A stretch of DNA of 55,003 bases from Methanobacteriota archaeon (GCA_002712285.1 PATC01000024.1:1-55003), one strand, 5' to 3'; positions 1-55,003 are shown, counted from the stretch's first letter. Program-made: numbers and translations. Notes: a model not told the origin generated them from the letters alone.

Positions 1-1218
1 AAAGAGTTCAGCGGAGAGGTAGAGATGGATCTTGAGGCTTCTGTGAAAGTGCATATTCACCGAATCGGTCTCCCTGAATCACTTGATGATGATGTGCCTT
101 ATGTCTCCGTAGAATCAATCCCGTCGGATCTCATTCGACATGTCATTGCTCTTGGTGACGAAAGAGAGGGTGGTTTGCTTACAGGTCTAGTAGATGCTCC
201 AATTCTTCCGTTGGGTGATGTAGATCATTACCTTGAGGTTTCAGATCAGGGTTTTCAGAATCTCTCAATTGCACTTACTCAATACATCGATGATTCGATT
301 CAACAATTGAATCAGGATCTTGATGATGAGATGGATGGACTGAATGACCAGATTAAGGCAGACCTAGAGGCCCAAGGTATCCCTGTCGAATTCAATGGAC
401 TAGTAATCGATCTTTCAGGTATTTCTCTTGTAACAGAGATTAGTCCATTTACGCAGCTGCAAGGAACCGAACTCTCGGATGATAATCCTATTACCATTGG
501 AGCAAAACTTGAGAAAACCACAATCAGGATTGGAATGATGGAAGGTAAGATGTTTGGTATTGAGACCGTTACTAATCCGGCTCAAATCTCAGCAAACATC
601 ATGGAATCCTTGGCGTCTTCTTTCGTAGATGGACTTGCAGTCAACAGTGGTATGAGTGGTTTTGCTGCACCTGTTTACACTGCCGAGGTTCCATCCGTTG
701 GTTCCACTAGCGAAGGTCTTGAACTAAAGCCAGGCGTCGAGATCAATCTCGGATTCCCTCGTGGTCTTGGAGTTGCAGAGATACATAGTGAACAAGGTAA
801 CGCAGCTGTGGAGACAATTGATGGGCGACAACATGTCACGTATCGAGTCCCTCTTTGTGAGACTGAGGATTGTTCAGAATCCACAGATACCTTGTCTTTC
901 ACACTCATGCTCGGCTACGAATTTATTCTGATTGAGATGACACCTTATCTTACTGCGCTCGCCATGCTCATAATTTTCCTCATGTATCGTCGTCATTCTA
1001 GGAGGGCTAAGAAACGGGCAATCCTAGAGGAAGAGAAGAAGCGTGCACGTCGTGCAGTAATTCAGAATACTCAGGCCGTACTATTGGAAGATGGATTAGC
1101 TCCTATACCGGTGGATGGAGATTGGTCAGAATCAGGTGGTTGGGGCGAAGATCCTTGGGCAGATAACGATCCTGCGGAGGTCTACATGCAGGGGCGAATG
1201 AAGCAGAAGATGCGTTGA
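1..1218 (+). CDS. Membrane-anchored hypothetical protein, 5'-truncated by the window edge
   Basis: Frame is open from base 1. Acidic ectodomain, hydrophobic helix (PYLTALAMLIIFLMY), basic stop-transfer (RRHSRRAKKR) and acidic tail. Confidence 0.7.
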   Translation, partial: KEFSGEVEMDLEASVKVHIHRIGLPESLDDDVPYVSVESIPSDLIRHVIALGDEREGGLLTGLVDAPILPLGDVDHYLEVSDQGFQNLSIALTQYIDDSIQQLNQDLDDEMDGLNDQIKADLEAQGIPVEFNGLVIDLSGISLVTEISPFTQLQGTELSDDNPITIGAKLEKTTIRIGMMEGKMFGIETVTNPAQISANIMESLASSFVDGLAVNSGMSGFAAPVYTAEVPSVGSTSEGLELKPGVEINLGFPRGLGVAEIHSEQGNAAVETIDGRQHVTYRVPLCETEDCSESTDTLSFTLMLGYEFILIEMTPYLTALAMLIIFLMYRRHSRRAKKRAILEEEKKRARRAVIQNTQAVLLEDGLAPIPVDGDWSESGGWGEDPWADNDPAEVYMQGRMKQKMR

Positions 1219-2946
1219 TTATCGTTGCAGATATTCTTTGATACGTTCAGCCAATGCAGGTCCAATTCCGGGTGCTGCGACTAAATCCTTGACTGTCGCA
1301 TGTTCGATTCCTTTCCTACCACCGAAGTGACGGAGAAGGGATTGGAGTTTTTTTGCACCGAGCCCTGGAACTGCTTCAAGCGGATCAGCAATCGCTGTTC
1401 TTGCTCGTCTTTTACGATGGAATCGATTTACAAATCGATGTGCTTCATCTCTTGCGTGGATGAATAGGCGCCCCCTCTGATCGAGAATTATCGATTCTTC
1501 TTCAGGACGATGAAGTGTCTCTTCTTTCTTTGCAAGTGCTGCATATCTGATAGAATTGCTTAATCCTAACTCGTTGAGTAGATCTGTCATCATATTCAGA
1601 TGGGTTTCGCCTCCATCTAGTAAAACAAGGTCAGGCCAATTCTCTTGTTTACGTATCCATCGTTCGATAACTTCACGCATCATCCTGAGATCATCATGGG
1701 CGTTAGTTTTGACTTTGTAGGTGCGATATTCATCTTTCAAAGGTCTACCATTACGAAGTGCCACAGATGCCCCGACTCGTTCATCACCTTGCAATTGTGC
1801 CATATCGAAACAGACGATATAATTTAGAGAATCCAGGCCAAGTAATTTTGCTGCATCATCAGCAGCCATTTGCTCCAAACTTCCTGATTTTTTCTTAGCG
1901 TTGCGTTCAGCATGGATTCGTGCATTAGAATCCGCCATAGCTCTAAGTTTAGCTAATTCGCCACGTTGAGGAACACGGATATCGACTGAGCCTTTTCTAC
2001 GCTCAGTAAGCCAGTGCTCTATCCACCCAGTTACGGGAGTTGGGAGAAGCAACGTTCTGGGCGGTCTTCGTGAAGCATAATGCTCACTTAGAACTAGGGC
2101 AATTGATTCCATGATATCTCCTCGATGGATTAGAGGATACTGTACTTGCCCTTGGATGACTCCTTCCTTAGTATGTAGAATTACTACAGTACCAATATCT
2201 CCGTGAGATGAAAATCCGATTGCATCACAGTCTTGGTAGAAACGACTGTGAATGATTTGTTGAGACAATGTTTTGTGAATGGCTGCAATCATATCACGTA
2301 TTTTTGCTGCATTTTCGAAGGCCATTCGTTGAGATGCTCCATCCATTTCCTTTTGTAGAGATTCGATTAGTAGTCTAGCATCCCCATCTAATACGCTTGT
2401 GACAGCTTTGACAATACTCGGATACCCATCTGGATCATGACAGGGACCCTTGCATAGTCCGATATGTCTAGCCATACAGCCATCTTTCCCTTTGCAATCC
2501 TTGTCTCTAATCCCAAACTCATATCTCAGTACCTGAATAACTCTCTTAGCAGCTCCTACATCTGGAAAAGGCCCCCATATCTTAGCATCCGTAGGAGGGT
2601 GTCGAGTGTAGAGTATTCTAGGAAATTCTTCGTTTGTTATAGCAATGAAAGGGTATGATTTGTCATCCTTGAGTAAAGAGTTGTAATTGGGTTTGTGCTT
2701 GCGAATTAGTTGTCGTTCCAACATTAGCGCTTCACTAGGATTTTGAGTTACTATACAATCTACATAATCCGCTTCTTCGACAAGTAAAGGAATCATTGCT
2801 CGGTCTGGATTCTTAGAGAAATATGAGCGAATCCGATCACGTAGAACAGTCGCTTTACCGACGTACATCACACGTTCATCGTTACGTTTGAACAGATATA
2901 CTCCAGGTTTTGCCGGTAGGTCAAGACCCTGAGCATCCACCGGCAT
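1219..2946 (-). CDS. uvrC: Excinuclease ABC subunit C
   Basis: GIY-YIG (PGVYLF..YVGKA..LRDRIRSYF), PNYNSLLKDDKSYP, UVR coil (FENAAKIRD), RNase H-like domain (PDLVLLDGG, ARDEAHRF) and C-terminal HhH (VPGLG, PGIGP). Confidence 0.97.
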   Translation of the reverse strand: MPVDAQGLDLPAKPGVYLFKRNDERVMYVGKATVLRDRIRSYFSKNPDRAMIPLLVEEADYVDCIVTQNPSEALMLERQLIRKHKPNYNSLLKDDKSYPFIAITNEEFPRILYTRHPPTDAKIWGPFPDVGAAKRVIQVLRYEFGIRDKDCKGKDGCMARHIGLCKGPCHDPDGYPSIVKAVTSVLDGDARLLIESLQKEMDGASQRMAFENAAKIRDMIAAIHKTLSQQIIHSRFYQDCDAIGFSSHGDIGTVVILHTKEGVIQGQVQYPLIHRGDIMESIALVLSEHYASRRPPRTLLLPTPVTGWIEHWLTERRKGSVDIRVPQRGELAKLRAMADSNARIHAERNAKKKSGSLEQMAADDAAKLLGLDSLNYIVCFDMAQLQGDERVGASVALRNGRPLKDEYRTYKVKTNAHDDLRMMREVIERWIRKQENWPDLVLLDGGETHLNMMTDLLNELGLSNSIRYAALAKKEETLHRPEEESIILDQRGRLFIHARDEAHRFVNRFHRKRRARTAIADPLEAVPGLGAKKLQSLLRHFGGRKGIEHATVKDLVAAPGIGPALAERIKEYLQR

Positions 2947-2997
2947 GGGTCTACCACCGCGCGGACACTCAAGAACTCCCGCCTTCTTCGAGAGAAT

Positions 2998-5151
2998 GTG
3001 CCGCTCACTCTCGCTGACCGCCTTCTCCGTTTACTTTCGGAGCAGTCAGAGTCTTTAGCAAGCGCTTGGGATGTGCCGCGGACTGCCTCTCTGCCGGGGT
3101 TGAGTGAGCGACTCGGTGTAGTCAGATCCGCCCTACATACGCATCTCAAGTATCTGCAGGAATCGGGACTAATTTTGACTCGTCAGGCACATGTAATCGG
3201 GGGTGGTTCACGTAAGCGTACGGTTGTACATCCGACATCTGAAGGACGTCGACGTGCATCGTCTTTTTCTGAACAGACGATAGAATCTCATGGTGAGATT
3301 ATTGGTTCTGCTCCAGATAGGATTGATCTCGTAGGCAGAGATTCTATGGTTTCGAAAATCTTTGAGCGTCTCATCTCAGGGGATACACTTGTTTTAACCG
3401 GACTTGCTGGAATTGGAAAGACGTCACTACTCAGAGAAGTGGCCCATTCTGCCATTACGGAAGGCCACAAGGTCCGATGGGCTCAACTGGATATGGACAG
3501 TGATGTACGAGGTATTGCTCATGATCTCTTTGGGTTAAACGCCCCAGAAAACAAAGAAGCGATTGTCGGAATGCTTGGTGCCGAAGATATCGTAATCATA
3601 GATGGAATTCATGAGTTGCATCCAAGACACGAACATGCAGTTCTCGACCTTATTCTCCTAATTACTGAGAGGGGTCGAACATCAATTGCTTGCCGAGCAC
3701 CAGTTCCTGATACACTTCGTGATTTTCCAATAATCAAGGTTGAAGGTTTGGCGCCAGAGAATGCAGCAAAAATGCTCTCTGATGAGATGGACCCTGAAGA
3801 GGCGCTCAGCTTAGCAGAAGCATTGGGAGGTCATCCACTTGCACTCGCTCTTTTGGATTCGAATTCAGAAGCCCCTGTCGCAACAACAGCGGTACATGAT
3901 TTCGTTCAACAGAATGTATTGGTGAGCCTAACTAATCAATCTCATGATGTTCTCGATCGCGTGATTCTCGAGCCCGTTCTTCTTTATGGAAACGAAGTTG
4001 AGGATGAGAATGGTTTCGTTGACTTAGATGAGCGCGCTCTACTTCGCTGGCGCTCCCAACTTTTCGGTGTAGAGACACTCATTGCTACGGTGCGAATAAC
4101 TGAATTGCCATCGGAAGAACGTGTGAAAATTCATGGTGAACTAGCCATGCAATGGGCTGAAAGAAGTGGTGGAAGAGCGCGTCGGATTGAGATGCATCAC
4201 CGAATTAGATCTAATCAAGACAATCTTGCAGACCTCCTTTTACCTGTATTGGAAGAAATTAGCATAGCAATTCCATCAGCAGGCATCATTCTCGTTGAGG
4301 ATGCCCTTGAGGCTTCAGGAGGCGATGAACGTCTTCGTTTCGAGGCGGCTCGTTTGAGTATTGAGCGTGCTGAATACAATGAAGCGGGAGCTCATCTAGA
4401 GATATTATCTAAGAATCCAATGAGCGATATATTGCGTTCACGGTTACTTCGAGTACAAGGTGATACATCATCTGCGGATACGTTGGAAACTGTTGCCATT
4501 GAACAGATGGACGAAGAGTCAAGAATCCGCTTCACTCTGTCTAGTATAGTTAGGAGAATTGATGATTGGATTCCTGGTACTAAATACCGTGAAGATGCTA
4601 ATTTTCTTCTCGATGCTGTCGATACATTCGATAGTTCATTGAACCCAGAACACCCACTGACAGCAGGCGCACGTATTGCAAATGAGATGTCTCGTTTTCG
4701 CCTCTACCTTGATCTCAATGAAGTCGATTCAGCACAGAGTGTTCTTGATCGGTTGACAATTGCCTCAGGTACGCGTGACCCAATTGTTAGACGAATGCGG
4801 CTTCGCCTTGATGCTCATCGTGCCCAACCAGATGATGTTCCAATGATTGTCGCAAGAATTGAGGCTGAACCTGACAATATTGAACGCTGTCGCTTAATGC
4901 ATTCAATGCTCGATCGTATGCTCGATCCACCTCCAGGGCTTCTTGCGGGTTTTGAACGCTCTTCACTTCTCCAGATTCCCGATTTGACACCACTAGGTCG
5001 CCGCTTGCTAGCTTCTCGCTGGCGTCTTATTGCTCGTACTGATCCTTCTCGAAGAATTCCTGCTCTTCGGGAAGCAGTTCATCACTTACAACGTGCTGAA
5101 TGCCCACGCGCAGCATCCGAATTGATTGAACGCGTTCATCGATTGATTTGA
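2998..5151 (+). CDS. Winged-HTH plus STAND-like P-loop ATPase with helical C-terminal region (putative regulator)
   Basis: N-terminal HTH (LSERLGVVRSALHTHLKYL), Walker A GLAGIGKT, Walker B IVIIDG, STAND GxP motif GHPLAL. GTG start. Confidence 0.75.
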   Translation: MPLTLADRLLRLLSEQSESLASAWDVPRTASLPGLSERLGVVRSALHTHLKYLQESGLILTRQAHVIGGGSRKRTVVHPTSEGRRRASSFSEQTIESHGEIIGSAPDRIDLVGRDSMVSKIFERLISGDTLVLTGLAGIGKTSLLREVAHSAITEGHKVRWAQLDMDSDVRGIAHDLFGLNAPENKEAIVGMLGAEDIVIIDGIHELHPRHEHAVLDLILLITERGRTSIACRAPVPDTLRDFPIIKVEGLAPENAAKMLSDEMDPEEALSLAEALGGHPLALALLDSNSEAPVATTAVHDFVQQNVLVSLTNQSHDVLDRVILEPVLLYGNEVEDENGFVDLDERALLRWRSQLFGVETLIATVRITELPSEERVKIHGELAMQWAERSGGRARRIEMHHRIRSNQDNLADLLLPVLEEISIAIPSAGIILVEDALEASGGDERLRFEAARLSIERAEYNEAGAHLEILSKNPMSDILRSRLLRVQGDTSSADTLETVAIEQMDEESRIRFTLSSIVRRIDDWIPGTKYREDANFLLDAVDTFDSSLNPEHPLTAGARIANEMSRFRLYLDLNEVDSAQSVLDRLTIASGTRDPIVRRMRLRLDAHRAQPDDVPMIVARIEAEPDNIERCRLMHSMLDRMLDPPPGLLAGFERSSLLQIPDLTPLGRRLLASRWRLIARTDPSRRIPALREAVHHLQRAECPRAASELIERVHRLI

Positions 5152-5388
5152 TTAGATTCTAGATCCAATCAGAGTTCTAGTATCGATGACTCCGTTGATT
5201 ATTCGAATCTGTTCCATGATACATCGAGTGAGTTCAACCTCGTCATCGGCAACGACTTTTACGAGCACATCGAAAGAACCGAAGATTCCCCATCGACCTT
5301 CCACGAGTTCGATAGCCTCCAATTCTTCTCTAACGACCGCTTCAGAACCTGTCTGTGTCTTAATCAGAACAAATCCTATGGCAGCCAT
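5152..5388 (-). CDS. Stand-alone Lrp/AsnC ligand-binding (RAM) domain protein
   Basis: AIGFVLIKTQTG...FGSFDVLVKV...IRIINGVIDTRTLI. ATG 5388 is preceded by SD-like GAGGGTGA. Confidence 0.85.
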   Translation of the reverse strand: MAAIGFVLIKTQTGSEAVVREELEAIELVEGRWGIFGSFDVLVKVVADDEVELTRCIMEQIRIINGVIDTRTLIGSRI

Positions 5389-5398
5389 ATATTCACCC

Positions 5399-5632
5399 TC
5401 AATAGTCCACCGTAATAAGCGTCTCAGTGTCTCGAATTCCGTCAATAGTACGGAATGTATTCATCAGAATATGAGCGAGTTCTTTGGGATTGTCGGTACC
5501 TACTCTAACAATGAGATCGTGTTCACCATATAGGACATGGACCTCTAAAACAGCTTCAAGATTGTCTAGGGAGACGTATACGTCACGTTCTCGACCCGGA
5601 TGAGTCTTGATGAGCACGAAGGCCGCTCCCAT
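5399..5632 (-). CDS. Stand-alone Lrp/AsnC ligand-binding (RAM) domain protein
   Basis: AFVLIKTHPGRE...LYGEHDLIVRV...DGIRDTETLI. No HTH. Confidence 0.88.
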   Translation of the reverse strand: MGAAFVLIKTHPGRERDVYVSLDNLEAVLEVHVLYGEHDLIVRVGTDNPKELAHILMNTFRTIDGIRDTETLITVDY

Positions 5633-5703
5633 ACTATTCCCATATTGAGCCGGCCTTCACCTGTCTTTGAACTATGCGTTTAATCTCAACCTCTCTTTCT
5701 ATC

Positions 5704-5744
5704 AGGAAACCGGTGCATTGATTCATGTTGGTATCCGGTTTCCT
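5704..5744. promoter_or_regulatory. Perfect 10-bp inverted repeat with 21-nt spacer in a divergent promoter region
   Basis: AGGAAACCGG (5704-5713) and CCGGTTTCCT (5735-5744), ending 4 nt before ATG 5749. Confidence 0.5.
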
Positions 5745-5748
5745 ACTC

Positions 5749-8700
5749 ATGTCAGGCAAGGCATGTTTACTCGTAGCCTTGTTTTTGACGGCAAGTTGGA
5801 TTGGTGTATTCCAACCGGAAGAACTCGATTTTGAGGAAAATAGAGAGCAAATCTTTGTTCAGTCTCGTGCGGTAACGACTTGGTCTGGAACAGTCCAACT
5901 TACATCCTCCTATACGGTTTCATCAGGAGATGAACTTAGGATACAGCCTGGGACTACCATCGAAATGTCATTAGGTGCACGTCTGTATGTAGATGGCCGT
6001 TTGAGTGTCCTAGGTAATGATGTGTCCCCGGTGCTAATTACCTCTGGTATTTCCACACAATCTCACGAAGGTTTGCAGTTCAATACAACATCGAATGGTT
6101 TCGGTTCAGTAGTTCGTAATCTTACAATTCAGAATGCCGACTATGGGGTCACAATTTACGGTAGTAATCCCTTACTCGATAATTTGACAATTCTAGATCC
6201 GGATTACGTAGGTGTTGATTTATTCAGTTCTGCAACACCTACGATTACTAATCTGCACATTGATGAGGCTGGACAAGATCTTCATGGCTTTGCCAATACT
6301 TGGCGATATGGTCTAGGTTTATCCATTGGAGCTGGTTCTGCTCCAGTTGTTACAGGATTACAAGTTAATGATGCGATTACTCGTGGAATCAATGTCTGGG
6401 GTGGTTCTGGTGGACTTATTCGAGATACACATATTCACAATGTGAGTTTGGCAACACAGTCGATTTCTGCAGGTGTATGGGTTGAAGACTCTATCCTCTT
6501 GTTCCAGAATCTCACAGTGAATCGTTCAGATCATGGTGTATATGTACGTCATATTACTGAAACCGGGGTGACACGGCCGACTTTCCGTGATACTGTCGTT
6601 GAGAATTCAATGTATGTCGGCGTTTTCGTCGAACGTTACAACCATTCTCTGTATGCGAATATACCCATGAATGCCCAGTTTGAGGGTCTCACGGTTCGTG
6701 GTACTGGTGGTCCGAATGCCAAAGCTTCTGGCCTTTGTACGGCTGCTTTGAACATCAACACATCTGGTGTCTACATTGAGAATGCCCTCATTGAGAATAA
6801 CGATTGTATTGGCTTCAGGGGCTATATGATGGGCTCATCTACTACTGTCAGAAATTTGACCGTCAACGGTTCAGGTAAGGTTGGCGCATCCGATCCTAAT
6901 CTTGGCTCAGGTATCTATTTGCGTTCAGTAAATTGGGCACCAACTTTCGATGACATATCTGTATCTGATGCAGCTACAAACGGAATACATCTACGTAAGT
7001 CGAGTCTACGTGGAACAAACTGGTCTGTGGATAACAGTAGTCGTGTTGGACTCTACATCCGTGAGTCACATCCTGAAGTGGAGGGTATCACTGTAGAAGA
7101 TAACGGCTTAAATGGCGTCCATATTTTCGATGCAAACAACGTTCTATTGGAAAATGTGATTTCGGCAAGAAACGGAGGTTCTGCAAGTGGTGTATCTGAT
7201 GGAGTCGGTTATTTCTACGAAGAATCGAACACGTTGACTGCTCCGACTAAAGATGTCACCTGCCGTACCTGTACCAGTATTGACGATGCTCAGGGAGGCG
7301 TGATGCTCAGTTCAAGTATTGATGTAGTCCTTGAGAATCATACAATCGTAACTCCGGCTGGTATTGGACCTGCTTTACGTGTCGACAATAGTGGTCTAAC
7401 TCGAACGGGTGTTGTGACGATTCGCGGCATGTCGATCCATCAAGAAGAATCGTCTACACATGCTGTATCAATTGGTTCAAGCGATGCAAGCATCAATGGA
7501 TTGAATCTTCAAGGCAATCATAGCGGTATGTTCTGGACTGGAACTGGAACATCTGGCTTAGCGTCCTCTCTTTCTAGCTCTACCCTAGGTGGACCGAACT
7601 GTCTCAGTTTGACGGCTCACAGTGCCCTTTCCATTACTTCGAGCGATATCTCCGCATGCACGGGGGCGATGACCATCCAGTCTAGTATTGTCTCCTTCGA
7701 TGGTATGTTGGATTCTAGTCACCTTTCTCTAAATCAGCCAGGGGTGAGTACTACCAGCCATGTCGAGTGGATATCATCAGGTGCCCCCCCGGCTCTCAAC
7801 CTAGGTGGAACGGCACAGTTCGATCGCATGTGGCGAGTCCATACATGGGCAGTGAACCAGAATGGGTTCGGGTTGCCAAACGCAGAGGTCAACTTATCCT
7901 TCGATCACACCGAATCGGATGTCACTGAGACATTGCCTTACGCAGGCAACATGGTTCTAGGTCCCTTTGTAGGGATGAGAACTGATGCACTTGGTAGCAC
8001 TTCTGTCAACGAGTTCTGGACAGGTTGCCTCTATGCTTCAGTGCGTAACGACACTGGACCGACAGCGCTCAATAATGATCTCAATGTTATCTGTGAGATT
8101 GTCCTCCCAGATCAAGCTCCACTAATCATCTGGTCAACGCCTGTGGACGAGGAGGTCTTCCCATCCGGTGGAGAAGTAGTGTTCAATGCTACAGAATCTT
8201 GGGATTTAGAATCCCAAGCTTTGACTTTCACTTGGATGAGCAACATCGATGGGGATCTCCACCAAGCTTGCTCTTCATCAAGTGGCGATAATGGTTCGAA
8301 TCTCATCGTAAACGATCAGATACCAGCCTGTTTCTCAGATGGAAACCATGACATTACTCTAGAGGTGTGCGATACTTCGTTTAATTGTGCAAATGAAACG
8401 CGGAGTATCGAACTGACGAATCTTCCTCCGTCTATTTCTATGGCTCTTGATCCTCCTGCGGATGCTACGAACCGTATACTACTAGCAAGAACTGAGGTAT
8501 TACATCTCAATGCCTCTGCCTCCATTGATCCGGAAGGTATGCCATTTACGACTAGTTTAGATGTCTCGTTCTCTAACTGGGCTGACGATCCTGGAGATTG
8601 CATGGCTCCTTCATGTCCATTGGAGTACAATGTTTCCTTCGAGGATTCTCCATCAGATATTTTCGATCTCGTTTTTGTCATCGGTGATGGACTGAATCCT

Positions 8701-10569
8701 TCCATAACATATTCTTGGACCGTCGAGATATACAACGAATTGCCCCATCCTGCCATCCAAGTTTCTCGTGATAGTGATTTATCCTCATCTCTCGTGACTC
8801 TCGATGCCCTAGGAACCACAGATCCTGAAGGAGATTCGATAGTCTATAGATTCCATTCCTCAATCGATGGTGATCTCTTAACGTCCCGTTCAGCACATCT
8901 ACTCACTGAGACTTCTGCCCCGCCTGATGGTATGTGGGTAGGCCATCTTTCTCCTGGCGTACACACAATTACTCTCGGCGTAGGCGATTCCTATGCTGGG
9001 CACATAGGGCAGGAGGCCTTGTTGAATATCCTACTCACGGTTAACAACACCCCCTCGGTCGCAATCATCGATTCTCCATTGACTGGAATGACTACGGATT
9101 CTGCAGAATTGATTCGCTTCAATGGTAGCGGTTCTGGCGACTGGGATATGACCTGTCCTGACGAATCATTCGTTGTCCTTGTCTGTAATGGATACGAGGG
9201 CCAAGGTGGCGATTTAGTTAGTGTTCTCTGGACTTCTAACTTACTTGCTGAGCCTCTGGGTAGCGATTGGATTCTCGATACGCGATTACCTGCAGGGATT
9301 CATGATGTCACATTGTCTATTGATGATGGTTCAGGCTCCCCAGTAAGAGCCATGGTAAGAATCGAAGTGAGTGCTAGCGCACCCATTATGATTCTCGATT
9401 CACCCATTCCTGGAATCAGTGTATCTAGTGATGGACCGGTACTCTTTGATTTCCGTAACTCCTTCGATCCAGATGGCGATAACTTCACTGTGACAATTAT
9501 GAGCGATTTGCACGCTGATCCGATTCTTGAGAACGGTACAATCGATTATTGGTACAACGATTATCTTGTGTCTGGCGACCATACCTTGACCTTCACCTTG
9601 GAAGACGAAACTGGCGCAGTCCGAATCTATCAACAATCCCTTCGTGTAGATCCATCAGCTCCAGTTGCAGTCATCGGAAATATTACCGAAGGAACTTACG
9701 CTCCACCGGGTGCGTCACTTGAATTCATAGGCGCAGAATCATACGATTATGATGATGACATTATTCGTTACGAGTGGAGAATCGATGCCCCTATGGGAAC
9801 GGTTGTTTCAACACAACCGAATCTAACATATGAGCCGTTGCCAGGGATTCACCTAATTCATCTCACAGTAATTGATTCACTTGGGAGTATCAGCACCGAT
9901 ATGGTCAACATCACTGCTGGCTCGAGTTCACCGATGTTGGGTTCACTTTCTTATGACCCGAAGATTATCCGTGCTGATGAAACTACAGATGTCATCATCA
10001 CTGTCGTACTTGATGATCCAGATCGAACAACAGGGCAGGTTCAGGCTCGGATTGCTAAGGATGGTCTTGGCTCTACAGTCCAACTTAATGACAATGGAAC
10101 TGGAGTAGATGAGGTAGCCGGTGATGGTATCTGGTCTGGTTCAGTATTGTGGACTCCGAACGGTGGAGGCTACGCGCGTCTTGAGGCATGGGCGACTGAT
10201 GGAGACACCGTGTCTCCTACAGTTGCGATTACAATCAATGTAGAGGGGGCGCTTGATTCTGGTGGTCTTCTTGAGGAACTTAGTGGCGATTTAACCACCA
10301 TAATTGGAGGTGTGATAATTGTAGTAATTCTTCTTGGTGGATTAATCATGTTCAATCGTAGACGTGCACTTGCTCGTGATCTTGAAATGATTGAGTCATG
10401 GGGAGGTACTCCTGCAAGTGCTAAGGCTGGATGGGATGCTACAACTGAGGTTAGTGCAGCAGATACGGCAATGTCTACAATGAATGCAGATGTAATGGAC
10501 ACATCTGATTCAGTAGAGGACGCAGCCAGTAAGATGCGTGGTAGTGATCTCGACTGGGACAATGTTTGA
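5749..10569 (+). CDS. Large surface protein: parallel beta-helix, PKD/Ig-like repeats and C-terminal TM anchor
   Basis: Signal peptide; beta-helix repeats; PKD-like motifs (FNATESWDLE, LDALGTTDPEGD, ESYDYDDDIIRYEW); LNDNGTGVDEVAGDGIWSG motif; TM followed by RRR. Start is 5749 or 5725. Confidence 0.8.
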   Translation: MSGKACLLVALFLTASWIGVFQPEELDFEENREQIFVQSRAVTTWSGTVQLTSSYTVSSGDELRIQPGTTIEMSLGARLYVDGRLSVLGNDVSPVLITSGISTQSHEGLQFNTTSNGFGSVVRNLTIQNADYGVTIYGSNPLLDNLTILDPDYVGVDLFSSATPTITNLHIDEAGQDLHGFANTWRYGLGLSIGAGSAPVVTGLQVNDAITRGINVWGGSGGLIRDTHIHNVSLATQSISAGVWVEDSILLFQNLTVNRSDHGVYVRHITETGVTRPTFRDTVVENSMYVGVFVERYNHSLYANIPMNAQFEGLTVRGTGGPNAKASGLCTAALNINTSGVYIENALIENNDCIGFRGYMMGSSTTVRNLTVNGSGKVGASDPNLGSGIYLRSVNWAPTFDDISVSDAATNGIHLRKSSLRGTNWSVDNSSRVGLYIRESHPEVEGITVEDNGLNGVHIFDANNVLLENVISARNGGSASGVSDGVGYFYEESNTLTAPTKDVTCRTCTSIDDAQGGVMLSSSIDVVLENHTIVTPAGIGPALRVDNSGLTRTGVVTIRGMSIHQEESSTHAVSIGSSDASINGLNLQGNHSGMFWTGTGTSGLASSLSSSTLGGPNCLSLTAHSALSITSSDISACTGAMTIQSSIVSFDGMLDSSHLSLNQPGVSTTSHVEWISSGAPPALNLGGTAQFDRMWRVHTWAVNQNGFGLPNAEVNLSFDHTESDVTETLPYAGNMVLGPFVGMRTDALGSTSVNEFWTGCLYASVRNDTGPTALNNDLNVICEIVLPDQAPLIIWSTPVDEEVFPSGGEVVFNATESWDLESQALTFTWMSNIDGDLHQACSSSSGDNGSNLIVNDQIPACFSDGNHDITLEVCDTSFNCANETRSIELTNLPPSISMALDPPADATNRILLARTEVLHLNASASIDPEGMPFTTSLDVSFSNWADDPGDCMAPSCPLEYNVSFEDSPSDIFDLVFVIGDGLNPSITYSWTVEIYNELPHPAIQVSRDSDLSSSLVTLDALGTTDPEGDSIVYRFHSSIDGDLLTSRSAHLLTETSAPPDGMWVGHLSPGVHTITLGVGDSYAGHIGQEALLNILLTVNNTPSVAIIDSPLTGMTTDSAELIRFNGSGSGDWDMTCPDESFVVLVCNGYEGQGGDLVSVLWTSNLLAEPLGSDWILDTRLPAGIHDVTLSIDDGSGSPVRAMVRIEVSASAPIMILDSPIPGISVSSDGPVLFDFRNSFDPDGDNFTVTIMSDLHADPILENGTIDYWYNDYLVSGDHTLTFTLEDETGAVRIYQQSLRVDPSAPVAVIGNITEGTYAPPGASLEFIGAESYDYDDDIIRYEWRIDAPMGTVVSTQPNLTYEPLPGIHLIHLTVIDSLGSISTDMVNITAGSSSPMLGSLSYDPKIIRADETTDVIITVVLDDPDRTTGQVQARIAKDGLGSTVQLNDNGTGVDEVAGDGIWSGSVLWTPNGGGYARLEAWATDGDTVSPTVAITINVEGALDSGGLLEELSGDLTTIIGGVIIVVILLGGLIMFNRRRALARDLEMIESWGGTPASAKAGWDATTEVSAADTAMSTMNADVMDTSDSVEDAASKMRGSDLDWDNV

Positions 10570-11298
10570 TTATGGTCCCCATTCGGTCTTCGTTCGATTA
10601 ATTCCGAATCTCTTAGCGAAAAGGAAACGGAAATTGAGCCAACCATCACCCCACGTGTTAATTTCAGCATCACCGACACGGACACGGTATGGAACGCTTA
10701 CTTCGATCGCCTTCTTTTTTCCGAAAACACGTCGAGCATTAATTTTCATTTCTTCCGACAGAGGCATCCCATCGTGTGTTGGTCGCATCTTGTCATCCTC
10801 CATGATATTCTTCCAGAAAACCCACATTCCACTTTGTGAATCATGGATACCATACCAGAACAGCATTCTAGCTGTGACCGATAATCCCCAGTTACCAAAT
10901 CCATGTAACCCTGACATAGCGCCCTTTTCAGCACGACGTAGTCGATCACATGTGATGAATTTGAGATCCTCTTCAACGAGTTTTCGAACCAATCCGGGGA
11001 CTTCTTCTCCAGGATAGGTACAGTCTGCATCCATTGTGACAATAATTTCGCCAGGAGCCATTGCGAAACCGGTTCTGTAAGCCCGGCCGTAACCTCTCCG
11101 TTCCTCAAGATATACTGTAGCTCCCTCACTTTCTGCAAGTTCACGAGTTCGGTCTGTTGAATTCCCATCGATGACCAGGAAGTCTAGTTTCTCGCACCAC
11201 CCATCGTTGGGTACGGAACGAATCGTGTCGATAATTGCAGCTTCTTCGTTTCGGGTCGGAATGACGACCGTGACATGAACAGGTAGCGTTTCACCCAT
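10570..11298 (-). CDS. Glycosyltransferase family 2 (dolichol-phosphate glycosyltransferase-like)
   Basis: VVIPTRNEE, VIDGNSTDRT, GYGRA, DxD motif (MDADCTY), DSQSG, YRVRVG. Confidence 0.92.
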   Translation of the reverse strand: MGETLPVHVTVVIPTRNEEAAIIDTIRSVPNDGWCEKLDFLVIDGNSTDRTRELAESEGATVYLEERRGYGRAYRTGFAMAPGEIIVTMDADCTYPGEEVPGLVRKLVEEDLKFITCDRLRRAEKGAMSGLHGFGNWGLSVTARMLFWYGIHDSQSGMWVFWKNIMEDDKMRPTHDGMPLSEEMKINARRVFGKKKAIEVSVPYRVRVGDAEINTWGDGWLNFRFLFAKRFGINRTKTEWGP

Positions 11299-11407
11299 GA
11301 ATTGCGGGTTCAGTGTTTTGATTTGAATGCATTCCATTCCTAAATCACTTCAAACTCTTTGGTTAATCTTCCACACAACTGATTTACACGGGGACATTTG
11401 TGAAGTC

Positions 11408-13843
11408 ATGATGGGGCACCTCATTGTGGACCGTTCCGCCGGCGTCGGCCGGAGTAAGGCGCCCCTCCGTCATTCCATTTTGTCACGTTTTTCAGCGTCC
11501 GCATTACTTCTCTGTCTTCTGGTTTCTTTACTTCCAACGGCAATTGCAGATGATGATTGGAGTACTGCAAATGTTCTCACTGATGGGAGCAGTTCTTCGG
11601 ACGCGGTAGATCATGACGGAGATTCAACCGATTGGTGGACGATTGACATTTTGAATGGCGATCGCCTTGAGATTGATGTAACCTCACCAACAGGAGATTA
11701 TGGCTTCGATTTGTTCGGATGTTTTGGGACCGATCATTGGGAGGGTAAGGTGCAAATCTGGGATGCCCAAGATGTCAATGGAGTAATGGAACGTGATCAG
11801 AAGCATTTTGATCAGGACTTCTCTAGCAGTGGTTCTGCAAGTATATCTGCTCTAGTGAACCCTTCCTCTTCTGACTGGGGGTCCCATACTGGCCCCACAA
11901 CATGGTACATCATGGTGAAGTCACTTTCTACATGTGCTCGTGATGATTTTGATTATACAATCAGTCCCTCTGTTGATACCACGAATCGAGATACTGATGA
12001 GGACGGTTTTGTAAATTCAGAGGATGATTGTGATGATGTTCAAGGAACATCAACTGAGGACCGTAAGGGATGCCCCGATGGTGATTCTGATGGATGGTCC
12101 GATACGGGAGATCGTTTCCCGACTGATGGTACACAGTGGAGCGATGGTGACGGCGATGGATATGGCGACAATCCGGCTCCTGCAACTATGCCCGATCATT
12201 GCCCACAGTACTTTGGGAACTCAGATCAGGATAGATACGGCTGTCGAGATTCCGATGCAGATGGTTGGTCTGATCCGGACCCAACCGCAATTTTCTCGAC
12301 CGAGTCATGGAATGTTTCTGATGGTGCGGATGCTTTCGAATTTGATCCGACTCAATGGTCGGACTATGACCTCGATGGATATGGTGATAATTGGGATAAT
12401 ATCGACTGGAATGCTAGTAGAGCAGAGGCCGGTGTTGGAGTATTCTATGAAGGCGCTACTGAGCCTGATGCTTGTCCACTGAGGTGGGGTAGCTCTATGG
12501 AAGACCGTATTGGCTGTCCTGATTCAGATGGAGATGGTTGGTCAGATTCTGATACATCATGGGGAGCAGAGAATGGCTCAGATGCTTTCCCTAATGATGC
12601 CACTCAGTGGGCTGACCGTGATTTGGATGGTTACGGCGACAATTTAGAAGGAAATTCTCCAGATGCTTTCCCAGATAATCCATCTCAATGGGACGACAGT
12701 GATGGCGATGGTTGGGGTGATAACCAAGGTCTTGGAGCAACACAGGTGGATTATTTCCCATCTGAACCTAGCCAATGGGCAGATATGGATTCAGATGGAT
12801 ATGGTGACAATTCCAGTGGTCTAAATCCAGATGCTTGTATGGATCGTGCTGGGACTTCTACAATGGATCGTTATGGTTGTCCTGATGCCGATGGCGATGG
12901 ATACAGTAATCCTGATGAGGATTGGCCTGCTCATCCTAGTGGATTTGCGGATGCCTTCAATGATCAAGCTAGTCAATGGGCCGACACAGATGGCGATGGA
13001 TACGGAGACAATCAATCTGAATCTGCTTGGAGACCCGACGCTTGCAAAGTAACTGTAGGGACATCAACAATTGATCGATGGGGTTGTCCGGATTCAGATG
13101 GCGATGGAGCCAGCGATCCTCAGGTTGATTCTGGCTGGCTTTCTCATCCATCTGGTCTTGCTGATGCTTTCCCAGACGACCACACTCAGTGGCGAGATCT
13201 CGATGGTGATGGTTACGGTGACGAACCAACTGGTACTAATCCAGATCGATGCAGAGAGACACCGGGTACGAGTCAAGATGACCGGTATGGCTGTCCTGAT
13301 ACCGATGGCGATGGTTGGAGCGATTTAGGAGATCGCTTCCCGAATGATGTGACACAGTGGGAAGATGCAGATGGTGATACTTACGGTGACAATCCTGACG
13401 GCAATATGCCCGATTCTTGTCCAAACGCTCCACTATCTGCTGGAGTCAGTCTGCTAGATCGACTTGGTTGCCCAGACACAGATAATGACGGCTACAGTGA
13501 TCCCGATGACGAATGGGGGGCAAGTCCGAATGGAACGGCGGATGCTTTCCCTAGAATCCGTGTTCAGTGGGCAGATGCGGATGGTGATGGATTTGGGGAT
13601 AATGCAATCGGTTCACTCCGTGATAATTGTCCGAATACACCGGGTTCTTCCACCATCGATTTACAGGGTTGTCCTGATGGTGATGGCGACGGGTACTCTG
13701 ATGAGTTTGGCTTCACAAACGCCCAACTAATGCTGATGGCTTCCAATCCAACAGCTTCCTTGTTCACGTATCTTATTCCCTTCACAATGTTCGCTCTGAC
13801 ATTATTTGTGATGATCATTGGTCGTAGAAGAGGTGATCCATGA
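11408..13843 (+). CDS. Secreted/membrane-anchored thrombospondin type-3 (Ca-binding) repeat protein
   Basis: Signal-like hydrophobic stretch; many DAFP..xQWxDxDGDGYGDN and DRxGCPDxDGDG repeats; C-terminal TM followed by RRR. Start is uncertain. Confidence 0.85.
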   Translation: MMGHLIVDRSAGVGRSKAPLRHSILSRFSASALLLCLLVSLLPTAIADDDWSTANVLTDGSSSSDAVDHDGDSTDWWTIDILNGDRLEIDVTSPTGDYGFDLFGCFGTDHWEGKVQIWDAQDVNGVMERDQKHFDQDFSSSGSASISALVNPSSSDWGSHTGPTTWYIMVKSLSTCARDDFDYTISPSVDTTNRDTDEDGFVNSEDDCDDVQGTSTEDRKGCPDGDSDGWSDTGDRFPTDGTQWSDGDGDGYGDNPAPATMPDHCPQYFGNSDQDRYGCRDSDADGWSDPDPTAIFSTESWNVSDGADAFEFDPTQWSDYDLDGYGDNWDNIDWNASRAEAGVGVFYEGATEPDACPLRWGSSMEDRIGCPDSDGDGWSDSDTSWGAENGSDAFPNDATQWADRDLDGYGDNLEGNSPDAFPDNPSQWDDSDGDGWGDNQGLGATQVDYFPSEPSQWADMDSDGYGDNSSGLNPDACMDRAGTSTMDRYGCPDADGDGYSNPDEDWPAHPSGFADAFNDQASQWADTDGDGYGDNQSESAWRPDACKVTVGTSTIDRWGCPDSDGDGASDPQVDSGWLSHPSGLADAFPDDHTQWRDLDGDGYGDEPTGTNPDRCRETPGTSQDDRYGCPDTDGDGWSDLGDRFPNDVTQWEDADGDTYGDNPDGNMPDSCPNAPLSAGVSLLDRLGCPDTDNDGYSDPDDEWGASPNGTADAFPRIRVQWADADGDGFGDNAIGSLRDNCPNTPGSSTIDLQGCPDGDGDGYSDEFGFTNAQLMLMASNPTASLFTYLIPFTMFALTLFVMIIGRRRGDP

Positions 13844-15174
13844 TGCGCCGTGTTCTCATTGCTCTGATTCTTTCAGTTCTTTTACTACCATTATCAGCAA
13901 GCACAGCAATGGCTGATTCCAGTGTAATGCTCAGTGAGAGCCGTGTAGATCCAATGGATTTAGACAACGATGGAGAGGCCGATATGCTTCGTGTAATTTA
14001 CGCTGTTAACGCATCCGCTGCATCAAGTGCAGGCATTCAGGTCGTTGCCGAAACTGGACGTCTTGTACTACCATTTTGGAATAATCTAACTCTTGCTCCG
14101 GGAGATACTCAGTTTGGTTCAATCGATATTCAAGCATGGGAGATGGCGAGTTATACGCTACATCTTCGAGTGTGGGATCATGATATGGAAGTCATTGTTT
14201 ACGAGGAACTTCTCGGAACTTACGATTTGACAGCCGCACTGAATCCACCAGCCCTAGACCTTCAGTTCCAGGGAAGATCCGAGGTATTCACGGGTGAAGC
14301 ATGTTCCATCGTACGAACATTCTCTGATGAAGTAGGAGAGCATTATGATGAGATGGGAGTCGTTTCCTTGACAGGGGTCCCATGGCAGGTGTTGAATGAT
14401 ACTGCTCCAATCGATTGCAGCGGATGGCCAGCAGGAGATTATACGGTATCCATGCAGTATACTAACGGCCTTGGTTTCGGGGCCTCAACATCTCTTGATG
14501 TAACTATTCTGAATCATCCAGCGCCCGCTTTTGAGCTAATTGTAACTGGGGACAATGAGAGAATGGGTACTGGTTGTGCTGTTGAAGCCGTGATTGATGA
14601 GAATTCCACATCCATGCTCACTTATGCTTGGACTGTAACTGATCCGAGGGGCCAGCAGACTGAGACCTCAAATATCAACGACATTGATTGTGGTCTTTGG
14701 GTGCCAGGCGTGCATAAGATTCGTGTAATTGCGACAAATGCACAGATGCAGGCGACTGAAATGGGTGTTAATTTAGTACGTCTCCCTCCAATTGATTCCA
14801 ATGATCCTACGCTCGGGAACATAACAGATGATGGGACCTGGCCGGATGCTTCCAGTGGAGATGATTACGAGCCGGTTCCACTGTTCATGAATGTGGAAGC
14901 TTCGGCTGGGGCTATTGCTGGCGGAGGTGTTCTGATTGGAATCTTGCTTGGTGTGTTTGTTGGTCTTGTAATGCGCCGAAGCCCTCGCGATTCAATGAGT
15001 TCCCTTGAGGAGGGTATTCTTGCACCTCCTCCTGAGATTGATTCAGCGGATGAACCCACAGATGAGTTGCCGACTTATACCGACCCACAAGGAATTACCT
15101 GGCGTCAACATCCGGATGGTCGTATGGATTGGTGGGATGGGACTCAGGCGGCTTGGGTTCCGTTTGAAGGCTGA
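13840..15174 (+). CDS. Type-I membrane protein with Ig-like ectodomain and cytoplasmic WW-like module
   Basis: ATGA overlap with the upstream stop; signal peptide; Gly-rich TM; C-terminal YTDPQGITWRQHPDGRMDWWDG. Confidence 0.75.
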   Translation: MMRRVLIALILSVLLLPLSASTAMADSSVMLSESRVDPMDLDNDGEADMLRVIYAVNASAASSAGIQVVAETGRLVLPFWNNLTLAPGDTQFGSIDIQAWEMASYTLHLRVWDHDMEVIVYEELLGTYDLTAALNPPALDLQFQGRSEVFTGEACSIVRTFSDEVGEHYDEMGVVSLTGVPWQVLNDTAPIDCSGWPAGDYTVSMQYTNGLGFGASTSLDVTILNHPAPAFELIVTGDNERMGTGCAVEAVIDENSTSMLTYAWTVTDPRGQQTETSNINDIDCGLWVPGVHKIRVIATNAQMQATEMGVNLVRLPPIDSNDPTLGNITDDGTWPDASSGDDYEPVPLFMNVEASAGAIAGGGVLIGILLGVFVGLVMRRSPRDSMSSLEEGILAPPPEIDSADEPTDELPTYTDPQGITWRQHPDGRMDWWDGTQAAWVPFEG

Positions 15175-15764
15175 TTCATACCTACAAACACTAAGATGTT
15201 TGATTCACTCTTAATCGTGAAACTTACCTCTTTTGTGATATTCGAAAGACCTCTCGTACCCGGCTCAAGATCCCCATTAATTTCCCATTCTAATCCCGAG
15301 GTCTGAACTTTGGTGGGGGCGTTTGTGAAAATGGATACCTCGGTTCCAACTGGTGCAACTATATCCATTGGATTTTTTTGATTAACACGGAAAGCGAGCA
15401 TGTCAGAATGAATCATCTGTATCTGAAGTGCGGAATCAGCAGTCATCACGGCGGCGATATTGGCTATCTCCATATCTGGACGTCCTCCACGCATCCCGAT
15501 GATTGTGATATTGGTCCAACCTCGATCTAAGCAGAAACTCAATGCCTTCTGCAGATCATTTTTCTCTTGTGAAGGAAGTTCAATGAATTCCGCATTTGGA
15601 TGACGCATTCGATTGACTGAATCAAGATCTCCAATAATCAAACTGCACTCTATACCGAAATCAAGAGCATTGTCAGCCCCAGAATCCACGCCGATTGAAA
15701 GAGAATGTGGAGGTACATGGATTTCGCCCCAATCCTTCCCGGGTAAACAGAGGAGTGTTGTCAT
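15144..15764 (-). CDS. thiN: Thiamine pyrophosphokinase
   Basis: GVDSGA, IIGDLDSV, QEKNDLQKAL, GGRPD, GLEW..GLSN. Likely start is MTTLL at 15764. Confidence 0.88.
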   Translation of the reverse strand: MTTLLCLPGKDWGEIHVPPHSLSIGVDSGADNALDFGIECSLIIGDLDSVNRMRHPNAEFIELPSQEKNDLQKALSFCLDRGWTNITIIGMRGGRPDMEIANIAAVMTADSALQIQMIHSDMLAFRVNQKNPMDIVAPVGTEVSIFTNAPTKVQTSGLEWEINGDLEPGTRGLSNITKEVSFTIKSESNILVFVGMNQPSNGTQAA

Positions 15765-15876
15765 GTATCGAACCAGAGGTCCTACGCCTTGATTTATCCG
15801 ATGAAGAGGCGTCAAGGCTGAACCCTTTAGGACATGGATGGGAGTAGACGCACTGTGGCCGTGCGGCCATACGGCG

Positions 15877-18800
15877 GTGAAAGTGGTGAAGGGGCGTCTT
15901 CTCGTTCTTCTGATGTTACTGTCTGTGCTTTCCCCAATCGCCCAGCCACCTTCTGCTCTAGAGGATGAATCATCGCATAGTGCAACAATCCAAGCTCCAC
16001 TCCCGACGAATGAGTGGGGCGAGGAATTAGCAGGTGAGGATATCACTCATCTCGGAGTTGATTGGACAGTTCAATCAACACGGTCTCTCAGAGAGTTCGA
16101 TGTTCTCCATTTGCTCGATAGGGGAGATACTACCCATTCGGATGATTATTCGGACCTTGACATGGTTCTCGATCGCTTTGGTGGCGTGCATGCATGTGTA
16201 CACAACGGAACCTCGGGTTCGTTGGAGTATTTCCATCTGAATTCGACGGGTATTGTGGTTCGAACCATCGTTGATGATCATGCGACGAATGTTGTAGGAA
16301 AATCCTGTGACATCGAGTTAGATGCTAGAGAGCGTGCTAGGATTGCTTACCTAGATGTCACGACTAACGAGTTGAAGTTTGCAATAGATACGCCACATCA
16401 CTATGTGGATTTTCAGGACTGGCATGTGAGGACAGTGACGGGATTTGGAACTGTTAGCGCTCCTATTGACCTTGTTATTCTCTCTGGAGATGAGGATATT
16501 ACCGGAGGTGCTGGAACGGATTTTGTTCTGTGGATGGAATCTGGTACAAATCACCTACATGCGTCCTACTATACCTCGACTTATTGGGAGCATGAGTCCG
16601 TAATCGAATCTGCAATCGAGGGCTTTTCCGCACGTCAAGAAGGAAATTCAATTCGTATATTGCATGAGGTCTCAGGTTTGATTCGTACTGCTGAATGGCC
16701 TTCGATGAATATGACGAATATCGATGCAGGTGCCTACATAGGGGCGCCTCTAGATGATGCTGGCCAAGGCGACGATATCCAAACGGTGTATGCTGGAGAG
16801 AATGAGACTTTAATCCAATTCGCTCGAAGTTTGAGTGGTCGACGCGAGGGTCGAATCACAATCGATCCTGTTAGCACTATTTCGGATCCAGACGAAAATG
16901 ATACATCTCCAAGATTGAATCAAGGTGATTTCAATTGTGATGGGGTTACTGACATTGTCGTACTTACAGACGATGAGGTCGGCATCTATCATGGACGAAC
17001 GAGTGGTTTGAACTCATTACCAGATTCCACGATTACCCTAAATCTAGGCGATCACTATGCTGATGTTGCTGATATTAACAAAGATGGTTGCGATGATTTG
17101 TTACTTGGAAGTTCGGGAGAGGGTAATGCTGAGATTCATCTCGGATCAATTAGTAGCCTGCAGTTATTTTGGAATCATACTGGAAATGAAGGCTCTGGAT
17201 TTGGAGCGAAGATAGTCCCTATCGGTGACGTGCAGAATGACGGATATGAGGATTGGGCGGTCCTTGCAAGTCAAGAATCAGGTTCAGATTCATCCGTTGG
17301 GCGTATCTACATCTTTCATGGAGGTTCATCACCTCCAACTTCTTCTTCACTTACTTTGACCGGCAGTGGAACGAATCTACAGTATGGTTGGGCAATTGAA
17401 CCCCTTGGCGACATTGATGATGACGGTTTCGATGACATGGTAGTATCCTCAGCTGGAGGGCTAACCGACCTTACTGGATACGGTCGTGTTGATTTGCATA
17501 CTGGTGGGGCGACTGGGCATTCAACATCGCCTGAATCTACATGGACACGAACTCTCCAAGGTACTTTCCTAGGATATTCTATGGGAATCATAGGCGATGT
17601 AAACGGGGATGGCTTCGATGATCTTGGAATCGGTGAGCCTTATGTTGATTCAGCAGGCCCAAGTTCAGTTGGAGCATTACATGTCTTGTTTGGCAGTGCA
17701 TCCGGTTTTGGTAGCAATTACAACCAGACGATTTCTGGCCCATCAGCAGGCTCTCGTTTAGGCGTTCAAATGGCTGCAGCAGGGGATGTAGATCGTGATG
17801 GTTATGATGACGTTTGGGCAATTCGTCCAGGTGTTGGTAACGATGGCGATCTCGCTCTTTTGTGGGGCTCTTCAACTGGCCTTCTTTCTACTCCTCGACT
17901 GTATGAAATGGGCGATCTTTCTGATGTCGTTCGTGTATCTGATTTGGATGATGACGCTCAAGAGGAATGGGTCTTCGTGGGAGAAGGAGATCTTCCTATC
18001 CATGAGCATCTCGATCTTGAGATAGCAAGTATCACAGGTCCTTTTGGACAATCTCAAACTTTCACTTCACTTGATTTGGTGATTGATGGAAGTGAACGTT
18101 CAGTAATTGGTGTTCATACAGATTCTGGTTTCGTTATCTTAGATCGTCCCGATGAATTATTCACATCCACTGGCCAATGGTCCCAGCGCCTCATTTTTGA
18201 TTCTGAGGATGCGGCGATTGACGTTACTGAATCAGGCCGTATTGTAGTTGTGTATGAGTGTAATCAGGGGACACTTTGCTTGGGTCGTGATGTGGGGCAT
18301 ATTGCATCCATAGCGACGATCGAATCGATTGGTGATGCTGGTTCTTCGCCTCAGGCAATCGTTAGTGAAAATGGTGAATTGAGGACTAGTTACATGTTAG
18401 GTAGTTCGCTTATTCGATTCGCAAATGCCACGAATTCGGGCTTCGAAATATCTTCTGGACCTTCACTTGGCTCGTTGAATGGAACTCCGATTGTCGACCT
18501 TGAGCGCAATCTAATGTTTTGGCGAGATGATTCTACATTGATGGCGGCTCAATGGAATTCAAGTGGGTGGGATTCAATCGCTCTCAGTCCTGTAGGGGAA
18601 GCGAACTACTCCCATTTCGATGTAGCGGGAATTTCCTCGTCAAATGAAACCCTCGTAACTTACGTTGCATCGGATGGACTCCGAACATTGAGATTTGACG
18701 CTGATGCTTGGACGATATCGAATGAGACAGTTCACAATCTCTCAGAAATGGATGATTACCTACACTTGCGTACCTTCTCGACGGATTATGGTGAGTCTCT

Positions 18801-21800
18801 GCTTGCTGTGAATGTTAGTGGTTTTGGGATAATAATCGATTTCTCAAACAACTCGACGGAATTCGAGGAACGATTCAACTGGACATTTGTAGGGTCTAGC
18901 CATAATGGGTCCTCGATTACTTTGGATGGAACTAACTTGTCCTCACAGTATTTCCATTTGAGTTACGGTGACCCTACCATTAACTCCCTGATATGTCCAA
19001 TTTCTCTGTCAAATATGTTGGAATGTTCAATTTCTTCTCTGTCATCTTATGTGGAATCAGTAGCGTTGCAAGGAAATTCTTCTCTGATGGAGTTCGGAAT
19101 CCGTTCAGATGGCTCTCTTGAGACTCCATATGGACTCCTAAGTGGATTAGATTTCGATCCATCTGCAGGCCTTTCTGTGATAGAACGTAATGGTGATCGA
19201 TCGGGGATAGTGTTGTTTGGAAAGACAATTGGAACAATGGACTCAATCGCCGTCCATTTGGATATTGATACAGATCGCGATTTCATTCCAGATATCATTG
19301 ATGATTTACCCGCACAAGGTGGACAATGGTCCGATTACGATGGAGATGGTTACGGGGACAATTCAATTGGTCCTGGAATGGATGACTGCATGACCGATGT
19401 GGGTAGCAGTTTGTATGGTGATACAGGATGTGGAGATGTAGACAACGATCGTTGGTCGAACTTCAACGACGATTGTTCCACAGGTGGCCATTCTTACTAC
19501 GACAGAGTTGGTTGCAGCGATGCCGATGGAGATGGCTGGTCTAACAATGGAGGAGATTATTCCAATGGTGACATCGCACCCACAAATTGGTTTCAAGCGA
19601 GGGATGCAGATGGCGATGGTATTGGAGATAACCACGGTCCTGATTGCTGTGGTTTTGACTTAGCTGATGAATTCCCTGATGATCCAAAACAATGGGTCGA
19701 TGCAGATGGTGATGGTGTGGGTGACAATTCCTCCGATCCAGATGGTGACCAATGTCCAGGGCTGTTAGGTCTGAGTATACACGATCGAGCTGGTTGTGTA
19801 GATAGCGATGGTGACGGATATAGTGACCCTACTGAGGCGACAAGCACGGCAAATGATGATGCTTGGACTATTGATGATGGTGCGGATATGTGGCCTTGGA
19901 GCCCAACAGATACCTCACCCGAGAACACCTGTGGAACCTTGTGCCATCAGCAGTGGGCTGACTCAGATGGGGATGGCTTCGGTGACAACAGTTCAATTGG
20001 TGCTTTCCTTAGAGATGCCTTCCCAACAGATGGATGGCAATGGTCCGACACAGACAACGATGGATATGGTGACAATTGGGATGATCCCGCCCTCAATGCG
20101 ACACGGGCCGGAGGAGTTGGCCAATGGGTTCCTCAAGCAAATCTTAGCGATGATTGTCCAACAGTGACTGGAAATTCTTCCTTGGACCGTTGGGGTTGTT
20201 TGGATACAGATGGGGATGGTCATTCCAATCTCTATTCATTCGATATTGATGAGAACACTGGACTACGTGTAAACGAGCGTGGGGATGCACTGCCAGATAA
20301 TCCGGCACAGTGGCGTGACAAGGATGGAGATGGTTTCGGGGATTTCCCTCAAGAGCAGGGCGGTGACCAATGTGTGGGTGTTCCGGGTGTCTTGAATGGT
20401 ATTCCAGGTGATGGTTGTCCAGCTCCAATTGATGATGCGGATGTAGATGGTGTAGCCGACGAATCCGACCTCTGTCCGAGCACTGCTTCGGGAGCATCTG
20501 TTGATCAGAATGGGTGTTCAGATGCGCAGCGTGATGATGATAACGACGGAATCCTAAATCCTGTTGATCTTTGTCCAGGAACCACTTCCGATACTTCGGT
20601 TGATTCAGACGGTTGTAGTGATATTCAGAAGAATGCTGATTCGGATGGTGATGGAGTACGCGATCTAGACGATCTTTGTGCTGAGACCAGTTTATCAGCG
20701 AACGATGTAGATTCTAATGGGTGCGCTCCTTCACAGCGTGACACAGATGGAGACGGCATCACAGATGATCTTGATGATTGTCCAAACACAACTCTTGGGG
20801 CAGCAGTAGACGATGTTGGTTGTGTTCTTGCTGGTGTTGATAGTGATGGTGACGGCATCGATGACATTGAGGATGCGTTCCCAACCGAAGTAACACAGTG
20901 GACTGATGTTGATGGCGATGGTTTCGGTGACAATGCGGAAGGTGTAGTTCCAGATGATTGCCCATCTGTTTCTGGAGAATCCGATCAAGACCGGAACGGT
21001 TGCCCGGACGGTGATGGAGACGGTTGGTCTGATCCCGACTCATCTAATTCTGTACCGCCGATTGGCACGGCTGATGCGTTCCCTAACGATTCTACACAGT
21101 GGAGGGATCGTGATAGTGATGGATATGGCGATGAGGCCGATGGTAGTAATCCAGACCAGTGTCCAGACTTACCAGGAGTAGAAGACGGAAATTCTGGAAA
21201 CAATATCGATGGAGGTGAAGGTGGAGCAGGATGTCCTTACGTTGACAAGACCGATACTGATGGAGACGGTGTCTATGATACTGTGGATATCTGCCCAGAT
21301 AGTCCATCTGGGGTTTACGTTGACCAATCTAACGGATGCACCAATGAACAACTCGAAGAAACTGGAACTGAAGGTTCAGAAGGTGTAGATCTGATGATGA
21401 TTGCAGCTGCTGGAGGCGGTCTTCTCGGTCTTCTTCTCATCATTGTTCTCGTTCTGAGGCTCTTTACTGGTGGCGATTACGAAGATGATGATGACTGGTA
21501 TGGTGATGATGATGATGATGATGAGCCACGAGCTTTCAGTTTTGGTTCAAAATCCACTCGCGTTGAGAAGCAATCAGAACCGCCTCGTCGTGGAACATCA
21601 AGTCCACGTCCATCTGCATCACCTCCGTCACGGAGTAACCCGCCTAGCCGTTCTATTGGGCCGCCAAAGAGACAATCTGGTCCACCATCCCGTAGCCCCG
21701 GTCCACCGAAGAGGAAGCCAGCACCAGCATCTAAGACTCCTCGTGTTGCCCGAACTCCAGTCAAGACCAATCTCGATGAAATCCCTAAGGTTGCAACCCC

Positions 21801-22146
21801 TCGCATTGACCCTCGAAAAGTGACTTCATCAGAAGCAGCCCCAGTCCGACGTGTGCGTCGTACTGCGGGTGTGGTATCTTCGATTTCAGAAGATAATCCT
21901 TCTCCGACGACCACTAAGAAAGTCGCAAAGAAGGCAGTTCGAACTGTGAAGGAAACTTCAGATCCTTCAGTGTCCTTTGACTCCTTATTCGATGATCCGA
22001 AGAGTGAACAGGTGCTTGCTTCCATCGAGATGGCGCGTTCGATGGTTAGTGAAGGAAAAGAAGATCGGGACATTCTTCGACAGCTCCAGCGAGCTGGTGG
22101 TTGGAGCGCAGAACAGTCACGAGCGATCCTCGATACGTCCCGATGA
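15877..22146 (+). CDS. Giant surface protein with FG-GAP (integrin-alpha-like) and thrombospondin-3 repeats, TM and long cytoplasmic tail
   Basis: FG-GAP repeats (FGAKIVPIGDVQNDGYED, LGYSMGIIGDVNGDGFDDLGIGEP); TSP3 repeats from about 19260; TM near 21390-21470. Start lies between 15838 and 15886. Confidence 0.85.
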   Translation: MKVVKGRLLVLLMLLSVLSPIAQPPSALEDESSHSATIQAPLPTNEWGEELAGEDITHLGVDWTVQSTRSLREFDVLHLLDRGDTTHSDDYSDLDMVLDRFGGVHACVHNGTSGSLEYFHLNSTGIVVRTIVDDHATNVVGKSCDIELDARERARIAYLDVTTNELKFAIDTPHHYVDFQDWHVRTVTGFGTVSAPIDLVILSGDEDITGGAGTDFVLWMESGTNHLHASYYTSTYWEHESVIESAIEGFSARQEGNSIRILHEVSGLIRTAEWPSMNMTNIDAGAYIGAPLDDAGQGDDIQTVYAGENETLIQFARSLSGRREGRITIDPVSTISDPDENDTSPRLNQGDFNCDGVTDIVVLTDDEVGIYHGRTSGLNSLPDSTITLNLGDHYADVADINKDGCDDLLLGSSGEGNAEIHLGSISSLQLFWNHTGNEGSGFGAKIVPIGDVQNDGYEDWAVLASQESGSDSSVGRIYIFHGGSSPPTSSSLTLTGSGTNLQYGWAIEPLGDIDDDGFDDMVVSSAGGLTDLTGYGRVDLHTGGATGHSTSPESTWTRTLQGTFLGYSMGIIGDVNGDGFDDLGIGEPYVDSAGPSSVGALHVLFGSASGFGSNYNQTISGPSAGSRLGVQMAAAGDVDRDGYDDVWAIRPGVGNDGDLALLWGSSTGLLSTPRLYEMGDLSDVVRVSDLDDDAQEEWVFVGEGDLPIHEHLDLEIASITGPFGQSQTFTSLDLVIDGSERSVIGVHTDSGFVILDRPDELFTSTGQWSQRLIFDSEDAAIDVTESGRIVVVYECNQGTLCLGRDVGHIASIATIESIGDAGSSPQAIVSENGELRTSYMLGSSLIRFANATNSGFEISSGPSLGSLNGTPIVDLERNLMFWRDDSTLMAAQWNSSGWDSIALSPVGEANYSHFDVAGISSSNETLVTYVASDGLRTLRFDADAWTISNETVHNLSEMDDYLHLRTFSTDYGESLLAVNVSGFGIIIDFSNNSTEFEERFNWTFVGSSHNGSSITLDGTNLSSQYFHLSYGDPTINSLICPISLSNMLECSISSLSSYVESVALQGNSSLMEFGIRSDGSLETPYGLLSGLDFDPSAGLSVIERNGDRSGIVLFGKTIGTMDSIAVHLDIDTDRDFIPDIIDDLPAQGGQWSDYDGDGYGDNSIGPGMDDCMTDVGSSLYGDTGCGDVDNDRWSNFNDDCSTGGHSYYDRVGCSDADGDGWSNNGGDYSNGDIAPTNWFQARDADGDGIGDNHGPDCCGFDLADEFPDDPKQWVDADGDGVGDNSSDPDGDQCPGLLGLSIHDRAGCVDSDGDGYSDPTEATSTANDDAWTIDDGADMWPWSPTDTSPENTCGTLCHQQWADSDGDGFGDNSSIGAFLRDAFPTDGWQWSDTDNDGYGDNWDDPALNATRAGGVGQWVPQANLSDDCPTVTGNSSLDRWGCLDTDGDGHSNLYSFDIDENTGLRVNERGDALPDNPAQWRDKDGDGFGDFPQEQGGDQCVGVPGVLNGIPGDGCPAPIDDADVDGVADESDLCPSTASGASVDQNGCSDAQRDDDNDGILNPVDLCPGTTSDTSVDSDGCSDIQKNADSDGDGVRDLDDLCAETSLSANDVDSNGCAPSQRDTDGDGITDDLDDCPNTTLGAAVDDVGCVLAGVDSDGDGIDDIEDAFPTEVTQWTDVDGDGFGDNAEGVVPDDCPSVSGESDQDRNGCPDGDGDGWSDPDSSNSVPPIGTADAFPNDSTQWRDRDSDGYGDEADGSNPDQCPDLPGVEDGNSGNNIDGGEGGAGCPYVDKTDTDGDGVYDTVDICPDSPSGVYVDQSNGCTNEQLEETGTEGSEGVDLMMIAAAGGGLLGLLLIIVLVLRLFTGGDYEDDDDWYGDDDDDDEPRAFSFGSKSTRVEKQSEPPRRGTSSPRPSASPPSRSNPPSRSIGPPKRQSGPPSRSPGPPKRKPAPASKTPRVARTPVKTNLDEIPKVATPRIDPRKVTSSEAAPVRRVRRTAGVVSSISEDNPSPTTTKKVAKKAVRTVKETSDPSVSFDSLFDDPKSEQVLASIEMARSMVSEGKEDRDILRQLQRAGGWSAEQSRAILDTSR

Positions 22147-22176
22147 GATTCAAATCATGAATGACTAGCATCAGAT

Positions 22177-22190
22177 TGATTCATGAATCA
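22177..22190. promoter_or_regulatory. Perfect 14-bp palindrome TGATTCATGAATCA in an intergenic region
   Basis: Self-reverse-complementary sequence 33 nt upstream of ATG 22224. Confidence 0.45.
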
Positions 22191-22223
22191 CCTGCACCGA
22201 CCGGATGAAAGAGGTGGACGGAG

Positions 22224-23504
22224 ATGACCGAATCTGAAGTCGAAGGCGCCTCGCTTCCGACAGACGGCATTGATGTTGATGAAACATCAGCGTATTTTGG
22301 CGTCACTCAGACGTCGGATCTGATTATCCGATTGAACGAGACAGATCGCTTGAATGGTCTTGGGGAGTTCCTGACACTAACCAGTGATCTCCTGCTCACA
22401 GATCAGTTTGATTTTGATGTTGTTTCGGAACGTTTGGGTTGTGAATCAGGTGAGATTTACTATCTACTTTCGGGACCATTTGGGATTTTCACTATGACTG
22501 ATCCACTACGTCTCTATCTTGGTCAACAGGATTCTGGAGGAAACCAAGGTACCGTTCCCGATATTCCCTCCGAGGAAATCGCTGCTTTGGATACCTTCAA
22601 CGATCCATTTAGGATTCTCAAATTACTCGCAGTTGGCCATACAGTTGGAGGTATCAAGGAACTCGATCTTTACATTGCAGCATTTGAGGAGTTGATTGCC
22701 GACCCGTCTACAAATAGAGTCCGTCTTATTGCCCTCAAGGCACAATTAGATCAGACATTGGAGAAGGCGAAGACGACCTTAGAGGTCTCTGGCCTATCAG
22801 TACTTAGTATGACACAGGTGGCTTCCCAGATTATCCGTGCACCTGAAGGCGTCTCTCCTCCGAAACCTGCGGAAGTCGTAACAGAATCCAATACACCAGT
22901 TCCAGTCGAAGTTGTTTCTTCTGATACGTCTGAACCAACTAGTTCCGTTCCTGAACCTATCTCTGAGATCCAGAATATATCAGGTGCAGAAGACGCTCTT
23001 GCTGCTGCTTTCTCCGGAGAAAATCCACCGTCCCCTTCTTCCATTCCGTCGGTTGAGACAGGGCCTGCTGAAGACGCTCTTGCGTCTGCCTTTTCAGTTC
23101 CTTCACCCTCTCCTGTAGTTGTATCTGAATCACCACAAGTAGCTCAACCTCCAGTTGAATCGGTCAAACTCGAAGACGTATCTTCAGAATCAGTTCCTCC
23201 GACACCGCCGATTCCAGCGAAAGCACCGACTGTTCTTGCTCCATCCCGTGCTCCAATTGGAAGCCGAGCACCTCCTTCACAGCCCACATTCGGACAGACG
23301 GCTCAACCCACTTTCGGGGCTTTACCATCTAGTGGACAAACCCCAGTTAGTACATCAGGTCCAGTGGGCTCAGGAAAAGTGCGCAATAGAGGTATTTCTG
23401 GAGTTCATGCTACTATACAGACTGGTGTTTTCTGTGCATCATGTGGTATTGGTGTCGAGCATCATTGGCGATATTGCCCTCTTTGCTCGAATCGACTAAT
23501 GTGA
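22224..23504 (+). CDS. Cytoplasmic protein with helical N-domain, Pro/Ser-rich disordered region and C-terminal zinc ribbon
   Basis: CASCG...YCPLC at the C-terminus; no signal peptide; SD-like GAGGTGG upstream. Confidence 0.75.
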   Translation: MTESEVEGASLPTDGIDVDETSAYFGVTQTSDLIIRLNETDRLNGLGEFLTLTSDLLLTDQFDFDVVSERLGCESGEIYYLLSGPFGIFTMTDPLRLYLGQQDSGGNQGTVPDIPSEEIAALDTFNDPFRILKLLAVGHTVGGIKELDLYIAAFEELIADPSTNRVRLIALKAQLDQTLEKAKTTLEVSGLSVLSMTQVASQIIRAPEGVSPPKPAEVVTESNTPVPVEVVSSDTSEPTSSVPEPISEIQNISGAEDALAAAFSGENPPSPSSIPSVETGPAEDALASAFSVPSPSPVVVSESPQVAQPPVESVKLEDVSSESVPPTPPIPAKAPTVLAPSRAPIGSRAPPSQPTFGQTAQPTFGALPSSGQTPVSTSGPVGSGKVRNRGISGVHATIQTGVFCASCGIGVEHHWRYCPLCSNRLM

Positions 23505-24503
23505 TTAATTCGATTGGAATACGCCAGAATCGATTAGGTACTGATCACCTAGACGAACCGTAGATTTCGTGGTCACTGCACTAGATCGAAGGTCAACACC
23601 CCGGCGATTATTCGATTGCTTCAAGACAATGTAGCAACTTCCGAGAACTTTCTCATCTTCTAGCGCATTACCAGTAATTCTTGCTTGAGGATTCATTCCG
23701 AAACCGAATTCAACTAATTGGATCGAGTCAATTCCATCCTCGGTAATTTCAGCAATCTGTTCTTTTAGCTGACCATCTTCTGGTCCTTCGATTTCAATAA
23801 GACGACCTTGGTCAAAGATTACAGTAATCGGAGATTTGAGTGCGACAGAGTCCCAAGCCCCATCGATTTCGATTGTTCCAGTCACAGTTTCTGTTTTGAC
23901 TTGAGAGAAAATTTTGCCTGCAGGTAGATTTGTAACTTGCCCTGGTCGATTACAAATACCGTTGTCTTCGAGATTCCAACGACCAGAAATATCGAAGCTC
24001 AACCCTGTTCCATTTCCTTCGATGACGACACTCCGGTGTCGTCTCAAAATTTTACCCATCGTGGCGATACTGGTCTGAAGGCTATCAAAATCTGCAGTCA
24101 TGCCTCCTTCAATAAACATGGCCCGATTTACCCCGGGCATCGTAGCTATCCTTGCTCCATCCTTGGAAGCGGTTAATCGAGCACGGGTGTGAGTCAATGA
24201 GTAACGTGTTGCTGCGATTACAACATGTTGTCGTCGCATCATATCGGCTACTGGATTCGGTGGTTCCTGTCCGTGACGATGGGTGCTTGGCATCATAACC
24301 ATGAGAACACGATCTGAAACTTGCGACCCAGCCTCATATAGCGCCTGTCCAATCTCTGCAGTATGGGGATCGGTGACAATCAGGAGATTTTCATGACTGC
24401 GTAGTTGCATGCAGGTATCAATAACGGTACGTGCCGAATTACGAATCCTCTCTTTCTCAGCCGCATCCGCAGCCACAGACCCGAGGTCCTGCTCATCGAC
24501 CAT
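23505..24503 (-). CDS. Aminopeptidase M29 (AmpS/AmpT-like) homolog, probably catalytically degenerate
   Basis: EPPNPVA, SLTHTRAR, GARIATMPG, NLPAG, FGFGMNP and LEDEKVLG motifs are present, but several metal ligands are substituted. Confidence 0.8.
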   Translation of the reverse strand: MVDEQDLGSVAADAAEKERIRNSARTVIDTCMQLRSHENLLIVTDPHTAEIGQALYEAGSQVSDRVLMVMMPSTHRHGQEPPNPVADMMRRQHVVIAATRYSLTHTRARLTASKDGARIATMPGVNRAMFIEGGMTADFDSLQTSIATMGKILRRHRSVVIEGNGTGLSFDISGRWNLEDNGICNRPGQVTNLPAGKIFSQVKTETVTGTIEIDGAWDSVALKSPITVIFDQGRLIEIEGPEDGQLKEQIAEITEDGIDSIQLVEFGFGMNPQARITGNALEDEKVLGSCYIVLKQSNNRRGVDLRSSAVTTKSTVRLGDQYLIDSGVFQSN

Positions 24504-24620
24504 TGCCCCTCAATCCTATCTCTGGTTATTCAAACCGCGTCCGAATCAAAGCGGCTCTCATCACCATAGATGCTAGCAATTAGCCATGGCTTTGATATCA
24601 TACCACGTAATCGTTCATTC

Positions 24621-27104
24621 ATGAGACAAACAGGAAAGTATGCAATTTTGTTGACTCTTCTGATGATTGGAACTAGTCTTGCAGGTTGTTTGAGTATCGT
24701 GGATGATATCATTGATGAAATCGAAGATTCTTCTGATGATTATCCCTCATTGGAGCTTGGCGAGCGTGCACGTGCATCCCCGGCTCTCCAAACCTATGAT
24801 GCTTGTTCGGATCTTTTAGCAGATCTTCGGGAAGCTGCATTTGAGGAGGCATTGGTTTCTCTTGATCAGAATGCCTACTGGCATTGGACTGATTCCTACT
24901 ATTATGCCCTCCGTGAAGGCGATGTAATGATGGATGGTGTTGCTGAGATGGCATCAGATGATATGGCAGTTGATGGTGCTACTCCAACAACAGGTGCTAC
25001 AGATTCTGGAAATTCCGCTCCTGTAGAAGGCGAGGATTTCTCTGGAACTAACAATCAGGAGGAAGGCGTAGATGAAGCAGACTTTCTCAAAACCGATGGA
25101 CGCTGGATATACGTGATCAATAATGGTCATCTCGTAGTTCTTGGTGTTCCTGAGTTTGGTCAATTAGAGATGGTCTCCAATATGACGCTGGACGGTACCC
25201 CGCGCGAAATGCTTCTAGATGGAGATCGTCTCGTCCTTATCTCCACTCTATACTACTGGAATCTTGAGGTGGATGACCCTCTCCGTGCATTGATGGTTAC
25301 AGGAGATTTGGACGAGTGGGGTTACTACGCATACAGGATGCAGAATCTTGTTCAATACACGGTCATCGATGTCAGTAACCGTAGTGCGCCTGAAGTCGAG
25401 CGCGAAATATTCGTAGAAGGATACTATCACACTGCCCGTCTTGTCAACGGAACAATGCGTAGTGTCACACATGCTACAACCTACATTGATGGATTGCTCC
25501 ATTACCCCGAACTTCCGTCAGATTACTGGCAGATTGATGATCGCTATGACCGGATGGATGTTTGGAATAGTTCAGTGGATGACGCTATTCTCCATAATCG
25601 ACAAATTACAGATAGCTTAGTGTTAGAGGATTTTGCTCCACGTATCTACGAACGCATCGATGATACGATCATGACACACCCTGTGACAGCCGGCGATTGC
25701 AGCGAGTTCTCCATGGCTGATAGTTCGCTCTCGCGTGGATTCACTACAATCTCCACGATTGGTCTCTTTGAGGAGGATACAACCATCCAAGTGGATCATA
25801 TTGGTTCTTCATGGGTAAACGTCTACTCATCTGGGGAGATGATGGTGCTTGCCGAACCTGCAAACGATTGGTGGTGGTATTGGGGCACAGATGAGATGTA
25901 TGAAGATGAGACTAATATTCACGCCTTCGATATTTCTGAACCGTCAAACACCGAGTATATCGGTTCAGGACGCGTGACAGGAAACGTACAGGACCAGTTC
26001 TCAATTTCTGAGCATGATGGTAGTATCCGTGTTGCATCTACATCAGACAATTGGGACCGTTGGTGGTTGGCTGCAACTGAAATCGCTGTTGATATCGCCG
26101 AGGCTGTTGATGTAGCAATTGCTACTGATTCTGAACCTATCATTGAACCAGAGATTCCAGAATGCCTCGGCCCATCGAACCACGTATCAGTTCTACAGAA
26201 TGTTGGTGACGGCGTTCTTGAGACAGTTGGTGAGATCAATGATATCGCCTGTGGTGAACGTATCTGGAGTGCTCGTTTTGTTGGTGAAATTGGTTACCTT
26301 GTCACATTCCGAAACATCGATCCTCTCTGGACAATTGATCTCTCGGATCCGACTAATCCAACAATTCTCGGCGAGCTTGAGGTTCCAGGTGTCTCGACCT
26401 ACATTCATCCGGTCAACGAAGATCTTCTCCTCACTATCGGCATCGGTCCCGCTGGAGAGGATGGTTTCGGCCTTGATTGGTCTCAAACGCAGATCAGCCT
26501 CTTCGATGTAAGCGATTTAGAGAATCCTACTTTGGCGGATTCACTTGCACTTTCCCCAGGATACCTAGATGATAATTGTGACAACATACGCTCATGCGGT
26601 TGGTCTTGGTCATGGTCTGAAGCTACATATGAGCACAAGGCGTTCAATTACTGGGCCCCCGAGGGACTACTTGCGGTTCCACTATCCACGAACAGGTATG
26701 TCTACGATGTAATCGAGGAAAATGGCCGTCTGTATTCCTATTACGGTTATGAATTCGTTTCTACATTGAAACTCGTCGATGTTGACACTGGTAACAAGAG
26801 CCTTACTCTTCACGGAGAAGTCGACCATTCTAATCTCTATGGAGATGGGGTGCAAGAGTACTGGTACCACTCTACAGATATCAGAAGATCTGTCTTCATG
26901 GGAGATTACATCTATGCAATCTCATCGAATGGAATGACAGTCCATGTGACAGAAAATCTCAGTCATGTAACAACAGTGGATCTTCCTGAGCAACCAAGAA
27001 TAGTGTACCATAACACGGTCACGGCTTCCAATGATAAAGAGGGGGAATCGAGCGATTCCTCTGATGGTGGGGAAGGATCGGCTCCTGCATCAGATAGTGC
27101 TTGA
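24621..27104 (+). CDS. Secreted lipoprotein with beta-propeller domain (Beta_propel family)
   Basis: Lipobox LAGC; FSGTNNQEEGVDEADFLKTDG, DQFSISEHDG.IRVA, YLVTFRNIDPL, GELEVPGVSTYIHP. Confidence 0.9.
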   Translation: MRQTGKYAILLTLLMIGTSLAGCLSIVDDIIDEIEDSSDDYPSLELGERARASPALQTYDACSDLLADLREAAFEEALVSLDQNAYWHWTDSYYYALREGDVMMDGVAEMASDDMAVDGATPTTGATDSGNSAPVEGEDFSGTNNQEEGVDEADFLKTDGRWIYVINNGHLVVLGVPEFGQLEMVSNMTLDGTPREMLLDGDRLVLISTLYYWNLEVDDPLRALMVTGDLDEWGYYAYRMQNLVQYTVIDVSNRSAPEVEREIFVEGYYHTARLVNGTMRSVTHATTYIDGLLHYPELPSDYWQIDDRYDRMDVWNSSVDDAILHNRQITDSLVLEDFAPRIYERIDDTIMTHPVTAGDCSEFSMADSSLSRGFTTISTIGLFEEDTTIQVDHIGSSWVNVYSSGEMMVLAEPANDWWWYWGTDEMYEDETNIHAFDISEPSNTEYIGSGRVTGNVQDQFSISEHDGSIRVASTSDNWDRWWLAATEIAVDIAEAVDVAIATDSEPIIEPEIPECLGPSNHVSVLQNVGDGVLETVGEINDIACGERIWSARFVGEIGYLVTFRNIDPLWTIDLSDPTNPTILGELEVPGVSTYIHPVNEDLLLTIGIGPAGEDGFGLDWSQTQISLFDVSDLENPTLADSLALSPGYLDDNCDNIRSCGWSWSWSEATYEHKAFNYWAPEGLLAVPLSTNRYVYDVIEENGRLYSYYGYEFVSTLKLVDVDTGNKSLTLHGEVDHSNLYGDGVQEYWYHSTDIRRSVFMGDYIYAISSNGMTVHVTENLSHVTTVDLPEQPRIVYHNTVTASNDKEGESSDSSDGGEGSAPASDSA

Positions 27105-28457
27105 TTAGGAGAAGCGAAGCACTCGTCCTGTTTGTCCAGGTCGGACTAAAGGTTCACCCATGAAGGATCCATTTGGCGTACGTCGATGAACTGGAACGCC
27201 ATCCACGATAGTCCACATCGGTAGTCCGGTGAGTTCCATACCTGCATATGGTGTCCATCCAACCTTCGTCCAGACATCATCATCAGTGATAGTACGGCGA
27301 GTATCAAGATCAACTAATGTCAAATCTCCATCATATCCCTCAATTAGTGACCCTTTCTTTTCTATGCCATACACCTTTGCAGGCCCCGCACACATCCAAC
27401 TTACCACATCCGAGACACTACACTTGCCGTCAATCGCGTGAGTAAGCATCAGAGGTAGAGAAGTTTCGACGCCAGGCATACCTGCAGGAGCATTGGGATA
27501 ACCTATCGATTTCGCATCTAGTGTATGTGGGGCGTGATCAGTTACGACGCAGTCAATGGTTCCATCCTTGAGTCGCTTCCATAGAGTATCTCTATCCTCA
27601 GTGTATCGAATGGGTGGATTCATGAGCGCACGAACTCCAAGTTTTTCGACATCGTCCTGATCGAATGTCAGGTGTTGAGTGCATACTTCGGTGGTGATTA
27701 GGTCTCCTTTGTTGGTTGCTAACCAATCGGCTTCAACTCCACTTGTCAGGTGTACAATATGTAATCGGTGATCATGATCTTTAGCGAGTGCTGAAGCCCG
27801 TTTTGTCGCTATTAGTGCGCATTCAATATCGCGACATTCTGCATGTGCAGCAATGTCAGTTCGATGTTTGAATTGAGGTATTCGAGATTGGAGCCTATTT
27901 TCATCCTCAGCATGCGTTGCAATGATGCCATTTGTATTTTCGAAGATGTTCTCTAAGTGCTCCTGTTCATGGACGAGAAGATCTCCTGTACTGCTACCCA
28001 TGAAGATCTTGATGCCACATACTCCGTCCATACCATCGATACTTTGCAAATCTGCAACATTGTTTGATGTAGCCCCGATGAAAAAACCATGATGACTTAC
28101 TGCTTTCTTGGAGGCTAATGCAATTTTAGCCTCTAATTCTACTTGATTCGTTGCATTTGGAACCGTATTTGGCATATCGAGGAAGGAAGTTATCCCACCA
28201 GCTGCCGCCGCCCTACTCCCGCTTTCTAGATCTTCTTTCTCTGGATTTCCCGGGTCTCGGAAGTGGACATGAGGGTCTATTGCACCCGGAAGGAGATGCA
28301 ATCCTGTACCATCGATGACGAACTCATCTTTTTTGGCTACCAATCCTCCATTCGGGGCAATGGAATGGATTATGCCATTGACGATTCGTAGGTCGCCTTC
28401 CACAATACCATTTGGAAGAGCCATCATCGCATTCTGGACAAGCAGGTTGCCTGTCAT
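27105..28457 (-). CDS. pyrC: Dihydroorotase (type I / amidohydrolase family)
   Basis: DPHVHFRDPG, AAAAGGIT..DMPNT, GIKIFM, MNPPIR, TDHAPH, PGVET. Confidence 0.9.
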   Translation of the reverse strand: MTGNLLVQNAMMALPNGIVEGDLRIVNGIIHSIAPNGGLVAKKDEFVIDGTGLHLLPGAIDPHVHFRDPGNPEKEDLESGSRAAAAGGITSFLDMPNTVPNATNQVELEAKIALASKKAVSHHGFFIGATSNNVADLQSIDGMDGVCGIKIFMGSSTGDLLVHEQEHLENIFENTNGIIATHAEDENRLQSRIPQFKHRTDIAAHAECRDIECALIATKRASALAKDHDHRLHIVHLTSGVEADWLATNKGDLITTEVCTQHLTFDQDDVEKLGVRALMNPPIRYTEDRDTLWKRLKDGTIDCVVTDHAPHTLDAKSIGYPNAPAGMPGVETSLPLMLTHAIDGKCSVSDVVSWMCAGPAKVYGIEKKGSLIEGYDGDLTLVDLDTRRTITDDDVWTKVGWTPYAGMELTGLPMWTIVDGVPVHRRTPNGSFMGEPLVRPGQTGRVLRFS

Positions 28458-28539
28458 CAAGAGCCTACCATGATAACGACTCAATGAGCATTCTCCCCTT
28501 TCGGAGTCCTTGAAATAGGGGTGATAGACAGCAGAGGCC

Positions 28540-28617
28540 AGCGAGGTGGGGTAGTCTGGTTATCCCGTCGGGCTCATAACCCGGAGATCGTTGGTTCAAA
28601 TCCATCCCTCGCTACCA
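28540..28617 (+). tRNA. Initiator tRNA-Met (CAT) with encoded CCA
   Basis: Acceptor stem AGCGAGG/CCTCGCT with A1-U72; anticodon arm TCGGG-CTCATAA-CCCGG with three G-C pairs; T-loop TTCAAAT; ACCA end. Confidence 0.96.
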
Positions 28618-28682
28618 ATAATTCATCCATATGGACTGATGGACACGCTTGGTTTATGCGGAACCGGTGTTAGAGGCAATAC

Positions 28683-29441
28683 ATGAGTGGAGGGTTACGC
28701 CTCAGTGCTATCCTCGTTGTCTTGTTGTTTGTTGGATGTGTGGGTGAAGAAACTGTTAGCGTAGTCGAGCTCAATGTTTCTGTTTCGGGCGAACCGGGCA
28801 ATGTTCATATCGAGAAATCCGCCAATAATGGAACCTCAGCAATGAATGAACTCAGGGTGACTTTCGATTTCTTAGGCACAGAATCTAGCGGAGGTGCCTT
28901 GACTGAATATTGGTTAAATCCCGGTGATGGCGGTCAGCGAGTGTCGGTAAATGCCGCTGAGGCAAGCACTCTCTTCAGGGATTATGAGTCACATGGGGTA
29001 TTCCAATCCATTGCTGGTGCGAATGATTCAGGCGAAAACTCGGCTGAAGAGGAAATCAGAATTGTAGTTCATGGCGGATTCTACCTGAATCAGACACAAC
29101 CTACAGGAGTTGATGAACCAGCAGATCTTCATATTGATGCACCCTCTGAGAATTCGGTAGAATCGCCACATAGTATCTCCATTTCATCGACTATCACTAA
29201 TGTACAGAATGTCGCGCCGCTTCCACCTCCTGATGATGTTGAAATTACCTGGCGTCTTCTAGACTCAACAGGAACAGAAATCATATCTCATACTCAGACG
29301 ATTCAAGAAGGCCAATCATACACTTGGATGCACGAGGAAATAGCTCCTGTATTTGGTGGTTGGACTCTAGAGATTACAGATTCAGTAGCTGATGAAAATG
29401 TTCAGCAGGAAACCAGCGTGATTGTTAGGTATACTGAGTGA
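28683..29441 (+). CDS. Putative lipoprotein with PKD-like beta domain
   Basis: Lipobox-like LFVGC after a hydrophobic stretch; YWLNPGDG..DYESHGVF resembles PKD. Confidence 0.65.
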   Translation: MSGGLRLSAILVVLLFVGCVGEETVSVVELNVSVSGEPGNVHIEKSANNGTSAMNELRVTFDFLGTESSGGALTEYWLNPGDGGQRVSVNAAEASTLFRDYESHGVFQSIAGANDSGENSAEEEIRIVVHGGFYLNQTQPTGVDEPADLHIDAPSENSVESPHSISISSTITNVQNVAPLPPPDDVEITWRLLDSTGTEIISHTQTIQEGQSYTWMHEEIAPVFGGWTLEITDSVADENVQQETSVIVRYTE

Positions 29442-29594
29442 CCACTTTCATTACTGATTGAATCTCTATTGAAAGTGAAAAAAAGAATACGTAAAGGATA
29501 CTATTGGAAAAATAGTACGGATTCCGAATTGATGCCCCTTTCGTTTGTTCATATACTCCGGTATATGGTTGAAGGATAACACAAGGTGAACAGG

Positions 29595-30611
29595 ATGGCT
29601 AGCAAGAAGAAGACCGCAACGAACAAAGACGACATCGACGAAGAAGTAATCGTGGTCGATGTGGAGGAAGAGAACGAACCGACAATTGAGGACCTTCCTG
29701 GTGTAGGCCCTGCGACCGCAGAGAAGTTGCGGGAAGCAGGTTTCGATGATCTTCTCGCAGTTGCAGTCATGAGCCCTTCTGAGCTTGCCGACCAGGCAGA
29801 ACTTGGTGAAGCAGTATCCTCAAAAATCATCCAAGGTGCTAAGAAACTCGCGAATATTGGTGGTTTCGTTAGCGGGTCTGCTCTTCTTGATCGTCGTAAG
29901 CAGGTACAGAAGCTCAGTAGTGGCGCCCAATCTCTTGACGAATTATTAGGTGGCGGTTTTGAAACTCAGAGTATATGTGAAGTGTTTGGAGAATTCGGCA
30001 GTGGAAAGACCCAGATTGGGCATCAACTTGCCGTCAACACTCTCCTTCCAGTAGACCAAGGCGGCCTTGGAGGAGAAGTATTCTACATTGATACAGAAGA
30101 TACATTTCGGCCTGAGCGTATCGCCCAGATGGCTAATGGAATTGGGATAGATCCAAACGAGGCATTGGAACGAATTCATGTTGCTCGCGCCTACAATTCT
30201 GCTCACCAGATGCTTCTTGTAGACGAAATCAAGCGTATGTCAAAGTCTGTAGATGTGAAACTCATCATCGTAGATTCTTTGACAAGCCATTTCCGTGCAG
30301 AGTATGTCGGTCGTGGAATGCTTGCAACGCGTCAACAAAAATTGAACCGTCACTTGAAGGAACTCAAGCAACTCTCAGATGTTTTCAATGCAATTGTCTT
30401 GGTGACTAACCAGGTTATGTCTAAGCCAGATGCGATGTGGGGCGATCCTACTAAGGCAATTGGTGGCCATATTGTGGGTCACGCCAGCACTTTCCGACTT
30501 TACCTTCGGAAGTCGAAGGGTGGTCGGCGTGTTGCACGTCTAATTGACAGTCCTAACCTTCCCGAAGGCGATGCAGTCATCAGTGTGACTGAAGACGGTA
30601 TTCGAGATTGA
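29595..30611 (+). CDS. radA: DNA repair and recombination protein RadA
   Basis: [69 protein letters not shown] upstream. No intein. Confidence 0.98.
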
Positions 30612-30612
30612 G

Positions 30613-32298
30613 TTAAGCTGGAAGTTCAGATAATCGTGTTTGAACTGCATCGATCAGTTCCTTCACTGTCTCAGGGCCGAAAGAGAATGTCAGTTCTGCT
30701 GCCTTGAATAAGGAAGGGAGTGGAAGTTTCCCTCCAAGTTTCATGGCTTGAGCGTAGTTCTGTAATGCTCCATCTAGTGAATTCATCGATTGAAGCCAAA
30801 TCTGCAGGGCACCTAGTTGGGCGATTCCATATTCAATGTAGTAGAATGGGTAGGTAAAGAGATGCAACTGTCTGTGCCATCCGACATCTCTCATTTTCTC
30901 TATGCCTGACCATTCTACATCTGCTCCGAAGCGTTTCCTTAGATCACGCCAAGCCTCTGCTCGTTCTTCCCTTGAATGACCAGGATGTGTATGTGTCCAA
31001 TGTTGGAAGGCGTCAATTGTGGCAATCCAGGGTAGTAACCCTACAATTCCTTCGAGATGTACACGTCGTGCTCGATCTGCATCGTGTTGAGAATAGAATT
31101 CATCGAGATGAGGATGTACAAGCAGTTCCATGGACATCGAGGCGACTTCAGCAAATTCAATTGGTGGATCACGATTATCGATTAGATCTTGTTTGCTGGA
31201 ATACATTGCGTGGAAGGCGTGCCCTGCCTCATGTACCATTGTTTCAAGATCTCTTTGTAATCCGGTGGCATTCATGAATATGAACGGACGCCTAATCCGG
31301 TCAAAACTGATTTGATATCCACCAGGTGCTTTCCCTTTTCGACTATCTAAATCTAAAGAATGCCCATCTCGGAGGCTATCAAACATAGTTCCTAGTTCAT
31401 TGCTAATCCGATGGAACATCCGGGATGTCCCCTCCACCATTTCATCCACCTTTTCGAATGGGCGGAGAGGGTCACGACCATGGACATCGACTCCAAGATC
31501 CCATGGACGTAATTGGTTGACAGCTAAGAGTTCCTTCCTTTGTGTATCAAGAGTTCTTGACAATGGAACACATACCACTTCTGCAGCCCGATGAAAGTCC
31601 TCACAATCTTTAGGAGTGTAGTCAAATCGATGTTTGGCCACGAAGACATAATCGCGATAGTTCGCAAATCCAGCGTTTAAGGCAATTTGATGACGAATAG
31701 CTAGCATTTGATCGTACAAATCTTCGATAGCTTCAGAATCTTTCAATCGACGTTCCCATACAACTCTGAATGCCTTTTCTCTTGTATCTCGGTTAGTGAC
31801 TTGGAGAAACCTACCCATCTGTTGCATTGTACGTTCTTCACCTTCAAATTCAACCATCATCGACCCAGAGATTTCCTCATATTTTTGACCAAGTTTAGTT
31901 AGTTCTGTACTGAGAGGTATGTTCTCCTCTCTGAAAATGCGAATATCTGCTTCAATATCTCGAATCATTACACCGTAGGTATTGGAATCTAGTTTGTTGA
32001 TGACGGGGCTAGACATTATGTGTCGATTCAGCTGATCTCCAATTTCCGAGAGTTTCGGCTCAATATTTTCCACAAAATCGAGATATGCCGATTTCTTGTT
32101 CTCATCATCTGTTGAGCAGGTCATGGCCACATAGAGTCGTGATCCTGCTTCTGAGACCCATTCTCTCAATTCGGATTCATCCTGAATGAGTTTCTCCAAG
32201 TCCCCCACTGTATCTACAGAACGTTGCACGAGGTCTTCATACAACGGTTCTAGAGATTTCCAATCGGTAGCATCAAGAGCATCTGGAACGAAGGCCAT
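30613..32298 (-). CDS. pepF: Oligoendopeptidase F (M3B)
   Basis: HEAGH zinc motif, RKGKAPGGY, EFAEVASMSME, HLFTYPFYYIEY. Confidence 0.93.
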   Translation of the reverse strand: MAFVPDALDATDWKSLEPLYEDLVQRSVDTVGDLEKLIQDESELREWVSEAGSRLYVAMTCSTDDENKKSAYLDFVENIEPKLSEIGDQLNRHIMSSPVINKLDSNTYGVMIRDIEADIRIFREENIPLSTELTKLGQKYEEISGSMMVEFEGEERTMQQMGRFLQVTNRDTREKAFRVVWERRLKDSEAIEDLYDQMLAIRHQIALNAGFANYRDYVFVAKHRFDYTPKDCEDFHRAAEVVCVPLSRTLDTQRKELLAVNQLRPWDLGVDVHGRDPLRPFEKVDEMVEGTSRMFHRISNELGTMFDSLRDGHSLDLDSRKGKAPGGYQISFDRIRRPFIFMNATGLQRDLETMVHEAGHAFHAMYSSKQDLIDNRDPPIEFAEVASMSMELLVHPHLDEFYSQHDADRARRVHLEGIVGLLPWIATIDAFQHWTHTHPGHSREERAEAWRDLRKRFGADVEWSGIEKMRDVGWHRQLHLFTYPFYYIEYGIAQLGALQIWLQSMNSLDGALQNYAQAMKLGGKLPLPSLFKAAELTFSFGPETVKELIDAVQTRLSELPA

Positions 32299-32344
32299 GC
32301 ATCTTATGTCGACGACTCAATCCGTAAATGATTGGTTGAAATGA

Positions 32345-32605
32345 TTACTTTGATTTGACCGATTGTGGCCCAACAGGAAGTGGTCCTTCTTCTCGGGTCC
32401 ACTTTGCACATTTCCAGATTTCAACAGCTTCAATCATTTTCTGATGCAAGGCTTCGATTTCTGGATGGTCTGGATTATTTTTCTCAGTCCAACAAGCGAC
32501 ACAGTAGCGTTTTCCTTTGTAGTCCACGTAGTTCATGGGTGTACAGGGCACCCCACAGATCACACAGTTACGGAGGCCATGGAACTTCGGCATTGACTCT
32601 GCCAC
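32345..32605 (-). CDS. Small zinc-finger protein
   Basis: CVICG...YCVACW; GTG start preceded by SD-like GGGTGA; co-oriented after cgi121. Confidence 0.65.
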   Translation of the reverse strand: MAESMPKFHGLRNCVICGVPCTPMNYVDYKGKRYCVACWTEKNNPDHPEIEALHQKMIEAVEIWKCAKWTREEGPLPVGPQSVKSK

Positions 32606-32637
32606 GGGAGTTCACCCTATGAGTTTCTCGATGTGAA

Positions 32638-33198
32638 TTAACGGATATCTGCGCTCGCAGCCATCATTATCATTGAGGATTCGATACCACTGATTGGCTC
32701 AGATGAAGGAATCTCTAGTCGATTTGCGCCGTCTCTATTTGGAATTGGTCTAGCGGTTCTGAGTTCGCCATTCAACCAAGGCATGAGATCCGATGCCTTC
32801 CGTTCTATGTTAGAATCGTACGTAGGGTATTCTTGCAATAGACCGTTTGAATCAATTCCAGTGGTTGTTGGGAGATGAATAATCCAAACATGATCGTCTC
32901 CTATTCTCGGTCCAATTCGGTCGAAAGCAACACGAATTTGATGAGTTCCTGCAAGGATACGAATAAACTCCGCATCAATGGTCCTAGCCACCATAGAATT
33001 TCGTGCTTCATTCCGAGTAGAAATATGCCAGGCTGCCCATAGATGTCGATCACTGGACGGAATTGGTCCAGCAATCATTGCCCATCGATTAGATGGTCGA
33101 TGCTCAATCCAATCACTAACCAATGCTCCTGCATCTTTGATTGGTTCATCAAGGTCGACACCCCATGCAGGGAACCATGGCACATCTCCGGGCCCCAT
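32638..33198 (-). CDS. cgi121: KEOPS complex subunit Cgi121
   Basis: RHLWAAW...MVARTIDAEFIRILAGTHQIRVAFDRIG matches the Cgi121 signature. Lies next to hel308, a common archaeal neighbourhood. Confidence 0.8.
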   Translation of the reverse strand: MGPGDVPWFPAWGVDLDEPIKDAGALVSDWIEHRPSNRWAMIAGPIPSSDRHLWAAWHISTRNEARNSMVARTIDAEFIRILAGTHQIRVAFDRIGPRIGDDHVWIIHLPTTTGIDSNGLLQEYPTYDSNIERKASDLMPWLNGELRTARPIPNRDGANRLEIPSSEPISGIESSMIMMAASADIR

Positions 33199-33235
33199 GA
33201 ACCGTACTAGAACCTTCGATTTTTCAACGCCTCGT

Positions 33236-35791
33236 TCAGGGATGTCGTGCTAGAAGCCGTTGTGCATTAGCAATCGTATTATCGACAAGACGTGGACTCC
33301 ATCCGCGAAGGTCCTCTAATCGTTTCCGATCACGAGGTCCCATCTCTGCCACATGTTGTGGTTCTTCAAGTCCAATATGATGCATCTCCCTAGCTCGTAC
33401 TCGTCCAATGCCCCTTATCCCTACGAGTCCAAGGAGTTCCGAGCGGACTCCATACCTGACTCGCCGTTGAATTTCAGCGATACATTCGCTTACGTATGCT
33501 GATGCTTTTGGTTGTTCGACCTTTGCTTCTTCATCAGATGCGAGCATCCGTCTAGATGCGTACAATAGCCAATCTGCGAGATCTATTCGCGTGCGTACAT
33601 CTCCTGGTTGGGCTCCATGTTCTTTCTCTATCTCACGTATTGTACTTTCACCAATCCAAGATTCGAGAACAGTGAGAGCTTTGATTTGTCCTAATTCAAT
33701 ATCAAGTCCTTGCCGTAGATTAACCTCAGCAAGATCACTACTGGTGAGTAGCCTCTCTGGACCTATGGCCATAGCACGGTCTTCGATTACATCTGCCTCT
33801 GAAGATTTAACCCACATTGGAAGGAAATCCGGCGTTGTAGCTACGAGATGTATGAGTCCTGCAGGGGTTAGTTGGCGGCGTTCATCAAGTCCAGCAGCAA
33901 TTCTGACTGCGGTTCGAAGACCAATACGAAGTAGGTGCCCAGTTACTGGATTGAGGTAGAGTCGGGATACAGTTTCTCCAAATGGTGTAGCAGCGTAAGT
34001 CATAGTCGCGGGATCTTCATGGATTTCATCGGTATTATCCAAAGATGCAGCGGTTGTGAAACCGAATACAGCCGGCCCTTTGCGTTTTGGAATGGGATTT
34101 TTGTTCTCTCGATTAATCCAATCTAATCCATCAAGGGAGGACGCAGCTGCTGCCCATGTAGGCAGTTCATCTTCCCAATTTTCTATCACTTCCTCTTCCA
34201 TTGGCCGAGATGCGATTCGTTCTGCAACGATATCAGATTCACCACATCGTACTATCATTTCGTGTTGTACAAGCCACTCAATCATTCGATCTATTCTGTG
34301 TTCTAAATCGTGTTTGTCTATCTGGCGGGCAAGTAAAGTTTGGTCAAAGAAGGTACGCAGAGCATCTCTATCTGTCAGCCCTACTGACGCGATGGATGCG
34401 AGAATATGAGTAAGTAGTGCCGGATCTTCCTCTACAGTATCCGCTAATGGATTCGCAAGTTTTGATTGGATATCCTCGGGGAAGCCAAAGATGTAGGAAT
34501 CGATAATTTGGTCACGATCGGATTCAGTCTTTGCCATTATCCAGGATTCGCCTGCATCATCATATTGCGGCCGTCCAGCCCGCCCCTGCATCTGTTGGAT
34601 TTCCATTACTGAAAGTTCAGCATATCTCCCTCCATTCCATCGTTTCCAATCTCGGATAATTACTCGTCGAGCAGGTAGATTGACTCCTGCTGCCAAGGTT
34701 GGTGTGGCGCATAATGCCTTCAACAAACCATCTTTGAATGCATTTTCAATCTGAGAGCGTTGTTTTGAGGTTAGTCCTGCGTGATGAAAAGCGACTCCTC
34801 CTCGGATTGCGATAGCTAAGCGATCGGTTAGACTGGTTGCATCTTCACCTCGTGTCAATGAGGTGGCTAATATTTCGAGTTTGGATATTTCTTCTTTCGA
34901 TTCTTCTGTTGCCAATCGATTTAGTGTTTTTATTCGACGTTTTCCTAGTTCGCGTGCTTCTTTTTCTGCTGATGCCCGAGTTGAAACGAAGAGTAAGATT
35001 TGCCCATCGATTGAAATGGTATCTTCGAGTATAGCATCAGTAATTTTACTGGCTGAACCATTGAGTGTGCGTGGTTCAGGAAGTTCGATATTGTCATTCG
35101 GCCCCACTGCTCTGTGAACATCTAGATCTAACCCTGTCAATGTACCATATTGGAGCGTTACAGGTCTCCAATCAGATTCAATAAGATCCGCTTCCATCCA
35201 ATTTGCGAGTTCCTTAGGATTTCCAACAGTCGCGGATAAGGCAATTCTTTGTGCCTCTGGTCTAAGATGTCTCAATCGGGCAAGAAGGACCTCTAATGTT
35301 GGGCCTCTTGACGTTTCATCGATTAGATGGAATTCATCAGCAACAACAATCTCAACCTTATCTGCAAACGAAGGTCGATTCCGTAAGAGAGAATCCAGTT
35401 TCTCGGATGTACAGACCACGACATCCGCGTCGTCAATATTCCCAGTCTCTCCATCTCGATCACCTACTGCTAATCCTACTGTCATATCCACTTTTGAGCA
35501 TAGTTCGCGAAGATCGTCAACCTTCTCAGAAGCAAGTGCCTTGAGAGGAACGATGTAGAATGCGCGTGCACCTTCGCCTGCACTTTTCAAACGATTTAGG
35601 ATTGCTAGATAGGCGATGAGAGACTTACCACTGGCTGTAGGTGTAGCGACTAACAAGTTCTTTCCAGAAAGGGCAGGGGATATCGCTTCAGTTTGGGGTG
35701 GATGCAAATTCTCTATACCGTTACCAATGAGGTGATCGATTAGACGAGGATCGATGTTGAGATTGCGGACATCCCCCTTTTCCGCGCCCAT
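33236..35791 (-). CDS. hel308: Ski2-like DNA helicase Hel308/Hjm
   Basis: PTASGKS, VPLKALASEK, DEFH, LSAT, FHHAGL, TPTLAAGVNLPARRV, QGRAGRPQYD, GIGRVRAR. Confidence 0.93.
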   Translation of the reverse strand: MGAEKGDVRNLNIDPRLIDHLIGNGIENLHPPQTEAISPALSGKNLLVATPTASGKSLIAYLAILNRLKSAGEGARAFYIVPLKALASEKVDDLRELCSKVDMTVGLAVGDRDGETGNIDDADVVVCTSEKLDSLLRNRPSFADKVEIVVADEFHLIDETSRGPTLEVLLARLRHLRPEAQRIALSATVGNPKELANWMEADLIESDWRPVTLQYGTLTGLDLDVHRAVGPNDNIELPEPRTLNGSASKITDAILEDTISIDGQILLFVSTRASAEKEARELGKRRIKTLNRLATEESKEEISKLEILATSLTRGEDATSLTDRLAIAIRGGVAFHHAGLTSKQRSQIENAFKDGLLKALCATPTLAAGVNLPARRVIIRDWKRWNGGRYAELSVMEIQQMQGRAGRPQYDDAGESWIMAKTESDRDQIIDSYIFGFPEDIQSKLANPLADTVEEDPALLTHILASIASVGLTDRDALRTFFDQTLLARQIDKHDLEHRIDRMIEWLVQHEMIVRCGESDIVAERIASRPMEEEVIENWEDELPTWAAAASSLDGLDWINRENKNPIPKRKGPAVFGFTTAASLDNTDEIHEDPATMTYAATPFGETVSRLYLNPVTGHLLRIGLRTAVRIAAGLDERRQLTPAGLIHLVATTPDFLPMWVKSSEADVIEDRAMAIGPERLLTSSDLAEVNLRQGLDIELGQIKALTVLESWIGESTIREIEKEHGAQPGDVRTRIDLADWLLYASRRMLASDEEAKVEQPKASAYVSECIAEIQRRVRYGVRSELLGLVGIRGIGRVRAREMHHIGLEEPQHVAEMGPRDRKRLEDLRGWSPRLVDNTIANAQRLLARHP

Positions 35792-35883
35792 ACAGATGCA
35801 TTTCGCGTCATTGTCCTAAAGCATGACGAGAGATACTGGCATCGGCCGCAGTCGCTAAGTGCTTCATCTTTCCATTGCGTCGC

Positions 35884-36552
35884 ATGGACGGCGGTAATGA
35901 TGCGATTCAAGCTCTGTCCCTCCTTGAGGAGGAACCAGACGTTAATGACTGGGTGGAAATCCTCTGGGGTTGCTTCCTCATCGCTATCGGTCTCCATCGT
36001 CTCTTCCATCCGGGGGACCTTCTAGATGAGAGTGCGATGCGCTGGATTGCTGGTGGAGTTGTTGGTTTGGGCATTGCTTGGATTGGGCACGGTCTGAAAG
36101 ACATGATGGTGAAGGAGAATCGAAGAGCTACTGCTGCCTTACTCTCTGGTGGTCCTCCAACAGAGACAGTTGATTACAAGTTGATTCGAGATGTCCTCCT
36201 TCATCCATCTGAATACCGTTCTTTTCTGCAGTTTGCTTACGAGCAGGCTTTCAGCGATGGAGTTCTAAGTAATGAGGAACTTGAGGAACTTAGTCAACTA
36301 GCATCTGCATTAGAACTTGGTAATCCTGAGATATCCCGTATTGCTACAGTTGCCGCGATTAACTCTGCTTTAGCGGACGGTGTGGTATCCGAAGCAGAGC
36401 GTATCTTAATTCATAATGCAGCAGAACCTCTTGGACTCAGTGAAGATGATCTTGCAAAGGTAGACTCTGCTCTTGAAGACGGTGAGATTGATGATGATGA
36501 ACGTGAGATGCTAATCTCGATGATTAATGGCCTCACAGCCGAAGAGGAATGA
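35884..36552 (+). CDS. Two-TM membrane protein with TerB-like (DGxxxxxE) helical repeats
   Basis: Two hydrophobic helices, then AFSDGVLSNEE, ALADGVVSEAE and ALEDGEIDDDE. Confidence 0.65.
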   Translation: MDGGNDAIQALSLLEEEPDVNDWVEILWGCFLIAIGLHRLFHPGDLLDESAMRWIAGGVVGLGIAWIGHGLKDMMVKENRRATAALLSGGPPTETVDYKLIRDVLLHPSEYRSFLQFAYEQAFSDGVLSNEELEELSQLASALELGNPEISRIATVAAINSALADGVVSEAERILIHNAAEPLGLSEDDLAKVDSALEDGEIDDDEREMLISMINGLTAEEE

Positions 36553-36558
36553 TTGCTC

Positions 36559-38535
36559 TCAGACATAATTCTCTGCAACCTTACGTGCTGCTTTTTCGCT
36601 GTACCAAGTTACTGAGCCTAATATCAGGAGAATACTGTATCCCAATATTCCGAAGACAACCATCATTGGTGTAGGGTTAGACGCACCCCTAATTCCCTCG
36701 ATATTCGGTGTTACTTCCGCAGTATGGAGTAAGTTTGTTCGAATTGAAACATCGACAGCATCTAAGCCACAGTTGCAGTAGGATATACTGATCATCTCGG
36801 GGATAAGTCGTGTCGTAAATCGAACCCAATCGTTCAGATCTACTGTGGATGGGCGAGTCATCCATGCTCGATCGTTTACCGATCCTTGACCTGCAGATTC
36901 AACCATAATCCAATCGATATGTATCACATCGCCAATTGGTAGATCTGTTAGTACAAGTGATGCTTCAAGCATCAGTAAATCGAGGCTGAGAAGTCGTCCC
37001 GCTTGAAGGACGAACAGCACCTGTTCACCCTCCTGCAATCCACTGGTCCTCATTGCATCAAATATGGCCCGATCAATATCGATATCTCTCAATTCTTCGG
37101 TTTGAATTTGATATCTTCCATCTCCAGTTGAATGGACTTTATCCACATGTAGTCGCAATTGGAAGCGATCACCTGGTTTTGTAGCAAAAAATCCATTCGC
37201 AAAATCTGGTTCACCCATCTCAATTGATGTCACAATCGCGTCAAGCCGTTCGTCAATCAAGTCATCGATAGTCTTCTCTTCGGAATCAGGGAGATTAGAG
37301 GTAGCCAGAAGTGTTGGGGAAACAGATGCAGATAGTAAGATGAACACTAGCGCTACAGGTAGTCCGATGTTCTTTGACCATGAGAAGGCAGCGGGACGAC
37401 GAATAATCCATTGTACAAGTGGCAAAGCGAATAGTATCAGGCTAAGGGATGCAATACCCCCTACACCTTGACTTCCTCTAGTTTCTTCAGTTGATCCAAT
37501 CCAACCTGTTCCTGTAGGCCAATTTGCATCGAGTTCAAAATCGCTGGCTTCATTTGCTCCAGAACCTGCGAGTATCTCTTCAGCTATCCAAGAATAGATG
37601 CCAAAGCGACCATCTTCACCTTCAATACAGATTCTGAGATTAGTACGATCGTTGAGTTTCCATCGCAATGTACTCTCAATGATATCTCCTCTTTCTGTGG
37701 TCTGAACAGAGGGAGCCGGTTGACGAACTCCTTGGATTGTAGTGAGTTCAGGCTGAGGTACAGACACGGCAATTTCCGCTGGCATAGGACTCCATTCGAT
37801 GTGGACTCTGAGTTCTTCCGTACGTTCTCCAGCAGAGAATGTGAAGCAGTCGATATCAGCTTCAATCAATGCGCCATTTACGTTTTCACCGATTTCAATT
37901 GCAACTGGTTCTGTCATTGAACTTGGTTCATCTACATCTACCTGTGATGGAATTAGATTCCACTGAACTGGAATATCGACATAAGACACTCCTTTCAATC
38001 CAAGTTTCCATGTAACAGGTCGATCGATTTCGAAGGTTAGCGTGATTTGGATGAGATCACCGGGACTAAGTAATCGGCCGTTACTGAGGTCAAGCGCTTC
38101 ATCTTCGAGACGATATTCTTCGGCTTCTGTCAGAGGGTTACCTGATTGACCTTGAATAGTCCATTCATTTGTTGAGGGTCCTAGAGCGAGAATGATATTC
38201 AAATCCGGTCGGAGATAACTCCCAGGGTCTTCTTCTATGTCTAGTTCGATTACAAGTGTCTCAAGAATCTCCGGAATCAGAGCATGTCCTTCCTGAGGGG
38301 GAGACATTACGAATTCTAAACGTACGATTTCAGGAGACAAAGGGCTAGCTCCATTTTCTTGATTTGAAATTGTATCGATACCTACCATGAGGTTGGTAAG
38401 TTGGCAGGTTTGCTCATCAGAACAGGTTAGATTCAGGCGATTATCCACCGGTCCGAGTTCAGCACTAATTGGGGTTGGCATTAGGAGCAGAAGAAAGACA
38501 GATGTCAGAATCCCCCCTCGAATCCGGTCTGCCAT
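36559..38535 (-). CDS. Hypothetical membrane protein (signal peptide, about 3 TM, large extracytoplasmic domains)
   Basis: Long ORF with an N-terminal signal and internal and C-terminal hydrophobic helices. No family recognised. Confidence 0.7.
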   Translation of the reverse strand: MADRIRGGILTSVFLLLLMPTPISAELGPVDNRLNLTCSDEQTCQLTNLMVGIDTISNQENGASPLSPEIVRLEFVMSPPQEGHALIPEILETLVIELDIEEDPGSYLRPDLNIILALGPSTNEWTIQGQSGNPLTEAEEYRLEDEALDLSNGRLLSPGDLIQITLTFEIDRPVTWKLGLKGVSYVDIPVQWNLIPSQVDVDEPSSMTEPVAIEIGENVNGALIEADIDCFTFSAGERTEELRVHIEWSPMPAEIAVSVPQPELTTIQGVRQPAPSVQTTERGDIIESTLRWKLNDRTNLRICIEGEDGRFGIYSWIAEEILAGSGANEASDFELDANWPTGTGWIGSTEETRGSQGVGGIASLSLILFALPLVQWIIRRPAAFSWSKNIGLPVALVFILLSASVSPTLLATSNLPDSEEKTIDDLIDERLDAIVTSIEMGEPDFANGFFATKPGDRFQLRLHVDKVHSTGDGRYQIQTEELRDIDIDRAIFDAMRTSGLQEGEQVLFVLQAGRLLSLDLLMLEASLVLTDLPIGDVIHIDWIMVESAGQGSVNDRAWMTRPSTVDLNDWVRFTTRLIPEMISISYCNCGLDAVDVSIRTNLLHTAEVTPNIEGIRGASNPTPMMVVFGILGYSILLILGSVTWYSEKAARKVAENYV

Positions 38536-38544
38536 ACCCCAGGG

Positions 38545-39081
38545 TCAGGATTCTGTATCATGAGTTTGTCCCGTCGGTACATCGATTAGTTTCACTCTAC
38601 ATACTCTGCATAGATATCTTCCGTTGCTTCTACGGGAGCGATGATGTTTTCGTTTACAATTTGGACAAGTCCACAACCATCTAGCAGCTCTTTGACGTAG
38701 ATATTGGCCAAAGGAAGGGCCTGATTCACGTGCATTCTGATTTGGCCAACGCGCTTCAAGGCCCCTAAACAAACGGTCATGTCGAACATGACCAATTGCA
38801 TGCAGCATCTCATGATACATTAGAAACTGAGCATAATCATGCCAACCGTCTTCGATTGCTACAGGATGGAGTGCAATCTCTCTTACATCTTTGATGCCTT
38901 TACTCCCACCGCGTGGACCAGGGTGGTAGCGGCAAACTGCATGCATCCGAGTCGCATTACGACGGAGTGTTCCTAACGGTACTTGTCGTAACTCATCAGC
39001 TTGGGTAAAATCGATGACTCCTAAATCAATCATCACTGGAAGTACTCGTTCCCTGATATGAATGAGTTCAGAATAGGACAT
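38545..39081 (-). CDS. SprT-like zinc metalloprotease with C-terminal zinc ribbon
   Basis: HEMLH...HDRLF, followed by CPNC...CRVC. Confidence 0.82.
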   Translation of the reverse strand: MSYSELIHIRERVLPVMIDLGVIDFTQADELRQVPLGTLRRNATRMHAVCRYHPGPRGGSKGIKDVREIALHPVAIEDGWHDYAQFLMYHEMLHAIGHVRHDRLFRGLEARWPNQNARESGPSFGQYLRQRAARWLWTCPNCKRKHHRSRRSNGRYLCRVCRVKLIDVPTGQTHDTES

Positions 39082-39090
39082 TTTCTCGCC

Positions 39091-39567
39091 TCATGACCAA
39101 CGATGGTATGCGGGATGTCCTTCTTTCACCGCTACAAAAAGCCCTTCTCCACGTGCACACAAATTATTCTCCGCGTACAATTCCATCCTAACAACTGCCC
39201 TGTCTACTTGCAGATCGGTAACTTCGCTGATGATGGTTAGTTCCTCTTGTGAAGGTGTAGGACGTCTCAGTTGGATACTGTAGTTTGCTGTGACCGTACA
39301 CGGTGGTTCTTCCATTTTGTTTGATTCCATAATTGCTATGGCTGCAGTCCAATTCCCATGGCAGTCGAGTAATGTTCCAATGATGCCACCGTTAACCATA
39401 CCGGGAAATGCTTGGTGTTGTTCCTCAGTAACAAAGGTCATTCGTAATCCATGTTCTACATCATCTCGACGAAAAGATCGAATCCTCAGACCTTCCTTGT
39501 TAGCCGGCCCACAGCCGAAACAGATTGAACTTGGAGCATGTGTTTCCTGGACCGAGGTATCAGTCAT
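39091..39567 (-). CDS. PaaI/hotdog-fold thioesterase
   Basis: CFGCGPANKEGL, HQAFPGMVNGGIIGTLLD, LRRPTP. Confidence 0.88.
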   Translation of the reverse strand: MTDTSVQETHAPSSICFGCGPANKEGLRIRSFRRDDVEHGLRMTFVTEEQHQAFPGMVNGGIIGTLLDCHGNWTAAIAIMESNKMEEPPCTVTANYSIQLRRPTPSQEELTIISEVTDLQVDRAVVRMELYAENNLCARGEGLFVAVKEGHPAYHRWS

Positions 39568-39700
39568 TGTAGTGGCATGGTTGTAAACGGTCCTTGAGGT
39601 TCGGGGTCTATATCTTCCATTCATGTTAGCACATTTTCTGCCATGTGTCATCACATGGGTTCAAGGACCCACGGAATCCCCATTATGTTGAGGTCTGGTT

Positions 39701-41029
39701 TTGTCGGACTCTTCTAAGCGGAAGTCCTCCAAGAATAAGTCCTCCACTAAGGTATCGAATCAACTACCTAGAAGCCGTCGTAAAAAGGTCGAGAAGGCAC
39801 TTGAGGATGGCGTCAATCCCAAGGGTTCACCACGCTCAAAGAAGAAACCAAAGATCCATCGTTTTGCACGCAACCGAGTCAAGGTTGGCACAATGCGTAC
39901 GATACGCTTCCCATTATTGGAGACAGAAATGGGCGACCCGTGGCCTGTTAGAGTCACGGTTATCCATGGTTCAAAGCCAGGACCAGTGTTGACTCTTCTT
40001 GGCGCAGTTCATGGTGACGAACTTATTGGACCCATGGCGTTGACTCATCTATTGGGCTCACAATTCTGTGGAACTGATCGTCCTATTGATCCAGATAACC
40101 TAGCGGGTACTATTCGAGTTGTACCCGTTGTTAATCTCCCAGGATACCGGATGCGAAGCCGTTACTTCCCAGATGGAAGAGATTTGAATCGCGAATCGCC
40201 CGGATCATTGAAGGGCAATACCACATCTAGAGTAGCTAAGCGAATCTTTGAGAACATAATCAAAGGATCCGATTATGTCATCGATGTCCATACTGCAGCA
40301 CGTGGAAGAACCAATTTACCACAGATTCGTGCCGATTTAGCAGACCCTGCAAGTAATCTGATAGCGCGTGCTTTCGGAATCGAGGTAATTCTTGATTCAT
40401 TAGGCCCCAGGGGTTCTTTCCGTCGTTCAGCCAATGAGATGGATATCGGGTATGTGACCTATGAGGGGGGTGGTGCAAATGCTTCGGATGCAGGAGCCGT
40501 ACAAGTAGTCCTCTATGGTATTCTGAATGTCATGCGTTCATTATCGATGATATCTGGCAATCCTTCTCGGCCTCAGGCACGTCTACTAGCACACGGCTCT
40601 CAATGGATTCGAGCAGATGAGGGCGGCCTTCTCGATATGCGAACGCCTGCAGGGAGATTTGTGGAAGAGGGTGAAATTGTTGCTACAATCACAGATCCGG
40701 AGCGTCCCGGTGCAATTGCTACCGTCATCTCTCCTGTTCAGGGTCTCCTTATCTGTACAGCAACGAACCCATACGTGAATTCTGGGGCTCCAGTAGGTCA
40801 TCTTCTACCAATACATCGTGGGCGTAAAACTGTGGAGTCGATGTTGAATGAAGATCGGGTTCTTGTTCCATCTGGAACAGACGGCGATCCTCCTTGGAGA
40901 GAAGAGACCGAGGTTGACGAGATTCAGGTTGAAGGCGAATGGTTCGAGGGGAGCGTCGATGGTGGTTGGCATTCAGAAATTAATCCACCTGTGCCACAGG
41001 TTAGTGCAGAGGAAGAAGCTGAATCCTGA
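39701..41029 (+). CDS. Succinylglutamate desuccinylase/aspartoacylase (M14-like) family protein
   Basis: AVHGDELIG, VPVVNLPG, RDLNR, IDVHT, YEGG. TTG start; basic N-terminal and acidic C-terminal extensions. Confidence 0.88.
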   Translation: MSDSSKRKSSKNKSSTKVSNQLPRSRRKKVEKALEDGVNPKGSPRSKKKPKIHRFARNRVKVGTMRTIRFPLLETEMGDPWPVRVTVIHGSKPGPVLTLLGAVHGDELIGPMALTHLLGSQFCGTDRPIDPDNLAGTIRVVPVVNLPGYRMRSRYFPDGRDLNRESPGSLKGNTTSRVAKRIFENIIKGSDYVIDVHTAARGRTNLPQIRADLADPASNLIARAFGIEVILDSLGPRGSFRRSANEMDIGYVTYEGGGANASDAGAVQVVLYGILNVMRSLSMISGNPSRPQARLLAHGSQWIRADEGGLLDMRTPAGRFVEEGEIVATITDPERPGAIATVISPVQGLLICTATNPYVNSGAPVGHLLPIHRGRKTVESMLNEDRVLVPSGTDGDPPWREETEVDEIQVEGEWFEGSVDGGWHSEINPPVPQVSAEEEAES

Positions 41030-41032
41030 GTA

Positions 41033-44000
41033 TCAACGACCAGACCATGGGTCATCATCGAAATTAGGTGCTTCGGGGATATCGAAGCCGATACGTTGGC
41101 GATTATGTATCGGAGGTGGGGACCAGGCCTCAACATGATCTGAACGATTTCCGCCACGGAGTATCAGAGCAAGTACCAGCAGGACAAAGAGTACCCCCAT
41201 GCCAATGAGTATCTCTTGAGGCACCCCGTAGGCATCGAGGAAGTTGCTCTGCTCATTGGAAGCCGTTGTTTCATCATCGTCATCATCTGCAGGCATACAA
41301 GCCATCTCAGTGCATACCCATTGGCCAGAATCACAGACACAGTCATTGCAACCATCTCCTGCAGGTTTTGTATCATCTTCCTCGCATATCGGTTCAGGCT
41401 CGGGTTCAGGCTCCGGTGTAGGTTCAGGTGGCGTATTTGCGATTAAGCGCACAGTCCAACCTAGTTCGATCGTGCTGTTTGCATCCTCGAGATGAATCCG
41501 GTATGCGACAGTAATACGTTCTTGGACACAGAGAATAGACTCGAACTCATTGGAAGGATTGAGACAATCCACGAGTGGAATCGTCAATGTTTCTCCAGTT
41601 TCATTCATTAATTTTCCATCTCGAGTCCATGATTGATTGAATTCGACGCCTTCTGGGATTCCGGAGAAACTCAATGTAATCTCGGAATCTGTTATGGTAT
41701 GATCAATGAAAATCGAAGGATACTGTGTCAGTCCGCTTTCGCGATCGATGTCCTCGTCGATGATAGAATCGCAATCGTCGTCAATATTATTCCAAAGTTC
41801 TGTTGCACCAGGATGGATGGTAGAAACGTTGTCATTACAATCGAAAAGCCAGATTGTACCGTCCGAATCAGCATCGATTTCAGGGACCAAAGGATCTGTC
41901 ATGTACTGCAGAACCTCTGTTCCGTCATCTAATCCATCTCCATCTGAATCGTTATTCATGTGGTTGGTGGAATAGTTGTGATATTCTTCGTAATCGTATA
42001 GTCCATCCATGTCAAAATCGGTAGTTACGAAAGTCTCATCGATTTCGGTATTACAGTTCTGATCGATGCCATCAAGAATCTCGATTGCTCCAGGGTTAAT
42101 CGCGGATTCGTTATCATCACAATCTTGGAACCAGTAGTATCCATCGCTGTCAGCATCGAGGTCAACGACGAGTGGGTCGGTGGAATGAATGTTGACTTCA
42201 TCTCCATCAATTAGTCCATCTCCGTCGGTATCTGAATTAGCATGGTTAGTGCCGTGAACATGGTATTCGTCATAATCCGAGAGACCGTCTGAATCAGTAT
42301 CAATGAAATTGTAGCCTTCGTCGATTACCATATCGCAATCGTCGTCTATTCCGTTGAGTAGTTCAGGACGACCTGGGTTAATGTTGGGATCTGTATCATC
42401 ACAATCCTGGAACCAGTAGTATAGATCGCTATCAGCATCGTTGTCAAAAACAAGTGGATCGCTGTTGTGAATGAGAACTTCTTGACCATCGGTTAAACCA
42501 TCTCCGTCGGTGTCTGCAAGATTCGGATTTGTACCGTTCACAAGAACCTCAACACCGTCGCTGAGTCCATCTCCGTCAGAGTCGACATTCAGGGGGTCGG
42601 TAGATTCGTTGAATAATTCATCTCCGTCGTTGAGACCGTCTCCATCGGTATCAGCTAGATTTGGATTTGTATTGTGGATATTGGTCTCGTTCATGTCACT
42701 AATCCCATCTCCATCCGTATCACTGCCCTCATTGACTCCATGGAAAACTAGGTGCCAGTCATCGAAGGTACCAGTATCTCCATTGGCCTTGTCTTCAATT
42801 GATAGTGTCCAATCTCCGAGAGCGAACTCATCCATATGGCGGACAGACCCAAACGACCAAGCGGTGTAGTCGTTACCAGAATCTGAATGTTCTTCTGCAA
42901 GTATGGAATCAGTTCCATCTGGAGAAGTTAGGATAATTTCGAGATCTCCTCTTGCAGTATGTGAGATATTGACTACGACTTCTACATATTCGATCCGAAG
43001 GTCTTGATTGATGGTGATAGTGTCAGTTACCGGGGCTCCGTTATCTGCAATTGAACTGGACACTGTTGACATACTGGAGCTGAAAGAAGCCTCAGTTTGC
43101 AGTTTAGTCCAATTGGCTGCAAGACTCACTGCAGCATGCGCATCGACAACTCCGAATCCATAAGTGTGAGAGATTTCATGGCCGGCGCCATTTGTAGACC
43201 ATGAGGAATCAGAGGGGTCATTCTTTCGAGCGGATTTTGCGAGGATGGCCATAACATCACGGGCAGTTAGGGTCGGATCAACATCAAGGATGAGTGCAGC
43301 TACTCCAGAGACAAGCGGTGTAGCTGATGATGTACCACCGAAGTTACGAGCGACGTCACCACTACTGTTGTAGCCTCCTGATCCGGGAATATCTGCGGTT
43401 ACAATGCCAAGGGAGCCACCGTTTGAGTGTGCCACTACGAGGACATTTGCCCCCTCTTCAGAGTACCAAGATTGCGTTCCAGAATTGGTGATTGCGCCTA
43501 CCGAAATTGTTTGTCGGGCATTAGCATAGCCATCGTAGTTAGAATTGTCACTATCCCCGTGACCATTTCCTCCAGCCCATGTGATGATATTTCCAAGGCC
43601 TCCGCGGCCTGTAGTGAAATCCGATTCAAATGCAGCAATCAGGAGTGGACCAGGACCTTCGAGAGTTTCCCCATCATCAGACGGGCCCCATGAGTTACTG
43701 TATATGTCATTGTCCTGGTCATTCAGGCTCAGTGCATTAGCCGCTGTTGAATCAGAAAATCCACAGGCGATGAGCCTTGTACCACTCATGTCAGAATTAT
43801 AGGCGACCCCAGCAATACCATAGGTATTGTTCCCGCGTCCTCCAGCAACTCCTGCTGCTGATGTACCATGACCATGACTAGATGATGGAGTTGGGTCACC
43901 ATCATTGCTGCAATAGTCGTAAGAATCTGCACTCTGGTACCCAGGGGAGAGATCGGTATGGCTGTGTGCAAATCCATCGTCAATAATTGATATTTGGACG

Positions 44001-44545
44001 CCTGTACCGTCAGCGATATCCCATGCTGCGGTCACATTCGCATCTTCGCCAACAATTCCACCATTTTGTCCGGTGTTGATTAGATGCCATTGAGCATTCA
44101 TTTCGGGATCGTCGAGGACTGCTCGGGGCTGCATGATTTTCTCGCGTTGAGGTAGGCTTCGCTCGATAATTCCTCGATTCTCAAGTTCTTCTAAAATCAA
44201 AATACCTTGTTCTGGGTTGGAGAATGACCATATCCATGCCCCATCGAGAAATGGAGCCATACGAATATCAACATCTGCACTTATGTGTCTTTGAATTAGA
44301 ACAGAATCTAATGTTGTCAAAACAAGCCATTCTTCTGGCGCTCCAAGATCCATTTGTGATTCCGCTGCCTCAACTTGGAAAAAAGCACGCTGTACGGCGC
44401 CGCTGTAGGTCTCGAAAACAGGTTCTGTCTGCGGTTCTCCAAATTCTTGAGCCGTTGCAAGAGGGATAGTGATGGAGGTCAGGAACAGCGCGACAAGGGC
44501 AAGGGCATACTCGCGCATGACTTGTCTTTGTCCATGGAACGTCAT
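41033..44545 (-). CDS. Kexin/furin-like S8B proprotein convertase with P-domain, Ca-binding repeats, pacifastin-like module and TM anchor
   Basis: Triad IIDDG, HGTSAAG, GGTSSATP; SNSWGPSDDG; P-domain (HTARGDLEIILTSPDGT); DTDGDGL and DCDD..INPG..E..NGIDDDCD repeats. Start is 44545 or 44518. Confidence 0.92.
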   Translation of the reverse strand: MTFHGQRQVMREYALALVALFLTSITIPLATAQEFGEPQTEPVFETYSGAVQRAFFQVEAAESQMDLGAPEEWLVLTTLDSVLIQRHISADVDIRMAPFLDGAWIWSFSNPEQGILILEELENRGIIERSLPQREKIMQPRAVLDDPEMNAQWHLINTGQNGGIVGEDANVTAAWDIADGTGVQISIIDDGFAHSHTDLSPGYQSADSYDYCSNDGDPTPSSSHGHGTSAAGVAGGRGNNTYGIAGVAYNSDMSGTRLIACGFSDSTAANALSLNDQDNDIYSNSWGPSDDGETLEGPGPLLIAAFESDFTTGRGGLGNIITWAGGNGHGDSDNSNYDGYANARQTISVGAITNSGTQSWYSEEGANVLVVAHSNGGSLGIVTADIPGSGGYNSSGDVARNFGGTSSATPLVSGVAALILDVDPTLTARDVMAILAKSARKNDPSDSSWSTNGAGHEISHTYGFGVVDAHAAVSLAANWTKLQTEASFSSSMSTVSSSIADNGAPVTDTITINQDLRIEYVEVVVNISHTARGDLEIILTSPDGTDSILAEEHSDSGNDYTAWSFGSVRHMDEFALGDWTLSIEDKANGDTGTFDDWHLVFHGVNEGSDTDGDGISDMNETNIHNTNPNLADTDGDGLNDGDELFNESTDPLNVDSDGDGLSDGVEVLVNGTNPNLADTDGDGLTDGQEVLIHNSDPLVFDNDADSDLYYWFQDCDDTDPNINPGRPELLNGIDDDCDMVIDEGYNFIDTDSDGLSDYDEYHVHGTNHANSDTDGDGLIDGDEVNIHSTDPLVVDLDADSDGYYWFQDCDDNESAINPGAIEILDGIDQNCNTEIDETFVTTDFDMDGLYDYEEYHNYSTNHMNNDSDGDGLDDGTEVLQYMTDPLVPEIDADSDGTIWLFDCNDNVSTIHPGATELWNNIDDDCDSIIDEDIDRESGLTQYPSIFIDHTITDSEITLSFSGIPEGVEFNQSWTRDGKLMNETGETLTIPLVDCLNPSNEFESILCVQERITVAYRIHLEDANSTIELGWTVRLIANTPPEPTPEPEPEPEPICEEDDTKPAGDGCNDCVCDSGQWVCTEMACMPADDDDDETTASNEQSNFLDAYGVPQEILIGMGVLFVLLVLALILRGGNRSDHVEAWSPPPIHNRQRIGFDIPEAPNFDDDPWSGR

Positions 44546-44555
44546 AGTGCTTTGC

Positions 44556-45812
44556 TCAAACTCCAGCGAAGTTTTGTACGGCTTGCTTGACTTCTTCATC
44601 ACTCATTAAGCGTCTTTGTGACTTAGCCAAATCGAAGAGATGAGCCACTAATTCATCGGTGACTTCGAAGCCATTTCGTTCAAGCCAGTAGATGATATTC
44701 GAACGACCTGACATATGCCCGATGCGAATAATTTGCTCTAATCCAAAGTCTTGAGCCGGAACTCCGCTGTAGATTCGGTCTGCCAGCCAGTGGTCCCCCT
44801 TCTTCATCGCTTTAACGACCGCACTTGCGTGCACTCCTGTCCCTGTTTCAAAGGCATCTTGACCAAATACAGGATAGTTACGTGGAAGTGCAACCTCGAC
44901 ATATTCGTTGGCTTTACGCATGTATTCGTTCAATGTGGTGAGGTCATTGTCGATTGCGCCCATGAGTTTGAGATTCACAAGTGTCTGATCTATAGGTGCA
45001 TTACCAGCACGCTCGCCTACACCAAGAGCAGTACCGTGAATCACATCTGCTCCAGCATAGTAGGCGGCAATATTGTTCGCAACGCCTAGTCCACGATCTT
45101 GATGTCCGTGCCAATTAACTTCAATATCACGTCGCTTGAATCCAGCGTCTGGGATTACCTCGTCCTGCACGAAGCGGAGCAATTGCTCCACACCATTCGG
45201 TGTGACATGACCACATGTGTCACACACACAAAGTCTATCTGCGCCTAATTCCAAAGCTCTGGTATAGACCGCTTTGATATCCTCTGGCTTAGATCGTGTT
45301 GTATCCTCGGTTACGAACATGACTGGAATGTCGTTGTCTACTGCAAATCCAATCGCTTTTTCAGCTGTTGAAATGATACGCTCCATAGTCCAGTTTTCGG
45401 TATATTGTCGAATCGGACTGGTTCCAAGGAAAGCACTAGCTTGAATTTGCATTTCGTGCTTCGCTTGCAAATTAACAAGTGGCTCAATATCAGTAACTAC
45501 TGTGCGAACAGCACATCCTGGCCGAATTTCGTAATTGTTCTCGCCGATATGTGCCAACATTGCATCGATATGATCGATGTGTAGGGGGCCAGCACCGGGA
45601 AGACCAAGGTCAACCTTCTGTATACCAAGAGTTTCCATGTAATCGAGGAGCTCTATCTTCTCCTCGATCTTTGGATTACGTGCCGATGGGCTTTGGAGTC
45701 CATCTCTCAATGTCTCATCGTCAAACCAAATCGGGTGAGGATGGTCTGCTTCATCTCTTGTGAACGTGTGCTGGATGAGATTCCAATCATAGATGAGGTC
45801 CTTCTCGTCCAT
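44556..45812 (-). CDS. LeuA-family DRE-TIM synthase (2-isopropylmalate/homocitrate synthase-like) without regulatory domain
   Basis: DETLRDGLQ, EDTTRS, CDTCG, HGHQDRGL, GVGERAGN, GHMSGR. 418 aa. SD GGAGG upstream. Confidence 0.85.
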   Translation of the reverse strand: MDEKDLIYDWNLIQHTFTRDEADHPHPIWFDDETLRDGLQSPSARNPKIEEKIELLDYMETLGIQKVDLGLPGAGPLHIDHIDAMLAHIGENNYEIRPGCAVRTVVTDIEPLVNLQAKHEMQIQASAFLGTSPIRQYTENWTMERIISTAEKAIGFAVDNDIPVMFVTEDTTRSKPEDIKAVYTRALELGADRLCVCDTCGHVTPNGVEQLLRFVQDEVIPDAGFKRRDIEVNWHGHQDRGLGVANNIAAYYAGADVIHGTALGVGERAGNAPIDQTLVNLKLMGAIDNDLTTLNEYMRKANEYVEVALPRNYPVFGQDAFETGTGVHASAVVKAMKKGDHWLADRIYSGVPAQDFGLEQIIRIGHMSGRSNIIYWLERNGFEVTDELVAHLFDLAKSQRRLMSDEEVKQAVQNFAGV

Positions 45813-45862
45813 GTGGCCGCCTCCTGTTGAAGAGAGGCAAGGATTGCGTATGAATCTCCCGC

Positions 45863-46924
45863 TTAGGAGGTGATAGTGTTTCCAACGTCGTTATTTCTTC
45901 GTACCATGGTTCTTGCTAGATTCCCTCCGAGAATCGCGAGGAAAATAATTGCGGCCCAAGTGTTCAACGCAGTTATGACTAGACCGATAAACATCAGAGC
46001 GAGATAGTAAAGTGATGCTTTGAAAGAGCGTAGAGCAGTAGGTAATCGCCCGCTATCATCAAGTTTCTCTTTAGGATCAATCCGGAGCACGGTCTGAAAG
46101 TACCAAAAACCAAGACTGAAAGCAATGATTGTCCAGATCAGGCCCCCTTCATTTCCTACAGCTTCGTTCCGAAGCCAAGGCATTGCTGCAATTCCAACGA
46201 GTAAGAGGGCATAGACCTTCATCTCAAGGAGAGTTCGTTCTGAACCCTTGACCCATGGCATCATTGGTACGCCTACTTTCTCATATTCTGATGAACGGTA
46301 GAGTGCAAGTGCCCAGAAGTGAGGTGGTGTCCAAAGGAAAATGAGTGTGAACATAAGCCACGGTAGAGGTTCACCAAGAAAGAATGGATTTGTGATAGAA
46401 AGTTCATTCGCAGGAGTCGCTGCGGCCCAACCGATTAGTGGAGGCGTGGCTCCGGCGATTCCTCCTATCACGATGTTTTGGGTTGATGTTCGCTTCAACC
46501 ACATTGTATAGATGAGCACGTAGAAAATGATGCTGAATCCGGCCCAGAATGCCGTTACTGCATTTGTCATAGCCATGAACCAAGCTACGCCAATAACGGA
46601 GATACCAATACCGAACCAAAGAGCCTGATTTGGACTCACAGTCCCAGCAGGGACCGGTCGATTCACCGTTCGTTTCATGCCTGGATCGATATCACGATCA
46701 TACCACATGTTGATTGCATTGGCACCACCGGCGGTCAACATTCCACCAACGATGACTACTATCATCACTTGACCAGTATGCAATAAATCCCATTCACCAG
46801 TATCTCGCCAGATTTGGGCATCGTGAATCAATACTGCACACAACGCAGTAATCTGGAGGAGGACCAATACGCGTGGTTTCATGAGGGCGACATAGGCCTT
46901 CATACCGGTCGCTGCCTCTGCCAT
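45863..46924 (-). CDS. cyoE: Protoheme IX farnesyltransferase (heme o synthase)
   Basis: LMKPRV, NMWYDRDIDPGMKRTVNRP, YTMWLKR, NIVIGGIAGATPPLIGW, FLWTPPHFWALA. Confidence 0.96.
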   Translation of the reverse strand: MAEAATGMKAYVALMKPRVLVLLQITALCAVLIHDAQIWRDTGEWDLLHTGQVMIVVIVGGMLTAGGANAINMWYDRDIDPGMKRTVNRPVPAGTVSPNQALWFGIGISVIGVAWFMAMTNAVTAFWAGFSIIFYVLIYTMWLKRTSTQNIVIGGIAGATPPLIGWAAATPANELSITNPFFLGEPLPWLMFTLIFLWTPPHFWALALYRSSEYEKVGVPMMPWVKGSERTLLEMKVYALLLVGIAAMPWLRNEAVGNEGGLIWTIIAFSLGFWYFQTVLRIDPKEKLDDSGRLPTALRSFKASLYYLALMFIGLVITALNTWAAIIFLAILGGNLARTMVRRNNDVGNTITS

Positions 46925-46981
46925 GTTGCGTCACCATTCGATTCGACCATTGAAGGTTGGGTGCAGAGTTCCCAAACTCGT

Positions 46982-48010
46982 TTATTCCTCTTCACTATCT
47001 GCAGCATCTATTCTAATCATTAGAATCGCGGATGAAAATACAAGGAAAATCACAGACGCAAGAAGTAGATGGAGGACCGAAATCCATTCAATAAATCCTG
47101 AATCTGCAGTCCATGAGAGTACGTAGGCTCCACCGAGGAGCACATTGAATCCATAGAGTCCGATTCCCAATGACATAAGTTGTTGAGTGCGTATTTCAGG
47201 TGTCCATTCTGAACGTGTAATCCATATTCTGAGTAGTATGATCCCGACAATTAGAACAAGCCATCGATGAATGAATTGCGACTGTGCGATTATATCTTGC
47301 ACTAAAATTCCGAGGCCCCCGCTACATAGTGGCCATGAGTCTGGAAATCCAGAGACGCCACAGGCAACATTTGCATTTTCTGTGGTTGAAACAAAGGCTC
47401 CCACAAAGAGTACAATTAGGGTAGATAGAGCACTGAATCGGAGATGTGCCAGTGTTCGTGGCCCAGAACCAAGATTCCAATGGTATCCATTGTCCTTTCT
47501 CCAAGATATCCAGAGTCCAATCAAGGCCAGAGTGAAAATTAGTGCGGAGGCGAGATGTAGAGCAACTGACCAATGCTCATTGTCCCATTTCACAGTGATA
47601 TAGCCAAGGAATCCCTGCCAGATTACAAGAATAAGGGAAAGTAGAGCAAGTGTATGAGTACGATTAGCGAGGCTTTCCCGTTGTGCTCGAACGATTAGAT
47701 ACTGTAGGATAACCAGTGGTCCGAGTAAAGCACCTGCAATAGCGCGATGAATCCATTCAGTGAAGATTTCGAATGTAGTATATCGATGATCGGCTCCTCG
47801 AGAATCGATTTCTTCAGGATTATTTTCCCACCATATCGCTTGCTCTTCTGGAGATACATCGAAACCCCATGTTCCGAAGCATGTGGGCCAGTCTGGACAA
47901 GATTCACCAGCATCATAGATGCGAATTATTCCGCCCACTGCTATCACTAATGCTGCGATGAGAATAAGCCCTACTGGAAGTAGATGCCATGGCCCTTTCC
48001 ATTGTGCCAT
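46982..48010 (-). CDS. ctaA: Heme A synthase (COX15/CtaA)
   Basis: CPDWPTC, EWIHR, a second C..WPLC and QFIHR, about 8 TM; adjacent to cyoE. Confidence 0.9.
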   Translation of the reverse strand: MAQWKGPWHLLPVGLILIAALVIAVGGIIRIYDAGESCPDWPTCFGTWGFDVSPEEQAIWWENNPEEIDSRGADHRYTTFEIFTEWIHRAIAGALLGPLVILQYLIVRAQRESLANRTHTLALLSLILVIWQGFLGYITVKWDNEHWSVALHLASALIFTLALIGLWISWRKDNGYHWNLGSGPRTLAHLRFSALSTLIVLFVGAFVSTTENANVACGVSGFPDSWPLCSGGLGILVQDIIAQSQFIHRWLVLIVGIILLRIWITRSEWTPEIRTQQLMSLGIGLYGFNVLLGGAYVLSWTADSGFIEWISVLHLLLASVIFLVFSSAILMIRIDAADSEEE

Positions 48011-48060
48011 GAGATGCGCACGGGTGGGGGGTATTTCAACGCCTGATGGTTCGTATGTGT

Positions 48061-49032
48061 ATGTCCCACCATTGGTGGCGTGGTGTGCTCCTTGCCGTAA
48101 TTGTGGTTCTGACCCCCGTTGTGGGTTCATCACCTGTCGAAATTACTGCATCAGTGGATTCAAACATGCCAGGGGCTGTTCTCGATGTATTGATTCTTGA
48201 TATCGAAGCCAACGCTACAAATGGTTCAGGAGATTCTCTTCGTCGTCCACCATTCCTTGTTGAATTACATACAGCAACATGGTGTCTTCCATGTCGTGCT
48301 GCGGAAGTAGAGGTTGCAGAATTAGAAGCAACATGGTCGAATGTTGCTATTCTTCGTCATCATTCATCTAATCTTGACACCCTCTCAGTGAAAGCAAGTA
48401 ATGAGACAAAGCAAGATCAAGGTATTCATGGGTATCCAAGTATCGTCGTTGAAGGGCGTTGGATTCTAAATGGCTCTAGTCAGAGTGTAGATTTCGATGA
48501 CCTCATCGCGAATATGACCTCTTCTGGACTGACGAGAAATACTACACCGACGGACAATTGGATCGATGGATGGAGTTACGGTAATGGTGTAATGGATGTG
48601 GATGTTAGAATTGGAATGGATGATGTCCAAGTCGATGTCTATCTCTTGATGAAGGGTGTGAATGGAGGTCAATTGGGAATCCTTCCCGATACTGTTGTGG
48701 CCGGAGAAACTGATGTTAACGTTAGTCAAAGCTCTACAGTGAGCCTGAATCTCAGTGGTACTTCGATTAGCATGACAGATGATCCAGGACGAATTGTACT
48801 GGTAGTGCGTAACCCTGGACCAGCAATTTTGACACCTGGTTCCGATATTTTCGTATCTGGTGATTACCAATCTGTTCCTCCTAATCCGTCTACGGGTTCA
48901 TTTGCTATGTCCAATCCATTTTTGTTCTGGCTAGCACTTGTTGGTGGTGTAGCTTTCATGTTGCCCGCATTTCAGCACACAGTACCGACATTGTTTAGCA
49001 AGCGTCAGTCCAAAATCGATGAAGAAGAGTGA
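48061..49032 (+). CDS. Extracytoplasmic thioredoxin-fold (CxxC) protein with C-terminal TM
   Basis: VELHTATWCLPC, GYPSIVVEG cis-Pro loop, signal peptide and C-terminal TM. Confidence 0.72.
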   Translation: MSHHWWRGVLLAVIVVLTPVVGSSPVEITASVDSNMPGAVLDVLILDIEANATNGSGDSLRRPPFLVELHTATWCLPCRAAEVEVAELEATWSNVAILRHHSSNLDTLSVKASNETKQDQGIHGYPSIVVEGRWILNGSSQSVDFDDLIANMTSSGLTRNTTPTDNWIDGWSYGNGVMDVDVRIGMDDVQVDVYLLMKGVNGGQLGILPDTVVAGETDVNVSQSSTVSLNLSGTSISMTDDPGRIVLVVRNPGPAILTPGSDIFVSGDYQSVPPNPSTGSFAMSNPFLFWLALVGGVAFMLPAFQHTVPTLFSKRQSKIDEEE

Positions 49033-49040
49033 GTAAATCT

Positions 49041-49292
49041 TCAGTCGTGAGGAACTACATCCATTGGCAGAAGATTGCGCTCATACTCAAGCATTGCAAT
49101 CTTCTGAGGATCAAGGACGAAGCGCGTATTGGCTTCATCTACACCGTATAGTTGGATTAGTTCATCTTTGAAGGCCTCTCGGAGGTCTTCTTCAGAGACG
49201 TGAATGGGTGCACCCATGCTAATCTGGAGTGCTCGAGCACCGATGATACGGGCCTTTTCGAAGCGCGTGTGAGATCTGATTGGCTTGACCAT
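49041..49292 (-). CDS. rpoK: DNA-directed RNA polymerase subunit Rpo6 (K)
   Basis: [21 protein letters not shown]...DPQKIAMLE. Confidence 0.95.
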
Positions 49293-49359
49293 GGTTAGTC
49301 ACCTTACTGTCCGACCGACTTAGGGGGGTGAAATAAGGCCTGCGCTTGGTAAATTTTAG

Positions 49360-50550
49360 TCATTCTACCCGTTCAATTAGCATGGCAACTGCATTTCCGC
49401 CGCCTAGACAGAGCGTCACAATACCTGTGTAGCCACCTGTTCTTCGAAGGACGCCTAGCATCGTCATCAGGCAACGTGTCCCCGAAGCACCCAATGGATG
49501 TCCGAGGCTGACAGCTCCACCATGTAGGTTGAATCTCTCATTTGGGATAGGGATTTCTTTTGCAACAGCACATGAGGCTGCAGCAAAAGCTTCGTTGTGC
49601 TCGAAGACGTCTACATCTTCAACTCCAAGTCCGTTGCGTTCAAGCAATGTTTGGATTGCCGGAATAGGTGCATACATTACCCGAGCAGGTTCGACCCCAC
49701 TCGTACATTGGTCAATGATCCGTGCTAAGATGGGCCAACCGTTCTCAATAGCAAAGGCTTCGTCAGCCACAAGGACAGCTGAACCACCATCATTCAGAGT
49801 CGATGCGTTTCCAGCGGTAACAGTTCCATCTCTCTTGAAAACGGTGCGTAGTCCAGCGAGTGTTTCGAGATTTGTACCTTCTCGAATTCCTTCATCATGA
49901 ACAACATTCACTACGCTTCCATCAGATTGCGGCGCATCAACAGCTACGATTTCCCAATCGAACCACCCCTCATCTCTGGCCTTAGCAGCTAATTTTTGTG
50001 AGCGAGCTGCAAAGGTATCCATTTCGATTCTTGAGATATTACATTCTTCGGCAATCAATTCGCCAGTATTGCCCATATGTATGTCATTGTAAACATCCCA
50101 AAGCCCGTCGTAAACCATCGAATGAACCAGTGAATCTGGGTCAATTTCTGATCCTTTGTGGTGATCCCTTACCAAATGAGGGGCATTAGTCATGCTTTCC
50201 ATCCCGCCGGCAATTACAGCACGATGTTCTCCTGCACGAATTGCCGTTGCTGCAATCATTACCGCCTTTAGGCTCGATCCACAGACCTTGTTGATAGTTG
50301 CACAGGGTGTTGAGAATGGTAAGCCAGCACCAAGGGCAACTTGTCGTGCTGGATTCTGACCTGCACCCGCTTGGATGACTTGTCCCATGATCACGTCATC
50401 GATGACATTATCCATCGGATCAATGCTCAACCGTTCTAGGACTGAACGAACTGCCACAATTCCTAGATCAACAGCAGACATCTGGGCGAACAGACCACGA
50501 AATCTCCCGATAGGAGTGCGGGCGACAGCACAGATTACAGGCGTTCCCAT
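49360..50550 (-). CDS. Acetyl-CoA C-acyltransferase (thiolase)
   Basis: NKVCGSS, GGMESM, NEAF, GHPLGASG, LCLGGG. Confidence 0.95.
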   Translation of the reverse strand: MGTPVICAVARTPIGRFRGLFAQMSAVDLGIVAVRSVLERLSIDPMDNVIDDVIMGQVIQAGAGQNPARQVALGAGLPFSTPCATINKVCGSSLKAVMIAATAIRAGEHRAVIAGGMESMTNAPHLVRDHHKGSEIDPDSLVHSMVYDGLWDVYNDIHMGNTGELIAEECNISRIEMDTFAARSQKLAAKARDEGWFDWEIVAVDAPQSDGSVVNVVHDEGIREGTNLETLAGLRTVFKRDGTVTAGNASTLNDGGSAVLVADEAFAIENGWPILARIIDQCTSGVEPARVMYAPIPAIQTLLERNGLGVEDVDVFEHNEAFAAASCAVAKEIPIPNERFNLHGGAVSLGHPLGASGTRCLMTMLGVLRRTGGYTGIVTLCLGGGNAVAMLIERVE

Positions 50551-50611
50551 GGAGTGGCATCGGGTCACCCACAATGAATATCACGGGTCTAAATCAGAAT
50601 CTACAATCGCT

Positions 50612-51685
50612 CTAATCTTGTGCAAATCCATAGAATCCGGGGTCGCTAATTGGAGGGCGTAGTTCGGACTTAACTAGGATAGTTCGAACTGACCAGAGAT
50701 CAGTGAACACACGATATTTCGTAGTCGCATCGAGATAATCCACGCCGGATGAACCTCCTGTGCCAATTCTCCTCCCAATTATTCGTTCTACCATACGGGC
50801 GTGACTATGGCGCCATTTTACCATGGATTCTTCCAATTCAATCATCCGATCTATGAGGGTACGTGGCCAAGAAAGAAGGGGTAAATCTCGATTGGACTCG
50901 ATGAATAGGAGCCCCGCACGAGGTCGATCGACTTCACCATTGGGCATCAGAAAGTCTCGTGCTCCCTTTGCAACAGCCGCGAATCTTGCTTTCATTGCAT
51001 CAGAATCTCCCATGCCCCAATTAGACATGCGCTCAGCCATCTCTGAACCATGTTGTTCGAGAGCAGCGATATGCGCTTCGACGTAGTTTCGGACCACAAC
51101 CTCATCATTTTCTGAATCGGGAGTTGAACCATCGATAGGTGTGCGACCTAGCCAGTTGCGTGCAGTACTCCATAGGGAGATTTCATTCAACCTTGCCTGT
51201 AGTCGTTCTAAATCTACTCTAGCCTGTTCTGATGTTTCAGCCATCTGTATGAAGCGTTTGAGTGGGTCCATGCCTCCACTTCGATGATTCTCTTCGAGTC
51301 CAATCAGAATCTCAAGTTCCCTCATTTGAGCGGATTCAAAACCTGAGGCTGATCCTAAACCATCGCGGAAGGCGAGAAAATCCTGAGGGCTGAGAGTCTC
51401 CATTACAGACCATTGTTGAGCCATCAGTCGGAAAATCTCGGTTACACGTCCGAGACGGTGGACTACAACTGGTATTGTCTCTTCAGCGACAGAATCTGTA
51501 TCGAGAGTATCTCGAGACTCAGCGAGTTCACGGATTACTTGCTTGAACCAGAGCTCAAAAGTTTGGTGTACCACGATGAAGTGCATCTCATCGGCAGTGA
51601 CGTTTCCATCTCTCTGCAAGGAAAGCAACTCGTTCAAACTGAGGTATTCCCCGTAACTCAGACTCCGTTGTGGCCCTTCGCTCAT
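50612..51685 (-). CDS. kynA: Tryptophan 2,3-dioxygenase
   Basis: YGEYLSLNELLSLQ, FIVVHQTFELWFKQ, ASGFES, WRHSHARMVERIIG, GTGGSSGVDYL. Confidence 0.93.
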   Translation of the reverse strand: MSEGPQRSLSYGEYLSLNELLSLQRDGNVTADEMHFIVVHQTFELWFKQVIRELAESRDTLDTDSVAEETIPVVVHRLGRVTEIFRLMAQQWSVMETLSPQDFLAFRDGLGSASGFESAQMRELEILIGLEENHRSGGMDPLKRFIQMAETSEQARVDLERLQARLNEISLWSTARNWLGRTPIDGSTPDSENDEVVVRNYVEAHIAALEQHGSEMAERMSNWGMGDSDAMKARFAAVAKGARDFLMPNGEVDRPRAGLLFIESNRDLPLLSWPRTLIDRMIELEESMVKWRHSHARMVERIIGRRIGTGGSSGVDYLDATTKYRVFTDLWSVRTILVKSELRPPISDPGFYGFAQD

Positions 51686-51788
51686 ACCTTGACATCTGGT
51701 GCCCGGTATGTAATGGATTTCTGTGGTCTTCTCATAGAATTGAAATGTGTGGGTAAGCGTCAATAACCACTCACCGGTGGCGTCCCTA

Positions 51789-52901
51789 ATGGCAGGAGAC
51801 GCCCTTCACGTTGCCGAGTGGCTCTCAGCATACGATGTCTCCCAGATTACCATCGGTGTGGTCGCCTCCCATTCATCTCTGCAGATACTTCATGGTGCTC
51901 GTCAAGAGGGATTCAGAACCTTGGGTATTTGTGTTGGAGAGAAGCGCCGAAAAATGTACAGTGCTTTCCCTGGAGCGGAGCCAGATGAGTGGCTTGTGCT
52001 TGACGATTACAAGCAGATGATGGATTATGCTGAGTATTTGCGTGAACGCAATGTAATCATCATTCCTCACGGGTCCCTTGTAGAATACTTAGGTCCCAAG
52101 AATTTTCAGATTCTCTCAGTTCCAACCTTTGGAAATCGAAATATCCTCGAATGGGAAGGTAGCCGAGAACGACAGCGTCAGTGGTTAGAGTCTGGAGGAT
52201 GTACAATGCCTCGTGTGATTGAAGATCCCAAGGATATCGATGGTCCAGTTATCGTGAAGTACGCTGGGGCGAAGGGTGGCCGCGGCTACTTTATTGCTCG
52301 TGATTTCCGTGATTTTCGTCGTAACGTCGATCTTGAAGAAGAATTCACAATTCAGGAGTATGTTCTCGGCACTCGTTACTACTTCCAGTTCTTCTTCGAC
52401 CCACTTCCAGACGATGGCTATCAGGTTGAGGGTATGGGTTCCAATAAGGGCCAGAATATTGGTCGACTTGAGCTTATGAGTATTGATCGACGTGATGAAG
52501 CGAATGTTGACGAGTTCTACAAACTTGGGAGCTTACGTGATCTTCGAGACATGAATCTTGAACCATCTTTTGTCGTGACTGGAAATACTCCTGCTGTTCT
52601 TCGTGAGTCACTGCTCCCAGAAGCATTCCGTATGGGCGAAGGGGCAGTTGCAGCTAGTATGGAATTAGAAGGTGCAGAGCAGGGAATGATTGGCCCATTC
52701 TGCCTTGAGACTATCGTGACGGATAAGTTAGAATTCAGAGTTTTCGAAGTTAGCGCACGAATTGTTGCAGGAAGCAACGTTGCAGTTGGTGGTTCGCCGT
52801 ATTCAAACATCAACGAACCAGGAATTAGTACAGGACAACGTGTCGCGCGTTGTATTCGAAAAGCCATAGAGAAAGATCGCTTGTTGGAGATTCTGTCATA
52901 A
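51789..52901 (+). CDS. purP: Formate--phosphoribosylaminoimidazolecarboxamide ligase (ATP-grasp)
   Basis: ASHSSLQILHGA, IPHGSLVEY, GAKGGRGYF, VTGNTPAVLRESLL, GPFCLE, FEVSARI. Confidence 0.92.
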   Translation: MAGDALHVAEWLSAYDVSQITIGVVASHSSLQILHGARQEGFRTLGICVGEKRRKMYSAFPGAEPDEWLVLDDYKQMMDYAEYLRERNVIIIPHGSLVEYLGPKNFQILSVPTFGNRNILEWEGSRERQRQWLESGGCTMPRVIEDPKDIDGPVIVKYAGAKGGRGYFIARDFRDFRRNVDLEEEFTIQEYVLGTRYYFQFFFDPLPDDGYQVEGMGSNKGQNIGRLELMSIDRRDEANVDEFYKLGSLRDLRDMNLEPSFVVTGNTPAVLRESLLPEAFRMGEGAVAASMELEGAEQGMIGPFCLETIVTDKLEFRVFEVSARIVAGSNVAVGGSPYSNINEPGISTGQRVARCIRKAIEKDRLLEILS

Positions 52902-52941
52902 TTAGGATTTCATTATAATGAATTAACTCTTCGGATTCTTC

Positions 52942-54489
52942 ATGTCCTCGTTTTTCGAGTACTATTCCAGAGGCTTTCAACCAGAAAGCATGTTTGGATT
53001 CAGACTCCTAATATCTTGGACCTCAGGTCTTGTATTTTTGTGGATGGTAGGTCTAGCATATCTTGTTTTACGAGCGAATTCAAAGGCATTAGAAAACCGT
53101 TTCATGGCTGTTCTTTTGGTGTTTGAAGGGATAAAAGCAACTTTCATACTAACGGATGCTATACCATACGAAAGCCATTGGGAATGGCTTTGGAACTATT
53201 TGTTGTTCATCAAAATCGATCTTTTCTTTATGGCACATTTGACAACATTGTTGCTGTATTTGTGCATCCCTGTATATTACAAAATCGAGAGTTTATCATT
53301 CATGTACAATGAAAAAATCCAGAAGCATGTATGGTACATTGCCCCGATAATTGGAACGATTTTGTGGTTCGTAGTAAGCATGCATCCATTATTCGACCTC
53401 AGACAGTCTGCTTGGCTAATATGTACTGAGGCAGGGGCAACTCCATATTTGCAAGAATGGTTTGGAGGCATCCCATCCACTGGCGAGGCGGCTCTCGCAG
53501 CAATAGGGACATGTCCAGCTTATCTTAACATCCATATTTCTCAAGAGCCTGTTGGACTTTGGGGCATAGCATTACTATCTCCACTAGTGTCTATTGGTGC
53601 ACTGCTTCTTTATCGAACATCTATGAAGGAAAACCTAGATGGCGAAAATCCTGATTTCAAGACCGGTTTGACATCGAGATCATTGTACATCGGTTTCCTT
53701 GGAAAGGTATGCATGAATATGATTTACTTCTCTGTAGTTATACTGATTATTCCTATTCTCAATGGAGGCCCTGCTGGATTTGTAGACGCAAGCATGTGGC
53801 AGTGGGGCGAAAACCCTACTTCAATTACCAGATTGAAATATTACATATGGACACTAGGATTGCTATTTGTTCCTCTTGGTATGGGTTTTGAAGCTCTAAT
53901 GTTCGTACATGCATCATTGAAAGACACAGTATTTGGAATTGACAAAACGTTGCGTAAGACATTCTCAACTGCTGTATTTACTGGAATTGGTGCATTGATG
54001 TTCATCACAGGAAGCGAAGCTATGGAGAATGTGCTAGGCTTTGGTATGGCTGGTGGAGTCTTTATCGGAATAGGTCTGTTAGTTCTGAGGAAACCTATTA
54101 TCGGGGTAATCGATGGTATTTCTGGACAACTAATCCCATCAGAGTATTCAGATAACGAGAACAAATATCTGGACGCATACATCACCTCGATGCAAGACCG
54201 CATAATCACAGATGAGGAACGACGCTTACTCGTTATGCTTGCTCAATCTTACGAAATAGATGATGAACGTATCAAGTATATCGAGGAATCCTATGATGCA
54301 AGTTTAGGCATAGAGGGGGAGGCCTCACCGTTGCCTTTGTCTGATCAAACAATTATTGTCCTAGATTCGAATGAATTGTTCGTTGAAAACCAGTGGACAG
54401 ATGATTCGGGTTACACTTGGAGAAAGATGAGCGATGGCTCCATTCAGTGGTGGGATGGGGCCGAATGGAAAAAATATGGTGACGCATAG
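52942..54489 (+). CDS. Multi-TM receptor-like membrane protein with TerB-like and WW-like cytoplasmic modules
   Basis: About 9 hydrophobic helices; RAN..LENRFMAVLL; QDRIITDEERRLL; C-terminal WTDDSGYTWRKMSDGSIQWWDG. Confidence 0.75.
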   Translation: MSSFFEYYSRGFQPESMFGFRLLISWTSGLVFLWMVGLAYLVLRANSKALENRFMAVLLVFEGIKATFILTDAIPYESHWEWLWNYLLFIKIDLFFMAHLTTLLLYLCIPVYYKIESLSFMYNEKIQKHVWYIAPIIGTILWFVVSMHPLFDLRQSAWLICTEAGATPYLQEWFGGIPSTGEAALAAIGTCPAYLNIHISQEPVGLWGIALLSPLVSIGALLLYRTSMKENLDGENPDFKTGLTSRSLYIGFLGKVCMNMIYFSVVILIIPILNGGPAGFVDASMWQWGENPTSITRLKYYIWTLGLLFVPLGMGFEALMFVHASLKDTVFGIDKTLRKTFSTAVFTGIGALMFITGSEAMENVLGFGMAGGVFIGIGLLVLRKPIIGVIDGISGQLIPSEYSDNENKYLDAYITSMQDRIITDEERRLLVMLAQSYEIDDERIKYIEESYDASLGIEGEASPLPLSDQTIIVLDSNELFVENQWTDDSGYTWRKMSDGSIQWWDGAEWKKYGDA

Positions 54490-55003
54490 TGATTGAAGAT
54501 ATTATAGCCCACTATGTCAGTGTTTTTGATGCAGATAGCCTCTATGGTTACAGGCAAATAATTTCTATTTTTTCAGGAATTGTCCTCATCTGGATGTGTG
54601 GGATTAGTTTTCTAATTATAAGAGCAAATCCAAGAGGTCTCGAAAATCGATTTATGGCTGTTTTGTTGATGGTTGAGGCGCTAAAGGCTACAGTCCTTTT
54701 TTGGGACTTTTTCCCGAATGGGCCAAAATTTGAGTGGTTATGGGATTACTTGTGGTGGATGAAATACGATGTTTACATGTTTGCAATCATTACATCAGTC
54801 ATGTTATACCTTTCATTTCCCATTTACTACAAGGTGAATCGATTCCAATCCTTGTATTCAGAAGCACTCCAAAAGAGGGTTTGGTATGTAGCACCGATTC
54901 TTGGCTTACTGATTTGGACCCTGATTCGTGGTCAAGAGGGAATAGAAGTAGCAAATGGGGCTTGGATTGTATGTGAGGGAGTGAATAGTCCTCCTGTTTT
55001 GCA
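54489..55003 (+). CDS. Tandem paralog of 52942-54489, 3'-truncated (absent from the ORF track)
   Basis: GTG overlaps the upstream TAG. Manual translation MIEDIIAHYVSVFDADSLYGYRQIISIFSGIVLIWMCGISFLIIRANPRGLENRFMAVLLMVEALKAT...EWLWDYL...QKRVWYVAPILG stays open to the window end and aligns with the upstream gene. Confidence 0.85.
   Translation, partial: MIEDIIAHYVSVFDADSLYGYRQIISIFSGIVLIWMCGISFLIIRANPRGLENRFMAVLLMVEALKATVLFWDFFPNGPKFEWLWDYLWWMKYDVYMFAIITSVMLYLSFPIYYKVNRFQSLYSEALQKRVWYVAPILGLLIWTLIRGQEGIEVANGAWIVCEGVNSPPVL

Follow-up and report, generated by a model that had tools for sequence, protein, structure and literature searches.

A conserved, order-wide cell-surface locus of Poseidoniales encoding type-I membrane proteins with conserved cytoplasmic tails

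Gene content of the locus

The DNA analysed here, called the window, is a stretch of 55,003 nucleotides from a Thalassarchaeaceae genome of the order Poseidoniales (the archaea of Marine Group II, MGII). It harbors four co-oriented genes for type-I surface proteins, A to D, together with a GT2 glycosyltransferase gene and a gene for a Pro-rich zinc-ribbon protein, E. These ORFs lie where a sequence-only reading of the window had placed them, and its observation was confirmed as a whole. Its interpretation, a glycosylated, Ca-dependent adhesion complex coupled to cytoplasmic adaptors, is partly supported: the linkage of the genes and the conservation of the tails agree with it, and the WW-domain assignment, the convertase and the single complex found no support. 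The locus is real, conserved and unannotated.

Upstream of A there is a STAND-type NTPase gene with a weak N-terminal HTH and TPR (2998-5151, plus strand; Pfam AAA_16 E 1.3e-6, nSTAND6 E 4.6e-6). It adjoins A in loci of all three families of the order (labelled f1, f2 and f3, the last being the other large family) and in streamlined genera; it is a conserved neighbour of A and only a putative part of the system. A (5725-10569, plus) is a 1614-aa protein with beta-helix and PKD/Big domains. The GT2 gene (10570-11337), which resembles AglJ and dolichyl-phosphate hexose transferases, is on the minus strand, a correction to the sequence-only reading. B (11327-13843, plus) carries eight Cys-containing D-x-D-G-D-G (TSP3-like) repeats, and alignments of orthologues place its true start probably some 27 codons downstream. 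Its stop overlaps the start of C in an ATGA (13840-13843); B and C are translationally coupled. C (13840-15174, plus) has 444 aa, three Ig-like domains and, at its C-terminus, a Trp-rich beta module (15046-15171, plus).

Between C and D lies a thiamin pyrophosphokinase gene (TPK; 15144-16046, minus; PF04263 E 4e-16), overlooked earlier and unrelated to the surface genes. The longest ORFs of TPK and D overlap, so one of the two must start shorter. D (15838-22146, plus), again of type I, has about 2100 aa and combines an FG-GAP propeller region with TSP3-like repeats; its cytoplasmic tail (21457-22143, plus) ends in a domain of about 57 aa (21973-22143, plus). E (22224-23504, plus) is a soluble 426-aa zinc-ribbon protein. 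The conserved neighbour F (23505-24503, minus), convergent with E, encodes 332 aa without a clear family (weak Peptidase_M29 match, E 0.0044). RNA evidence for the locus is thin: in one metatranscriptome, 26 of 30 bins are covered by contigs, which also run across the B/C junction, and one RNA contig spans the convergent ends of E and F, so DNA carry-over is possible.

Topology, ectodomains and glycosylation

In a hydrophobicity scan, all four of A-D showed a signal-like segment at the N-terminus and a single TM helix towards the C-terminus (residues 352-379 in C and 1855-1873 in D), followed by basic residues. The tails have 71 (A), 7 (B), 67 (C) and 229 aa (D). Substantial cytoplasmic tails, as had been proposed, are therefore found in three of the four proteins and not in B.

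The ectodomains of A-D are of the adhesion type. The beta-helix and PKD assignment of A holds (Beta_helix E 1.2e-19, PKD E 8.7e-10). The Ig-like assignment of C agrees with an AF2 model, which predicts three beta-sandwich domains (pLDDT 80.4) and gives Foldseek matches to tandem Ig/FN3 arrays (SiiE, FN3, insulin-receptor FnIII). The FG-GAP part of D is sound: residues 1-1121 match FG-GAP (E 1.8e-12, 47.3 bits, four stretches) and FG-GAP_3 (E 8e-13, five stretches), above cut-off. The TSP3 part of D is less firm, with a TSP_3 match of E 0.0065 in the C-terminal half (16.6 bits, cut-off 25). B has no Pfam match, and no Pfam TSP3 model was matched even at E<=10. On the repeat HMMs, neither B nor D thus qualifies as carrying thrombospondin type-3 repeats (PF02412 / PF18884). 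What remains of the TSP3 description of B is its D-x-D-G-D-G repeats and its resemblance to a TSP3-like OmpA-family protein, 5wtl, the best PDB sequence match (E 0.005), with which the B repeats align as GCPDxDGDGxSD. B differs from this protein in lacking an OmpA domain, and from bacterial TSP3 proteins in that its unit is longer, at 60-90 aa, and includes a second loop, QWxDxDGDGYGDN. These Ca-binding-type repeats are consistent, as a sequence pattern, with the proposed Ca-dependence. A surface adhesion role of the locus is plausible.

The ectodomains are large, acidic and rich in sequons: 68 N-x-S/T sequons were counted in A-D (A 29, D 28, B 6, C 5), with none in any tail and 0-3 in most cytoplasmic proteins of the window. 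With a GT2 gene alongside, joined in relatives by a GT4, glycosylation outside the cell, as first proposed, is plausible. The GT2 belongs to its general family (PF00535 E 2.6e-24) and is 62-97% identical across the order; against the AglJ equivalog TIGR04182 it scores 109 bits (E 2.2e-31), below the cut-off of 325.

Such features allow another reading, in which A-D would be the main glycoprotein coat, S-layer-like or glycocalyx, and nothing would be signalled. The islands in the tails would then be conserved for anchoring in the membrane, for the spacing of the lattice or for its assembly, examples being an amphipathic helix beside the membrane and interfacial Trp-rich modules on the inner leaflet, and E would be an assembly or quality-control factor, or unrelated. 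The C-terminal TM anchors, the heavy sequon load and the AglJ-like GT2 with GT4 are typical of archaeal surface glycoproteins. No PGF-CTERM or other NCBIfam sorting-signal model was matched by A, B, C, the C tail or the D tail (E<=1), which argues against this reading, and further points from the tails and from gene loss, given below, lead us to regard it as rather unlikely.

A subtilase gene in the window (41033-44602, minus) had been suggested as a convertase that matures A-D. It does encode an S8 peptidase with a P-domain (Peptidase_S8 E 2.8e-40, P_proprotein E 2.4e-23), as well as TSP3_bac and MopE repeats. The proposed link was not borne out: in the complete f3 genome G062 the gene is absent within 40-60 kb of the block, and the ectodomains lack furin-type R-x-K/R-R sites, with dibasic pairs limited to a single one in each of A, B and D.

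The C-terminal Trp-rich module

The module of C has about 35 aa and the pattern LPTYTDPxGxxWRQHPDGxxDWWDGxxxxWxPF, in which D, G, W, W and W are invariant. In the AF2 model of C it is predicted to form four short strands (412-414, 420-423, 429-433 and 438-441; pLDDT 86-89). It had been described as WW-like. WW domains form a three-stranded antiparallel sheet that binds Pro-rich ligands, and have two conserved Trp 20-22 residues apart and a Pro three positions after the second Trp. The module is likewise small and Trp-rich, with about 35 aa; it is predicted to have three to four short beta strands, and its pattern LP...W...G-R-x-x-W-W...W-x-P recalls WW and DUF2510; it differs from both in being placed at the extreme C-terminus of membrane proteins. 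The stretch itself is real, and membership in the WW family found no support in sequence tests. PF00397 matched neither the 65-aa C tail (E<=5) nor 16 module sequences (E<=10), negatives to be read knowing that HMMER filters drop many matches above E ~0.1. No WW match was found among PDB sequences at E<=10. W421 and W439 of C are 18 positions apart, and the corresponding Trp are 16 apart in the paralogue type; the W-x-P of C is not conserved across members, among which WVPF, WIRY and WQRW all occur.

There was no Pfam, NCBIfam or PDB sequence match to the module other than DUF2510 (PF10708) below cut-off. This sole Pfam family touched matched two of 16 members (best E 0.019, under the 24-bit cut-off), and a DUF2510 genome search was uninformative, as it returned zero matches in the own genome and zero in 14 control genomes too. 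One module-bearing relative weakly matches the NCBIfam MtsD cell-cell cohesion protein (E 7.7e-5, far below cut-off), and a module-bearing relative named P0209 matches GVDTG_CTERM (E 0.0092, also below cut-off).

A search for the module gave 192 representatives at E<=1e-3. Among those listed, the module lies at most 8 aa from the C-terminus in 138 of 150, and a TM segment precedes it in all 46 of at least 250 aa. The linker between TM segment and module spans 12-133 aa (median 32) and is poorly conserved. Module-bearing ectodomains include fasciclin, CARDB, TSP3, SBBP and PKD/FG-GAP types, and polytopic proteins carry it too. Five copies are present in the own genome, one of them ending a polytopic membrane protein without Pfam family (52942-54489, plus; module at 54361-54486) that is one of three paralogues. 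Across the order, one to six membrane proteins per genome bear the module, which occurs in 84 of 101 genomes. In a sample of the phylum, 55 of 63 Poseidoniales genomes had it and none of the 237 other genomes did; the module is Poseidoniales-specific among the sampled genomes. Weak single matches were seen in genera without E (g4, g6, g11 and g12), so E cannot be the sole partner of the module.

This distribution invites the view that the module marks proteins for sorting, trafficking or turnover by a shared machine (for instance one that inserts proteins into the membrane or secretes them, loads vesicles or targets proteins to a pole, or a protease), with no coupling of C to D or E. Its position at the extreme C-terminus, its many unrelated carriers, its copy number and its presence in genera without D and E agree with this, and by analogy the logic would be that of known C-terminal tags such as PGF-CTERM, PEP-CTERM and the T9SS CTD. 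However, known sorting tags lie inside or directly beside the TM helix, or are extracytoplasmic, whereas the module is a folded cytoplasmic-side unit beyond a linker. In addition, no recurrent sortase-like neighbour was found beside the five module genes of the own genome, and within the family the genera that have the C-type subfamily of the module are exactly those that have E. We therefore consider a tag of this kind, uncoupled from D and E, unlikely. We infer instead that the module is an order-specific tag common to several membrane proteins per genome, most likely a common cytoplasmic docking or sorting handle and not a private ligand site for D or E.

Cytoplasmic tails and the soluble protein E

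The sequence-only reading had named unconserved tails as a point against it, and conserved islands were found across orthologues. Judged from these alignments, the tails appear about as conserved as the outer parts, and the islands within them more conserved than the ectodomains. Next to the membrane the A tail carries the motif RRRxLxxDLxxIESWG, and its end is acidic; identity outside the genus is 51.9% for this juxtamembrane stretch and 37.5% for the A ectodomain. For C the figures are 49.7% (module) and 35.8% (ectodomain). The D tail contains an acidic DDDWYGDDDDDD patch, a basic RVRRT motif, the expected PPxR repeats (GPPSR/PPKR) and the C-terminal domain, which ends in ...LRQLQxxGWxxxQSRxIL. 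This domain is conserved; its helical nature is predicted from the residue pattern. Outside the genus, identity in D is 50.4% for the acidic patch, 36.8% for the C-terminal domain, 32.7% for the ectodomain and 21.4% for the PR-rich part. The C-terminal domain of D occurs once in the own genome and, among 100 other genomes of the order, in 48 of 49 f3, none of two f2 and 14 of 49 f1 genomes.

The composition of the Trp/Asp-rich module and of the IESWG helix could suit a membrane interface, as a coat made of A-D would have it. Yet the module is a compact beta unit beyond a variable linker, more a domain than a membrane-proximal anchor, and the 229-aa tail of D, with its acidic patch, basic Pro-rich run and end domain, far exceeds what anchoring needs.

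E is cytoplasmic, Pro-rich and equipped with a zinc ribbon, as had been described: it has no TM segment, and a helical N-domain (about residues 29-195) is followed by a disordered Pro-rich linker with APxRAP and a C-terminal CxxC...CxxC, whose four Cys are invariant in 34 sequences. Pfam matches to zinc ribbons are weak (E 0.012-0.06). No structural relative of E was found, the best Z of 5.6 being at noise level for helical models; that no adaptor fold was recognised fits the coat reading. Of 117 clusters of E homologues, 36 are annotated with EF-hand families of Pfam, and an EF-hand pair is present in most E orthologues outside the genus of the window. EF-hand loops occur in all five f3 orthologues; among 13 ORFs for E orthologues at f1 loci, some of them cut off by contig ends, one has such loops. 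E of the window itself has no EF-hand Pfam match and no EF-loop pattern. The E profile matched 48 of 49 f3, both f2 and 13 of 49 f1 genomes in the same set of 100. No E fusions were seen among proteins of 747-2130 aa, which is weak evidence because a D-E fusion would exceed this range.

Synteny, co-occurrence and loss

The predicted synteny across Poseidoniales was found: a UvrC-STAND-A-GT2-B-C-TPK-D-E-F block is present in both large families. In the family of the window, 12 of 14 loci preserve the order A-GT2-B-C-TPK-D-E; all five f3 genomes examined have B-C-TPK-D-E-F, with A and GT2 beside B in three. The order is always D then E. The locus is order-wide and single-copy, which an envelope role would also fit; it is an ancient, order-wide cell-surface locus of Poseidoniales.

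Part of this order may reflect slow rearrangement. The segment could be a case of frozen synteny without shared function, with E placed beside housekeeping genes and unrelated surface proteins. Within the family, collinearity extends over all 55 kb of the window (locus L079), and synteny at that level therefore carries little weight alone; the conserved block also includes the unrelated genes UvrC and TPK, as well as F and an amidohydrolase. TPK keeps its position between C and D order-wide, including in genomes without B-C and D-E. In f3, however, collinearity ends exactly at the block limits: the complete genome G062 is collinear with the window over 1219-28484 only. The B/C overlap and the D-E adjacency survive at 30-45% protein identity. 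Presence at genus level is identical for C, found in 25 of 61 genomes and six of 13 genera of the family, and E. Two non-adjacent segments, moreover, were lost together around a retained TPK. Frozen synteny as the whole explanation is thus highly improbable in our judgement.

The joint loss of B-C and D-E was seen in all four streamlined Thalassarchaeaceae genera examined (g6, g8, g13 and g10), where the locus reads UvrC-STAND-A-GT2-...-TPK-F. B-C and D-E are inherited and lost together, as one unit. The parts are not obligately together, as f2 has E, B and C without D, and two of four g13 genomes carry the D C-terminal domain on a different protein, without C or E; the absence of only D in f2 is also compatible with frozen synteny. 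Neighbouring genes can be lost in few events, which weakens the argument from co-loss. In a tree of A proteins the place of g13 has a support of 0.599, and losses in one or in two lineages are both compatible with it; the GT2 tree is incongruent with genus labels.

GT2, GT4 and A, by contrast, are retained where B-E are lost, as frozen synteny would also allow, and hence are not specific parts of one complex, contrary to what had been proposed. Entire genera represented by genomes at least 90% complete lack B-E and keep A; B-D are therefore not an essential coat, although A could be.

Comparison with known systems

Two earlier studies (Rinke et al. 2019, PMC6461757; Orsi et al. 2015, PMC4511931), in the portions considered here, report 'thrombospondin' and Ca-dependent adhesion-domain genes in MGII genomes, and from the domains present they deduce adhesion to particles or cells. 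The organisms and the kind of ectodomains are the same as here. The conserved locus, the type-I topology with conserved tails, the module and E go unmentioned in these portions, and the supplementary tables of the two papers may list the genes.

A-D share with S-layer glycoproteins a signal peptide, a large, acidic, sequon-rich ectodomain and a single C-terminal TM helix, and the AglJ-like GT2 beside them recalls agl genes. They differ in being four different proteins in place of one lattice protein, in the long conserved tails of three of them, in the dispensability of B-E in several genera, and in the failure to match a PGF-CTERM/archaeosortase signal.

The system had also been called eukaryote-like, which holds as analogy and not as homology. 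An integrin alpha chain, which pairs with a beta subunit, has an FG-GAP beta-propeller, one TM helix and a short cytoplasmic tail read by adaptors. D resembles it in its FG-GAP repeats, Ca-type acidic loops, type-I topology and conserved tail, with a soluble cytoplasmic protein, E, encoded beside it. However, detectable homology is limited to the FG-GAP repeats, which are common in prokaryotic surface proteins, and the 229-aa tail of D has quite other motifs. Pfam searches of A, B and C showed no integrin-beta-like domain, and structure searches with E no talin- or kindlin-like fold.

Proposed function

The reading we favour, and hold to have an even chance of being right, is an order-wide surface locus in which B, C and D would together form an assembly at the surface, either for adhesion or in the envelope, and in which the tails of these three would be read in the cytoplasm. 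E is the best candidate for the inner partner, through which contact at the surface, or Ca2+, would be coupled to the cytoplasm. A and the STAND NTPase, as well as the two glycosyltransferases, would act independently of B-E. A signalling role is unproven.

A bolder version, which we think very unlikely, makes the locus a true transmembrane adhesion-signalling device, the first such in archaea. In it, particles or other cells would be bound by the Ca-loaded ectodomains of the B-C pair and of D, the integrin-alpha-like member. The C module and the acidic patch and end domain of D would recruit E, as an EF-hand/zinc-ribbon protein, which would pass a Ca2+- or contact-dependent signal inward. The order-specific module would serve as a novel type of docking domain in the cytoplasm, connecting several surface and polytopic membrane proteins with one inner partner.

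Conserved tails next to a soluble inner protein suggest, on the reading we favour, a putative link between the cell surface and the interior in Poseidoniales. If the locus were a true adhesion-signalling device, the streamlined free-living lineages would have discarded it entirely.

Genes, domains and topology

All ORFs named in the sequence-only reading were located in the region. Four co-oriented type-I membrane proteins, A to D, are encoded on the forward strand. A (5725-10569, 1614 aa) carries beta-helix and PKD domains and is followed by a glycosyltransferase gene, GT2 (10570-11337, minus strand). B (11327-13843) contains eight Cys-containing D-x-D-G-D-G units, and C (13840-15174) has three beta-sandwich domains. 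A thiamin pyrophosphokinase gene (TPK, 15144-16046, minus strand; Pfam), previously overlooked, lies between C and D. D (15838-22146) bears FG-GAP repeats, and the last gene encodes E (22224-23504, forward strand), a soluble Pro-rich zinc-ribbon protein. Pfam bore out the beta-helix/PKD, GT2 and FG-GAP labels given earlier to A, GT2 and D. The naming of B as a TSP3 protein held in part: the Pfam TSP3 models did not match, although 5wtl, a TSP3-like OmpA-family structure, aligns to the repeats (E 0.005). The public names of C, E and their relatives are all 'hypothetical protein', and those of close relatives put the organism in Candidatus Thalassarchaeaceae / Poseidoniales.

A hydrophobicity scan gave A-D each a signal-like segment at the N-terminus and, towards the C-terminus, a single TM helix with Arg/Lys after it, leaving cytoplasmic tails of 71 (A; window 10348-10566), 7 (B), 67 (C; 14971-15171) and 229 aa (D; 21457-22143), while E has zero TM segments. 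N-x-S/T sequons number 29 in A, 6 in B, 5 in C and 28 in D, with none in the tails. The AF2 model of C (19-sequence alignment, pLDDT 80.4) comprises the three beta-sandwich domains, a TM helix (352-379), a disordered linker and a compact C-terminal unit of four short strands (residues 410-444, pLDDT 86-89); its Foldseek matches are tandem Ig/FN3 arrays.

Other genes adjoin the block. A STAND-type NTPase (2998-5151; AAA_16/nSTAND, TPR, weak HTH_10), which may regulate A, lies directly 5' of it in all three families of the order and in genomes without B-E. Between the two, a candidate Ser/Thr-rich 115-aa ORF (5186-5533) gave tblastn matches (36-90% identity) in the corresponding position of loci across the order; it may be a genuine small gene or a conserved region with another reading. 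An 844-aa Beta_propel protein (24570-27104; PF09826, E 1.4e-113), whose N-terminal hydrophobic segment ends in LAGC, occupies the same place within the family and is absent from there in G062, a complete genome of the other large family, f3.

Conservation of gene order

The linkage expected in relatives was found, the block order being kept across Poseidoniales in both large families. A-GT2-B-C-TPK-D-E is kept in 12 of the 14 fetched loci of the window's family (Thalassarchaeaceae), from six genera. In the two exceptions, G006 and G021, D and E stand together on another contig; for G021 this is explained by the contig of C stopping shortly after that gene. Since the whole window is collinear within the family, only the comparison at order level is informative. 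In f3, B-C-TPK-D-E-F, where F is the neighbour convergent with E, is kept in 5/5 genomes, and A and GT2 also adjoin B in three of them. One genome of the small third family has A-GT2-B-C-TPK-E, with D absent. Some genera carry an AI-2E-family transporter between C and TPK (L045, 7156-9044; L038, 8234-9430), G029 also has a Lnb_N/DUF4105 gene there, after C, and the genomes of one genus (g7) have an AtuA-family gene between A and GT2.

The G062 genome is collinear with the window over 1219-28484 only, from UvrC to an amidohydrolase. Apart from one out-of-order thiolase gene, no part of the window from 28683 on was found within 40-60 kb of its block. The S8 subtilase gene (41033-44602, minus strand), a convertase proposed earlier to mature the surface proteins, is likewise away from the block in G062, and the four ectodomains contain no R-x-K/R-R site; it was ruled out as part of the block, and its maturation role is unsupported.

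Co-occurrence and loss

C was found in 25 and E in 23 of 61 family genomes, both in an identical set of 6 of the 13 genera. Over the order as a whole, the E profile matched in 64/101 genomes (f3 48/49, third family 2/2, window's family 13/49) and a profile of the D end domain in 63/101 (48/49, 0/2 and 14/49, respectively). In four genera of the family without C and E, each represented by one genome (g6, g8, g13 and g10), the gene order is UvrC-STAND-A-GT2-(GT4)-TPK-F, GT4 being a second glycosyltransferase. B-C and D-E are both gone there, while the intervening TPK and the flanks are kept, so at least two deletions are needed. In the A-protein tree, g6, g8 and g10 form a single clade while g13 stands apart with weak support (0.599); hence one or two lineages underwent the losses. 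Because the window's own genus is split in the GT2 gene tree, this tree was not used as a species tree.

B-C and D-E were lost together, and B-E thus behave as one unit. Frozen synteny, with which the collinearity within the family would agree, is a quite improbable explanation of the block beside this paired loss around a retained TPK. GT4 adjoins GT2 in every other lineage examined across the order except at locus L082 (g13), and in the window's genome it is relocated to another contig (C32, 11934-13160). Because A, GT2 and GT4 are kept where B-E are lost, they are independent of B-E. A and GT2 are thus not specific parts of the one complex proposed earlier.

Cytoplasmic tails

Orthologue alignments revealed conserved elements in the tails of A, C and D, as the sequence-only reading had anticipated. 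They are a juxtamembrane RRRxLxxDLxxIESWG motif in A, LPTYTDPxGxxWRQHPDGxxDWWD...W in C and, in D, an acidic patch, GPPSR-type repeats, a RVRRT-type basic motif and an end domain (...ERxILxQLQxxGWxxxQSRxI). Conserved residues include W421, R422, D430, W431 and W439 of C, GW...QSR of D and IESW of A. Mean identity to the window protein, over orthologues outside the window's own genus, is 37.5% in the ectodomain of A, 51.9% in its juxtamembrane part and 17.0% in the rest of the tail. For C these values are 35.8% (ectodomain), 9.3% (linker) and 49.7% (Trp-rich C-terminal module), and for D 32.7% (ectodomain), 50.4% (acidic patch), 21.4% (Pro-rich run) and 36.8% (end domain). The best-supported reading takes B-C with D as a conserved unit of surface adhesion or of the envelope, with functional cytoplasmic tails. 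That A-D form a purely structural coat appears rather unlikely.

The D end-domain profile had no significant match among PDB sequences (best E 0.13). The domain also occurs on proteins of ~1463 aa and shorter ORFs in G037 and G048 (g13), both without C and E, and is thus able to travel. The poly-Asp of the juxtamembrane acidic patch is encoded by a (GAT)n run of ~14 units (21484-21524), whose length varies among close relatives, so slippage variation could occur.

The Trp-rich C-terminal module

The same ~35-aa stretch ends five proteins of the window's genome: C, a 1729-aa TSP3 protein and three polytopic paralogues. A neighbour shared by the five genes was looked for and none was found. The paralogues (window 52942-54489; L003 1288-2826, minus strand; L004 5894-7423, plus strand) are ~510 aa long and 44-46% identical, belong to no Pfam family and have a cytoplasmic stretch of TerB-like appearance. 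The 1729-aa protein, also type-I, lies in a second giant surface-protein cluster, which has TSP3-like repeats paralogous to B and D (L005, contig C27, 4000-19535; 1631, 1729 and 1302 aa).

A 16-sequence profile searched against 1.84 billion proteins (E<=1e-3) matched 192 representatives. Among the 150 listed, the module ends within 8 aa of the C-terminus in 138, and a TM segment precedes it in 46/46 of those of at least 250 aa; the linker between them measures 12-133 aa (median 32). Ectodomains on module proteins include fasciclin (eight cases), CARDB, TSP3, SBBP and PKD/FG-GAP. The module is present in 84/101 genomes of the order, with 1-6 copies per genome, and, in a sample of the phylum, in 55/63 Poseidoniales genomes versus 0/237 others.

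No match to the module was found among Pfam models, NCBIfam models or PDB sequences, so 'WW-like', as the C tail had been called, describes its shape and pattern, not its membership. The best PDB hits were designed beta-trefoils (E 0.16), with no WW domain among the matches. DUF2510 is the sole Pfam family touched, by 2 of the 16 members (best E 0.019). A genome search with this family (PF10708) was uninformative, having no match in the window's genome and none in the control genomes, and a Protein Atlas search with the C tail gave no usable match. The module is most likely a putative order-specific docking or sorting handle shared by these proteins. A sorting tag would suit its terminal position, yet we consider this narrower reading unlikely for a stretch modelled in C as a compact unit.

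Protein E

E is the leading candidate for the inner partner. Its predicted model (34 sequences, pLDDT 65) has a confident all-helical N-domain (~29-195), a disordered linker and a zinc ribbon (pLDDT ~80), for which mean identities outside the window's genus are 43.0%, 17.9% and 44.2%, respectively. Homologues of E have in common their N-domain, a linker of low complexity, an APxRAP-type motif and the zinc ribbon. Of 117 homologue clusters, 36 carry an EF-hand family annotation; EF-hand loops occur in 5/5 f3 orthologues and in one from the window's family, with none in the window's genus. Foldseek found no match to the fold at E<=1e-3, VIA-align no informative relative (best Z 5.6), and Protein Atlas no usable match to the N-domain. 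Residues 39-89 resemble an HTH unit weakly (VIA-align Z 4-4.5, below the meaningful level for helical models). Fused forms of E were absent among proteins of 747-2130 aa, a weak negative as a D-E fusion would exceed this range.

Transcript evidence

In one metatranscriptome run, 19% of the sampled words were present. Contigs of that metatranscriptome cover 26 of 30 bins, the four uncovered bins meaning nothing for contigs, and bridge the B/C junction; this signal may come from DNA carry-over. An RNA-library contig (23400-23975) crosses the 3' ends of the convergent genes E and F, which points either to transcripts that overlap at their 3' ends or to library DNA.

Biological significance

Among the planktonic archaea of surface oceans, those of MGII are the most abundant. 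To our knowledge none is in culture, and the case for their presumed attachment to particles has until now been made from domain counts alone. For MGII, thrombospondin-type and Ca-dependent adhesion domains have already been reported (PMC6461757, PMC4511931). The portions of the MGII literature searched describe neither this locus and its tails nor the module or E. The module, the end domain of the D tail and the E N-domain are three unannotated elements without a Pfam or NCBIfam model. The locus provides a defined, order-wide gene set for testing MGII attachment, in which larger-genome and streamlined genera differ clearly in presence/absence. Should E indeed read the tails, single-pass proteins would here provide receptor-like coupling from surface to cytoplasm, a rare case among archaea.
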